Shown piece after piece: positions 1 through 64,000 of a stretch of 64,000 nt of DNA. The number at the start of each line of letters is the position of its first letter. The first letter of the stretch is position 1. This stretch comes from Mytilus edulis (taxonomy: Eukaryota), in contig NC_092347.1 in NCBI RefSeq assembly GCF_963676685.1, positions 90,644,001 to 90,708,000 of the forward strand, written 5' to 3'. Made by a program: the position numbers and the translations under genes. Below the pieces are notes generated by a model, which did no database searches, had not been told where the DNA came from, and saw only the letters and a list, made by a program, of their open reading frames with translations.

Positions 1-142
1 TTTACTAGATATCATTTTTTTTCTTTGACATATTCCTCATTTCCATTCTCAATTTTATTACACACTATTTAAATTATAAGCATGTGTGAGTTTCTATAAC
101 TGTTTAAAAATAAATGCTGAAAAAAGTATTCTATAACAAATA

Positions 143-758
143 AACAGCTACTCTATGAGCGCATGATACGCCCGTCGCCCTTTTTGAAATATTCGATTAC
201 TTCCTTATGTCATATCTGATATTTAAAAATTTAAAGAGAGCTTCAGTCAATATATATAAACAATACACCAAAGTTTTATGAGAACTGCTGAAAACATTTT
301 TGAGTTATTGACCGAAAACTGGAAAATACCCTCTTTTTTAATGAATAAAACCCCTCAACTCAATAACATAAAATCTAAAATTAATGAAAATAGAAAGGGC
401 GCTTACAACAAAAGCTATAACGTAAAATCTCAATCTTATAAAAATTGAAAGGGAGCTCATGTCAATAGATATAAACAATTCACTAAAATTCCGTGCAAAT
501 TTGTGAAAGGATTTATGAGATATTATCAGAAAACAGAAAAAACAACCATTTTTATTAAATAAAACCCCATTACTCAAAAAATTTAAATCTGAAATTTATA
601 AAAAAAAAAAACGAAGGGGAGCTCACGTCAATAGATATAAACATTTTTCCAAAGTTTTATGCAAAATGGTTGAAGAGTGTTGGAGTTAATGTTTGACATG
701 TTGACGACAGACGGACAACAGTTTTCCATAATACGTCCCGTAAACGAGCGTATGAAAA
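143..758. mobile_element. HINE/pearl-like (Helentron-associated) non-autonomous element with internal ~170-bp tandem repeats
   Basis: Subterminal ATACGCCCGTC (~166) is mirrored by the terminal hairpin ATACGTCCCGTAAACGAGCGTAT (~731-753). A GACA/GACGGAC microsatellite-like tract lies at ~703-718. About three degenerate internal units share GGGAGCTCA(T/C)GTCAATAGATATAAACA. Confidence 0.55.
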
Positions 759-1384
759 TATACTGAGTAGTAAACACATTCTAGATACATAATTTTAAGA
801 ACATGTTCATAGAAAATTGAATTCATTACAAAGGATTATACCCGTTATAAGAAATACTGGATCTGTCAATGACCCGACTTATTTTAATATTTCATTTACT
901 GTTATCTGTTTTTGTCCATTTTAATTCCTTGTTATCTGTTATAAGCCAAATCAATTTGCTGTTTTGCTGTTATTGGGACCCCCTTGCCCCCTCTAAGAAC
1001 GAACTATAAAAAAATCAGTTGAAAAAAGCTTACTGCTGACATCTTTTCTTTCCTCATAATTCTACATGTTCTTCGTATGTAGTCAGCCACATATGTATAA
1101 AGTAAATCCTCACCAAGATGAGCAACTTCATCTCTATGATTTATGTTGAATGTTTTTTCTCTGGAATGTTTTGTTGAATATGTTTTCACCTTTTTTGGTC
1201 GTAGTAATTATTCTACGAATCTTTACTTATTGAATTGCTTATATCTCTATATTTTCTTTAAATGTTATTATATATATATATATATATAAAAAAAGAGATA
1301 CAGTTTGTATTCATTTTTTATTAAAAACAGTATAAAAACAAATGGTATAACATCGACGTCAATTCTTCATGGACTTCTTGGATG

Positions 1385-3093
1385 CTAATATGTTCCTGTT
1401 TTACCTAAAATGACGAAAACAATATTGAAATAATAAGGTGATTGCATTACATTATTGAAGGAAGAGCAGTTCATTCTCCAAAGATTAAGTTAAATGTACA
1501 TTCCGTTAAATGCTCAGTTTTATGTTTATTTCGGCTGTTCATACCTTTTCTAATTTTTCCGTACTTCTCCTTTTTGTCCCTTTAGTATTAAATGTTTGAT
1601 TCAGAACATCGGTATCAAAGTTATTTAAATCACTTTCAAATAAGACAGGAAAAAAAAGGTTTATTGGAAACGACTATTTCAAAATTTATTTAAATTCTTC
1701 TAATCTTTCAAATCAATGTTCATTTTTTATATATTACGTTGATGATATAGTTTTAGTGTAAAAATATATTGCTAATGTCAAAATAGTGTAAAGTACAAGC
1801 AATTAATGTAATGTTATCACAAAATATTGGACCTTTTATTACCATTTCAAATAATTTTGTAATTATTCATTATGTGGCATACTCTGTTTTACGATGTACT
1901 CCATTCATATTCATGAATTGGGATTTAATTTATATCAGTCATTTTTTATGAATGCAATTTTGTATGAATCTCCCTCTCAGGTAACAATTTGACAATTGTA
2001 ATTATATCATATGTATAAAATTTCGTATTCAAATAAAGGCAACAGTAGTATACCGCTGTTCAAAACTCATAAATCCAGGGACAAAAAACAAAATCGGGGT
2101 AACAAACTAAAACCGAGGGAAACGCATTAAATATAAGAGGAGAACAACGACATAACACCGAAACGTAACACACACAGAAACGGACCAAGCATCAGACAAA
2201 ACACCACGAGAATAACAAATATAACATGAAAACCAAATACATGAATTTGGGATAGACAAGTACCGTGCCACGTCTGATCTCAATATCTCAAAAATAAGAG
2301 AAAACACAAACGACTCAACGTTAAAATGCAACACACACAGAAACGAACAATAATATAACAATTGTTATTTTTATTTGGAGATTTACGATTATTATTTTTA
2401 TTTGGAGATTTACGATTACTTACCTCCAAATTTACCGAAACTGCTTAATCCATTTAGACCTTGTCTTCCATTTATGAGTCCACCGTTGAAGCCAAAACCT
2501 TTTATACCACCAATACCATATGATCCAAAGCCATTTAAACCACCATATGATCCAAAACCATTCAAACCACCAATACCATAAGATCCAAAACCATTCAAAC
2601 CACCAATACCATAAGATCCATAATTGTTAAGACCGGATGCCCCGTTGATACCATACGCCCCATAACCATTTAAATTGTTATTTCCAACAATTCCTCGACT
2701 GTATCCATAACCCATGGAAGCTCCGATTCCTTTACCGTGAACACCGTGATTTCCATTTCCACTGAATCCATTCAAACCCCTTCCGTTCATAAACCCGTTT
2801 CCAGGATATCCACTTTGTACACTATATCCATTGTATCCAGCATATCCGCCAATGTTTAATGGTGAACCGTAACCAAAAGCGTTGTTGGAATATCCCCCAT
2901 ATCCATAACCTAATCTGCCATAAATCGGATATCCGAATCCACCATTTCCTTGAAATCCAATACTACCAATATTACCTGGTCCAAATGGATTTCCGTATGT
3001 TTTCAGGTTATATTTGGGACTATATCCTTTTTCTCCGGCCTCCGATGCCACAATTCCAACAAGGGCTAAACAAATCAATACTATTGGTAGCAT
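1385..3093 (-). CDS. Secreted Gly/Tyr/Asn-rich structural protein, type A, copy A1 (229 aa; coding exons 3093-2424 and 1404-1385; C-terminus KFGGKTGTY)
   Basis: Acceptor tttcAG|aaccactaaccATG; signal peptide MLPIVLICLALVGIVAS; GGLNGFGSY(GI) repeats. Donor GGAG|GTAAGT at 2424/2423, acceptor ttttAG|GTAAAACAGGAACATATTAG. Spliced length 690 nt, in frame. Same structure in all paralogues. Confidence 0.9.
2031..2360. mobile_element. Interspersed repeat (AAATAAAGGCAACAGTAGTATACCG family), truncated insertion in intron 2 of A1
   Basis: Absent from intron 2 of A4 and A6. A second, inverted and shorter copy lies at ~36118-36314 and is absent from the paralogous site at ~22820. Confidence 0.75.
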
Positions 3094-3328
3094 GGTTAGT
3101 GGTTCTGAAACGATATGCATTTCTGATCAACTAATGATAATGTATTTGAAATTTCAAAATATTGGCCAATCAGGATGACAGAGTAAGTTGAAAATATATA
3201 AGAAGGTAAAACTTATCCTGGCGTCAAAAGTTCATGAAACTTATTTAAAAAGAAACAAATGCGACATATACGGGTACCAAAAATGAAAAATCATTATGTT
3301 AAAAACCAACACGAAACATACATTTTAC

Positions 3329-3634
3329 CTTTGTGTCTTTCTATGGTGGTGTGTTCCTTGTGGTACTTTTTGATTGTTGTGCTTTATATATCATAATCTC
3401 TGACCAAACGTTTTGTTATAATCAGTTATAAAATAGACATTTGACAATGATTAACATGTGTAATAGTGGGTTCTATTTAAACAAGGTTAACCACCATGAT
3501 AGAAAACTATTGTCATCAATTATTGGTTGCTATTGTTTTACTCGTTATTGTCATCGTGGTCTGTTGAAAAATAATACCTATTAGTGACATTTGCTATGCA
3601 TTGTACATGTTTAATTCAGTATGAGAGAAATTCC
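3329..3634 (-). promoter_or_regulatory. Promoter and non-coding exon 1 of A1
   Basis: TATATAAA at 3390-3383; exon-1 donor CAAAG|GTAAAA at 3329/3328; conserved upstream module shared with the paralogues; kB-like site at 3625-3634 (one mismatch). Confidence 0.75.
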
Positions 3635-4107
3635 TCATTATTGAAGTATTTATACACATTCACTGGTATTCAAATTGCTTATTTCTGGTTATTTCATTAG
3701 TGTCATTTATAACTATATTTGTTATTTATCTATTTAAGATTAAAACACTTTTAAACATCGTTGACCTATATATTTCACAACATTCGGAAAGGTCATCGTT
3801 TTATTGTTTTGTTATAAAAGTTGAATGGTGATGTATTTTTTTTTATTAAAGAACATGTATGGTAATAAGATGACATAAATATATCAAGTGTATTTCATTT
3901 ATAAGTACATTCATTGAAATAACAAGTTTGCGCATCTTTGGTTCATTCTAAATTAAAAACTGACAAGTATTATATAACCTCATTGGTTGATATCTTTGGC
4001 GGAAGTACATGTGATACATCCTCATTCTTTCAATATCCAAGCTGTGGGAAGGTCGTGCTTCACGTGTTGTCGGCAAAGTAACTATATTCTTTAACTTTTA
4101 CTTTCAT

Positions 4108-4470
4108 TTGCCTTGGTGGCAATATAGCCTTGGTGGCTTTAATACCTTGGTGGTCATTTATATATGCCTTGGTGGCAAAAGATCTAGGTGGTCATTTATA
4201 TATGCCTTGGTGGCAATAGACCTAGGTGGTCATTTTTATATGCCTTTGTGGCAATAGACCTAGGTGGTCATTTTTATAATTTTTTACATTTGCCTTGATG
4301 GCAATATTAAATTAAAAATACTACCCTTTGGGGCGTCAAGACCTTGGTGGTCATTTATATATGCCTTGACGGCTTCTTGATAGAACTAGATAGTAATGTT
4401 TGACCTTGGTGGCAAAATGTTTTGGGATTTGGACCTTGGCCGGTAGTTATTATCAACCCAGGTGGTCAGA
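4108..4470. repeat. Array of about 13 CC(T/A)TGGTGG-type motifs, partly in 38-bp dimeric units
   Basis: GCCTTGGTGGCAATA and GACCTAGGTGGTCATTTATATAT alternate through the region. Confidence 0.85.
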
Positions 4471-6752
4471 TATTTGTTATGCCGTAAACGCAGGACAAAG
4501 TGCTATCGCTATATAAAATATATGTGGAAGTGGGGGTTCTGGCCAATTTGGGAACCTGTAATTGAAAGGAGAATAATAAATTGTTTATAGCGTAAAAAGT
4601 TTCTTTTGTTTCTTTTGAGTGTTGTGCACTTTTCATTGATAATTACATCGTACATACTGATAAAAATGCTTTTTAAAGACTTTGTTAGAAAAGAAAAGAA
4701 ATATTGAGAAAGTGAAATAATTTAGTGTGACATGTCACTTGGTATTATTGTTAGAATGAAATTCATAACAGTGTAGCTATGGCCATTCATTGACTGGGGA
4801 AAATTAGGTGAACGTTCGTCTGTAATGCCCACTACTCACGACGTACTTATCATATACATTTAAACTGTGAGGTCACCAAAGGTTCTTAACGCCTAAATAA
4901 AATGATTAAAAATACTAATCAGGAATTACCTTTGTAATTTGAAAATAAATAAAAATGGCCTTCAACACGGAGTCTTGGCTCACACCGAACAGCAAGCTAT
5001 AAAGGTTGAATACTTAAAATTCTTTACTTGATTTTTTGTTATGGTTTGACCATCAATTTTCCTAATATGATATCGCACGTTCTTTCAGATTTTTTTTTTT
5101 TACTTAATTGGCTTTAAAAGTTACAATGCATGATGTCGTCTGGTTATGTAGTTCATATGTGTTTTTCGTTTCTCGTTGGTTTTCCCGTTTGAATGGTTTT
5201 ACACTAGTAGTTTTGGGGCCCTCTATAACTTGCTGTTCGGTGTGAGCCAAGGCTCCGTGTTGCAGGTCGTACCTTGACCTATAATGGTTTACTTCTATGA
5301 ATTATTTCTTGGGAGGAGAGTTGTCTCGTTGGCACTCATACCACATCTTCCTATATCTATCTATATCTATACATTTGTTTTTCAACAAAAGAATACATCA
5401 CAAGAATATAAGTTTTATAAGAAACGTGAGAAATTGTGTTGGACTTGAAGATAAGGCAAAGTGACAAATATCAGAAAGAATGAATCGTTTTATGGTATTA
5501 AACAAAGAAATCAAATGATTTTTTAATTATCCAGAACTCTTCACAAACAAAACCCACATGTATACGCATTGAATAAATAGTAGGCCATTCTAAAATGATC
5601 ACACCGTAGAAGTAGTTGTGCTCTTAATCAATGAGATATTTTGTGAATTAACCCCATCAACTTAATAGTTTTTTTAACAATGGATAAACCTATTTTTTTT
5701 TATTATTATTAAATAATATCATCTCTGAACATTATTATTCTTATAAATGACACGGTTGTATGTGATGATTATAATAAATATTTAAAACAAATTCCTTTCA
5801 AGCTTTGTAAAAAGAAAGTTTCATTTTATGTATCGGAATGTGTAACAAGTGAATATTTCAATCCCCACTGGAAGGCCTCTGACAGACTGGGTGAGCATAA
5901 AATCATAGCCGTTGACAAACAAGTTACAACCTACAAACGTTTTACTGTCGACCACACTGTTATGCAATTAATTATATTTACCGGAGTGATGTGTATTGAA
6001 TTATGAGGTGTCTTCGTCGAGGTCAGCGTTCAGCGGTCTGTTTGATTGTTCATAAAATTGAATAGAATGAATGGTAAAAATACGGATATATTAACACTAA
6101 ATTATGTATGTCTGTGTTGAGAAAGGCAAAAGAAGTCAATATGGCACGGTATTAAAAAAAAAACAACAAAAAAAAAATAATAATAATTGATGGAAGCAGC
6201 TTTATGGTCAAATGAACCTATTAAGTAATTCTAATAACTTGTCCGTAATTTCATGTGGATGTATATATAATTGCATTGATGTGTTAAAATGTGTCACATA
6301 AATCTGTTGTCTTGGCAGATTAAATAATGATTGTACCATTTTTTGTTTTGTTTAATAAATATATATGTTGAATGATTTTGTATACTAGTACAAATGTATA
6401 CTGAAATTTTATTTATGGTTAAATTTTTTAATTTAAATTTCTTTGTCTACTGTTCGAGGGACACTGATTCCCTAGTGGTTTTTCCACGTGGATTGTAGGC
6501 AAAGGGATTTTTCCTTTTCGAAGTGTGACTTCTGCTGTCTTAAGTACAAATAAACAGCTTGTTATTGGTTAATATATTTTCAGCAGAGTTGTGAAGAATC
6601 AAGTGGAAATACAATTGTCAATGTTCCTGATTAGGAAGTAAAATGTGTGTTTGATTCAACAGCAGTAAAGAAAGAGACAAGCCAGCATAGGTTACACTTG
6701 GAGGTGAAGTTCCTTTGCTTACAAGCTTTCCATATGCCAAAGATGTTATTAA

Positions 6753-7346
6753 GGTTCATCATAAGGAATTGAAAAATATGGCCGTGCTTACATGTTGCCT
6801 CCAAAATTACTATGAGTACAGACAAACTGGTACATTCAGGAAAGTTTTAAGACATGGCAGGAACTAGATATATAAAAGTTATATGAAGTCTACGTTTCAG
6901 AAAATTAAAAACTTAACTGGATTTTGATGTTAATTTTTTTCCAGTCTGCAGAAGATAGCAAAATAAACAAACACCCGAGTTTCATTTGATACGGTCCACT
7001 CAGTTACACAGTTTAAACCTGTTAAATCACCTATTGTTTACAGGTGTCTATTGTCCATCTATTGTCCATTTAAATCAATACTACTCACAACATTGATTAT
7101 ATGAGAGGAGCTTCTCAATCGTTTTCACTACTTAGTTAATTTTTGCACCTTCTGCAGGAACGAAAAAAAATGGATAGCAAAATCTAGAAAAGTTTATAAT
7201 TTTCTGTAACATAAAATGCATTTAGAATTTATATATCTAGTTCCTGCCATCCCTTAAAACTGTTGCAGGTGTATAGGTTAGTCTGTACTCAGAGTAAAAT
7301 TTGGGGTGTAAATACGGCCATTTTAGCCAAAAGGTTATGATGAACC
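6753..7346. mobile_element. Fold-back MITE with TTAA target duplication (Kolobok-like ends), nested in the 4.7-kb element
   Basis: TTAA|GGTTCATCATAA...TTATGATGAACC|TTAA. Long imperfect inverted arms, e.g. ATGGCAGGAACTAGATATATAAA / TTTATATATCTAGTTCCTGCCAT. Confidence 0.75.
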
Positions 7347-8907
7347 TTAAAAATGACAATGTTCATTTTTATATGATTTCATTGCCTTAACTCGAACTTT
7401 AAAAGTCTATGTGGTCAAATTCATGAGAATTTATTGGATTATGAAGTATTTATACAGAACTGTGTACATGTATCTTGAAATTTTTAGAAGTGTTTTAAAG
7501 TAATTAAGGAATAATATTTAATAAAAGTGTTAAAAGATATTTTTGTTTTGAGTATTGGGAATACTATTACTTCGGAGAAAGCCTTGCTAGTGGTGTAATT
7601 TGAGATTGGCCTGCAAATAAGCTGTATGGATTATAGAGTTTTCTATGCCCATAACTTAACATGAACTGGATGCAAGATTATATCAATCACTGAGGATATG
7701 TGTATAACCTCATTGGTTGATATCTTTGGCGGAAGTACATGTGATACATCCTCATTCTTTCAATATCCAAGTGGTGGTTGGTTTAAGGGCTATGTTTTGG
7801 TCAGGCAATACTTATTGCTTATTGCCTGTTTGGGTTGATGAGAAGTTCCCCCCTCTCCCACCCATAAGTACCAAAATGTGGATTTGTTTTTTATATTCAT
7901 ATTTTAATATTGGTATTACATGTATGCATTTTGGGTTGATGAGTACGAGAAAACATTAAAAAAAAACCATAAGCATTACCATGGGATCATGTTGATGGAA
8001 CACTCCTTCGCTTTATCGATTTTTAAGGGAAAGGTCAAATAGGTCAAATAGTAAGATCACAAAAATACCGAACTTAGAGGAAAATCAATTCGGCAAGTCC
8101 ATAATCACATGGCAAAATCAAATAAAAACGCATCAAAAACGAATGGACAAGAACTGTCATATTCCTGACTTAGTACAGGCATTTTCAATTGTAAAAAATG
8201 GTGGATTAAACCTGGTTTTATAGCGCTAACCATTTCACTTTGATGACAGTCTCATCAAATTCCGTTATATTTACATTGATGCGTAAACTAAACAGACACA
8301 ATAAATAAAAGTCAAAATATGGGTACATCAATCATCATCGTATAACAATCAAGTGTATTGGTATGTCTGTGCTTACTTTTTCATTACAATGGTAAAAATA
8401 AGATTATATATCTCGGATGACAATAATGTTGATTATAATGCTTAATTTTATGAGCTCCAGAGTAGTTGTATAAGAAACAACTGCGCACTTTATCCAGTGA
8501 GCTCTTGTGCATTGCATTGTGCATAGTAGTCCACATTTTGGTTTCTGAAACGTATAGATATTATCTTGTATTCGGTTCTTTCCTCTAGAGTTTTCTATGC
8601 CCATAACTTAACATGAACTGCAAGATTATATCAATCACTGAGAATATGTGTAGATCAACCAAATAACATTATACAAATGTACCAATATTTTACCAACAGT
8701 ATTATTTTTTTTTTATTCTTTTAATCTTGGCTTACTTATTTGTTACTAAATATTTTTTGCATTTATCATATAACGCTCAGTTGATTTATAAACTGTTGTT
8801 TTTCTTATGGTTCGAAAAAGTATTTCAAAAAGAGTAATTCTTGCGTGATGTTGTAGGCCAATATATATATAGTGGAAAGTCGAAACTTAACATCGAAAAT
8901 GATACGG

Positions 8908-8951
8908 GCGTCACTGATGAGTCTTTGGAAGACGAAACGCGAGTGTGACGT
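8908..8951 (+). ncRNA. Minimal type I hammerhead ribozyme motif, probably inactive, in an ~83-bp insertion (8910-8992)
   Basis: GCGTCA-CTGATGA-GTC(TTTGGAA)GAC-GAA-ACGCGAGT-G-TGACGT. The cleavage triplet reads GUG instead of GUC. The insertion is absent at the paralogous site ~30370-30395. Confidence 0.7.
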
Positions 8952-11699
8952 ATATATAAAATTTAGTCCTGGTATCTATGATGAGTTTATTTTCGGATAT
9001 ATGAAATTATTAACGTGTTGTTTCAATTTGTTTTTCGGTCTTTCTAAAATGAATAATAAATATTTCAAAACATTATGTGTATCAGATCAGAATTTTTGTC
9101 CGCACTATATACCTTAAACAAATTATATGCAACAAATCAAACACATGTACCATGCTTATTCATACTTATGGTAATTTCACTGATAACACAGTGTGGGAAC
9201 GGAACTGTACGGTTTTCTAATAATTTGGTCATTCGGGAGACTGTCAAGCGGTGCTCCGACATTTGCAAAATAACAAGTTGCTTGATGGAAACTTTGACGA
9301 ACTCTTATGTTACTATATAACGTTTCTGCTTCAAAATTTGATAGCTAAAACATTCTTTATGTAAATATGAACCTTAGAATGGTGGAGCTCCGTGTAAAAC
9401 GATCAAAATTGTCACACAACAGCGATCAAAATGTCAAATAAACATCGAAAAATCAATGTTTGCTACCTGAATTTTCACATGTACCTTTTCTGATATATAT
9501 TCTTACCTGTCTGAAAGTTTCAAAGCCATTGTCCCAGTAGAAATCCAAATATATTCATTTTCTCCATGTCGGGTATTTTTATTGACTGTACAATCGCTTG
9601 CAAGTTTACTGTAATATCACTCGGAGCCTTCCTGTACAATCGCTTGGAGCTTTTCTTTTCATCGTTTTGCCAACTAGACTACCCCGAAAGGAGGGTAACA
9701 TAGTTACTTTACCTTGTTATGACTTCACGGTACGGCTAGCAAGCAAGCTAGTCTAAGGTATTACTTTTTCCTACACACTCATTGCATTTTGCTGTAGTTT
9801 CTAGTGGCATATGACTAATTATAACTCTTAAGTGGATAATGCTTACTACTATCTCTTCTGCCACATTCATGATCAGTTTATGTATTCCATGATACTTTTG
9901 TCATATAAATATTTATTAAAACTACTGCAATCCAATACAATATATGTCTGGCATGATTTTTCTCTCCTTTTTCTGTTACGATTTAATAACAGTTAGTTAT
10001 TTGGTATTGTTATCATTTTTTTAAAACCTAAATTGCACACTCAAAAATGTTAATGATGTTTGAAGCTTTTATTTGAATGGATGCAGCCTGCATTAGCGGT
10101 TGAAACCCCATTTTCCCGATTTTTTAAAAATTTTTGTACGTTTCAGGATGTTCCGTGGTTTGGATCCCCTTTTGCAGAAAGACGGGATCCGCACATGGTC
10201 TAATATCGTCAATGATAGTATGCTGATCCGATCATTCATCTGATTTTGTTAGTTTGGTCTTCTGCTGTGCTAATTTTGGGGAGAAATGAGAGCACACAGA
10301 CATTTTTAACCCTGCCAAATTCTTTATATACCTGTTTCAAGTCAAGAGCTCGTAGTTCAGTTGTTGTCGTTGGTTCATGTCTGTCATATATGTTTTTCGT
10401 AAATTGTTTTATTATGAATTAGGCCGTCAGTCATAGTAAATTCGAAACGCATTGATTCTTATTTTTCATGTCGGGACCTTTTATAGCCGACTATAATTGC
10501 TTAAATCCATTTATTTTTTTAACTTTGACAATCATATCACATCTCCTTATTTTTATATTGATGATATAAATGTGGTTTAATAAACCAACTGTTTCGTTCA
10601 TTTGTCGGATGCTATAGTTGGGAATATTGAAAAGTTCCTGAATCGTGACATTGATATAAAAAAAATCATGTTGAAGGATTTTGTGTTTTCTCTGTCTTTC
10701 AGATATTAAGTCCTCTCCCATCCTTGATAAAATTTTATTTTACTAGAGCTCTTTCTACCAGTAGCTTTAGCTTGTAATAAACAGACATCTCATTTGAAAT
10801 TATACCAGATCTTCTTATTTTAATATCATGTTTATTGACATATACGTGTCTTTTCTTGGATCAGTGGTAAGCTACCACCATTCCACATTCGAATTCCTTG
10901 ATACAATATCCCGGTCCTTTGGTGAAAAATTCTTTGTTGTATTGTTCAAATATGTATTTATTAATTTTTTTCAAATTGCTGGTAAATAATATAATAAGTA
11001 AAATTCAAAATATGCTAATTACCCTTCAAGAGAATCTAGTCACCTTTTCGGTATATATAAATATTTATTTTGTACGAGGATTATTTTCATTTTTATTTTA
11101 GATTAGATTCTTAACATATTTTTTACTGTCCTTTTCATTTTGTCTTGTATACTTATTCAGTGGTTGTTTGTTTATATGTGTTACATATTTGTTTTTCGTT
11201 CATTTTTTGTACATAAATAAGCCGTTAGTTTTCTAGTTTTACATTGTTATTTCGGGGCATTTAATTTATAACTGACATGCTAAGAAATCCTCGCTAAAAA
11301 TTCCGGTCGACCTCCTACGGCAGTCATTAGTAGCTAAACATTTGATTTCATTCAAGAAATTAATTTATGACCTTCATGTACGTGTCGCTTAGAACACGAC
11401 CATATACCGAATGGTCAATATTAATCATCCATGTAATTTGCTCTATGGGGTGTTTGCAGAATTTCAACGGAGGCAATTTCTTGGCATGCTATGCGGTATG
11501 GCATTTGATCATTGTTGACGACTGTACGGTGACCTATAGCTGCTCTTTGGCAATCATAACACACCTTCTTTATTATATCTATTGCATACATTTTGTTTTT
11601 GTCTCTGATATAGTCACCTTGAAAGAGTTCCTTGATAGAATCTTAATCTTTTCAATGATTGAAAACAAAATGTCAGCCATGTAGTTGAGAGGAAAAATA

Positions 11700-11735
11700 A
11701 AGAACTGAAGAAGGTCAATGGCCGAAACGTCTTGA
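11700..11735 (+). ncRNA. Penelope-type minimal hammerhead-like motif
   Basis: CTGAAGA-A-GGTC(AAT)GGCC-GAAAC-GTC; stem I is weak. Confidence 0.45.
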
Positions 11736-11851
11736 AAAATTGGTTTATTTATACAATTATAAAAAGTATGTTCCCTATTGGAAGTTTAAAAACAAGAATC
11801 TTAATTGTCAAAATGACTGGTTATATGCTTATTTTCACTTCAAATACCATA

Positions 11852-12392
11852 TCTATAATACTAAAATTACGAGGTCCAATTTGTCAGCCGTCATCACGTA
11901 AAAACGATGAATCAAAGAATTCAACTTTATATATAACTAATATAGTACAATGGTGTTGATTAAAAATTACACCACTCTAGGCCCATTTGTTTTCCACGTA
12001 ATTAATATTGCCAATAATTAAGAAGTTCCGGATCGAATCCGACACCGATACCAATAGTATATTCACCTGTTACCTGTTACCTTATCTGTGCGTTCCGCAT
12101 CTGACAGGCGCACCACCAAACAGTGTATTTAGAATTTTGCTGTATACTGTTGAGTAAAAACTACTTCATTCCAGGCCCTTTTGTTTTCCAAATTATTAAT
12201 ATTACTAATAATTGAAAGGTTCCAGGTCGACGGGTTCAAACAGAAAGATTTTGAAAGCAGAGAAAACTGTGCACCTTATAATACATGTTATAATCGGCAT
12301 GATTTTATCAGATGACAATACCAATACTAAAATAAGTCATACTCATAGTTATATACCAGTCACGGACCTGCGATATCACGGGTGTGTTCTAG
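11852..12392 (+). mobile_element. Non-autonomous Helitron nested in the Transib-like element
   Basis: A|TCTATAATACTAAAAT 5' end; 3' hairpin CCTGCGATATCACGGG followed by TGTGTTCTAG|T; inserted between A and T with no TSD. Confidence 0.8.
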
Positions 12393-15300
12393 TATTATAT
12401 AATAGGACAGCAAGAAACAACCAATACAACGCATTTGCAATGTATTTAATAAATTTTGCCAAGCAATTCTACAGGAAAGCTCCAAGTGATTGTACAAGGA
12501 GGCTCCGAGTGATATTACAGTAAACTTGCAAGCGATTGTACAGTCAATAAAAAATATTCGACATGGAGAAAATGAATATATTTGGATTTCTACTGGGACA
12601 ATGGCTTTGAAACTTTCAGACAGGTAAGAATATATATCAGAAAAGGTACATGTGAAAATTCAGGTAGCAAACATTGATTTTTCGATGGTTATTTGACATT
12701 TTTGATCGCTGTTGTGTGACAATTTTGATCGTTTTACACGGAGCTCCACCATTCTAAGGAAAACGTTTTGATGCATATATCTTTCTTATTATTTTATTTG
12801 TTCATATTTACATAAAGAATGTTTTAGCTATCAAATTTTGAAGCAGAAACGTTATATAGTAACATAAGAGTTCGTCAAAGTTTCCATCAAGCAACTTGTT
12901 ATTTTGCAAATGTCGGAGCACCGCTTGGCAGTCTCCCGAATGACCAAATTATTAGAAAACCGTACAGTTCCGTTGCCACACTGTGGATAAGCCCTTTCCT
13001 ATATTATTGATAAAAGTCATTCTGCATTTACAATCATATCTTGGTGTACCCATTCAGCTTAACTTTCTTATAGGTGTATCTAAGACTTATAATTTAGTAA
13101 ATAGCATACATGAATTTTGCTGACACAACGTTACACAAATCATATTGAGAGCAAGAGTAACATTAAAGTTTTAACATATGATAAATCGTTCGATTAACTT
13201 TAATCTTCATCATAATATTGAGCGGTACAGAATTCGAATGTTGTCAAGTGTGTCTTCAGAGTTGATCAATATTCTTGGAAATCTATCAAATGTAATAAAC
13301 GTTTAAAAACTTAAACAACAACTGGAACTGATTAAAACAATATCATACACGACTACGGAATCATATAATTATATCAAAGCATAATTCAGATAATTTGTTA
13401 TTCGCACATTGTTGTTCAATCCTTTGTTTAAAAAAAAAAGTTTTGTGTTAATATCTATCTTCAGATATCTAGTATCATATATATGTGTAAATAACAAAGA
13501 GGACAAATAATGTGTTGATAAACTCTGATTATTCCAAATTCATGTATTTAGCTTAAATGTTTAATGTTATATTTGTAATACTCATCGGATTTTGTAAAAT
13601 ATGTTCACGTCTTTTCGATTATATTCATGTGCTATGGTAAAGAAAATTAATCACCGCCTTCATTAGTTAGATTTCATTTTGTTCAACGTAATCTGTACGA
13701 TGGTTTACGTTTGTAGTTAATATTCAAAACAAACCGGTGATTGATCTGTTTCTTTGTGCCATTGTATATCTTTTTTCCAGTAGACAGTGGTCATTCCCAT
13801 ATAAACCAACTTCTCTAATTTTATTATATTACCTTTATGGAAATGAAGTAGAAAGAGGAACTTTTCAAGATGAATGTTAAATTAGCATGATCCTTAAATT
13901 TTACATGTGATTGTGACTGGAGCAAAGCGTTTCAAAATCTGATATAATCAAGAGGCTTAATCTATTCTATTCCCACCATAGTTGTTACCGTTGGAAGACG
14001 TGTTTTCAATGGAGTGTTCATTTTTATAGAAACCAACTGTGCGTCTTATTATCACACTCTTCCACCTGATCATAAAGTAAAAGATATCATCAATAATCTA
14101 GTTCAAATAATCTTGCAATGTAAATTATCTTTACGACACATCTGGTTTTGATCCATTTTTGATTTCATGCGATTTTTTCAATTCATCATGAGTCTCTGAT
14201 TGATCTAGGAGATTCGGATAATCGCTTTAATTAACAATCTATATAAGAACTTGGTTGACGATAACGAAACAACTCCGTTTCTTGCTTTTCGTGTTGAGCA
14301 ATCTTTTCTAGTTACCAGGAAAATAGTCTGTACTGTTTTTATAATTCTATTGGAGAGAGTATTGTAAATTCATACGTAATGACGGGGTTTTTATTAATGT
14401 GAATAATGAGACTAGGTGAGTATCGCAATGATAAGAACTACTATGTCCGGTACATATATCTGTGTGGCGATCTTTTTTCAAAAATCGCAATAGTTTATCT
14501 CGCATTTTTGTCAAATCTTCAAAAATTATAATATAAAATTCGCTCAATAGTTTCTGAATTTACAGTAGTTTAAATGGTCATTCTAAGTTTTCTTGTTGCA
14601 ATCAATTGCCATTTCCCATCCCCTTTTCTTCGACTTCACCGAATGATTAAATAAAAGAACAAAGTGTTTTCGTGGAAATGAGCAACACAAACTTTGTTCG
14701 TACAATCAGAAAGCTAGTTCAGATATTGTTGTAAATTTTAAATAAACCATGTGTCTCACGTGTATATCAATCAACTTCAAACTGGTTAAGGGTATTACCT
14801 CACAATCAGTCTACAAAAGCCCTGACATTGTACAGTTAAGTCTTGATGGTACATACTTTTAAAATAACATTATCGGCAAAATTGTGATATGATATCCTGT
14901 CTTTTAAATAGCGGTCTTCATGACCAACCATTATGCCTGAACAAATCTTTGTACATGTTAAAACATTTAGTAAAGGTGTTTAGTTATTTGGGGTAACGTT
15001 GTTCCTGAATTTATAATGTTTCAGTGCACATCTATTTCGTTTATTAAAATCTTAATGACGATACATACCACGCAAAAGGAACAAGTTGGCGAATATTGTC
15101 ACTAAATGACCGAAGAAGATTGATGTCTAAAAATCATTTAGAATAATATTTGATTTAGTTACAGTATTTGTAATACATTTATAGATATTTTTGTTCTTAT
15201 TTTAATTTGATAGAAACTTTGTAGTTCTTTTCTATTATAAACTCTATGACGATAACACACATTATATTCAAAATTCAAACAAGGTCCTTACAGCAATTAA

Positions 15301-15559
15301 AGCATCTCCTTTTCGATTTCACGAAAACAAATGAAGGAAAAATATCATAAGCAATATTCGAACGTTAGTTTTCTCGTTTGAATTGTTTTGCATTTGGCAT
15401 TTCAGGCCTTTTAATGCGGTATGGGCTTTGCTTATTATTGTAAGCCGTACGGTGACCCATAGATGTTAATTTCTCTGTTATTTGGTCTCTTGTGGATAGT
15501 TGTATATCATACCGCATCTTCTTTTTCATATAGAAAACTTACCATTTAGTTGCACATAC

Positions 15560-15900
15560 CCCTCTAAAACTTGGGTTTGATCTCAGGTTCTTCGGAAGGG
15601 TGAACAGATACGGTTCTGCATGTAGCACCCGTCATGCTGCTCGTGTTAGTAAAACCTAGTTATAGGTATGATTTGATAGTCATATTCAGGAACAAGGGGA
15701 CGTGATTGTAGTTTGCAATATGGTCATATCCGTTGTCATCGGGGAAACGGATATTCCATACAATCAACTCGTGATGGCGTCCATAACATTTACGAATGGA
15801 TGATTTCAACTTTACACCTGATAACTCTTGATTTATTGCCTTCCTTTTTAGCAGCAATTAACTATCAAGGAAATCATGATAGAAAAATCAAGCCCTGGGA
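15560..15900 (-). pseudogene. Degenerate C-terminal fragment and 3' region of a Penelope-like retroelement RT (paralogous copies at ~27240-27590 and ~40885-41230, + strand)
   Basis: Translation LLKRKAINQ..VKLKSSIRKCYGRHHELI resembles the post-RT region of the PMG/YIDD-type RT at 49.3-49.9 kb. Present in all three B-A spacers. Confidence 0.55.
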
Positions 15901-16476
15901 TATCATTTCAACTGGGAGATATTCCATTGGATTCATTATTTTTCGTTGGATACCAAGTTTCGTGGATTTTTTTTCGTGGGTACAGGTAAACCAAGAAATT
16001 AAATATTGAACGAAAAAGATATTTTCCATACATATGTATGCAGACTTTGTCATAACCATGAAATTATTGAAAGGCAATTATATAATTATTTAGAATTTTT
16101 TAGGCAAAATTAATTGTATCTGTTGTATCCTTTATCTCAAGTTCAATCAATGGAATAGATGTATTCAGCATAGTCACCAAAGTCAATTTTAACATATCAT
16201 TTTGATATTCCTTATGTATTGATTAAATTTCAGACAAACTACTCGTAATTTTTTGAAAGATTTAAAAACATTTCAATTTTTTTTCTACAAATATAACTTC
16301 CTTGCCAACATAACTGCCTTTAGTTTGTTTATTAACAAAGACTTCCAAAAAGTAATGTTATTCTTATCCTTAATGTATACGCTGACTTTAACGTCCTTAT
16401 ACTTGTTTAAATACAAAATCAAGAGATGTTCCGGTGATTGTGACTTAAGTAGTATTTTAACAATGTTTTTTTTTTA

Positions 16477-17817
16477 TGGTGACTTGAATAACACCGGTAT
16501 CAGTCAGATTACAATTCTACCTTGACAGGTAAGTTTGTATTTAGCCTATAAAATACTTATTTAGCCTTGAGAATTGAAAGGTCAGTTTCCCATACATTCA
16601 TACAATAGAGGTTGATAAATTTGGCTTCATGCCATTTACCTTGTCCAAAATTAAGGTCACTTTATTGTTATTGTGATATTGTTAAAGTACTAAAGAACCC
16701 TATATTCTGACCAATACTTAAAACTTTGTGCATCTTGATTTAATTGTTAAAAATCTGTTAATGTTGAATTTTAGGGGTTATTTTAGGCCTTTTAATTGCA
16801 TATTTCTTTACATGGTAGTTTTTTTTTCAGAAAAAAACTATCTGCTTGACTGTTATAGAAATAGACTATGCTTGCAGTGTATTGTTTTTTGTTTACACCA
16901 ACTCTGACAGATTATTATTAAGTTGCAAAATATTTTAAATGAGAGCTGAAATTTTTTCTATCTTTAAATGTGCATTGAACAATGTTGAAGGTTAAAATAA
17001 TCATAATGTGAACAAGAATGAAGAAAACATCTTGGTCCCAAAAAAACCCATCATCAACCAGGATATAATATTTCAAATTTTAATTAATTATACTAATATC
17101 AGATGAAATCTCAAGCCACTATTTTGCATGTTTACAATGTAGGTCATGTCCCAACAGAAAATCAATGAATTTGACAGTACAATGTACTTTTAGCACAAAC
17201 ACATAAGGTCACTGTGAAATAGACATCTAGGGCAAGAAACAGTCAGTTATACCAAACCAGTTTGACTAGATGTCTAGTTTAAAACCAGTTTGACTAGATG
17301 TGTCCTATATTTTGACAATGTAAATGACATGAGGACCTGCATGGGTTTTTTAATATCTGTATTCTTTAAATTTTTAGGGCATTTTTCTTTTAATAGCCCT
17401 AAAAATAACTCTCATTCTGTAAAGCAAATTCTCATGAAGATTTTACTATATAGTCTTTCTGTTACAAGATTATTTATCAATTATGCACATTGATCATTAT
17501 ATTATCGGTATTGCATTACAGTTACCTAAGTTTCCTTTTTATTTTGCACATTTATTCTTTATACTTTTGCACCGCATTATTCTCTATTCTTTATTTTGTT
17601 GTTCATTTTCTCTATTCTCTATTTTTTGTTGCTATTACATTTATTTTCTATTCTGTAAACCCCATTCTGACCCTTATAGGTAAACTTCTATTGTATGAAT
17701 GGGATAAACTGACCTTTCAATTCTCAAGGCTAAATAAGTATTTTATAGGCTAAATACAAACTTACCTGTCAAGGTAGAATTGTAATCTGAGTGATACTGG
17801 TGTTATTCAAGTCACCA
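16477..17817. mobile_element. 1.34-kb non-autonomous TIR element with ~135-bp TIRs and TA TSD
   Basis: TA|TGGTGACTTGAATAACACC ... GGTGTTATTCAAGTCACCA|TA. The empty site is at ~40285-40305 in the paralogous spacer. Confidence 0.85.
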
Positions 17818-18761
17818 TAAATCGTATAAGATATATAATCCGTTCAACCTATTTTGACTCATGAAAATTCAAGAGTCTGTCTTAAATTGCAGTAAATTAA
17901 ATGGCCTACCAAATACTTTTCGATCCCTAACATCACCGAAGAGACATTAATTGTCGAAATCCGGATATGGTGTAAAACATTTCGCACCTCATGTTATGGT
18001 TACATCTTTGCCGCAAGTTTATTGTTTTCTACTTGGTATTAAGTTAATATAGAGATCCATTTTGTTACACCTTGTGATCAATTTGTTTGGCAATCGATAA
18101 TGGTAGTCAGCAGGCTTAAGAACATCATTTGTTCGACCTGCTAGTCAAATACGTTTTGTTAAAATATATTTTGTCACTCTTTTGGTCTTTTGGAAAATGT
18201 TGTTTGTGCTGTGTTTAGAACCTTTAACAACGAAATTTGTTACATGCACACGTATAAAAAATGCGGTTTTTATCCAAGGCAATTATAGGTTTGAACGCTG
18301 TTTTCAATTTAGACTTGTTTTATATATATATATATAGATATAACGGAATAGATATAACGGAAAATGAAGGATACTGCTAAATTCTTTTCTTTCTTGAGAC
18401 GAAGTTCCTATATTAAGAGGTCTATTAAGTCAGCTTCCTATGAATAAAGTAAAACCTTGTTAAGAAGTATAACCTCACCCCCATAGTTTAAGTAAGGTTT
18501 ATTCTGTTGGAGGTTTTAATATCTGGAATATTTTGTTGACTTAAGTTTCTCATTTCACCTTTTTTGGTCGCAGTATTTCTTCCACGAATCGTTATCAATC
18601 AGTGTGTTTATAGATCTTTATATCTCCATATTTTCTTTAAATGTGATAATAAAAAATAAAGAAGAAAGAGATAGTTTATATTCATTCTAATATTCATAAA
18701 CCAGTATAAAAAAACAAATGGGTATAACATCGACGTCAATTCTTCATGGACTTCTTGGATC

Positions 18762-19890
18762 CTAATATGTTCCTTTTTTACCTAAAATGACGAAAACAAT
18801 ATTAATATAATAAGGTGATTGCATTGCATTATTGAAGGAAGACTAGTGAATTCAGTTCATATTCTCCAAAGATTAAGTTAAATGTACATTCCCTTCAATT
18901 GATCAGTTTTATGCCTTCTACGGCTGTTCATACCTTTTCTTATTCTTTAGTATTACATGTTGTTGATTCAGAGAATCGGTATCAAATTAATCTAGATCAC
19001 TTTCAAATAAAACGAGACAAAAAGCATTATGAATGCCATTTTCTATGAATCTCCCTCTCAAGCAAAAATTTGGCAATTGTAGTTGTATTATTATAATAAA
19101 ATTTTCCATTTAAAAATCAACTTTTCTTCTTTTTGGTGATGTAGGACTACTAACCTCCAAATTTACCGAAACTGCTCAATCCACTTAGACCTCGTCTTCC
19201 ATTTATTAGTCTACCATTGACACTAATACCATTACCATTCAAACCACCAATACCATGTGATCCAAAAACATTCAAACTACCATATGATCCAAAACCATTC
19301 AAACCACCATATGATCCTAAACCATTCAGACCACCTATACCATATGATCCAAAACCATTCGAACCACCAATACCATATGATCCAAAACCATTCAAACCAC
19401 CAATACCATATGATCCATAATTGTTAATACCGTATGCCCCATTGATACCATATGCCCCAAAACCATTTAGATTGTTGTACCCTCCAAGTCCTCGACCGAA
19501 TCCATTACCATTAAAAAGTCCGATTCCGTTACCATGAACACCGTAATTTCCATAACCACCTAATCCATTCAACCCTCTGCCATGTAAATACCCGTATCCA
19601 GGATATCCACTTTGTACACTATATCCATTGTATCCAGCATACCCGCCAATGTTTAATGGTGAACTGTAGCCATATGCGTTTTTGGAATATCCCCCGTATC
19701 CGTATCCTGATCTACCATAATACGGATATCCAAAGCCACCATTTCCTTGATATCCCAAACTACCAATATAACCTGGTCCGAAAGGATTTCCATATTTTTT
19801 CAGGTTATATTTGGGACTATACCCTTTCTCTCCAGCCTCCGATACCACTAGTCCGACAAGGGCTAAACAAATCAATACTATTGGTGTCAT
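18762..19890 (-). CDS. Secreted Gly/Tyr/Asn-rich structural protein, type B, copy B2 (251 aa; coding exons 19890-19155 and 18781-18762; C-terminus KFGGKKGTY)
   Basis: tttcAG|aaccaacaaacATG; signal peptide MTPIVLICLALVGLVVS; donor GGAG|GTTAGT; acceptor ttttAG|GTAAAAAAGGAACATATTAG; 756 nt in frame. Confidence 0.9.
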
Positions 19891-20097
19891 GTTTGTTGGT
19901 TCTGAAACGATTTTCAATAATTCGTTAAAATAAAATAATAATCATAATACCTTCAAAACATAAGCAAATACATATAACCGAAAATGAAAGAAACAAGTTG
20001 CAAATAAAATATTGAGATATATATACGAAATATGACGATAAACGTGATCATTTTTGAGAGAAAGACAATTATCTTTTAAAGCAAATCAACTGCCTAC

Positions 20098-20407
20098 CTT
20101 TGTAATGTTCAATGCTGGCGTGTTCCTTGTGATACATATTGTTTGCTACGTCCTTATATAATATACTCACTGACCACACATTTTGTTATAATCAGTTATA
20201 AAATAGACATTTAACAATGATAAACATGGTAAAGTGGGTTTATTAAAAATAAAAGAGAGGTTATTAAACCACAATGATAGAAAATATTGTCATCAATTAT
20301 TTGTTGCTATTGTTTTACCCTTTGTTATCGTGGTTTGGGGGTTTTCACTTGTTAGTAATATTTGATATTCATTATGCAAGTGTAATTCAGTAATAGGATA
20401 ATTTCCC
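20098..20407 (-). promoter_or_regulatory. Promoter and non-coding exon 1 of B2
   Basis: TATATAAG at 20160-20153; donor CAAAG|GTAGGC at 20098/20097; conserved upstream module. Confidence 0.75.
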
Positions 20408-21720
20408 ATTTTATTAACGTATTCGTACACTTTCATTGATATCTAAGTTGTGTATTTCTAATTATTTGTGTCGTTTAATGTGCATTTTAATTTTTTGCAT
20501 TTAATACTGTATTTGTAATGATGTATTCAAACTCAGACTCTTTTAACGAACGTTAACTGAGTAAGAGGTTTAGCTAGCTATAAAATCAGGTTTAATCTAC
20601 CATTTTCTTCATCAGAAAATGTATGTACCAAGTCAGGAATGTGCCAGTTATTATCCATTCGTTTGATGTGTTTGAGCTTTTGATTTTGCAATTTTCTTAG
20701 GGACTTTCCGTTTTGAATTTCCCTTGGAGTTCGGTAATAAGTTTTGCTATTTTACTTCTTGCATTCATTCTCCTTTGTTTTTTAAGAAGTTGAATGTTGA
20801 TTTTATTCTTCTAGAAAATGTATGGACAATAAATAAGCTTAAAGATGCAAATCCTTCAGGCAAGTTGCATTCGTGAATATATGGATCTACATCTACCGAA
20901 TTACATCATGTAGCTGTACAAACATTTTTTCGTAAGGTTTCATTTCTTTTTTATCCCTTTTATTCTGTCTTTCATTTCATTTTCTTTTCTTTTCTTTTTA
21001 CCTCGCAGAAACTTACAAAATTATGGCAAAATATAACAACAATGGTCTAAAAAACAATGTGTAGAAAAACTAAAGACCGAAAGACATAAAACCATGCAAA
21101 ATCTGGGATAATACCATATACTCTCCAAGGTCCTGCACATCCTGCTTCACACATATCACCAGCTTTGTCGCTCATGGTAATGGCAAACTCTTACAAAACT
21201 TTAGCCAGATTGATAACTGTGAAGTACGTTTATACAAGAGGGGCGAAAGATACTACAGGAACAGTCAAACTCATAAATCGAAAATAAACTGACATGCCAT
21301 GGCTAAAAATGAAAAAGACAAAACAGACAAATAATAGTACACAAGAAACAACATAAACAAAATAAAGACTGAGCAACGAGAACCGCACCAAAAACTGGGG
21401 GTTTGTTTGTTTGTGTCGTCTCATAAGCGCATTGTGTCTCTTTCGGTTGCTCATCCAATTTTTAACGGAACTATAACAACTGTTATATAATTCGAAGGAT
21501 AGCACACGGTTTACCAAACCATTTTCTTCGGGACATGCCTTACCAAGTCATGCATATGACATTAATTTGTTGGTTGATAACGTTAAATTTGTCAGTTTTC
21601 ATGAATTTCTGTCCTTTTTCAATTTATCTTGAGGCTCGGTGTGTTTGTTATATTTTTTTTATTAAATTATATACTAGTACTCAATATGTTAGCATGTTGC
21701 TACATACAAATGGATATAGC

Positions 21721-22879
21721 GAGATTCACATGCATTTAAATTCACGTGAAATTGATGTGAGTGAAATTTGCCTGTGTATGTTTAATTTCAAGTTTTAATC
21801 CGGATACCATACACTCGCTTAAAAAGAAAAAGAAAACACAAAACAATTATCCCCAAAACTTAGACAAGAACCATCAAAACCCATATCCGCTCCCTTTATT
21901 TAAGTTATTCTTAACCTATCATCAATATTATGATGCACTATCATGACTTCAGAAATTGTTACACGGAAAACATATTGAACCTTTTTTTTTGCGAGCTATA
22001 GATAATTTAAGTTAGCAATGACAAAATTCTGTAAACGCTATGACCTATATACTGTAATCACAAACCACAATTTGTGATATTTGTTAAAAAGACACACAGC
22101 AATGAACGACCATTGCAATAGACGATTTGTGTTTTTAAGGTTAACCACAGCGAAGAAAATATTGTAATAAATTATATATTTGTACTTAAACAACAAAAAA
22201 GTGTTATCCACTATAATATTAGCGGTTTATGAAACATTCTCAATTTCTGATGATATTTGGTAAAAAAAAAGACACAAAGCAACGAAGAACAATTGGAATA
22301 GACTATTTGTGTTTTCAAGGTTAACCACAGTGAAGGAAATATTGTATTTAATGATATATTTTCACATAAACAACAAAAAAGTGTTCTCCACTACTATATT
22401 TGCGGTTTATGAAACATTCTCAATTTCTACTGTTTTTCAACTATATGACATTTCTACAGTATTGGTTAAAAGTGTCAAATTATTTTATGTTATTTAAAAG
22501 TGAATAAACATATATTGTATTTTATACAGTTTTAGTTCAGAGATGGCTTGTGAAAATAAAATACATAATTTTGATAAAAATATACCCAGCATAAAGAACA
22601 TGAATGTTTTTAAAACAGTTTAGTAAATAACAAAGAAAAGGATAGCTGGGAGTACGTTTGACAGCTGATGACGAAATTTTTGTTGTCTTTTGTATTAGTC
22701 CAATTTTTTTGGGGTATTATATTTGGCTTCAAATTCAAATTCCAAAATAGTATCAATTGAAATGAGTTTCTCTGCCGTCGGTCAGTTTCGTAAACAATGT
22801 TATTATTCCAAACAGTAGCTTACTTACCTACGTGCAAGATGAACAAAATGAAATTAAACATAATATATTTCAGCTTTTT
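21721..22879. other. Central spacer of a large inverted duplication (arms ~1090-21720 and 22880-~33270); begins with a truncated MITE end
   Basis: Sequence ending at 21720 is the reverse complement of sequence starting at 22880. The spacer is a direct paralogue of ~35007-36375. Confidence 0.85.
22074..22428. repeat. Two tandem ~175-bp units (paralogue at ~35359-35712), each containing an inverted copy of the gene-promoter module
   Basis: GATATTTG..AAAAAGACAC..AATAGAC..AAGGTTAACCACAG..AAATATTGTA..ATGAAACATTCTCAATTTCT occurs twice. Confidence 0.8.
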
Positions 22880-23307
22880 GCTATATCTATTTGTATGTAT
22901 CAACATTTTAACATATTGAGTACTAGTATATAATTTAATAAAAAAATATAACAAACACACCGAGACTGAAGATAAATTGAAAAAAAAGCAAAAATTCATA
23001 AAAACTGACAAATTTAACGTTATCAACCAACAAATTAATGTCATATTCATGACTTGGTAAGGCATGTCCCGAGGAAAATGGTTTGTTAAACCGTGTGCCA
23101 CCCTCCGAATTATATAACAGTTGTTATAGTTCCGTTAACAATTGGATGAGCAACCGAAAGAGACGCAATGCGCTTATGAGACTACACAAACAAACATACC
23201 CCCAGTTTTTGATGGGGTTCTTGTTGCTCAGTCTTTAGTTTTTTTATGTTGTTTTTTGTGTACTATTAACTTGTGTCTGTTTTGTATTTTTCATTTAAAG
23301 CCATGGC

Positions 23308-23669
23308 ATAGTTATTAAAGGTACCAGGATTATAATTTAGTACGCCAGACGCGCGTTTCGTCTACATAAGACTCACCAGTGACGCTCATATCAAAATATT
23401 TATAAAGCCAAACAAGTACAAAGTTGAAGAGCATGGATGATCCAAAATTTAAAAAAAGGTTGTGCCAAATACGGCTTAGGTAATCTATGCCTGAGATAAG
23501 AAAATCCTTAGTTTTTCGGTAAATTCAAAGTTTTGTAAAAAAAAACCCCAGGAAATTTATAAAAATGATCACATTATTGATATTCATGTCAACACCGAAG
23601 TGTTGACTACTGGGATGGTGATACCCTCGGGGACGAAACGTCCACCAGCAGTGGCACCGACCCAGTGGT
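23308..23669 (-). mobile_element. ~360-bp retrozyme-like/Penelope-associated element with a hammerhead motif (23385-23342) and a structured RNA domain
   Basis: Minus strand reads GCGTCA-CTGGTGA-GTC(TTATGTA)GAC-GAA-ACGCGCGT-C-TGGCGT, plus a c(UUCG)g-capped 8-bp hairpin at 23588-23607. The insertion is absent at paralogous sites (~21295, ~36800). Confidence 0.75.
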
Positions 23670-24545
23670 GCATGTCAGTTTATTTATTTTCGATTTATGA
23701 GTTTGACTGTTCATCTAGTATCATTCCCCCTCTTTATAAACGTACTTCACAGGTATACATTTGGCTAAAGTTTTGTAAGAGTTTGCCATTACCATGAGCG
23801 ACAAAGCTGGTGATATGTATGAAGCAAGATGTGCGGGACCTTCAAAAGTACATGGTATCATCCCAGAGTTAGCATGGTTTCATGTCTTTCGGTCTTTAGT
23901 TTTTCTACATATTGTATTGAAGACTATTATTGACCATTGTTGTTATATTTTGGCATAATTTTTTTAAGTTTCTGCGAGGTGAAAAGAAAAGAAAATGTAA
24001 GACAGAATAATAGGAATAAAAAAGAAATGAAACCTTACGAGAAAATGTTTGTACAGCTACATGATGCAATTCAGTAGATGTAGATCCATATATTCACGAA
24101 TGCAATTTGCCTGAAAGATTTGCATCTTTAAGCTTATTCATTGTCCATACATTTTCTAGAAGAATAAAATCAACATTCAACTTCTTAAAAAACAAATGAG
24201 AATGAATGCAAGAAGTAAAATAACAAAACTTATTACCAAACTCCAGGGAAATTCAAAACGGAAAGTCCTTCAGCAATTGCAAAATCAAAAGCTCAAACAC
24301 ATCAAACGAATGGATAATAACTGGCACATTCCTGACTTGGTACATGCATTTTCTGGTGAAGAAAATGGTAGATGAAACCTGAGTTTATAGCTAGCTAAAC
24401 CTCTAACTCAGTTAACGTTCGTTAAAAGAGTCAGAGTTTGAATAGATCATTACAAATACAGTATTAAATGCACATTAAACGACACAAATAATTAGAAATA
24501 CACAACTTGGATATCAATGAAAGTGTGCGAATACTTTAATAAAAT

Positions 24546-24860
24546 GGGAAATTGTCCTATTACTGAATTACACTTGCATTATGAATATCAAATATTACTA
24601 ACAGATGAAAATCCCCAAACCACGATAACAAAGGGTAAAACAATAGCAACAAATAATTGATGACAATATTTTCTATCATTGTGGTTTAATAATCTCTCTC
24701 TTTTTAAAAAAAAAAAAAACCCACTTAACAAGATTTATCTTTGTTAAATGTCTATTTTATAATTGATTATAACAAAATGTGTGGTCAGTGAGTATATTAT
24801 ATAAGGACGTAGCAAACAATATGTATCACAAGGAACACGCCAGCATTGAACATCACAGAG
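24546..24860 (+). promoter_or_regulatory. Promoter and non-coding exon 1 of B3
   Basis: TATATAAG at 24798-24805; donor CAGAG|GTAGGC at 24860/24861; conserved upstream module. Confidence 0.75.
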
Positions 24861-25073
24861 GTAGGCAGTTGATTTTCTTTAAAAGATATTTGTCTTTCTC
24901 TCAAAAATGATCATGTTTATTGTCATATTTCTTATATATACTAGTATCTCAATATTTTATTAGCAACATTTTTCTTTCATTTTCGGTTATATGTATTTGC
25001 TTATGTTTTGAAGGTATTATGATTATTATTTTATTTTAACGAATTATTGAAAATCGTTTCAGAACCAACAAAC

Positions 25074-26446
25074 ATGACACCAATAGTATTGATTTGTTTA
25101 GCCCTTGTCGGACTTGTGGTATCGGAGGCTGGAGAGAAAGGATATAGTCCCAAATATAACCTGAAAAAATATGGAAATCCTTTCGGACCAGGTTATATTG
25201 GTAGTTTGGGATATCAAGGAAATGGTGGCTTTGAATATCCGTCTTATGGTAGATCAGGATACGGATACGGGGGATATTTCAACAACGTATATGGTTACGG
25301 TTCACCATTAAACATTGGCGGATATGCTGGATACAATGGATATAGTGTACAAAGTGGATATCCTGGATACGGGTTCATGAACGGAAGGGGTTTGAATGGA
25401 TTAGGTGGTTATGGAAATTACGGTGTTCACGGTAACGGAATCGGACTTTTTAATGGTAATGGATTTGGTCGAGGACTTGGAGGGTACAACAATCTAAATG
25501 GTTTTGGGGCATATGGTATCAATGGGCCATACGGTATTAAAAATGTTGGATCATATGGCATTGGTGGTTTGAATGGTTTTGGATCATATGGTATTGGTGG
25601 TTCGAATGGTTTTGGATCATATGGTATAGGTGGTCTAAATGGTTTAGGATCATATGGTGGTTTTAATGGTTTTGGATCATATGGTAGTTTGAATGGTATT
25701 AGTGTCAATGGTGGACTAATAAATGGAAGACGAGGTCTAAGTGGATTCAGCAGTTTCGGTAAATTTGGAGGTTAGTTATCCTACATCACCAAAGAGAAGA
25801 AAAGTTGTTATTTAAATGGGAAATTTTATAATAATAATACAACTAATATTGCCAAATATTTACTTGAGAGGGAGATTTATAGAAAATGGCATTCATAAAA
25901 AATTATTGATACAGATTAATTTCCCGATACACAAATATGAATGGGTACATTGTAAAACATAGCATACCGCATAATGAATGAATTAGAAAATTATTTAAGG
26001 AATGGAAGTAAAAGGTAAAATATTTTGTGATAACATTGCTTGTACTTTACACTATTGTGACATTTGCAATATGTTTACACTAAAACTATATCATCAAAGT
26101 AATATATAGAAAATGAACATTGATTTGAAAAATAAGAAGAATTTAAAATAAGTTTTGAAATAGTAAAACCTAATAATAATAAACCTTTTGCTTTTTTTTC
26201 TCGTTTTATTTGAAAGTGATCTAGATTAATTTGATACCGATTCTCTGAATCAAACATGTAATACTAAAGAATAGGTATGAACAGCCGTAGAAGACATAAA
26301 ACTGATCAATTGAAGGGAATGTATATTTAACTTAATCTTTGGAGAATATGAACTGAACTCACTAGTCTTCCTTCAATAATGCAATGCAATCACCTTATTA
26401 TATTAATATTGTTTTCGTCATTATAGGTAAAAAAGGAACATATTAA
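25074..26446 (+). CDS. Secreted Gly/Tyr/Asn-rich structural protein, type B, copy B3 (238 aa; coding exons 25074-25770 and 26427-26446)
   Basis: Acceptor at 25062/25063, ATG at 25074; donor GGAG|GTTAGT; acceptor ttatAG|GTAAAAAAGGAACATATTAA; 717 nt in frame. Confidence 0.9.
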
Positions 26447-29400
26447 GTCCATGAAGAATTGACGTCGATGTTATACCCATTTGTCTTTTTTATACTAGTA
26501 TATGAATATTAAAAATGGATATAAACTATCTCTTTCTTCTTTTTTATTTTTTATTACCACATTTAAAGAAAATATGGAGATATAAACACACTAATTGATA
26601 ACAATTCGTGGAAGAAATACTGCGACCAAAAAAGGTGAAATGAGAAACTTGAGTCAACAAAATATTCCAGATATTAAAACCTCCAACAGAATAAACCTTA
26701 CTTAAAACATGGAGGTGAGGTTATTTTACTTAACAAGGTTTTACTGTATTCATAGGAAGCTGACTTAATATAGAAACTTCGTCTCAAGAAAGAAAAGAAT
26801 TTAGCAGTATCCTTCATTTTCCGTTATATTTATTCCGTTATATCTATATATATATAAAACAAGTCTAAATTGAAAACAACGTTCAAACCTATAATTGCCT
26901 TGGATAAAAACCGCATTTTTTATACGTGTGCATGTAACAAAATTTGGTGACTATGCTGAATACATCTATTCCATAGATTGAACTTGAGATAAAGGATACA
27001 ACAGATACAATTAAGTTTGCCTAAAAAATTCTAATAATTATATAATTGCCTTTCAATAATTTCATGGTTATGACAAAGTCTACATACAATTGTATGGAAA
27101 ATATCTTTTTCGTTCAATATTTAATTTCTTGGTTTACCTGTACCCACGAAAAAAATCCACGAAAATTGGTATCCAACGAAAAATAATGAATCCAATGGAA
27201 TATCTCCCAGTTGAAATGATATCCCAGGGCTTGATTTTTCTATCATGATTTCCTTGATAGTTAATTGCTGCTAAAAAAGAAGGCAATAAATCAAGAGTTA
27301 TCAGGTGGGAAGTTGAAATCATCCATTCGTAAATGTTATGGACGCCATCACGAGTTGATTGTATGGAATATCCGTTTCCCCGATGACAACGGATATGACC
27401 ATATTGCAAACTACAATCACGTCCCCTTGTTCCCGAATATGACTATCAAATCATACCTATAACTAGGTTTTACTAACACGAGCGACATGACGGGTGCTAC
27501 ATGCAGAACCTTATCTGTTCACCCTTCCGAAGAACCTGAGATCAAACCCAAGTTTAAGAGGGGTATGTGCAACTAAATGGTAAGTTTTCTATATGAAAAA
27601 GAAGATGTGGTATGATATACAACTAACCACAAGAGACCAAATAACAGAGAAATTAACATCTATGGGTCACCGTACGGCTTACAATAATAAGCAAAGCCCA
27701 TACCGCATTAAAAGGCCTGAAATGCCAAATGCAAAACAATTAAACGAGAAAACTAACGGTCTAATTTATGTACAAAAAATTAACAAAAAACAAATTTGTA
27801 ACACATCAACAAACGTCAACCACTGAATTACAGGCTCCTGACTTAGGACAGACACATGTAAACAGAATGTGACGGGATTAAACATGTTAGCGGGATCCCA
27901 ACCGTCCCCTAACCTGGGACAATGTTTTTTTTATGTTATGTTGTCTTTTTGTTACCCTAACGTTGTCGGTTCATTTTCGATTCATGAGTTCGAATATTGC
28001 TTAGGATATTTTTGCTTCATTTGTTTTTGTGAAATCGAAAAGGAGATGCTTTAATTGCTGTAAGGACCTTGTTTTAATTTTGAATATAATGTGTGTTATC
28101 GTTATTGAGTTTATAATAGAAAAGAACTACAAAGTTTCTATCAAATTAAGATAAATAGCTATAAATGTATTACAAATACTGTAACTAAATCAAATATTAT
28201 TCTAAATGATTTTTGGACATCAATCTTCTTCGGTCATTTAGTGACAATATTTGCCAACTTGTTCCTTTTGCTTGGTATGTATCGTCATTAAGATTTAAAT
28301 AAACGAAATAGATGTGCACTGAAACATTATAAATTCAGGGGCAACGTTACCCCAAATAACTAAACACCTTTTCTAAATGTTTTAACATGTACAAAGATTT
28401 GTTCAGGCATAATGGTTGTTCATGAAGACCGCTATTTAAAAGACATGATATCATATCACAATTTTGCCGATAATGTTATTTTAAAAGTATGTATCATCAA
28501 GACTTAACTGTACAATGTCATGGCTTTTGTAGACTGATTGTGCGGTAATACCCTTAACCAGTTTGAAGTTGATTGATATACACGTGTGACACATGGTTTA
28601 TTTAAAATTTACAATAATATCTGATCTAGCTTTCTGATTGTACGACAAAAGTTTGTGTTGCTCATTTGCATGAAAACATTTTTTTTTATCATTCGGTGAA
28701 GTCGAAGAAAAGGGGATGGAAAATGGTAATTGATTTGAAGAAGAAAACTTAGAATGACCATTGAAACTACTGTAAATTCAGAAACTATTGAGCGAATTTT
28801 ATATTATAATTTTTGAAGATTTGACAAAAATGCGAGATAAATTATTGCGAATTTTGAAAAAAATCGCCAAACAGATATATGTACCGGACATAATAGTTCT
28901 TATCATTGCGAAACTCACCTAGTCTCATTATTCACATTAATAAAAACCCCGTCATAACGTATGAATTTACAATACTCTCTCCAATAGAATTATAAAAACA
29001 GTACAGACTACTAGAAAAGATTGGTCAACACGAAAACCAAGAAAAAAGATATTAACAAAACATTTACAACATGGCAGTACACTTAGATCCGCAACGGAGT
29101 TGTTTCGTTATGGTCTTCTATAGATTATTAATTAAAGCGATTATCTGAATCTCCTAGATGAATCAGAAATTGAAAAAATCGCATGAAATCAAAAAATGGA
29201 TCAAAACCAGATGTGTCGTAAAGATCATTTACATTGCAAGATTATTTGAACTAGATTATTGATGATATCTTTTACTTCATGATCAGATGGACAAGTGTGA
29301 TAATAAGACGCACAGTTGGTTTCTATAAAAATGAACACTCCATTGAAAACACGTCTTCCAACGGTAACAACTATGGTGGGAATGAAATAGATCAAGCCTC

Positions 29401-30944
29401 TTGATTATATCAGATTTTGAAACGCTTTGTTCCAATCACAATCACATGTCAAATTTAAGGATCATGCTAACTTAACATTCATCTTAAGAAAATCCTCTTT
29501 CTACTTCATTTCCATAAAGGAAATATAATAAAATTAGAGAAGCACAGTTGGTTCATATGGGAATGACCACTGTCTACTGGAAAAAAGGTATACAATGACA
29601 CAAAGAAACAGATCAATCATCTCGATGATGTGAGTTTCAGAGATTCTTTTGTGTAAATGAGAGTTTATCAACACGTTATTTGTCCTCTTTGTTATTTATC
29701 TGAAGGGTTAGCATAGATACTAACACGAAACTTTTTTTTTTTTTATTAAACAAAGAATTGAACAATAATGTGCGAATAACGAATTATCTACATTATGCCT
29801 TGATATAATTATATGATTCCGTAGTTGTGTATGAAATTGTTTTAATCAGTTCCAGTTGTTTATGTTTTTAAACGTTTATTACATTTGATAGATTTCCAAG
29901 AATATTCATCAACTCTGAAGACAAACTTGACAACATTTGCATTCTGTACCGCTCAATATTATGATGAAGATTAAAGGTAATCGAACGATTTATCCTATGT
30001 TAAAACTTTAATGTCAATCTTGCTCTCAACATGATATGTGTAACATTGTGTCAGCAAAATTCATGTACGCTATTTACTATAGTATAGTTCTTAGATACAC
30101 CTATGAGAAAGTTAAGCTGAATGGGTACACCAAGATATGATTGTAAATGCAGAATGACCTTTATCAATCATATAGATAGGGCTTTTCAGTGATATAACCA
30201 TTAGCATGAATAAGCATGCTACATGTGTTTGATTTGTTGCATATAATTTTTTTAAGGTATATAGTGCGGACAAAAATTCTGATCTGATATACATAATGTT
30301 TTGAAAAATGTATTATTCATTTTAGGAAGACGGAAAAACAAATTGAAACAACACGTTAAAAAATTCATATATCCGAAGCCCTTATCATTTTCGATGTTAA
30401 GTTTAAATTTTCCAATATATATTGGCCTACAACATCACTCAAGAATTACTCTTTTTCGAAATAACCATAAGAAAATCAACGGAGCGTTATATAATAAATG
30501 CAAAAAATATTTAGTAACAAATAAGTAAGCCAAGATTAAAAGAATAAAAAAAAATCTAATACTGTTGGTAAAATATTGGTACATTTGCATAATGTTATTT
30601 GGTTGATCTATAATACTTGTCAGTTTTTAATTTAGAAGGAACTAAGGATGTGCAAACTTGTTATTTCAATGAATTTACTAATAAATGAAATACACCTGAT
30701 ATATTTATGTCATCTTATTACCATACATGTTCTTTAATAAAAATACATCACCATTCAACTTTTATAACAAAACAATAAAAAGATGACCATTACGAAAGTT
30801 GTAAAATATATCAGTCAACGATGTTTAAAAGTGTTTTAATCTTAAATAGATAAATAACAAATACAGTTATAAATGAGACTAATGAAATGACCAGAAATAA
30901 GCAATTTGAATACCAGTGAATGTGTACAAATACTTCAATTATGA

Positions 30945-31241
30945 GGAATTTCCCTCATACTGACTTAAACATGTACAATGCATATCAAATGTCACTAATA
31001 GGTATTATTTGTCAACAAACCACGATGACAATCACGGGTAAAACAATAGCAACCAATAATTGATGACAATAGTTTTCTATCATGGTGGTTAACCTTGTTT
31101 AAATAGAACCCACTATTACACATGTTAATCATTGTCAAATGTCTATTTTATAACTGATTATAACAAAATGTTTGGTCAGAGATTATGATATATAAAGCAC
31201 AACAATCACAAAGTACCACAACATCATAGAAAGACACAAAG
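30945..31241 (+). promoter_or_regulatory. Promoter and non-coding exon 1 of A4
   Basis: GGAATTTCCC at 30945-30954; TATATAAA at 31189-31196; donor CAAAG|GTAAGC at 31241/31242. Confidence 0.75.
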
Positions 31242-31547
31242 GTAAGCAGTTGCTATACTTTAAATGTATGTTTCGTGTTTGTTTTGAAGATAATGATTTT
31301 TCATATTTGGTACCCGTATATTTCGCATTTTGTTCTTTTTAAATAGGTTTCATGAACTTTTGACGCCAGGATAAGTTTTACCTTCTTATATATTTTCAAC
31401 TTACTTTGCATTTTACTCGCATCTTACATCTTTGCTTTTCATTTACCTAACTATATTTCCTGTCGTCCTGATTGGCCAATATTTTGAAATTTCATTTACA
31501 TTATCATTAGTTGATTAGAAATGAATATCGTTTCAGAACCACTAACC

Positions 31548-32942
31548 ATGATACCAATAGTATTGATTTGTTTAGCCCTTGTCGAAATTGTGGCATCGGA
31601 GGCCGGTGAAAAAGGATATAGTCCCAAATATAACCTGAAAACATACGGAAATCCATTTGGACCAGGTAATATTGGTAGTAATGGATTTCAAGGAAATGGT
31701 GGATTCGGATATCCGATTTACGGCAGATTAGGTTATGGATATGGGGGATATTCCAACAACGCTTTTGGTTACGGTTCACCATTAAACATTGGCGGATATG
31801 CTGGATACAATGGATATAGTGTACAAAGTGGATATCCTGGATACGGGTTTATGAACGGAAGGGGTTTGAATGGATTCAGTGGTAATGGAAATTACGGTGT
31901 TCACAGTAAAGGAATCGGAGCTTTAATGGGTTATGGATACGGTCGAGGACTTGTTGGAAATAACAATTTAAATGGTTATGGGGCTTTTGGTATCAACGGG
32001 GCATATGGTCTTAACAATTATGGATCTTATGGTATTGGTGGTTTAAATGGTTATGGATCATATGGCATTAATGGTTTGAATGGTTTTGGAGCTTATGGTG
32101 GTTTGAATGGTTTTGGATCATATGGTGGTTTAAATGGCTTTGGATCATATGGTATTGGTGGTATAAAAGGTTTTGGCTTCAACGGTGGACTAATTATTGG
32201 AAGACAAGGTATAAATGGATTAAGCAGTTTCGGTAAATTTGGAGGTAAGTAATCTTAAATCTCCAAATAAAAATAATAAGTTATTTGAATACGAAATTTT
32301 ATACATATAATATAATTACAATTGTTAAATTATTACTTGAGAGGGAGATTCATACAAAATTGCATTCATAAAAAAATGGCTGATATAGATTAATTTCCCA
32401 ATTCATGAATATAAATAGAACACATCGTAAAACATAGCATGCGCATAATGAATAATTAGAAAATTATTTAAGGAATAGTAATAAAAGGTCCAATATTTTG
32501 TGATAACATAACAGTATTTGCTTGTACTATACACTATTGTGACATTAGCAATATGTTTACACTAAAACTATATCATCATCGTAATATATAAAAAATGAAC
32601 ATTGATTTAAAAGATTAGAAGAATTTAAAATAAATTTTGAAATAGTCGTTTCCCATAAACCTTTTTCCGTCTTAATTGAAAGTGATTTAAATAAATTTGA
32701 TATCGATTTTCTGAATCAAATATGTAATACTAAAGGGACAAAAAGGAGATGTACGGAAAAATTAGAAAAGGTATGAACAGCCGTAGTAGACATAAAACTG
32801 ATCAATATAACAGAATATACATTTAACTTAATCTTTGGAGAATATGAACTGAATTCACAACTATTCCTTCAATAATGCATTGCAAGCACCTTATTATATC
32901 AATATTGTATTCATCATTGCAGGTAAAAAAGGAACATATTAG
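31548..32942 (+). CDS. Secreted Gly/Tyr/Asn-rich structural protein, type A, copy A4 (238 aa; coding exons 31548-32244 and 32923-32942)
   Basis: tttcAG|aaccactaaccATG; donor GGAG|GTAAGT; acceptor ttgcAG|GTAAAAAAGGAACATATTAG; 717 nt in frame. Confidence 0.9.
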
Positions 32943-34594
32943 GACCGAAGAAGTCCATGAAGAATTGACGTTGATGTTATACCCATTAGTTTTTTTTATA
33001 CTGGTTTATGAATATTAAAATGAATATAAACTATCTCTTTCTTTTTTATTTGTTTTATAATCACCTTTAAAGAAAATATAAAGATATAAACAAATCAATT
33101 GATTAAGATTCGTGGAACTATTACTGTGACCAAAAAAAGGTGAAATGAGAACAAAAAGTTAACAAAACAAACATTCCAGAGGAAAAAGAACCCATTCAAC
33201 AACCCAAACCTTACTCAAATCATGGAGATGAAGTTACTGTTCTTGGCGAGGTGTTCCTTTATTCATAGGAGACTGACCTCATTCAGGAACCTCCTAAATA
33301 AAGAAATTGATAGATATAGTTAAGTTTGCTACATGTAGTTCATATAATTATAGAATTGTCTTTCAATTCCATCATTGTCATGAAAATTGTTTTTAGTGTT
33401 TTATTAAAATTAATTTTATAAAATTCGAGATAACATGTTCATTTGATTTAATAAATTGATTTTCAAAATACCCTGTAATTTTGATCACTTTTAGATAAAA
33501 TTCTGATTACAATGATTTACTAACACGAGCAATATGACGTGTGGCACATGCGGAACTGTATCTGCCTACCCTTCCGGAGTCCAAAACAACGTAACCACAA
33601 ATAAATAAATACATTTACTAAATGTTCTCACAGATCTGTTAAGGCAGTATGACTGGATATGTAGAGCGCTTATAACAAACGGACATCATATCATAATTTT
33701 GCCATTAATGTTATTTTTAAAGCATGTTATTTATGATACGGCCAATCAATATTTATCTGTACAATGCCATGACTCTTGCAGACTGATTGGAAGGTCGTAC
33801 ACTAAACCAGTTAAAGATAATTGATTTGAATGTTAGTCTGAAAATGTTGGTTATTTATAAGTTGAAACGATCTTTCTGCTTTTACGAACAACGTTTGTGT
33901 CACTCAATTGTAGGTACACATTTTGTGTGTTTTTTTTGGGTAAAATTCGGCGGTGTCAATCGCGATGAAAACTAGACAAGAAATGGCAATGAAGTGCAAT
34001 AGGAAAACTTAAAATGATCATTCAAAGAAAGACAGTTGGACTACTGTTAATTCCAAATTATTGCGTGCATTTTATTTTGCAATCTTTGAAGATATGTCAC
34101 AAATGTGAGATAAATTATTGCATTTTTGAAAAATCAGCACACAGATATATGTACGAGATATGGGTATTGTTATCATTGAGATACTCACCTAGTCTGATTA
34201 ACATTAATAAAAAAAAGTCATAATTTCTGAATGAACATTACTCTCTCCAATTGAATAACGAAAACAGTTCAGACTATTAAATTGGTAACTAGAAAAAAGT
34301 CAAATCACAAAAATACTGAACTCCGAGGAAAATTCAAAACAGAAAGTCTCTTATCAAATGGCAAAATCATACGCTCAAACACATGGATAACAACTGTCAA
34401 CATTGTAGAAAAGATTATTCAACAAGAAAATCACGAAAACCAATATAAAACAAAACGGAAAGTCCCTAATCAAATTGAAAAACTTGATTTTTAAGTTTGA
34501 ATATATTTTGTATTAATTTTGACCTTCATTTCCCTAAAGAAAAATGCATATCTGTATACCCCATTTAACACGTACAGAAAATATGTTGAATATA

Positions 34595-35062
34595 CACAGG
34601 CAAAATTTTCTCACATAAATTTCATATGAAACTCAAATAAAATTCACATGAAAAATTTTACGTGATATTCACCTCAAACGAGCTTATACACGAAACTCAC
34701 GTGAAAATGTTCATGTGAATTTCACAGGAATCTGATGGGAAATTTTTTACATGAATTTCACGTGAAATTTCCCGATTTGTTTTTATATATTTTTCATGAT
34801 TTTAATTAAATTTGACAATTAAGATGTTATTTGAATTTCTCTATTTTAAAAATTCATATGAATTTCACTTGAAAAAAATTGACAGGATTTTCATGTTAAA
34901 GTCACTCGAGTTTCACATGAGATTCACGTAAAACTCACAAAAAACTGATTTCACATGAGTTTCATGTATAAGCTCGTTTGAGATGAAATTCATGTGAATT
35001 TCACGTGAGATTCACATGAATTTAAATTCACGTGAAATTGATGTGAGTGAAATTTGCCTGTG
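34595..35062. mobile_element. Palindromic MITE (~470 bp) with TA flanks and many TTCAC(G/A)TGAA sub-repeats
   Basis: TA|CACAGGCAAA...TTTGCCTGTG|TA; internal inverted pair CTCAAACGAGCTTATACA / TGTATAAGCTCGTTTGAG. Its last ~56 bp recur at 21721-21776. Confidence 0.8.
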
Positions 35063-37447
35063 TATGTTTAATTTCAAGTTTTAATCCGGATACCATACAC
35101 TAGCTTAAAAAGAAAATCAAAACACAAAACAATTATCCCCAAAACTAAGACAAGAACCATCAAAACCCATATTCAATCCCTTTATTTAAGTTATTCTTAT
35201 CCTATCATCAATGTTATGATGCAACATCATGACTTCAGAAATCGTCACACGGAAAACAAAATGAACCTTTTTTTTGCGAGCTATAGGTTATTTAAATTAG
35301 CAATGACAAAATTCTGTAAACGCTATGACGTATATACTGTAATCACAAATCACAATTTTTGATATTTGTTAAAAAGACACACAGCAATGAAGACCATTGC
35401 AATAGACGATTTGTGTTTTCAATGTTAACCACAGCGAGAAAATATTGTAATAAATTATATGTTTGTACTTAAACAACAAAAAAGTGTTATCCACTATAAT
35501 ATTAGCCGTTTATGAAACATTCTCAATTTCTGATGATATTTGTTATAAAAAAAAAGACACAAAGCAACTAAGAACAATTGCAATAGACTATTTGTGTTTT
35601 CAAGGTTAACCACAGTGAAGGAAATATTGTAATTAATGGTATATTTTCACATAAACAACAAAAAAGTGTTCTCCACTACTATATTTGCGGTTTATGAAAC
35701 ATTCTCAATTTCTACTGTTTTTCAAATTTATGACATTTCTACAGTATTGGTTAAAAGTGTCAAATTATTTTATGTTATTTAAAAGTGAATATACATATAT
35801 TGTATTTTTATACAGTTTTAGTTCAGAGATGGCTTGTGAAAATAAAATATATAATTTTGATAAAAGTATACCCAGCATAAAGAACATGAATGTTTTTAAA
35901 ACAGTTTAGCAAATAACAAAGAAAAGGATATCTAGGAGCTCGAATGTACGTTTGACAGCTGATGAACAAATTTTCATTGTCTTTTGTTTTAGTCCATTTT
36001 TTTGGGGTATTATTTTTGGCTTCAAATTCAAATTACAAAATACTATCAATTGAAATGAGTTTCTCTGTCGTCGGTCAGTTTCGTAAACAATGTTATTACC
36101 CTAAACAGTAGCTTACTTATGTTATATTTGTTATTCTCGTGGGGTTTTGTCTGATGCTTGGTCCGTTTCTGTGTGTGTTACATTTTAGTGTTGTGTCGTT
36201 GTTCTCCTCTTATATTCAATACGTTTCCCTCGGTTTTAGTTTGTTACCCCGATTTTGTTTTTTGTCCATGGATTTATGAGTTTTGAACAGCTATATACTA
36301 CTGTTGCCTTTATTTACTTTTTTACGTGCAAGATAAACAAAATGAAATTAAACATAATATATTTCAGCTTTTTGCTATTTCCATTTGTATGTAGCAACAT
36401 TCTAACATATTGAGTACTAGTATATAATTTGATAAAAAAAATTATCACAAACACACCGAGCCTGAAGATAAATTGAAAAAGGGCAGAAATTCATGAAAAC
36501 TGACAAATTTAACGTTATCAACCAACAAATTAATGTCATATTCATGATGACTTGGTAAGGCATGTCCCGAAGAAAATGGTTTCTTAAACCGTGTGCTATA
36601 CTCCGAATTATATAACAGTTGTTATAGTTCCGTTAAAAATTGGATGAGCAACCGAAAGATATACAATGCGCTTATGAGACGACACAAACAAACATACCCC
36701 CAGGTTTTGGTGGGGTTCTCGTTGCTCAGTCTTTAGTTTTTTTATGTTGTTTCTTGTGTACTATTATTTGACTGTTTTGTCTTTTAATTTTTAGCCATGG
36801 CATGTCAGTTTATTTTCGATTTATGAGTTTGACTGTTCCTCTAGTATCTTTCGCCCCTCTTGTATAAACGTACTTCACAGGTATACATCTGGCTAAAGTT
36901 TTGTAAGAGTTTGCCATTACCATGAGCGACAAACCTGGTGATATGTGTGAAGCAAGATGTGCGGAACCTTCAGGAGTATATGGTATCATCCCGGATTTTG
37001 CATGGTTTCATGTCTTTCGGTCTTTAGTTTTTATACTCATTGTTTTGTAGACTATTATAGACCATTGTTGTTATATTTTGCCATAATATTGTAAGTTTCT
37101 GCGAGGTAAAAAGAAAAGAAAAGAAAATGTAAGACAGAATGAAAAGGATAAAAGGAAAGTCCCTCAGCAAATTGCAAAATCAAAAGCTCAAACACATCAA
37201 TCGAATGTATAATAACTGGCACATTCCTGACTTGGTACATGCATTTTCTGATGAAGAAAATGGTAGATGAAACCTGATTTTATAGCTAGCTAAACCTCTA
37301 ACTCAGTTAACGTTCGTTAAAAGAGTCAGAGTTTGAATAGATCATTACAGTGTTAAATGCAAAAAACTAAAGTGCACATTAAACGACACAAATAATTAGA
37401 AATACACAACTTGGATATCAATGAAAGTGAACGATACTTTAATAAAT

Positions 37448-37757
37448 GGGAAATTATCCTATTACTGAATTACAATTGCATTATGAATATCAAATATTAT
37501 TAACAGGGAAAAATCCCCAAACCACGATAACAAAGGGTAAAACAATAGCAACAAATAATTGATGACAATATTTTCTATCATTGTGGTTTTATAACCTCTT
37601 TTTTTTTTTTAATAAACCCACTTAACAAGATTTATCATTGTTAAATGTCTATTTTATAAATGATTATAAAAAAATGTGTGGTCAGTAAATATATTATATA
37701 AGGACGCAGTGAACAATATGTATCACAAGGAACACGCCAGAATAGAACATCACAGAG
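37448..37757 (+). promoter_or_regulatory. Promoter and non-coding exon 1 of B5
   Basis: TATATAAG at 37695-37702; donor CAGAG|GTAGGC at 37757/37758; conserved upstream module. Confidence 0.75.
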
Positions 37758-37965
37758 GTAGGCAGTTGATTTGCTTTAAAAGATAATTGTCTTTCTCTCA
37801 AAAAATTATCATGTTTATCGTCATTTTTCGTATATGTATCTCAATATTTTATTTGCAACTTTTTTCTTTCATTTTCGGTTATATGTATTTGCTTATGTTT
37901 TGAAGGTATTATGATTATTATTTTATTTTAACGAATTATTGAAAATCGTTTCAGAACCAACAAAC

Positions 37966-39366
37966 ATGACACCAATAGTATTGATTTGTTTAGCCCTTGT
38001 CGGACTTGTGGTATCGGAGGCTGGAGAGAAAGGATATAGTCCCAAATATAACCTGAAAAAATATGGAAATCCTTTCGGACCAGGTAATATTGGTAGTTTG
38101 GGATATCAAGGAAATGATGGCTTTGGATATCCGTATTATGGTAGATCAGGATACGGATACGGAGGATTTGGCAACAACGCATATGGTTACGGTTCACCAT
38201 TAAACATTGGCGGGTATGCTGGATACAATGGATATAGTGTACAAAGTGGATATCCTGGATACGGGTATTTACATGGCAGAGGATTGAATGGATTAGGTGG
38301 TTATGGAAAATACGGTGTTCACGGTAACGGAATCAGACTTTTTAATGGTAATGGATTAGGTCGAGGACTTGGAGGGTACAACAATCTAAATGGTTTTGGG
38401 TCATATGGTATCAATGGGGCACACGGTATTAACAATTATGGATCATATGGTATTGGTGGTTTGAATGGTTTTGGATCATATGGTATTGGTGGTTTGAATG
38501 GTTATGGATCATATGGTATAGGTGGTCTGAATGGTTTAGGATCATATGGTGGTTTGAATGGTTTTGGATTATATGGTAGTTTGAATGTTTTTGGATCACA
38601 TGGTATAGGTGGTTTGAATGGTAATGGTATTAATGTCAATGGTGGACTAATAAATGGAAGACGAGGTCTAAGTGGATTGAGCAGTTTCGGTAAATTTGGA
38701 GGTAAGTAATCCTACATCACCAAAAAGAAGAAAAACTGTTATTTAAATGGGAAATTTTATAATAATAATACAACTACAATTACCAAATTGTTACTTGAGA
38801 GGGAGATTCCTAGAAAATGGCAGATTAATTTCCCGATACACGAATATGAATGAGTACATTTTAAAACATAGCATACCGCATAATGAATGAATTAGAAAAT
38901 TATTTAAGGAATGGTAGTAAAAGTTAAAATATTTTGTGACAACATTGCTTGTACTTTACACTATTGTGACATTAGCAATATGTTTACGTTAAAACTATAT
39001 CATCAAGGTAATATATAGAAAATGAACATTGATTTGAAAGATTAGAAGAATTCAAAATAAGTTTTGAAATAGTAAAAGCTAATAATAATTAATAAACCTT
39101 TTGCTTTTTTTTTCTCGTTTTATTTAAAAGAGATTTAGATTAATTTGATACCGATTCTCTGAATCAAACATGTAATACTTAAGAATAAGAAAAGGTATGA
39201 ATAGCCGTAATAGACATAAAACTGATCAATTTAACGAAATGCACATTTAACTTAATCTTTGGAGAATATGAACTAAATTCAATACTCTTCCTTCAATAAT
39301 GCAATGCAATCACCTTATTATATTGATATTGTTTTCGTCATTTTAGGTAAAAAAGGAACATATTAG
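37966..39366 (+). CDS. Secreted Gly/Tyr/Asn-rich structural protein, type B, copy B5 (251 aa; coding exons 37966-38701 and 39347-39366)
   Basis: Acceptor at 37954/37955; donor GGAG|GTAAGT; acceptor ttttAG|GTAAAAAAGGAACATATTAG; 756 nt in frame. Confidence 0.9.
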
Positions 39367-42300
39367 GATCCAAAAAGTCCACGAAGAATTGACGTCGATG
39401 TTATACCAATTTGTTTTTTTTTTATACTGGTTTATGAATATTAAAATGAATATAAACTATCTCTTTCTTCTTTATTTTTTATTATCACATTTAAAGAAAA
39501 TATGGAGATATAAACACACTAATTGATAACGATTCGTGGAAGAAATACTGAGACCAAAAAAGGTGAAATGAGAAACTTAAGTCAACAAAATATTCCAGAG
39601 AGTAAAACCTTCAACAGAAAAAACCTTACTTAAAACATGGAGGTGAGGGTATTCTTCTTAACAAGGTTTTACTTATTCATAGGAGGCTGATTTAATATAG
39701 GAACTTCGTCTCAAGAAAGAAAAGAATTTAGCAGTATCCTTCATTTTCCGTTATATTTATTCCGTTATATATCTCTCTCTATATATAAAACAAGTCTAAG
39801 TTTAAAACAACGTTCAAACCTATAATTGCGTTGGATAAAAACCGCATTTTGATATGTGTGAATGTAACAAATTTCGTTGTAGAAGGTTCTAAACACAGCA
39901 CAAACAACATTTTCCAAAAGACCAAAAGAGTGAAAAATATATTTTAACAAAACGCATTTGACTAGCAGGTCGAACAACTGATGTTCTTAAACCTGCTGAC
40001 TGCCATTGGCGATTGCAAAAAAAAAAAAAAATGATCACAAGGTGTAACAAAATGGATCTCTATATTAACTTAATACCAAGTAGAAAATAATAAACTTGCG
40101 GCAATGATGTAACCAAAACATAAGGTGCTAAATGTTTTACACCATATCCGGATTTCGACAATTAACCTCTCTTCGGTGATGTTAGGGATCGAAAAGTATT
40201 TGAAAGGCCATTTAATATACCGCAATTTAAGACAGACTTTTGAATTTTCATGAGTCAAAATAGGTTGAACGGATTATATATCTTATACGATTTAAAAAAA
40301 AAAATATTGTTAAAATACTACTTAAGTCACAATCACCGGAACATCTCTTTATTTTATATTTAAACAAGTATAAGGACGTAAAAGTCAGCGTATATATTAA
40401 TGATAAGAATAACATTACTTTTTGGAAGTCTTTGTTAATAAACAAAGTAAAGGCAGTTCTGTTGGCAAGGAAGTTATATTTGTAGAAAAAAAATTGAAAT
40501 GTTTTTTAAAAATTTTCAAAGAATAACGAGTAGTTTGTCTGAAATTTAATCAATACATAAGGAATATCAAAATGATATGTTAAAATTGAATTTGGTGACT
40601 ATGCTGAATACATCTATTCCATTGATTGAACTTGAGATAAAGGATACAACAGATACAATTAAGTTTGCCTAAACAATTCTAAATAATTATATAATTGCCT
40701 TTCAAAAATTACGTGGTTATGACAAAGTCTACAATTGTATGGAAAATTTCTTTTTCGTTCAAAATTTAATTTCTTGGTTTACTTGTACCCATGAAAAAAA
40801 TCCACGAAAATTGGTATCCAACGAAAAATAATGAATCCAATGGAATATCTCCCAGTTGAAACGATATCCCAGGGCTTGATTTTTCTATCATTATTACCTT
40901 GAAAGTTAATTGCTGCTAACAAGGAAGGCAATAAATCAAGAGTTATCTGGTGGGAAGTTAAAATCACCCATACGTAAATGTTATGGACGCCATCACGAGT
41001 TGATAGTATGGAATATCCGTTTCCCCGATGACAACGGATATGACCATATTGCAAACTACAATCCTCTCTCCTTGTTCCTGAATATGACTAACAAATCATA
41101 CCTATAACTAGGTTTTACTAACACGAGCAACATGACGGGTGCTACATGCAAAACCGTATCTGTTCACCCTTCCGAAGAACCTGAGATCAAACCCAAGTTT
41201 TAGAGGGGTACGTGCAACTAAATGGTAAGTTTTCTATATGAAAAAGAAGATGTGGTATGATATACAACTATTCAAAAGAGACCAAATAACAGAGAAATTA
41301 ACATCTATGGGTTACCGTACAGCTTACAATAATAAGCAAATCCCATACCGCATTAAAATGCCTGAAATGTCAAATACAAAACAATTCAAACGAGATAACT
41401 AACGGTCTAATTTATGTACAAAAAATTAACGAAAAACAAATTTGTAACACATCAACAAACGTCAACCACTGAACCCTGACTTAGGACAGACACATCTATA
41501 CAGAATGTGACGGGGTTAAACATGTTAGCGGGATTCCAACCTTCCCCTAACCTGGGACAATGTTTTTTTTTTATGTTATGTTGTCTTTTAATTACCCTAA
41601 CGTTGTCGGTTCATTTTCAATTAATGAGTTCGAATATTGCTTAGGATATTTTTGCTTCATTTGTTGTCATGAAATCGAAAAGGAGATGCTTTAATTACTG
41701 TTAGGACCTTGTTTGAATTTTGAATATAATGTGTGTTATCGTCATTGAGTTTATAATAGAAAAGAACTACAAAGTTTCCAACAAATTAAGATAAGAACAA
41801 AAATAGCTATAAATGTATTACAAATACTGTAACTAAATCAAATATTATTCTAAATGATTTTTGGACATCAATCTTCTTCGGTCATTTAGTAACCATATTT
41901 GCCAACTTGTTCCTTTTGCGTGGTATGTATCGTCATTAAGATTTCAATAAACGAAATAGATGTGCACTGACACGTTATAAATTCAGGAACACCATTCCCC
42001 CAAATAACTAAACACCTTTACTAAATGTTTTAACATGAACAAAGATTTGTTCAGGCATAATGGTTTGTCATGAAGACCGCTATTTAAAAGACAGGATATC
42101 ATATCACAATTTTGCCGATAATGTTATTTTAAAAGTATGTAATTTTAGATACGACTCATCAAGACTTAACTGTACAATGTCATGGCTTTTGTAGACTGAT
42201 TGTGACGTTATACCCTTTACCAGTTTGAAGTTGATTGATATACACGTGGGACACAAGGTTTATTTATAATTTACAACAATATCTGATCTAGCTTTCTGAT

Positions 42301-43830
42301 TGTACGAACAACGTTTGTGTTGCTCATTTGCACGAAAACACTTTGTTCTTTTATTTAATCATTCTGTGAAGTCGAAGAAAAGGGGATGGGAAATGGTTGC
42401 AACAAGAAAACTTAAAATGATCATTCAAACTACTGTAAATTCCGAAATTATTGAGCGAATTTTATATTATAATTTTTGAAGATTTGACAAAAATGCGAGA
42501 TAAATTATTGCGATTTTAAAAAAAATCGCCACACAGATATATGTACCGGACATAGTAGTTCTTATCATTTCGATACTCACCTAGTCTCATTATTCACATT
42601 AATAAAAACCCAGTCATAACGTATGAATTTACAATACTGTCTCCCATAAATTAATAAAAACAGTACAGACTATTTTCCTGGTTACTAGAAAAGATTGCTC
42701 AACACGAAAACCAAGAAAAAAGATATAAACAAAATATTTACAACATGACAGTACACTTAGATCCGCAACGGAGTTGTTTCGTTATGGTCAACCAAGTTCT
42801 TATATAGATGATTAATTAAAGCGATTATCTAAATATCCTAGATCAATCAGAGATTCATGGCGAATTGAAAAAAATCGCATGAAATCAAAAATGGATCAAA
42901 AACAGATGTGTCGTAAAGATCATTTACATTGCAAGATTATTTGAACTAGATTATTGATGATATCTTTTACTTCATGATCAGGTGGACAAGTGTGATAATA
43001 AGACGCACAGTTGGTTTCTATAAAAAAACCACTCCATTGAAAACACGTCTTCCAACGGTAACAACTATGGTGGGAATGAAATAGATCAAGCCTTTTGATT
43101 ATATCAGATTTTGAAACGCTTTGCTACAATCACAATCACATGTCAAATTTAAGGATCATGCTAACTTAACATTCATCTTGAGAAGTTCCCCTTTCTAATT
43201 CATTTCCATAAAGGAAATATAATAAAATTAGAGAAGCACAGTTGGTTCATATGGGAATGACCACTGTCTACTGGAAAAAAGGTATACAATGGCACAAAGA
43301 AACAGATCAATCATCTCGATGATGTGAGTTTCAGAGATTCTTTTGTGTAAATCAGAGTTTATCAACACATTATGTGTCCTCTTTGTTATTTATCTGAAGG
43401 CGTAGCATAAATATTAACACGAAACTTTTTTTTATTAAACAAAGGATTTAACAATAATGTGCGAATAACGAATTATCTGAATTATGCCTTGATATAATTA
43501 TATGATTCCGTAGTTGTGTATCAAATTGTTTTAATCAGTTCCAGTTGTTTAAGTTTTTAAACGTTTATTACATTTGATAGATTTCCAAGAATATTCATCA
43601 ACTCTGAAGACAAACTTGACAACATTTGCATTCTGTACCGCTCAATATTATGATGAAGATTAAAGGTAATCGAACGATTTATCCTATGTTAAAACTTTAA
43701 TGTCAATCTTGCTCTCAACATGATATGTGTAACATTGTGTCAGCAAAATTCATGTACGCTATTTACTATAGTATAGTTCTTAGATACACCTATGAGAAAG
43801 TTAAGCTGAATGGGTACACCAAGATATGAT

Positions 43831-44599
43831 TTTATCCTGCAATTGGGTGTCCTACTATACAGATACAGCCCTACAGATATCGCTATGCTGTATCGGTATA
43901 CTATACAGATATCGCTTAAAAGCTCCCGTCCACTGCCGGACTGAGTATTGTTTGAACCTGTGTGACCTCAGAATGTGTATTCCAGTTGCATTCCAATGAC
44001 GATGACAATTGTCGATTTCAAAACTTGAATGTGTATGATTGTGTTACAAAATCAACCATGTCAATTTCAGTATGCATGTTTAGTGAATGTCAAGTCTGAA
44101 GCGTAGGACAACTCGTACACTTCTGTTTTAAATTTGACAATGTTTTGTTATTTGTTTTTACTGTTGAAATTAGTTGTTATGTTAAAATAGATAATTATTC
44201 ACCTTGAGCGATGTATTATTGTTGACTATTCGAGTTCTTTTTTTTGCGAACCCGTCTTCAGCGTAATGTGTGATTTTGATATTACTACGCGGGCCTCAAG
44301 GGATTACAAATCGAAAATAAATGCTAAATAAGTTAGTTTTTGTGTCTTTCAAAACACAAACAATATACAGAATTAATTGCAGGATAAAGACAATAACTCT
44401 TTAGTGTCTTTAAATATCAGCTGTATTTGTACTCGGCTCGAAACAGGTGTAGTAGCTCGCTAAAAGCTCGCATACACCTTGTTTCCTAGCCTCGTACAAA
44501 TACAGCTGATATTTAAAGACACTAAACAGTATAAAAATAAAAATAATAATAAAAAAAAAAAAAAAAAAAAAAAAAAAGACACTAAACAGTTATTGCCTA
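43831..44599. mobile_element. 0.77-kb non-autonomous element with an internal complement of its joined ends and a large terminal hairpin (DIRS/Crypton-like architecture)
   Basis: Absent at the paralogous site ~30134-30148. Left end TTTATCCTGCAATT, right end GTTATTGCCT, internal AATTGCAGGATAAAGACAATAAC at 44375-44397. Confidence 0.7.
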
Positions 44600-45182
44600 T
44601 GTAAATGCAGAATGACCTTTATCAATCATATAGGTAAGGCTTTTCAGTGATATAACTATTAGTATGAATAAGCATGCTACATGTGTTTAATTTGTTGCAT
44701 ATAATTTGTTTAAGGTATATAGTGCGGACAAAAATTCTGATCTGATTCTGATATACATAATGTTTTGAAAAATGTATTATTCATTTTAGGAAGACGGAAA
44801 AACAAATTGAAACAACACGTTAAATATTTCATATATCCGAAGCCCTTATCTTTTTCGATGTTAAGTTTAAATTTTCCAATATATATTGGCCTACAACATC
44901 ACTCAAGAATTACTCTTTTTCGAAATAACCATAAGAAAATCAACGGAGCGTTATATAATAAATGCAAAAAATATTTAGTAACAAATAAGTAAGCCAAGAT
45001 TAAAAGAATAAAAAAAATCTAATACTGTTAGTAAAATATTGGTACATTTGCATAATGTTATTTGGTTGATCTATAATACTTGTCAGTTTTTAATTTAGAA
45101 GGAACTAAAGATGTGCAAACTTGTTATTTCGAATGTACTAATAAATGAAATACACCTGATATATTTATGTCATCTTATTACC

Positions 45183-46230
45183 ATAAAATTGAGAATGGAA
45201 ATGGGGAATGTGCCAAAGAGACAACAACCCGACCATAGAAAAAAACAACAGCTGAAGGTCACCAACAGGTCTTCAATGTAGCGAGAAATTCCAGCACCCG
45301 GAGGCGTCCTTCAACTGGCCCCTAAACAAATATATACTAGTTCAGTGATAATGAACGCCATACTAATTTCCAAATTGTACACAAGAAACTAAAATTAAAA
45401 TAATACAAGACTAACAAAGGCCAGAGGCTCATGACTTGGGACAGGCGCAAAAATGCGGCGGGGTTAAACATGTTTGTGAGATCTCAACCCTCCCCCTATA
45501 CCTCTAGCCAATGTAGAAAAGTAAACGCATAACAATACGCACATTAAAATTCAGTTCAAGAGAAGTCTGAGTCTGATGTCAGAAGATGTAACCAAAGAAA
45601 ATAAACAAAATGACAATAATACATAAATAACAACAGACTACTAGCAGTTAACTGACATGCCAGCTCCAGACTTCAATTAAACTGACTGAAAGATTATGAT
45701 TTCATCATATGAACATCAGGCAAAATCCTTCCCGTTAGGGGTTTAGTATCATACCATCATAACATATATGAGAAGAACATAACCCGTGTCATGCCAACAA
45801 CTGGTTTTTGAATAAATGTGTTTAGTTCCGATGCAAAGACCCTATAAGTGAATCAATATTAACGCCAAAATATGCAATCTTTAATGACCTGACAACAGTA
45901 TCGTAACTATATCCCTTCTTAATAAGTCTATTCAAAGGTTTTGTTAGTTTTTGAGGTGAATACTGACACCTTTGTGCTTTATAAAGAATATTTCCATAAA
46001 AAATTGGATGTGAAATACCTGAACGTATAAGAAGTCTGCATGTTGAGCTATATTTACGAATGATGTCTTTATACCGATGATAAAATTTAGTAAATGTTTT
46101 GACTAGTTTGTGATATCGAAAACCCTGGTGTAATAATTTTTCAGTAATACATAAATTTCTCTCGTTAAAATCTAAAACATTGTTACATACACGAGCGAAT
46201 CGTACAAGTTGAGATATATAAACACCGTAA
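45183..46230. mobile_element. ~1.05-kb interspersed repeat (ATAAAATTGAGAATGGAAATGGGG family) upstream of A6
   Basis: Absent at the paralogous sites (~30722 and ~3860). Short inverted fragments of the same end occur at ~20-59 and ~60485-60558. Confidence 0.75.
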
Positions 46231-46476
46231 GATGTTCTTTAATAAAATGTTGGTACCCGTGTTCTTTAAAAAAAATACATCACCATTCAACTTTTATAAC
46301 AAAACAATAAAAAGATGACCATTACGAAAGTTGTGAAATATATCAGTCAACGATGTTTAAAAGAGTTTTAATCTTAAATAGATAAAGAACAAATACAGTT
46401 ATAAATGACACTAACGAAATGACCAGAAATAAGCAATTTGAATACCAGTGAATGTGTACAAATACTTCAATAATGA

Positions 46477-46782
46477 GGAATTTCCCTCATACTGACTTAA
46501 ACATGTACAATGTATATCAAATGTCACTAATAGGTATTATTTATCAACAAACCACGATGACAATAACGGGTAAAACAATGGCAACCAATAATTGATCACA
46601 ATAGTTTTCTATCATTGTGGTTAACCTTGTTTAAATAGACCCAACTATAAAACATGTTAATCATTACAAATGTCTATTTTATAACTGATTATAACAAAAC
46701 GTTTGGTCAGAGATTATGATATATAAAGCATAACTATCACAAAGTACCACAAGGAAACATACCACCATAGAAAGACACAAAG
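46477..46782 (+). promoter_or_regulatory. Promoter and non-coding exon 1 of A6
   Basis: GGAATTTCCC at 46477-46486; TATATAAA at 46720-46727; donor CAAAG|GTAAGC at 46782/46783. Confidence 0.75.
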
Positions 46783-47088
46783 GTAAGCAGTTGCTATACT
46801 TTAAAATGTATGTTTCGTGTTTGTTTTGAAGATAATGATTTTTCATATTTGGTACCCGTATATTTCGCATTTTTTTCTTTTAAATAAGTTTCAGGAATTT
46901 TTGATGCCAGGATAAGTTTTACCTTCTTACATATTTTCAACTTACTTTGCATTTTACTCGCATCTTACATCTTTGATTTTCATTTACTTATTTATATTTT
47001 CTGTCGTGCTGATTGGCCAATATTTTGAAATTTCAAATACATTATCATTAGTTGATTAGAAATAAATATCGTTTCAGAACCATTAACC

Positions 47089-48487
47089 ATGATACCAATA
47101 GTGTTGATTTGTTTAGCCCTTGTCGGAATTGTGGCATCGGAGGCCGGTGAAAAAGGATATAGTCCCAAATATAACATGAAAACATACGGAAATCCATTTG
47201 GACTAGGTAATATTGGTAGTAATGGATTTCAAGGAAATGGTGGATTCGGATATCCGATTCATGGCAGATTAGGTTATGGATATGGGGGATATTCCAACAA
47301 CGCTTTTGGTTACGGTTCAGCATTAAACATTGGCGGATATGCTGGATACAATGGATATAGTTTACAAAGTGGATATCCTGGATACGGGTTCATGAACGGA
47401 AGGGGTTTGAATGGATTCAGTGGTAATGGAAATTACGGTGTTCACGGTCAAGGAATCGGAGCTTTCATGGGTTATGGATACGGTCGAGGACTTGTTGGAA
47501 ATAACAATTTCAATGGTTATGGAGCGTATGGTATCAATGGGGCATACGGTCTTAACAATTATGGATCTTATGGTATTGGTGGTTTGAATGGTTATGGATC
47601 ATATGGCATTAATGGTTTGAATGGTTTTGGAGCGTATGGTGGTTTGAATGGTTTTGGATCATATGGTGGTTTAAATGGCTTTGGATCATATGGTATTGGT
47701 GGTATAAAAGGTTTTGGCCTCAACGGTGGACTCATAAATGGAAGACAAGGTATCAATGGAATAAGCAGTTTCGGTAAATTTCGAGGTAAGTAACCTTAAA
47801 TCTCCAAATAAAAATAATAAGTTATTTGAATACGAAACTTTATACATATAATATAATTACAATTGTCAAATTGTTACTTGAGAGGGAGATTCATACAAAA
47901 TTGCATTCATAAAAAATGACTGATATAGATTAATTTCCCAATTCATGAATATACATTGAATACATCGTAAAACAAAGCATACCGCATAATAAATAATAAG
48001 AAAATTATTTAAGGAATAGTAATAAAAGGTCCAATATTTTGTGATAATTTTACATTAATTGCTTGTACTTTACACTATTGTGACATTAGCAATATATTTT
48101 AAACTAAAACTATATCATTAACGTTATATAAAAAAAATGAACATTGATTTGAAAGATTAGAAGAATTTAAAATAAATTTTGAAATAGTCGTTTCCCATAA
48201 ACCTTTTTTTCCCATCTTAATTGAAAGTGATTTAAATAAATTTGATACCTATTTTCTGAATCAAACATTTAATACTAAAGGGACAAAAAGGAGACGTACG
48301 GAAAAATTAGAAAAGGTATGAACAGCCGTAACAGACATAAAACTGAGCAATTTAACAGAATGTACATTTAACTTAATCTATGGAGAATATGAACTGAATT
48401 CACTACTCTTCCTTCAATAATGCAATGCAATCACCTTATTAAATCAATATTGTTTTCATCATTGCAGGTAAAAAAGGAACATATTAG
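47089..48487 (+). CDS. Secreted Gly/Tyr/Asn-rich structural protein, type A, copy A6 (238 aa; coding exons 47089-47785 and 48468-48487; C-terminus KFRGKKGTY)
   Basis: Acceptor at 47077/47078; donor CGAG|GTAAGT; acceptor ttgcAG|GTAAAAAAGGAACATATTAG; 717 nt in frame. Confidence 0.9.
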
Positions 48488-48889
48488 GATCCAAGAAGTC
48501 CATGAAGAATTGACGTCCTTGTTATACCATTTGTTTTTGTACTGTTTTTTTAATATTAAAATGAATACAAACTATCTCTTTTTTTCCTTTTTTTTTCCTT
48601 TTTTTATATATAATAACATTTAAAGAAAATAAAGAGATATAAGCAATTCAATTGGTAAAGATTCGTGGAATAATTACTACGACCAAAAAAGGTGAAATGA
48701 GAAAACATAGTCAACAAAACATTCCAGAGAAAAAAACATTCAACATAATAAATCTTACTTAAATCATAGAGATGAAGTTACTCCTCTTGGTGAGGATTTT
48801 CTTTATACATGTGGCTGACTACATATGAAGAACATGTAGAAATATGAGGAAAGAAAAGGTGTCAGCAGTAAGCTTTTTTCAACTGATTT

Positions 48890-49268
48890 TTATAGTTAGT
48901 TCTTATGTTGTACTGTTACACCACAGTCTCAGGTTAGTGGGAGATTTGGGATCTCTCTAACATGTTTAACCTGCCACATGCTGTATGCATGTGCCTGTAT
49001 CAAGTAAGGAACCTGATATTCAGTTGTTGTCCTTTGTGTTACACATTTGTTTATCGTTCATTTTTGTACATAAAAAAGGCCGTTAGTTTTCTCGTTTGAA
49101 TAGTTTTACATTGTCATATCGGAGCCTTTTATAGCTGACTATGCGGTATGGGCTTTGCTCATTGTTTAAGGCCGTACGGTGACCTATAGTTGGTAATGTC
49201 TGTGTCATTTTAGTCTCTTGTGGACAGTTGTCTCATTGGCAATCATACCACATCTTCTTTTTTATATT
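48890..49268. mobile_element. Interspersed repeat (ATATAAAAAAGAAGATGTGGTATGATTGCC family)
   Basis: Related copies at ~27590-27920, ~41235-41560, ~15365-15530 and ~11155-11575. Confidence 0.65.
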
Positions 49269-49269
49269 A

Positions 49270-49900
49270 ACTGTTTCTGTTGTATCCTTTATCTCTAGTT
49301 CGATTGGATAAATGCGTTCAACATGGTCACTAAATTGTGAATAATGTAGTGAGAGAACATCATCTAAATAAAGGAAAGTACAGTTAAAGGATATTGCTAA
49401 CTTCTTATATTTCTTCCTAAGAAGTTCCTGTATGAAGTCAGCCACATAATAATAAAGGAACATGTCGGGAAGAAGAGGGGCACTTTTAGTTCTCATAGGA
49501 ACGGCGATTGTTTTTTGAAAAAACTAGTCCTCCAAACGTAACAAATATGAAATTAGCATCTTGATAATGTTAGTTTGTTTTAGAGACTTTTTGATTGAAT
49601 CAGTGATTATTTACAAAGTCGGATTTATCCCTCCCTAAGACAAGATACTTGTATCTACGTCGCCCATACTTTTTTTAAGAACATATTTGTTGTCAACTTT
49701 AAAACAGAAAATGATAATATTCAACAAACTCTTGATGGCGTCCGTAACATTTCCGAAGAGATGTCTCGAATTCACTATGTTGATCCCTTGTTTAAAAAAA
49801 TTTCCTTGTAAGCAGCAAAACTCCATCAAGAAAATCACTTTTGAAAATGCAAATTTTGGAAGTTCGTATGACCTTTGATTTATATAATCCTTATGCAGAA
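49270..49900 (-). pseudogene. Decayed Penelope-like retroelement reverse transcriptase fragments
   Basis: Translation APLLPDMFLYYY-ADFIQELL...FLYLDDVLSL...IYPIELEIKDTT contains a degenerate PMG..APLLA motif and a Y(I/L)DD catalytic motif; the frames are broken. Confidence 0.7.
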
Positions 49901-49999
49901 AAAAGTAAAATAACAAAATTCCCTAACTCCAAAGAAAATTCAAAATTTCATATAAATAAAAAGATGACAATTCGGAAGCTGGAATCATCTATGGTGTCT

Positions 50000-51640
50000 T
50001 GTTCGCAAACCATTCTCATTGCCGATGTCTATTAAAAAATCCTTCAGAAAATCAGTGAATTGTGTTAGATTGACACAATTAATAAACATATGTTCTAAAT
50101 CTTCTCTATTTGTGGACACACTGGACAAGTGTCATTATCAGACATGTTACATTTTAAAAGTTTTACTTTAGTAAACAATTTTCTATGAAATACTTGAAAA
50201 TTAAGTTCCCTGCATTCACCAGCAAGGTATGTAAATTTGAAAAAAAATTTAACACTTTGAAAGTTCTAATTCTGTATATTTTTCGATCCAATAAGATTCT
50301 GATACAGGCAATTTTCCAACAAATTTTATTAAGAGATTATTAAATGATCGAGTACTTTGTGACATAGCTTCTTTATCTTCAACAGAAATAAAAAGACAAT
50401 CTACAGTTATTTCAAAATTCTTTGAAACTGGATTGATATTTTCTTTGTTAAAATGTACCCATTTAAGAGGTAAACTGACAAGCAAAATTTTTATAAAATT
50501 TGCAGACATCATCATATTTCAGATCAGCATGTTTCTCAAATAAAATTAATTGCAATACTTTTGAGAATACCAAGAATTACTTTATACGTTTAATGTTTAA
50601 CTTTTGTTATTCCTGATAAAATGAAAGGTTTATAATTTAGCAATTTACCTTTTGTTAACACAAGGGTTAAAAAATAATGGTATCTCGTGATCATTATTTT
50701 CATTAGCTTCAACAATGACAACAGAACTCTTCAATTTCCTCCATGCAAGCAACATTTCACAAACAAAAAAAGAAAGCTTTGAATAAGAGGACTGTTTCAA
50801 TTCGCAAAGTAAAATATTTTTTCTTAGATTCATATATTCTTTTTGGAAAAGAAAACAAATATTTTTCCATAGAGCAAAATTATCCAAAATTCAATAGTCT
50901 ACTAAGAAAATTTAACTTAAAGGCAAACATTTTGAGCATTGTGTCTGGAAAATGCAAACCACCTTTAGATGTTTCTAAAATAATTGTTTCATATGCTCAT
51001 GATGAGTTTTAAAATTCAATAAAAAGTCAATACATATTTTCTTTATTTGTAAATAGTACGTAGAAGGTATACCATAATTTTGACATCAGTAGCTATGATA
51101 CAACAGCAAAGCTACCATGAAGTGAAAGATGTCTCTGTTTCCATAAAAAAACAGAAGTAATGGTGTTGATTTTTTTCCCCACTTTAAGATATTGAATTTT
51201 TTTTGAAATTTTCCGATCCAAACTCCTAAAACTTCTACGTTCTCACATATCTTAATACCTAACTGCTCAATGTCATTTTGTAACACACAACCATTTCCTA
51301 AAATAAGAATTTAAGATGTTTCTTTATTGATTTTAGCACCTTTAGCAATGCTCTAGATTTTAAGAATATAAAATAAAAAATAACAAGTCACTTCCTTTTT
51401 GCTTAGGAAAAGGTTGTTGCATCTGCATGCTGGAAAATAGTAGAATAAATATTTGTGCAAGGTATTGTTATACCAGTAATTTCTGTGTTTTGTAAAATTG
51501 CTTGTCCTAATGTTTCTTATAATGTATAGGGTCGAACTTAAAGGACATCCTTATTCTATTCCGTTATTATAGCTGAAATATTGGATGAAATGTCCATTAC
51601 ACTTAATAGAACTTCTAACATTCGTGTAAATTTTTTAATC
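50000..51640 (-). pseudogene. Decayed LINE ORF2 (L1/Tx1-like) fragment
   Basis: Minus-strand remnants G..GCPL (~51540-51565) and IFQHAD (~51420-51438), plus a C-terminal RELNFQVFHRKLFT...CPVC zinc-binding region (~50110-50215). Many stops and frameshifts. Confidence 0.65.
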
Positions 51641-51986
51641 CATTTTTGTCTTTCATTTTTTGCTGGTGTGTTTTGTATATGCGACCTTTTGTATTTCTTT
51701 GGTTCTTATAACGTGACTCTGTACTTTTAAAGATCCCGTCAGTATGATATTGTTCTATTGTATGTCATTATGATATATTTCTATTATGAGTTACAAAATA
51801 CGTTGAACCACAAACGACAAAATTATTCAATCGCGTAGTGGAATGAACTATTTGTGGATTCTTATAAATTCTATGAAACTTTTGGACTATTTTAAATATC
51901 GGTCTTTTTCTGAAATTAATTCTTTCATACATTTGATTTTTTTACCCTGTATGCTAACATTGCCTATGTAAAATTTATAAATTGTT

Positions 51987-52892
51987 TGTTCCGGACCATA
52001 TGAGTATTTGGACCATACGCGTATGGTCATGACCATATGGGTATATACTCATATGGTCGAGGTAATTAACACTCTGTTACAGTTTATTTTTAATACTTTT
52101 AAACTCTTCATATGGTATGACCGTTCATTAAAAAGACGCTTTCATATAGGTTATTTTATTATTATATTATAATAAAAAGATAAGCTAAATAAGAATTAGA
52201 AGTTTCACATAGTTAATTTTACTTACTTGTCAAAACTATAATAAACAGATTTTATACCGATAGTCATTACCGATTTGTTATAACGCGTGAATGGGTATAT
52301 GTCGACTTAAAGCGATGAATTCCCAAAATTTAAACTGTTACAAAAAAAGTCACTGGAAAGTAACATAGTTTATTTAAGTTGTGTATTATGGTGTATTGCA
52401 GTCATGTTACGATATTTGAGATCTAGAGCTACTTAAAAACACCGTAGACATATCGGAATGGCCCAAGACCTCGGTATCTCTGTACACAGCTACAAAAAGG
52501 CTAGCGTTTCACTCGCAAACAAAAGGTGTAAATGAAAAGGATCGTGCACAACCAAGACTTGCAAATGCAAAAAAGCTATGCTACCGTGTGGAAGTAAATG
52601 TCACCCAAGCCTACATACAAGAATGTAATCAGCGATGAAAACTAACTATGGCATCGATATTTAATTTTTACTTAGTATTTGAATTATAAAATAATACATT
52701 GTCATGTAACCATCATTGCTTGTCTAGATAAATTTTTGTATTATGGAAACTTTTATAATGTAATTTAAAAAAAAATATACCTATATGGTCCAAATACTCA
52801 TATAGTCAGGCCTGTTAATAACCAAACGAGTATTAAACTCTTAAGGTCATGACCATACGCGTATGGTCCAAATACTCATATGGTCCGGAACA
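51987..52892. mobile_element. 0.9-kb non-autonomous TIR element nested in another repeat (~51645-53085)
   Basis: TGTTCCGGACCATATGAGTATTTGGACCATACGCGTATGGTCATGACC has a perfect inverted copy ending at 52892; the TIRs are built of short palindromes. Confidence 0.8.
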
Positions 52893-53089
52893 TATATACA
52901 CTGAACGACAAATATATGTGACGTATAAAATTTTCTAACGTCAGACACGCGAATCAATGAATGTGTTTGTAGATAGATGTTTTTGTGTTCTGTTAAATTG
53001 TTCCTTTTAAAATTGTTACACAATGATGACTGCTGTACCCATATTTTGACTATTTTATTTATTATGTCTGTTCAGTTCACGCATCATAC

Positions 53090-53130
53090 GTTCAAATAGT
53101 AACTACTTAGACCACTCGGCTACCGAGGCC
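53090..53130 (-). mobile_element. tRNA-derived SINE 5' head fragment
   Basis: Minus strand GGCCTCGGTAGCCGAGTGGTCTAAG contains a Pol III box A-like motif; no box B or cloverleaf follows. Confidence 0.4.
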
Positions 53131-53930
53131 TCTAGTGAAAGTACATCATATATGTAGCAAAAACTGAAGTCAAAGGATGATGCTCAAATGAAAGAAAAGT
53201 ATCTACACCACGTTTTCCCGAATTGTTTTGTTGTATTGATAAATGAATGGGATACTATCATCTGCGCCATGAGACAAAACATTTCAATTATCATCACTAG
53301 GGTGTCATGAACATGAAGACATTTGTATATTCGAAACAAATTGACTCAATAAATTCATATACATTATGTGCGAGTTTTTTTACTTTCCCGATGTACAACA
53401 ATAACAATTATATTTAAAACGTTGATCTTAAAATATTATATAATGTTTTTGGGTAGTGTGACTTAATCAAATTTCAAAATGAAGACATTTCACTGTTTTA
53501 AAAAGCGTCGAATCAAATGTAAGAAATTCTAAAACATAAATGTAAGACAGAATAAACAAAAAGTTATGAAACAATGTTTACACATGTACATAATGTAATT
53601 TGTTTGATGTATGATAACAATAAATTTGACAATGAAAAACACTTGCAATATTCACATCTTTAAGCTTTTTATGGCTATATATGTTAAAAGAATAGAATAA
53701 CATGCATTTTTCGTACACAACAATTAAACAATATAAAGGTTAATATGTAGCCTTTTGCAAAATATATCAGTATAAATGATCGTTAAAAGAGTGTGAATTT
53801 GAATTGACAAATTACAAATACACTGCTAAATGATATTAATGAAATATACAATATACGACATCAATAATTAGAAATACACAACTTGAATACATGTTAAAGT
53901 GAACGAATACATTGTACTTAAATAAAATGA

Positions 53931-54226
53931 GGAATTTCCCTAAAAACTGAATTACATATGCAGTATAATTAAATATTACTGGAGGTAAAATGCTTAAAAA
54001 CCACGATCATTACAACGGATATAACAATAGCAACAAATAATTGATGACAATATTTTCTATCATAGTGGTTAAACTTATCTAAATAAATCCACAATTACAA
54101 AGGTATATCATTGTAAAATGTCTATTTCATAACTGATTATTACATATTTTGGTCAGTGATATTGGTATATAAAGAACAACAATCACAAGGTATCACAAGG
54201 AACTGCCATCATAGAAACACACAGAG
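53931..54226 (+). promoter_or_regulatory. Promoter and non-coding exon 1 of C7
   Basis: GGAATTTCCC at 53931-53940; TATATAAA at 54166-54173; donor CAGAG|GTTAGT at 54226/54227. Confidence 0.75.
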
Positions 54227-54857
54227 GTTAGTAATTTTACTATTATTTGTCTGTTTGTTTTTTTATTTTAAGCCATGGCATTGTCAGTTTATTTTAATGT
54301 TTTATGAAAGATCATGTCTATTATATTTGGTTATTTCAAATTATCTATTTTTTACTAGATTTCTTAAAAATTTATGCCAGTATATGTTTGCATTAAAGAA
54401 TTTTGTTTTAACATATTCCAACCAAATGCATTTCCGACTTTTAACTTTTATAATTTGTCATGTTAACGTTAAAGGGGGTACCAAGCATTTTGACTGAAAT
54501 AGATTTGCCTCGTTACATTTTGACAGGATATTTACTTTAATCTGTGGACAAACAGATTGTTATTCTAAATAAAAATTATAACCACAAAATTAACAGGATT
54601 TATTTCAGTGGATGTATGACAGTTTGACAAGCACTGCTATGCTTAATTTATCTTTACTTGTCGTCTGTATATTTTAAACGATAAGAGTATTCTAAAGAGT
54701 TAACTCCTTTCGGTGTTCTGTATCCCCTTTATTTACTGTTGCATTTTGTCTTCCGATTCTGATAACGTGTTTAAATTCTAAAAAAAAGAAGAACAAAAAA
54801 TATTATCAATTTCAATATGTGAAAGAATGTTTTAATACAATTTCAGAATCAACAAAC

Positions 54858-55980
54858 ATGACACCAATAGCATTGATTTGTTTAGCCCTTGTCGGACTTG
54901 TGTCATCAGAGGCAGGTGAAAAAGGATACAGTCCCAAGTATAATCTGAAAACATACGGAAATCCATTCGGACCAGGTAGTATTGGTGGTAATGGATTTCA
55001 AAGAAATGGTGGGTTTGGATATCCGTCTTATGGCAGATTAGGTTATGGATACGGGGGATTTGGCAACAACGCCTATTATGGTTATGGTTCACCTTTAAAC
55101 ATTGGCGGGTATGCTGGATACAATGGATATAGTGTACAAAGTGGATATCCTGGATACGGGTTCATGAACGGAAGGGGTTTAAATGGATTTGGTGGTTATG
55201 GTAATAACGGTTTTTACGGTAAAGGTATCGGACCTTTCATGGGTTATGGACACGGCCAAGGACTAGGAGGAAATGTGTATGGATCATATGGTATAAATGG
55301 GGCATACGGTGGTAATAATCATGGATCATATGATATTGGCGGTATTGGTAGTTTGAATGGTTTTGGATCACTCGGTGGATTGAATGGTTTTGGATCATAT
55401 GGTAGTTTGAATGGTTTTGGATCATATGGTAGTTTGAATGGTTTTGGAATTAGTGTCAATGGTGGACTCATAAATGCAAGAAACGGTTACAGTGGGTTTG
55501 GCAATGTCGGTAAATTTGGAGGTAAGTAATCTAACATCACTAAATAGAATAAATGCTAAATTTTATAAATATAATATAATAACAATTGCCAAATTGTTAT
55601 TTAAGAGGGAGTTCCATACAACATGGCATATCTTTTTTTATTGTAAAGATTTATTCTCTTATTCCTTGTGCATTGTGTTCTATTTTGAAAGTGATTTAGA
55701 TTAATTAAAATACCAATTTTTTGAATAAAAAAAAAATAAAAAGCCTGACACAAGAGAATAAAAAAAAACAAAGAAGGAAATGTACGACAGAATAGGATTA
55801 ATATAAACAACCAGAGTATACATACAACTGAAGGATTGATATATTCTAGCAGAATGTACATCTAACTAGTTATTTGGAGAATATGAACTTAATTCACAAC
55901 TCTCCCTTCAATAATACAATGCAATTAACTGATCATGTCAACATTGATTTATCATTTCAGGTAAAAAAGGAACATATTAG
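54858..55980 (+). CDS. Secreted Gly/Tyr/Asn-rich structural protein, divergent type C, copy C7 (227 aa; coding exons 54858-55521 and 55961-55980)
   Basis: tttcAG|aatcaacaaacATG; signal peptide MTPIALICLALVGLVSS; donor GGAG|GTAAGT; acceptor tttcAG|GTAAAAAAGGAACATATTAG; 684 nt in frame. Confidence 0.9.
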
Positions 55981-56114
55981 AATCCAAGAAGGCAATGAAG
56001 AATTGATGGCGATTTTCTACAAATTTGTTATTTTGTTTATGATGGTTTATAAATATTAAAATGAATATTAAATAATTCATTGTACTTGATTGTTTCATGC
56101 AAGTATTGTTTTCT

Positions 56115-56670
56115 CAGGCTCAAACACTCATAAAACAAATGGATAACAACTGTCATATTTCTGACTTGGTACAGGCATTTTCTTATGTAGAAAATGGTTG
56201 ATTAAACCTGGTTTTATAGCTACCTCGACCTCTCACCTGTATGATAGTTGCATCAAATTTAATTATCTTTCGACGATGTGTGAACAAAAACAAGCACACG
56301 CAGTACATTATAGGTAAAAATACAGGGATACAGCAGTCAACATTGTTATATAATCTTGATCACTATAAACACAAACACATATATACCATGAAACACAAAA
56401 AGGCATATAGACAAGGCACATTAGTAAAATTAAAATAAGCTACAGTAGCACGATTACACAATGACGGGATGTATTTGTACGTATACAGAGTCACGTCATA
56501 TGTATCAAATAAACACAAAAAACATATAAACAAAGCACATTAGTAAAAATGAAAGACAATAATACACAAAATAATCATAGGACAATAACACAATTACGGG
56601 ATGTATAAGTACAAAGCCACGTCATATGTATGAAAGAAATCCCAAAAAGCATACAGACAAAGCACATTAT
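56115..56670. mobile_element. Interspersed repeat (CTCAAACAC..GGATAACAACTGTCATATT..GACTTGGTACAGGC family) with internal ~120-bp tandem units
   Basis: Related pieces at ~8050-8350, ~24215-24400, ~34300-34480, ~51645-53085 (inverted) and ~62466-62740. Confidence 0.6.
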
Positions 56671-59600
56671 TTAAACAAACCATAACTAAAATTGGAGATA
56701 AAGTTACGTGATATTAACAAGGAGATTATAATTAAAATGAGAGGACCTAGTTTGTAATTTGTCTCGATCTAACTTTTCTAGATAAACGTTTTACATCCGT
56801 TGTCTCTATTTACCTTCACTCATTATATAACTATAAGAAAATGCTATTGAATAAGACAACGAAGAAAACTAATTGATCTAGGTTTTTCAATTACTGTAAC
56901 ATCACATATATTGAATACGAAAAGTTCCATTTTTGCTTGGATATGTTCTTTAGCCATACGGTGTGTTTAATTGTAAGGTAGTTCGCCTTGATCAGTTTAT
57001 ATAGCCATTTAAGATAATGAATTAACGAAATATGTTTGTAACCAATAAATTATCAGGAATTTCGTTTCCAAAATCACTAAAACATAGATTTGTTTAGGCA
57101 ATCTGGGTGGTCACATGATTTTAAAACAAGATGGCCAGCAAAATTATGATATGATATCCTGTTTGCTATAAAGTTTCAAAGAATCACGATTTGGAATAGG
57201 AAAAAAGTTGGAAATAGGTCAAACTCATTTACACTATAAAGCAGACAACAATATTGGTTCTCTTAGATATTAAAATGCTGAAAAAAAGCTAATGAGTGAA
57301 GACATCAGACCGTTGTGTCGGTCAAATAAATTATAATGCTGACCTGAACTTAAAAGAAGATATTTTCACATATAAAAAGAAATGAAAACCGATACAATAA
57401 CAACACTTTTACTTTGATGTTTTTGTAAGTAGTAACTCAAAAAAAAGACAGACTCAGACCTATTAGGAAACGAAGCTCTAACACAAAGGATACTTTGCAA
57501 AATAATTGCCCATATTAAAAAACTGTTCCCTACTATAAAGATACCAATCCCACGGTACAGAAATGTGGAAATTTAATACATAAAAATCGAAGTTTTCATT
57601 TTTATTACTATGTCATTTAGGGAGCATTCAAAGCTTCAAGTCTTGAAGTCTTCCAAAACATAAATATACCTTATAAATAATGAGTAGTTAATAGCTTCTT
57701 TTTTGCAAGTCCTACCAACACAATGGGCATAGAGGTAATATGATAAAAACAACGTAATATTTAAAAATGAAAGTGTTTTACGACAATGAAGTCTATAATA
57801 ATAAGTAACCAATAGATTAAATAAAGATATTTTGGAATAAAAACGAAGATAACTACAGGATTGGTGAACAGTAGTTTACAGATGTTCAATTCTAATAAAT
57901 CTATTTAAAAATACAATGAAGACAACATACGTTTAGAAAAATCGCTTGAACTATAAACCTGGTGGGTAAACATGGTAAGCGTTTACTCATATACATGGAT
58001 CACCCGCCAGATCCATAAAACTCGAAATTATTTTTTTCGAAATCACCAATATTAAATATGAAACGATTATTATAGTATATAAAGATCAAGTACAGGAAAA
58101 GATGTCTCTAGTGAGATTCGACACATTCTCGTTGTCAGCTTTACTAATGTGTATTTGGTCCGTAAAATGTAATGCTTCATTGCCTAAATGTATTAATGAC
58201 ATGCGTTATGTTTTCCATCACAAGAAACTATTCGATGAACATTCATATTCGTCGAGAATAGGCTTGTGGCTTTAATAAGAGCAATATATCAATGGTAGTG
58301 TAAGGTGTGATTCCATTATAATAAGAACAAAGCTATGGTATATTTCATTTTAAATTCAATGGAGTAGAAGGCGATCAAAGTGGTCAACTTTAAATTGTTA
58401 AGTTAGAACAAAAATATTTTTATGAAGCAGCACGTATAATTTATATATAATGCATACTTCTTTATATTCATCTAGGAAAAGACACCTCTGAAGTATGCTT
58501 CATTTCAATAAAGGAACTAGAGGCAAATACGAACAGAACAGTAACATGAGCAATGATTATTGGAAAACAAGCGTTTCAACGTAACAAACATGCTCTTAAT
58601 AAAACAAATTAAGGTTCGAGATGATGATCGGAGATTTCTTTTTTTAAAGAGTATCTATTCTCAATATACCTTTCACTTATAACCAAAACATGCGAAAGTA
58701 GATATTCGAAGGAAAACACTATATTTGTAATTGAGTATGACAATTAAGCTACAAAATTTAACGTGTCAGTTATTTTGGTCTTTGATGATAACAGTGGCAT
58801 AAGTGTTTTTTCGACCCGTTGTTTTTTTTAATCATGATATATTTCAACGAAATTGCAGCTTAATCTATTTGTAAAGGATATATTTTGATAAGTTTTGTAT
58901 ATTTTCTCCGTTGTATAGACTGATCTTTTATAAAAATAGAAATATTTCAAATAAGTATAAGAAATTACGAAGCACATTGCCTTAGATAATGACCATTAAA
59001 TGACAATAAGAGATTATTTTTAGGTTTATGAATAAAATAAACATTTAAAGGCTTTATGTGTAGTTCTGATTCTTCAGGTTTTTTAACAAGTGAAGCCGTT
59101 TGAATTTTTAAGGATTTCAACGTGGTTTCATTTTTTGATATCTTAATATTTTTGCATAGATAATTCTACAGCTTTTTCATCTGTGCCATTAACATTGATA
59201 TCGCTTATTTATAATACAAAACTGCAATGAACAACACTTTCTTATTCTCTTTCAGAAGAGACAAGATACATCATTATCATGTTGGATGATATATACATAA
59301 AATTTCTCAACAATCTTAAAAGTGTACCATATATTAATTATATTAAAAAAAGTGTTAATACAAAAATCGGACTTCAATATAAATTTTAACATGGGAAGTA
59401 CATAAAAACTGAGAAAATTATAAGTAAGACTATATCAACCGACGTAACAAATGAAAAAAGTGTACTACCACAAAATGATTGTATCTCACATCCGGTTGCA
59501 TAAAAAAGGGTTGAAACAATAGTATTCCTTTGAATTGTAGGAAATTAATCTTACTTTTAATCACAGCCAAAAATCTGCGGGTCATAAACATACATCTTAA

Positions 59601-60795
59601 GTGTTTCAAAGCACCATTAAATGTCTATGAGTATTTTGGAAATTTGAGGTTACATAGTTACTAATGCTTGTACCTAGGTAAAATGGTTAACTTCTATTAA
59701 CTTCTATTAACGATTATTTTTTTTTATATGCAATGACATGTTATGTGAAATTTTGTCTAAAGTACTGAACGGGATAAACCTTTACTTATACCAAGCATTT
59801 TTTTTTAAAACAAAGATAAATTCTGCACATCTTTTGAAAATGTGAAACAAGGGGAAATCCATTGGTGGTTTTACATCTGAACGTCTTTTCCATGTTATTT
59901 TTGTGGTTTTAAAATCAAAATCAAAGGTGGTATCACACCTAATATGGGAAGATGCACATGCACCTTTGACCTGGTGAGTTCTCTTATTTATCAAAATTGC
60001 ATGCTTATTCAGTGAAATATTGCAAAAATAAAACAATCTGAATGAAATGAGTCTCGAAAACACAGAGCCATACTTAGTGTTTTGGGGAGCCTTTTCTGTC
60101 CTTTCTCCTCATTTCAAATATTCTGCTATAACAAAAAACTTTTCCTAATTCATACTTTGATAAATATATAGTTTTAAGTGAATAATATTTTTGTAAAGCA
60201 GTAACAACAAATTATTCACTTGAAGGGAAGCTGTTAATATTCCCCTCTATAACATGTTTAATGCTGCTTAAATTTAAGTTTTATGTAAGGACTTACTTGT
60301 GGGGTCAGTAAACTTTTATATTGATAGATCATTCAGTTTGAATACTTCAATAACTCAGAATCAAATGTAAAATAATTATTTGATGCAATACGAAAATGTA
60401 TTTTATTCTGTTTTCTACATAATAAAATAAGATAAAGATGTAATATCATCCGGGCTTTCATTTTGAATATGTATAAATAATTAGTGGCCTTCGTATGTTT
60501 TCTATTCTTTGGTCGGGTTTTTGTCTCTTTGACATATTCCCCATTTCCATTCTCAAATATGAAAGTATATATAAATATTCGTCATACACCCTGAAACTTT
60601 ACAGTCCAAATGTCAACATATACAATAGGAATTGAGACGTATCGTATCGATCAACCTATTTAGGATGGTGATCTTACACATTATTCATTGTTAAAAGCAT
60701 TGGATATTTCTCTTAACCCAGTATGACAGTATTTAAATCGAAACTCCAATCCTGTGAATAAAGCCAGTATAGTATGAAAATTCACATTCGTTGTA

Positions 60796-60965
60796 TACTG
60801 TAACAGCAGATATTTTCGTGGAGGATTTAATTTTGTTTATTTCGTGGAAAGAATATATCCACGAAATTAATACCCCTACGAACATTTAACCTACATATAA
60901 TATCACTCCCATTTACTAAAAAAACAACGAAATTAAAACCCCAAGAAATTTATGTTTCTACAGTA
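60796..60965. mobile_element. Small TACTGTA...TACAGTA MITE
   Basis: Terminal TACTGTA/TACAGTA and internal inverted TTTCGTGGA/TCCACGAAA motifs. Confidence 0.55.
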
Positions 60966-61911
60966 TCAATTTAGACATGTATACGCACGACAATATTGAA
61001 GTGGGCATGCTACGGTTGAGAAATGTGAAGTCGACAGTGGGAACGCAGACATTGGTACTTTAGGTAAATTATCTTGTAAAGCCATCCATCCGTGATAATA
61101 TAAAAAAGAAAAAAAATAAGGTTGCAGACAGTTGTTTCTAAATCGATTGATGAAAGCAACAAGTGTAAAATTATTCAAGCATTCATATCATAAATAAACA
61201 GGTAGTAATTATCTAGCCATATATGTGTCACTGAGATGCCAATTACATGTCCGAATTGACATATATGACCTTAACGATATAATCGACCGTACCCCTCAGG
61301 ATTTTGAACAATGCAAGGCCATCTCAAAAATGATTAGTTTAAACATATTTTATTTGCTGAATTAAAGTAAAATGGATAAGACACAAGTAAGTCAGACTTA
61401 TGAAGTATATAAAGTTACCATAATAGTATAATATAATGGACATGCATATAAAACAAATGAGTTTATACAATATAATACTAGCTTTCATAGGTGAACAAAG
61501 AGGAGAGAAAGTAAAAAGAGAAAAAGAAAGTTTGAAAAGTCGTATAATTCTGTGACGATGACTTGTGAATTGATGACAAGGATGACGTTCCGTGTCAGTA
61601 ATAATAACGCTCTATCAAGGCATAAGAAATCTGTTTGACCTTTTTATGAAATTTTGAACATGTTTGAAAATTTGAATATTACAAAAAAAATTATATTTTA
61701 CACACATTGAAATTCTTTTAAAATCCATTATGCAGCAATTATATTTTTGGGTGAAGCATAAGTTTATATAAGTATAACTATGAAAGATATTATACGAAAA
61801 AAACCGTAAAACTTTCAGAACCGAAAAAAATAGAAAAGAATCTTGAAACAACCCCATTGAATTTCATCTCGATAGAAAAACACCACATGAAACACTGTGT
61901 AAGACACAAGT

Positions 61912-62215
61912 GGACTTTCCCCTATACTCAGTGAAACCATAGATAGGAATACCACATATTACTAAGAGATGACAATATCTTACACAACATCGGATTAAAC
62001 AATAATGCTACTTTACAACTGTCAATAAATAATTGATAACATTACTTTCTAACATTGAGGTTAACCTTTTTTTATGCATCTTCTATTGAAAACGTTATTT
62101 TTTGGGTAAAATGTCTATTTCATAACTTATTATAATGAATTGTGTGGTCAATGACTATGGTATATATAGGACATTAATTTATAAATCATCACTCTGAGAA
62201 AGCCATCATACCACG
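61912..62215 (+). promoter_or_regulatory. Eighth, divergent copy of the family promoter and non-coding exon 1; coding exon not in the window
   Basis: In conserved order and spacing: GGACTTTCCC (61912), AATAATTGATAACATTACTTTCTAACATTGAGGTTAACCTT, AATGTCTATTTCATAAC..ATTATAA..TGTGTGGTCA, TATATATAG (62161), GCCATCATA..CACG|GTAAGT (62215/62216). Confidence 0.7.
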
Positions 62216-62365
62216 GTAAGTTGAAGAATTCATGTGCGAATTTCAGATTCATATGAGCCAATATTTGGGATTATTCTTATCATTGTTAAGGCTATAATAA
62301 ATGTTATAAAAAATAGAAAAGAAAACAATGTAGACCATTAATTGAATTAGAGCAAAAAAGTTCAT

Positions 62366-62465
62366 NNNNNNNNNNNNNNNNNNNNNNNNNNNNNNNNNNN
62401 NNNNNNNNNNNNNNNNNNNNNNNNNNNNNNNNNNNNNNNNNNNNNNNNNNNNNNNNNNNNNNNNN
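62366..62465. other. Assembly gap (100 N)
   Basis: Run of N. Confidence 1.
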
Positions 62466-63285
62466 AACACGAAAAGGCATAGAGACAGAGCACATAGCAA
62501 AAATGAAAATCAAGAAACATACATGTTTTCGAAGTAACACGAAAAGGCATATAGACAAAGCACATTACCAAAATTGAAAGACAAGAATACAAGAATATCA
62601 TAAACAATAATGACAGGATGTACAAGTACCTCAGGTATCTTAATAGCAATAAAAACAAACATATAGTTAACAAAGAAGCACAAAAAGGCATATATCAAAT
62701 TTAACAATCTCATTAATTGCTTTCTTATTTCTGAATGTTATCAATGTATGTTAAATTCACCCATAAACGGTTTATACCCTATGTACTGGGACCGAATGGT
62801 TTGATCACATTTACTCTGACGTAGAATCAAAAATGTTATTCTAATTTTGTAATGTTTAGAATAATTGTGTTAATTATTATAAAATGAAAATATGAATCGT
62901 AGATAATAGTTATAATAATAATAATTATAAAAATAATAATAAAAATAATAGTACTTTTTATTTTAAAATGTAACATAATAATTCTATTTATTCCCATAAC
63001 ATATCTATAAAATGTGTTGCCTGTAATTAAAATTTTCAACTGATCAACGTCTTTGCGCTTAAGAACAGTTATGAATTCTGATTAATATATACTATGAAAA
63101 TAAAGAGTAAAATAATAACATTCTTCGAATAAAACACTTTAATGTAATACTTTACACAAACAGTATTGGATATTTGAGCAGTTCATGATTTATATAAATT
63201 TATCATCCATATTGAGGTTGTTAAAGTGATAAACATATTAAGAGCAGTCAGAAAACAATTATAATGTAAGTCACCATGAAGTTCG

Positions 63286-64000
63286 TGTAATGACTTTAAC
63301 CGCGCGTAACGTAACGCTATACTTTGGTGTTCCATATGTAACGTCACATCCTTGGTAACTTTGTTATGTGTTCTTGTATAGATTTTAATACACGTTCCAC
63401 ATGTTATATTTGTTGTCTTGTAAATGCCTAAGTTATTTCATTGGCGACGAGGATAAAAGAGATGAAAAGTGAATGAGAGAAGATATTTAAAGGCATAATA
63501 TAAGAGAAGAATAAGAAAAATGGCTGAAAGAATTACAGTTGTGACAGAAAACAGAAATTTACGTACTTTACCGTTCTCACCATCGGAGGATCACCTTACT
63601 ACGGGAAGTCAGTGGGAGGAATGGCTAGAAGGGATTGAAAGAGAATTTCGATATTTTAGAATTACAGAACCTGAAGACAAAAAGGACGCAATGATTATCT
63701 ATGGAGGTAAGGAAATTTCTAGATTAGAGAAAAGTACACCCGACCCCGTTGATAGACGCATGGATGTTTATGAAAAGCTAAAAAAGAAACTGAATGATTA
63801 TTTTGCTCCAAAGAAGAATAAACATTATGCAAGATACGTATTTTGAAAATGAGACCGATTAATGGAGAATCAACAGTGGCATACGCGACACGACTACGAG
63901 AGAGAGCTGCTGATTGTGAATTTGAAAATCAAGATGACAGAATTTTAGAACACATTATTCAAACCACAGATAATGAATCGCTAATCAAAAAGACAATTAA
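63286..64000 (+). mobile_element. Ty3/Gypsy LTR retrotransposon, 5' part: 155-bp LTR (63286-63440), tRNA-Ser PBS (63442-63454) and gag
   Basis: TGTAATGACTT...AAGTTATTTCA imperfect inverted termini. TGGCGACGAGGAT is complementary to the 3' end of tRNA-Ser(GCU). A gag ORF follows. Confidence 0.85.
63520..64000 (+). pseudogene. Gypsy gag-like ORF with a 1-nt frameshift at ~63841-63844; runs off the window
   Basis: WEEWLEGIEREF...LNDYFAPKKNKHYARYVF, then the -1 frame continues LKMRPINGESTVAYATRLRERAADCEF (major-homology-like region). Confidence 0.8.

Follow-up and report, generated by a model that had tools for sequence, protein, structure and literature searches.

We found seven intact paralogous genes, g1 to g7, in the 64,000-nucleotide stretch of the Mytilus edulis genome analyzed here (the window). 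Their Gly-, Tyr-, and Asn-rich products, predicted to be secreted and disordered, are on balance probably mantle-made scaffold subunits of the periostracum or of the insoluble shell matrix. The initial annotation of this DNA had proposed seven intact paralogues in three subtypes, which we confirmed: positions 1385 to 55980 contain three-exon genes encoding proteins of 227 to 251 aa, and dS values and a tree separate subtypes A (g1, g4, and g6), B (g2, g3, and g5), and C (g7). All 13 indels in exon 2 were multiples of 3, in line with the frame preservation claimed, whereas most intron indels were not; this count comes from 9 pairwise alignments whose pairs are not independent. The basic, Tyr-ending tail is present as described but is absent from the long open reading frame: its residues, G-K-K/T-G-T-Y-stop in g1 to g7, are encoded by a separate last coding exon of 20 nt that is reached only when a phase-1 intron is spliced out. 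The predicted spliced C terminus agrees with the C termini of the homologues' database models.

Table 1. Genes and repeated features of the cluster (window positions)
Feature	Subtype	Protein (aa)	Span	Strand	TATA	Exon 1 end	Exon 2 (ATG)	Last coding exon	Remark
g1	A	229	1385..3390	-	3390	3329	3104-2424 (3093)	1404-1385	
g2	B	251	18762..20160	-	20160	20098	19901-19155 (19890)	18781-18762	
g3	B	238	24798..26446	+		24860	25063-25770 (25074)	26427-26446	
g4	A	238	31189..32942	+		31241	31537-32244 (31548)	32923-32942	
g5	B	251	37695..39366	+		37757	37955-38701 (37966)	39347-39366	
g6	A	238	46720..48487	+		46782	47078-47785 (47089)	48468-48487	
g7	C	227	54166..55980	+	54166	54226	54847-55521 (54858)	55961-55980	
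B-A two-gene cassette, g3+g4			24256..33266	+					direct repeat at ~37150-48810 (g5+g6)
Inverted B-A cassette, g2+g1			994..21297	-					longer spacer; from self-alignment
Conserved proximal promoter and noncoding exon 1			37545..37757	+					g5 as example; present before all seven genes

The seven genes largely stem from triplication of one two-gene B-A cassette. Direct copies of the cassette align at 90 to 93% identity (24256-26944 with 37150-39874, 26941-30145 with 40589-43834, and 30728-33266 with 46260-48810) and inverted copies at 89 to 91% (19027-21297 with 25898-23670, 13738-15363 with 29619-27988, and 2389-3974 with 32279-30609). Between subtypes, the 150 bp before the TATA box diverge by 14 to 23%, the sequence further upstream by 27 to 34%, and intron 1 by 42 to 47%. 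Runx-, Sox-, and homeodomain-like words in the promoter were rejected as evidence, being short and not kept in every copy. The paralogues are under purifying selection: dN/dS among copies, a check that the initial annotation had proposed, was 0.33 to 0.47 in 15 of 15 between-subtype pairs of g1 to g7 and 0.32 to 0.44 for g1 to g7 versus g8, an eighth full member located 4 kb past the window.

The protein features described for the family held up. Inspection, without SignalP, agreed with a putative 17-residue signal peptide, in which position 13 is Glu in g4 instead of Gly. The invariant mature N terminus, EAGEKGYSPKYN, occupies residues 18 to 29 in all seven proteins, and the near-invariant PLNIGG...GYPG block is exact in six of them, with 2 changes in g6. 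Repeat units of two lengths recur at a spacing of 9 or 11 residues. The sole Cys lies within the signal region, the mature chains contain neither Trp nor Cys, and acidic residues are scarce (2 to 3 per mature chain). The g1 to g7 proteins have a mass of 21.2 to 23.6 kDa and a pI of 9.4 to 9.6, contain 33.9 to 34.6% Gly, 10.8 to 13.2% Tyr, 11 to 13% Asn, 4 to 7% Phe, and 3% Lys, and carry 13 to 16 NG pairs per chain. Lys is concentrated at both ends, with 5 to 7 of the 7 to 8 residues per mature chain within the first 16 or last 10 positions (shuffle P ≤ 0.0002, for windows picked after the sequence was seen). Adjacent aromatic pairs number 0 to 2 among 36 to 42 aromatics per chain (P ≤ 0.006), and the spacing of the aromatics was significantly even in only three of the seven copies. 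The mature chains are predicted to be disordered: AlphaFold2, run on a 19-sequence alignment, gave a mean pLDDT of 34.4 and formed only the signal helix (residues 3 to 21), the remainder scoring below 50. Pfam assigned no family to the three window proteins tested.

Homology, Pfam, profile, and AlphaFold2 results support the broader claim of an amplified, predicted-secreted Gly/Tyr/Asn-rich structural family without a named match. The N-terminal homology check that had been suggested was run as a profile of residues 1 to 125, which found no characterized protein and no Pinctada shematrin among 1.84 billion proteins; its 6 matches comprised 2 from Mytilus and 4 others. The mature N-terminal motif is retained in the distant relatives P0018, P0020, P0021, and P0023. 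Named homologues were confined to Mytilus, and all are uncharacterized: CAC5421008.1 (M. coruscus), XP_076105186.1 (M. galloprovincialis), XP_052098898.1 (M. californianus), XP_063431383.1 (M. trossulus), and CAG2200057.1 (M. edulis). These models share with g1 to g7 the signal length, the N-terminal motif, and the repeat core, and the spliced ones also the GKFGGKKGTY end, but all except CAC5421008.1 fall in the divergent g8 subfamily in the tree. Since no protein returned for g5 exceeded 76% identity, subtypes A to C seem largely missing from protein collections. An exact lookup of eight unspliced open reading frames and of L059 found none in the protein collection, and the P0013 search yielded no additional paralogue, its best match being g8 at 94%. 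The literature search gave no occurrence of GYSPKYN, no mention of six accessions, and only unrelated papers for six motifs; judged by titles and the beginnings of abstracts, none of the papers listed concerned a Mytilus Gly-rich gene cluster.

Twenty-five Gly-rich, secreted-type genes with a common blueprint follow one another over ~510 kb. The array occupies the left end of this run, and 17 further Gly-rich genes lie within 500 kb to the right of the window. This larger complex around the seven genes had been missed by the initial annotation. TMEM129-like and FkbM-methyltransferase genes flank it. A phase-1 donor directly follows Lys codons in 12 of the 17 neighbors, and Pfam gave no family for the four that were tested. 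One neighbor, L059, carries the family N-terminal motif (E = 3.7e-5 among 19,443 peptides with an HMM built without L059; next best, 1.6). Four of the 17, located 330 to 410 kb beyond the window end, encode the peptide YVGSGHVYVER, identified in nacre and fibrous-prism fractions of M. galloprovincialis according to the available parts of PMC4517812; this is a single peptide, preceded by Ser in the M. edulis genome here and by Arg in the matched ESTs. The complex encodes close relatives of the "GRS-rich"/Gly-Tyr-Ser-rich Mytilus shell proteins. They have in common with g1 to g7 the signal type, a single large coding exon, and a K-G-Y end but show no homology beyond this architecture and contain 53 to 57% Gly, with Trp and Arg. 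This linkage to genes with close relatives in Mytilus shell tilts the reading of g1 to g7 toward mantle and shell rather than byssus, although shared tissue is not proven by linkage. The genome contains 68 tyrosinase-domain matches, none of them close to the locus.

The family had been compared with pearl-oyster shematrins and mussel byssal thread matrix proteins (TMPs); the comparison stood for composition only. Available parts of PMC3896809, PMC9210306, and PMC4759782 describe Pinctada shematrins and shematrin-like proteins from other bivalves as basic, Gly-rich, and repetitive, with a basic Tyr-ending tail, and those of P. fucata as tandem, with five genes on two scaffolds. The g1 to g7 genes resemble them in each of these general traits, tandem arrangement included, but differ from shematrins as described there in Asn and Phe content and in a far larger array. 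The GnY repeats (n = 2, 3) dominant in shematrins (excerpts of PMC3896809) are not matched, with 2 to 4 GGY and 0 GGGY per chain, and none of eight family proteins has the C terminus RKKKY, RRKKY, RRRKY, IRRKK, or PRKKY, the ends being KKGTY or KTGTY. KRMPs have a Lys/Trp-rich N-terminal domain according to the same excerpts, unlike the mature chains found here, which are free of Trp and Cys and contain 3% Lys. TMP-1, with a pI of 9.5 and DOPA (available text of PMC9999432), is likewise rich in Gly, Tyr, and Asn and in Asn-Gly sites (excerpts of PMC9999432, PMC6474901, and PMC12817120), but its mass is given as 56.5 kDa, and the best g1 to g7 match to its consensus GYGYGNYGYGY still has at least 5 mismatches in 11. 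Periostracin (Waite 1979, via excerpts of PMC3821031), at ~20 kDa, basic, and with ~12% Tyr plus DOPA, agrees in size, charge, and Tyr content (the DOPA being periostracin's) but contains 55% Gly; it is comparable by composition only, since as of 2013 it had not been sequenced. These feature-by-feature tests led us to reject identity with periostracin, TMP-1, shematrin, and KRMP. As to location, shematrins are expressed at the mantle edge and occur in the prismatic layer, TMP-1 is a product of the foot core gland that ends up in the thread core, and periostracin comes from extracts of periostracum. Features of the broad class of secreted repetitive low-complexity-domain (RLCD) bivalve matrix proteins are present: a predicted signal peptide, predicted-disordered low-complexity repeats, lineage restriction (named matches in Mytilus only), a tandem array, and no Pfam family.

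The sequencing runs had coded labels, and their RNA status is a guess: among runs listed as carrying family sequence, 18 of 24 were guessed to be RNA and none is RNA on record. In the guessed-RNA contigs, exon 2 is represented for each of the three subtypes, with few differences, as are exons 2 and 3 of g5. These contigs end loosely in exon-1 or exon-3 letters at predicted splice sites (X10: 37953 and 38705). None spanned an intron with 31 letters on either side, and uncovered introns were not by themselves taken as evidence. No family motif occurred in the supplements of two shell-proteome studies, PMC4517812 (5 of 5 files) and PMC6641155 (4 of 4 files), or in the mantle transcriptome files searched of PMC3896809 (9 of 16); these databases are limited, and the proteins yield few mid-sized tryptic peptides.

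A byssal function, with g1 to g7 encoding foot-gland matrix proteins functionally related to the thread matrix proteins that bridge byssus collagen fibers, appears unlikely. The three dominant residues and the pI are those of TMP-1 (excerpts of PMC9999432), the NG pairs recall TMP Asn deamidation (excerpts of PMC12817120), and named homologues are restricted to Mytilus; however, the chains are less than half the published size of TMP-1 and match its consensus repeat poorly, no homologue bears a byssal or foot-protein name, and linked neighbors match a shell peptide. We find it improbable that the proteins are stage-specific structural components, made for the larval shell, the first byssus, or the egg coat and not for the adult mantle, as relatives of the neighbors occur in adult shell, even though tandem amplification and one shared promoter would suit a short burst of synthesis and only 18 guessed-RNA runs are among the listed holders.

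The basic, Cys-free, predicted-secreted, and multicopy nature of the family would also fit a non-load-bearing role at an exposed epithelium (gill, mantle, or gut), as glycine-rich cationic defense or mucosal-coat proteins, and "acanthoscurrin-2-like" is among the automatic names of homologues. Those names vary with composition, however ("prisilkin-39-like" and "keratin-associated protein" also occur), the chains carry little net charge, all of it at their ends, no propeptide or dibasic processing pattern was seen in the family proteins, and diversifying selection was not detected between subtypes, which makes such a role very doubtful. Mussels are highly heterozygous, and dS within subtypes is only 0.04 to 0.08, as would be expected if uncollapsed haplotypes had inflated a smaller true array. 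Such an assembly artefact is hardly probable, given that subtypes A and B have three copies each, exceeding two haplotypes, that the g1 to g7 region is free of N gaps (the only one lies at 62366-62465), and that a single 1.8-Mb M. coruscus contig carries five members, whose accession numbers lie between CAC5421001 and CAC5421008.

Under the preferred reading of a mantle-secreted shell-layer scaffold, secretion would be followed by condensation or packing of the Tyr/Phe-spaced repeat core into a dense phase. In Pinctada, the periostracal groove expresses proteins dominated by Gly and Tyr, as is typical of quinone tanning (excerpts of PMC3191542). Oxidation of part of the Tyr by tyrosinases would yield DOPA-quinone. 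Its coupling to Lys and Tyr in the conserved K/Y-rich N and C termini would end-link the chains, giving a tanned network. Maturation could include deamidation at the numerous NG pairs, and tandem copies may raise the output of a co-regulated locus. The mussel periostracum is a model for quinone-tanned, acid-resistant coatings, and the locus yields a defined list of candidate sequences for its proteins, many of them apparently absent from protein collections and hence invisible to standard proteomic searches. Mussel periostracum proteins were reported as unsequenced in 2013 (excerpts of PMC3821031). If the tissue is ordinary mantle, the genes would represent one more lineage-specific shell-matrix family of a well-known kind.

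The locus suggests that in mussels a single large complex houses the Gly-rich matrix genes. We consider more tentatively, as a rather unlikely extension, that the ~25 genes, built on one three-exon blueprint, form a co-regulated "shell-skin differentiation complex" supplying the periostracum and the organic shell frame, with g1 to g7 as K/Y-telechelic end-linkers and 20-kDa periostracin as a mixture of same-sized products of the locus; it would then be what the epidermal differentiation complex is in vertebrates. In that complex and in insect chorion loci, short Gly/Tyr-rich structural genes also follow one another in long runs, with a noncoding first exon, a single main exon for the coding sequence, and termini that cross-link; the likeness to the mussel complex is by analogy only. 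Neighbors of the L025 type are 19 to 22 kDa and 66% Gly, and two parts of this type with one part of the window type (34% Gly) would give, by arithmetic only, ~55% Gly and 14% Tyr.

Six-frame translation of the window (GC content, 31%) yielded seven Gly-rich ORFs, g1 to g7. All seven genes are built alike, with a TATA box, a short noncoding exon 1, an exon 2 that begins 11 nt before the ATG and carries nearly all the coding sequence, and, after a phase-1 GT-AG second intron, a last exon adding 20 coding nt. The spliced products of 227 to 251 aa give mature chains of 21.2 to 23.6 kDa (Gly, 34%; Tyr, 10.8 to 13.2%; Asn, 11.1 to 12.7%; pI 9.4 to 9.6) without Trp. The initial annotation had described seven intact paralogues in three subtypes, recovered here as A (g1, g4, g6), B (g2, g3, g5), and C (g7), with a mature part lacking Cys and nearly devoid of acidic residues, which agrees with the 0 Cys and 2 to 3 acidic residues counted per chain. 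The N terminus reported as invariant proved to be a 12-mer present in 7/7 genes, and repeat units were indeed spaced 9 or 11 residues; the central block called near-invariant is a 21-mer that is exact in 6/7 genes. Indels had been said to preserve frame, and 13/13 exon 2 indels did so in 9 pairwise alignments, while most intron indels did not. The proposed comparison of dN/dS among copies gave 0.33 to 0.47 across 15 between-subtype pairs and 0.36 to 0.86 across 6 within-subtype pairs, the latter based on few changes. g1 to g7 are real, intact genes under selection.

Self-alignment of the window revealed three copies of the two-gene B-A cassette at ∼89 to 93% identity, two direct and one inverted. 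dS was 0.04 to 0.08 within subtypes and 0.24 to 0.35 between them. Because the 150 bp upstream of the TATA box diverge least between subtypes (14 to 23%, against 27 to 34% further upstream and 42 to 47% in intron 1) and remain alignable with the eighth member, g8, sequence comparison points to a family promoter that is shared and constrained.

None of the sequencing runs listed is recorded as RNA, and we examined contigs from seven runs guessed to be RNA. On g5, these contigs sit on exon 2 and, for one run, exon 3; loose contig ends from run X10 carry exon 3 letters past window position 38705 and exon 1-type letters ahead of 37953. On g6 and g7, which represent subtypes A and C, exon 2 is covered by contigs showing few differences. 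Contigs from run X19, whose kind is not recorded, continue through the introns of g6/g7. The spliced tail of g1 to g7 is also the C terminus of database homologue models from other Mytilus species. Given the contigs on exons, their loose ends at splice sites, and these models, transcription and splicing of g1 to g7 are likely, the RNA status of the runs being a guess.

Of 7997 candidates scored in a search with the g5 protein, 11 were retrieved as matches, and every one is an uncharacterised Mytilus model, in keeping with the earlier view that no named family fits. A profile built on residues 1 to 125 had 6 matches among 1.84 billion representatives (2 Mytilus and 4 unnamed), and a separate search added one unnamed relative; what the distant relatives retain is chiefly the signal plus the motif at the mature N terminus. 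The tree places g1 to g7 with one M. coruscus protein (99/97), separate from g8-type models. Since M. coruscus holds at least four g8-type copies, the branch of the family that expanded seems to vary between species. In our literature search, whose scope did not extend to the principal papers on byssus and periostracin, neither the family nor this cluster was named in any paper, so the family is provisionally new. g1 to g7 are an uncharacterised Mytilus family of known kind.

g8 belongs to a divergent subfamily, the type annotated in databases, and has the three-exon structure and tail of g1 to g7. A ninth gene, L059, combines a downstream-type signal, the family N-terminal motif, GGYGNVGY repeats, and an in-exon KKY end without the last intron. 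It scored E 3.7e-5 among 19,443 peptides with an HMM built without it. A degenerate N-terminal-motif pattern, devised after L059 had been seen, had 9 matches in 1.37 Gb, all at the present locus (control, 0). L059 is a bridge gene between the window family and the downstream genes. The 500 kb to the right hold 17 more Gly-rich genes, L059 among them, with 17-residue signal-like starts immediately after a splice acceptor; 13 frames are open and 4 broken (L050, L070, L077, L078), and in 12/17 a phase-1 donor directly follows Lys codons, with candidate last exons supplying a Tyr-ending tail. With the eight family members they make 25 genes (G000:C4, the contig holding the locus, 90.645 to 91.154 Mb). 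No Gly-rich genes of this type were found in the 100 kb to the left. On the left, the complex is bordered by a TMEM129-like exon lying 14 kb from the window; on the right, an FkbM methyltransferase ORF comes directly after the last gene. Long ORFs between its genes appear transposon derived, in a scan blind to genes with short exons. Pfam gave no match for the L016 gag/pol-like ORF. In M. galloprovincialis, g8-type and L079-type models carry consecutive locus numbers on one contig, a hint that their linkage is conserved.

Features of the complex and its surroundings (L0xx, genomic pieces outside the window, with positions within the piece)
Feature	Position	Remarks
g8, eighth member, 235 aa	L016:3716-5574; G000:C4 ∼90.712 Mb	4.3 kb beyond window end; intact
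L059, motif-bearing ninth gene	L059:2743-3231	243 kb beyond window end
Gly-rich paralogues, 19-22 kDa	L025:6368, L046:6640, L048:5254	Gly 65-66%, Tyr 15%
Gly/Trp/Arg-rich genes with Gly-Ala repeats	L068:1570, L070:4533, L073:6018, L075:9042	Encode PMC4517812 shell peptide; L070 broken by early stop
Small Gly/Tyr genes, 10-12 kDa	L064, L066, L069, L071, L074, L077, L078, L079	YVGAG..VVR motif in most; several alternate with Trp-rich type
Gly/Ser/Trp/Lys repeat gene	L050:3997-4848	In-frame stop after 157 codons
Ordinary flanking genes, of use as anchors for synteny (TMEM129-like, B-box protein, RRM protein, FkbM methyltransferase)	L027:5627-6148, L029:6243-7955, L034:7382-8947, L080:1172-2281	
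Retrotransposon-like gag/pol ORFs	Window 63499-64000, L016:2-1417	Separate g7 and g8; by inspection
100-N gap	Window 62366-62465	
Reverse-transcriptase-like fragment and two very high-copy short repeats	Window 45825-46238 (-), 49048-49378, 55999-56300	Fragment by inspection
180-bp tandem repeat, two-copy	Window 22086-22428, 35371-35713	In duplicated spacers
LTR-element-like region	L022:1209-4619	Within complex; envelope-like ORF of 476 aa, by inspection
Pao/BEL retrotransposon	L054:3847-9566	Within complex; Pfam

The peptide YVGSGHVYVER, encoded by four of the right-hand neighbours, has been identified in nacre and fibrous-prism fractions, where it matched ESTs sharing the same signal type and KGY end (PMC4517812). 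Window-family motifs were absent from 5 supplements of that paper, 4 files of PMC6641155, and 9 of the 16 files of PMC3896809. On these grounds, the complex contains shell-matrix-type genes, the g1 to g7 products themselves not being found in the shell and mantle files searched. Placement in the complex raises the interest of the family, as it supplies concrete candidates for periostracum proteins.

The window family may function like the shematrin-type repetitive low-complexity-domain (RLCD) matrix proteins. RLCD matrix genes are known in tandem arrays in Pinctada (PMC4759782), and shematrin-like proteins from different bivalves are described as unalignable (PMC9210306). As identities for the window family, shematrin, KRMP, TMP-1, and periostracin each failed their defining tests. 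The L025, L046, and L048 products agree with periostracin in size, but their Gly content exceeds the reported 55%.

AlphaFold2 folded only the signal helix (mean pLDDT, 34.4), and adjacent aromatic residues are almost absent from g1 to g7; the presumably disordered, aromatic-spaced core would pack once secreted. Tyrosinase domains had 68 matches among 124 candidates in the genome, none near the locus. Lys clusters lie beside Tyr at both chain ends, and these K/Y-rich ends might cross-link following Tyr oxidation, a mechanism put forward for Gly/Tyr proteins in the periostracal groove (PMC3191542). The chain ends are also the best-conserved parts of the family.

Follow-up and report, generated by a model that had tools for sequence, protein, structure and literature searches.

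The window analysed here, the whole 64-kb stretch of Mytilus edulis DNA, contains an insertion in which a long and a short interior are bounded by the same short ends in the order A1..B1A2..B2, which raises the question of what kind of element this is and how it was inserted. A first-pass annotation had read it as a candidate tyrosine-recombinase (YR) system, either a non-autonomous split-repeat element or integron-style cassettes stacked at one site. It is almost certainly a gene-less derivative of PAT-like YR retrotransposons, with the following features.

3975..8652, + strand: the complete element, 4,678 bp long in this copy against a family median of 2,788 bp, without target-site duplication
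3975..4041, + strand: repeat A1; the att-like site's right arm forms its start
4122..4278, + strand: 38-bp tandem repeat, 4.1 copies, belonging to the element
4754..5966, no strand: later insertion nested in the element, with short inverted repeats at its termini and its limits placed to ~10 bp; not in other copies
6322..6759, + strand: degraded trace of a coding ancestor's gag-pol boundary, at 63% DNA identity to family Au1
6753..7346, no strand: 594-bp MITE, a later nested insertion that has a TTAA duplication and terminal inverted repeats
7363..7633, + strand: remnant of the region downstream of the coding ancestor's YR gene (63% over 7363-7769)
7634..7704, + strand: repeat B1, its final part being the left arm (7680-7698) and the core
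7699..7704, + strand: asymmetric 6-bp core TGTGTA, retained at the right end of inserted copies
7705..7771, + strand: repeat A2, with the right arm at 7705-7723
8048..8349, no strand: captured fragment of a common repeat, found in the subfamily L016, L019, L027 and missing from most copies
8586..8652, + strand: repeat B2, the right end of the element, closing with the core

The shared ends noted by the annotation are real: A1 and A2 are identical over 67 bp, and B1 and B2 agree at 93%, with a 4-bp deletion and one substitution in B2. The proposed span, 3975..8650, is correct at its start, whereas the element stops at 8652. At the two empty paralogous sites, near window positions 30,610 and 45,070, both flanks are joined directly as had been claimed. 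These joins are clean, with nothing duplicated, and the proposed target TA and its duplication have to be dropped; the TAs are the first and last bases of the element itself, and left flanks end in TA in only 9/56 copies. Target duplication is likewise absent at the 8 insertions whose joined flanks match an empty site. The interior given as 3.6 kb describes the window copy, which has been enlarged by two later nested insertions, and not the family, in which the long interior is typically ~2.1 kb. No ORF longer than 97 aa lies inside the window element, in keeping with the earlier failure to see a recombinase frame there.

The ends are not confined to this locus, as a local rearrangement would have had it. 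Exact A 28-mers occur 144 times in the genome and exact B 19-mers 152 times (reversed-pattern controls, 0), and the junction pattern has 105 matches (reversed control, 0), 8 of the 100 listed belonging to a coding relative. The window element belongs to a young family without genes that numbers roughly ninety copies; they are near-identical, dispersed in the genome and fixed in structure. The A and B repeats co-occur in a long-then-short order in all 56 complete copies, 3 of them assigned by length and the others by context, and permuted copies number 0/56. Among the matches listed, none of the 69 clusters is an array. A1..B1A2..B2 is therefore a single element and not a cassette array; the stacked-cassette reading fails on constant interiors, fixed order and the lack of arrays. 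Six solo A..B units were found, three long and three short, with standard sequence beside each repeat, which fits the inter-repeat recombination described in Ngaro elements (PMC8547959). Long copies, with 5.7-6.0 kb between A repeats, were considered as autonomous forms, and the proposed check for YR and RT frames in them returned only unrelated nested elements or frames. Mapping of contigs and reads to the window copy, which was swamped by nested repeats, gave no evidence on polymorphism or circles, the one empty-site contig being perhaps a paralog. The gene-less element was seen neither as a circle nor as cDNA or a transcript. Its unique parts have almost no reads in RNA run X21, and RNA coverage of Au1 is low.

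In terms of coding capacity, relatives of the family were recovered by a pattern search with a relaxed core. Au1 comprises 8 copies of 7.5 kb that are ~99% identical, with repeats 75-79% identical to A/B, and the B repeat of Au2 is 82-84% identical to that of the gene-less family. Intact 7.5-kb relatives encode a Gag knuckle, RT/RNase H/methylase and an ALOG-YR protein, and in several young copies the pol and YR frames are open. Domain scores support RVT_1 (E 3e-10) and ALOG (E 3e-18); ALOG (PF04852) lies N-terminal to the YR and is above cut-off in 4/4 YRs scanned, and Pfam Phage_integrase scores these YRs under its curated cut-off (E 0.047 to 1e-4). A CCHC zinc knuckle is present in the Gag of Au1 and Au2. 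Residues 605-760 of Au1 show a SAM-dependent methyltransferase fold (Z 11.2, rmsd 3.1 over 137 residues), for which neither Pfam nor a PDB sequence profile gave a match and the single-sequence fold had a pLDDT of 34. Au6 has a GDSL-hydrolase-like tail behind the methylase region, and YR identity between families is 31-60%.

By repeat layout and domain content, the coding relatives are PAT-like members of the ALOG class. Their homologous A/B repeats and YR gene support the proposal that the split-repeat element is non-autonomous and that a tyrosine recombinase moves it. Of the PAT/TOC1/Ngaro elements named in the annotation, the family sides with PAT rather than Ngaro, since the relatives carry a methylase domain, its fold being present in Au1. 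A DIRS1-like assignment, which calls for inverted terminal repeats with an ICR and a trinucleotide common to ends and target, was rejected as the repeats are direct, not inverted, and the targets share no core. A DDE transposon, which the annotation had named as a refuting case, was rejected as target duplication is absent and the full-length relatives encode RT and YR instead. The relatives are not close: interior remnants of the gene-less element are no more than 62-63% identical to Au1 and Au2, and the core is TGTGTA in young gene-less copies versus TGGTCA and TGGGTA in Au1 and Au2. An exact coding partner was not found by YR-protein search, in which none of 119 candidates was closer than Au1/Au2, and no A/B similarity lies within 1.5 kb of the 30 best PF00589 loci.

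The internal B1A2 junction has the form claimed for it, with 19-bp arms at 7680-7698 and 7705-7723 that match at 16/19 by inspection around the core TGTGTA. Scored over 18 nt, the arms match at 15/18 with a 6-bp spacer and at no more than 7/18 with every other spacer from 0 to 12; in the window, ~30 of 63,741 positions score at least 13/18, a count that excludes 59 perfect scores ascribed to the window's N run. In 6 families scanned at spacers 0-12, the best arm match is always at spacer 6 (13-15/18), and in a seventh the arms match at 16/16 at that spacer. The reading of the junction as an att site is supported by this geometry in all seven families examined, the gene-less family and six protein-coding relatives. 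Between the gene-less family and Au1, three arm pairs are altered on both sides, and three arm mismatches are retained across the gene-less family, Au1 and Au2. As single-stranded DNA the 44-nt junction folds with a z of -4.3 (0/200 shuffles). In the available excerpts of the literature on DIRS-order elements, we found no description of a 6-bp core with inverted arms, of one-sided core retention or of targets that resemble the arms and not the core.

The target sites carry a counterpart of this geometry. C is enriched at +4 (54/91, p 6e-20) and found at +5 in 31/91, and G is enriched at -10 (31/78, p 6e-8) and found at -11 in 25/78, these being mirror positions about a 6-bp spacer. Across the target core, positions -6 to -2 show no enrichment (p > 0.05) and -1 a weak one (p 0.013). 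The targets mimic the arms, not the core. The donor core, allowing at most one mismatch, is present at 90/91 right ends and at 0/70 left ends, 2 of 72 left-end candidates having been removed as internal junctions. Core polarity and targets together agree better with exchange of one strand than with the homologous-core model in the literature.

Sequence variants common to both repeats of one copy were seen 14 times against 0.9 expected. Of these shared variants, 4 fall in A (56 pairs; shuffle mean 0.31) and 10 in B (77 pairs; shuffle mean 0.60), values reached in 0/2000 shuffles in each case. They include A position 1 and one core base; a single change common to a whole subfamily accounts for 3 of the 14. 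Rebuilding of the ends on the internal junction would be expected to give such sharing, which can also arise by gene conversion between neighbouring repeats.

Taken as a whole, the locus is very probably explained by a young, gene-less PAT-derived element that is likely copied by way of RNA and uses the enzymes of a coding relative for its insertion. In the proposed cycle, a transcript without the outer ends would be reverse transcribed, and both outer ends would be templated by the internal B1A2 junction. ALOG-YR would then bind both inverted arms at the rebuilt end junction, together with two degenerate arm-like target half-sites, both pairs being spaced by 6 bp. The minus (first cDNA) strand alone would be exchanged, at the border of core and arm A, so that core homology would not be needed; with that strand then copied by replication or repair, the 6 bp of the target would stay at the left and the donor core at the right. 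We lean towards this one-strand exchange. The general form, in which ALOG-class PAT elements use a Xer-like att site and insert first-strand cDNA by single strand exchange into degenerate targets without core homology, we put at even chances. The core polarity would equally be given by two-strand exchange with strand-biased repair or by joining of a linear intermediate.

The published DIRS-order model is a double-stranded circle resolved by two-strand exchange (PMC7192593, PMC3266345), here with repair of the mismatched core always favouring the minus strand and with the internal junction masked in some way. This route seems rather unlikely. Arms about a 6-bp core would suit a duplex site, and the target weakly matches the donor at -1, +1 and +2, but a duplex circle holds two identical junctions, yet no copy is permuted; the route also predicts mixed cores, which the left ends lack, and the targets have no common core sequence at -6 to -2.

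The arms could instead be a hairpin signal for RT template switching or end-joining and not recombinase binding sites, which we regard as improbable. The single-stranded folding of the junction and two-sided arm changes that preserve pairing agree with a hairpin, whereas the retained arm mismatches do not; the genomic targets, which are double-stranded, resemble the inner arm bases at the identical 6-bp spacing, and this points to protein recognition. The two roles could be compatible. A unit of Crypton or integron type, which a YR would excise and re-integrate as DNA only and whose A..B cassettes would stack head to tail, would account for the solo units and the att-like look of the junction. 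It is nonetheless a very remote prospect, as the solos fit inter-repeat recombination, the listed clusters hold no arrays, interiors are constant, repeats co-vary within copies and the relatives encode RT.

The site of the mussel element resembles bacterial, DNA-only systems. XerCD/dif, CTX phage and integron attC have two arms about a 6-bp centre, their replication-resolved one-strand exchange tolerates non-matching cores, and single-stranded substrates fold, rebuilding both binding sites; the mussel junction, in contrast, would fold arm-on-arm. The likeness is an analogy, not membership.

Among retroelements, echinoderm-form Pat1 (PMC4157794) is alike in its A1-B1-A2-B2 split repeats with the internal repeats downstream of the YR and, compared with the coding relatives, in its methylase domain and Gag zinc knuckle; unlike Pat1, the window's family codes for nothing, and available excerpts of that report describe neither an arms-and-6-bp-core junction nor one-sided core retention. 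ALOG DIRS1-type retroposons (Iyer and Aravind 2012, PMC3537659) share the N-terminal ALOG on the YR, RT/RNase H, an inactive-type methylase, the Gag knuckle and marine invertebrate hosts. According to the excerpted text of that paper, animal copies are degraded and the only intact one is in Ectocarpus, whereas here the pol and YR frames of several young copies are open, the split repeats have been located and a derivative without genes has multiplied. TOC1 of Chlamydomonas reinhardtii, the non-autonomous version of TOC3 (PMC5613634), is also a gene-less member of the YR retrotransposon group relying on a coding relative, but its host is an alga and that of the mussel family an animal. Ngaro (PMC8547959, PMC9210276) shares the repeat layout and solo AB units and lacks the methylase of the Mytilus coding relatives; the repeats here are very short, at 67-71 bp, where those of a Xenopus Ngaro measure 236 and 152 bp (PMC9210276). 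The mussel element is a new member of a kind already known; what deserves attention is the att-like site and the core polarity.

YR retrotransposon integration is still a model; excerpts of PMC7192593 (2020) state that DIRS-1 YR specificity had not been experimentally investigated and that the cDNA is mainly linear and single-stranded. If the proposed cycle is true, one-strand cDNA integration would replace the double-stranded-circle, homologous-core model for ALOG-class PAT elements, and eukaryotes would have a YR integrase that works independently of homology and on a defined donor site of ~40 bp. The ~170 element ends read out the reaction, giving cut position, surviving strand and target requirements, and with the site geometry in seven families and intact YR genes the chemistry is testable on oligonucleotide substrates.

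In terms of repeat structure, the repeats of the window copy lie where the first-pass annotation had placed them: A1 (3975–4041) and A2 (7705–7771) are identical, B1 (7634–7704) and B2 (8586–8652) are 93% alike, two paralogous loci of the window lack the insertion and have its flanks joined directly, and the internal B1A2 junction carries 19-bp arms on either side of TGTGTA. With 18-nt arms and spacers of 0–12 scanned, 15/18 positions match at spacer 6 and at most 7/18 at any other. The element ends at 8652 rather than 8650, and it is not TA-bounded as had been proposed: the terminal TAs are the element's own bases, and just 9 of the 56 copies have a left flank ending in TA. Of 30 insertions tried, eight had joined flanks that match an empty site, and none of these eight shows a target duplication. 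The window copy is 97–98% identical to a copy elsewhere (L074) and is longer than usual because it contains two further sequences:

~4754–5966, nested insertion
6753–7346, nested TTAA-flanked MITE

Exact-pattern searches of the 1.37-Gb genome gave 144 matches to A, 152 to B, and 105 to the junction (places listed for the first 100 of each); reversed-pattern controls gave none. The suggestion that A and B bound cassettes with varied interiors is not supported, as the interiors on both sides were common to all 29 other loci in a DNA search with the junction. Nor are there cassette arrays among the 69 clusters on seven contigs (C1–C7; 28 complete A–junction–B patterns), in which clusters of repeated junctions (JJ and JBJB) are whole copies side by side. 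The alternative proposal, that A..BA..B is one unit, is borne out by a long-then-short order in 56/56 complete copies of the fetched loci (called by sequence context in 53 and by length in 3), with medians of 2,128 bp (long) and 648 bp (short). Six solo A..B units (three long, three short) have standard sequence adjoining their repeats; solo units are reported for Ngaro too (PMC8547959, section 11). The window element is very probably a real, young, non-autonomous PAT-like retrotransposon of a class already known, and the order has known gene-less members in TOC1 (PMC5613634) and SIRE (PMC6681497). The family is also present in contigs of three sequencing runs (X1, X2, X4) labelled as two species (A, B). 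Two long copies hold nested RT-type open frames that look Penelope-like by eye (L081:2802–4223, 473 aa; L082:4922–7360, 812 aa).

A junction pattern search with the core left free revealed a coding relative, Au1, to which all of the at least eight TGGTCA-core junctions among the matches listed belong. Au1 is 7.5 kb long, with copies ~99% identical, the same repeat layout as the gene-less family, and repeats 75–79% identical to A and B. Mytilus edulis entries match the pol protein of this coding relative at 97–100%. Its gag, pol (760 aa), and tyrosine recombinase (YR; 411 aa) frames are open in several copies; Gag has a CCHC knuckle, RVT_1 and ALOG score above the Pfam cut-off and Phage_integrase below it, and the proteins contain putative catalytic motifs. 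The confidently predicted structure of pol (pLDDT 87) resembles reverse transcriptases and RNase H, and its modeled residues 605–760 resemble SAM-dependent methyltransferases (best Z 11.2, rmsd 3.1, 137 residues). Methylase and GDSL/SGNH extras usually serve to separate PAT from Ngaro. In another family, Au6 (L191–L193, L197), part of the pol frame can be aligned with the methylase region, after which the frame runs on into a GDSL/SGNH-hydrolase-like tail (E 9e-4, below cut-off). Under the PMC4157794 criteria, Au1, with its internal repeat after the YR, is Pat1-like rather than Ngaro, and its ALOG-YR assigns it to the class described in PMC3537659. The gene-less family retains decayed pieces of the gag–pol boundary and the post-YR region (62–63% identity) and is therefore derived by deletion from a sister lineage. 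Five further families came from a search with the YR, among which no exact helper was recognised; the nearest, Au2, has a B repeat 82–84% identical and the core of older gene-less copies. Most such copies (L139–L145, L149) carry this core, TGGGTA; the young burst carries TGTGTA. RNA coverage of Au1 is low: three runs gave 46–795 reads, some of which come from diverged copies. Four RNA reads (two starts, run X22) skip 897 bases at L132:7126–8022; on the element's strand the skipped segment has GT..AG ends, so that, upstream of gag, genomic copies of Au1 seem to have retained a spliceosomal intron.

With the junction set in each family from direct repeats alone, all 6 families scanned over spacers 0–12 have their best arm match when the spacer is exactly 6 (13–15/18, vs at most 9/18 elsewhere), and in the seventh family the arms match at 16/16 at spacer 6. 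YR identity between families is 31–60%, cores vary, and the arms of distant families are alike at inner bases only. Between the gene-less family and Au1, three arm pairs are altered on both sides with complementarity kept; three arm mismatches are retained across these two and Au2. Judged from sequence, the junction is a conserved att-like site common to the seven families.

Variants are shared much more often within a copy than between copies: those common to both repeats of one copy number 4 in 56 pairs for A (shuffle mean 0.31) and 10 in 77 pairs for B (shuffle mean 0.60), counts reached by 0/2000 shuffles for either. The shared changes include A's first base and one core base, and three of them are one subfamily change. 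All four repeats were scored in 51 copies; in 13 of these the paired repeats are identical across 136 bp. Such sharing may also come from gene conversion; the co-variation indicates that the outer ends are rebuilt from the internal junction.

The insertion scars were scored on 78 left and 91 right flanks (p values uncorrected, ~32 positions tested). The donor base is enriched in targets at +4 (54/91, p 6e-20) and −10 (31/78, p 6e-8), and also at +5, +2, +1, and −11. Purine at −10 (65/78) mirrors pyrimidine at +4 (78/91), a symmetry spanning a 6-bp spacer directly left of the insertion point. Within that spacer, the 78 left flanks show no donor-core match at −6 to −2 and a weak enrichment at −1. 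Because arm-like bases are enriched and −6 to −2 are unmatched, targets resemble a degenerate att site in which the core sequence is free. Au6 targets (right flanks of L191 and L197) resemble Au6's own arm A just past the right end.

A YR cuts each strand at a different edge of the core. If both strands are exchanged between cores that differ, heteroduplexes result, and these should segregate in both directions; two identical junctions would be present on a duplex circle. Right ends retain the donor core within one mismatch in 90/91 cases; it is found on 0/70 true left ends, defined by downstream sequence only. The standing model, as set out in PMC3266345 and PMC7192593, has a double-stranded circle inserted at an identical short target sequence. 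However, neither the left-end donor cores expected of two-strand exchange nor the permuted copies expected of a duplex circle were seen. Exchange of the minus strand only, that is, of the first cDNA strand, would give the observed products. According to PMC7192593, DIRS-1 cDNA is mainly linear and single-stranded, and the specificity of its YR had not been tested. The question of integration becomes testable through the att-like site that the seven families share and through the strict polarity of the core. Arms round a 6-bp core and one-sided core retention were not described in the passages covered by a literature search, including PMC13465315, PMC9210276, PMC12477816, and bioRxiv 2022.05.23.493040; prior notice of either is possible.

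At least seven clustered paralogs in the window encode a Gly/Tyr/Asn-rich protein that looks secreted and for which resemblance suggests a possible shell-matrix role:

2416–3126, minus strand, Gly/Tyr/Asn-rich gene
near 19.2–20.0, 24.9–25.7, 31.4–32.2, 37.8–38.8, 47.0–47.7, and 54.7–55.6 kb, paralogs

The element lies upstream of one of these genes, ~850 bp from its coding start.
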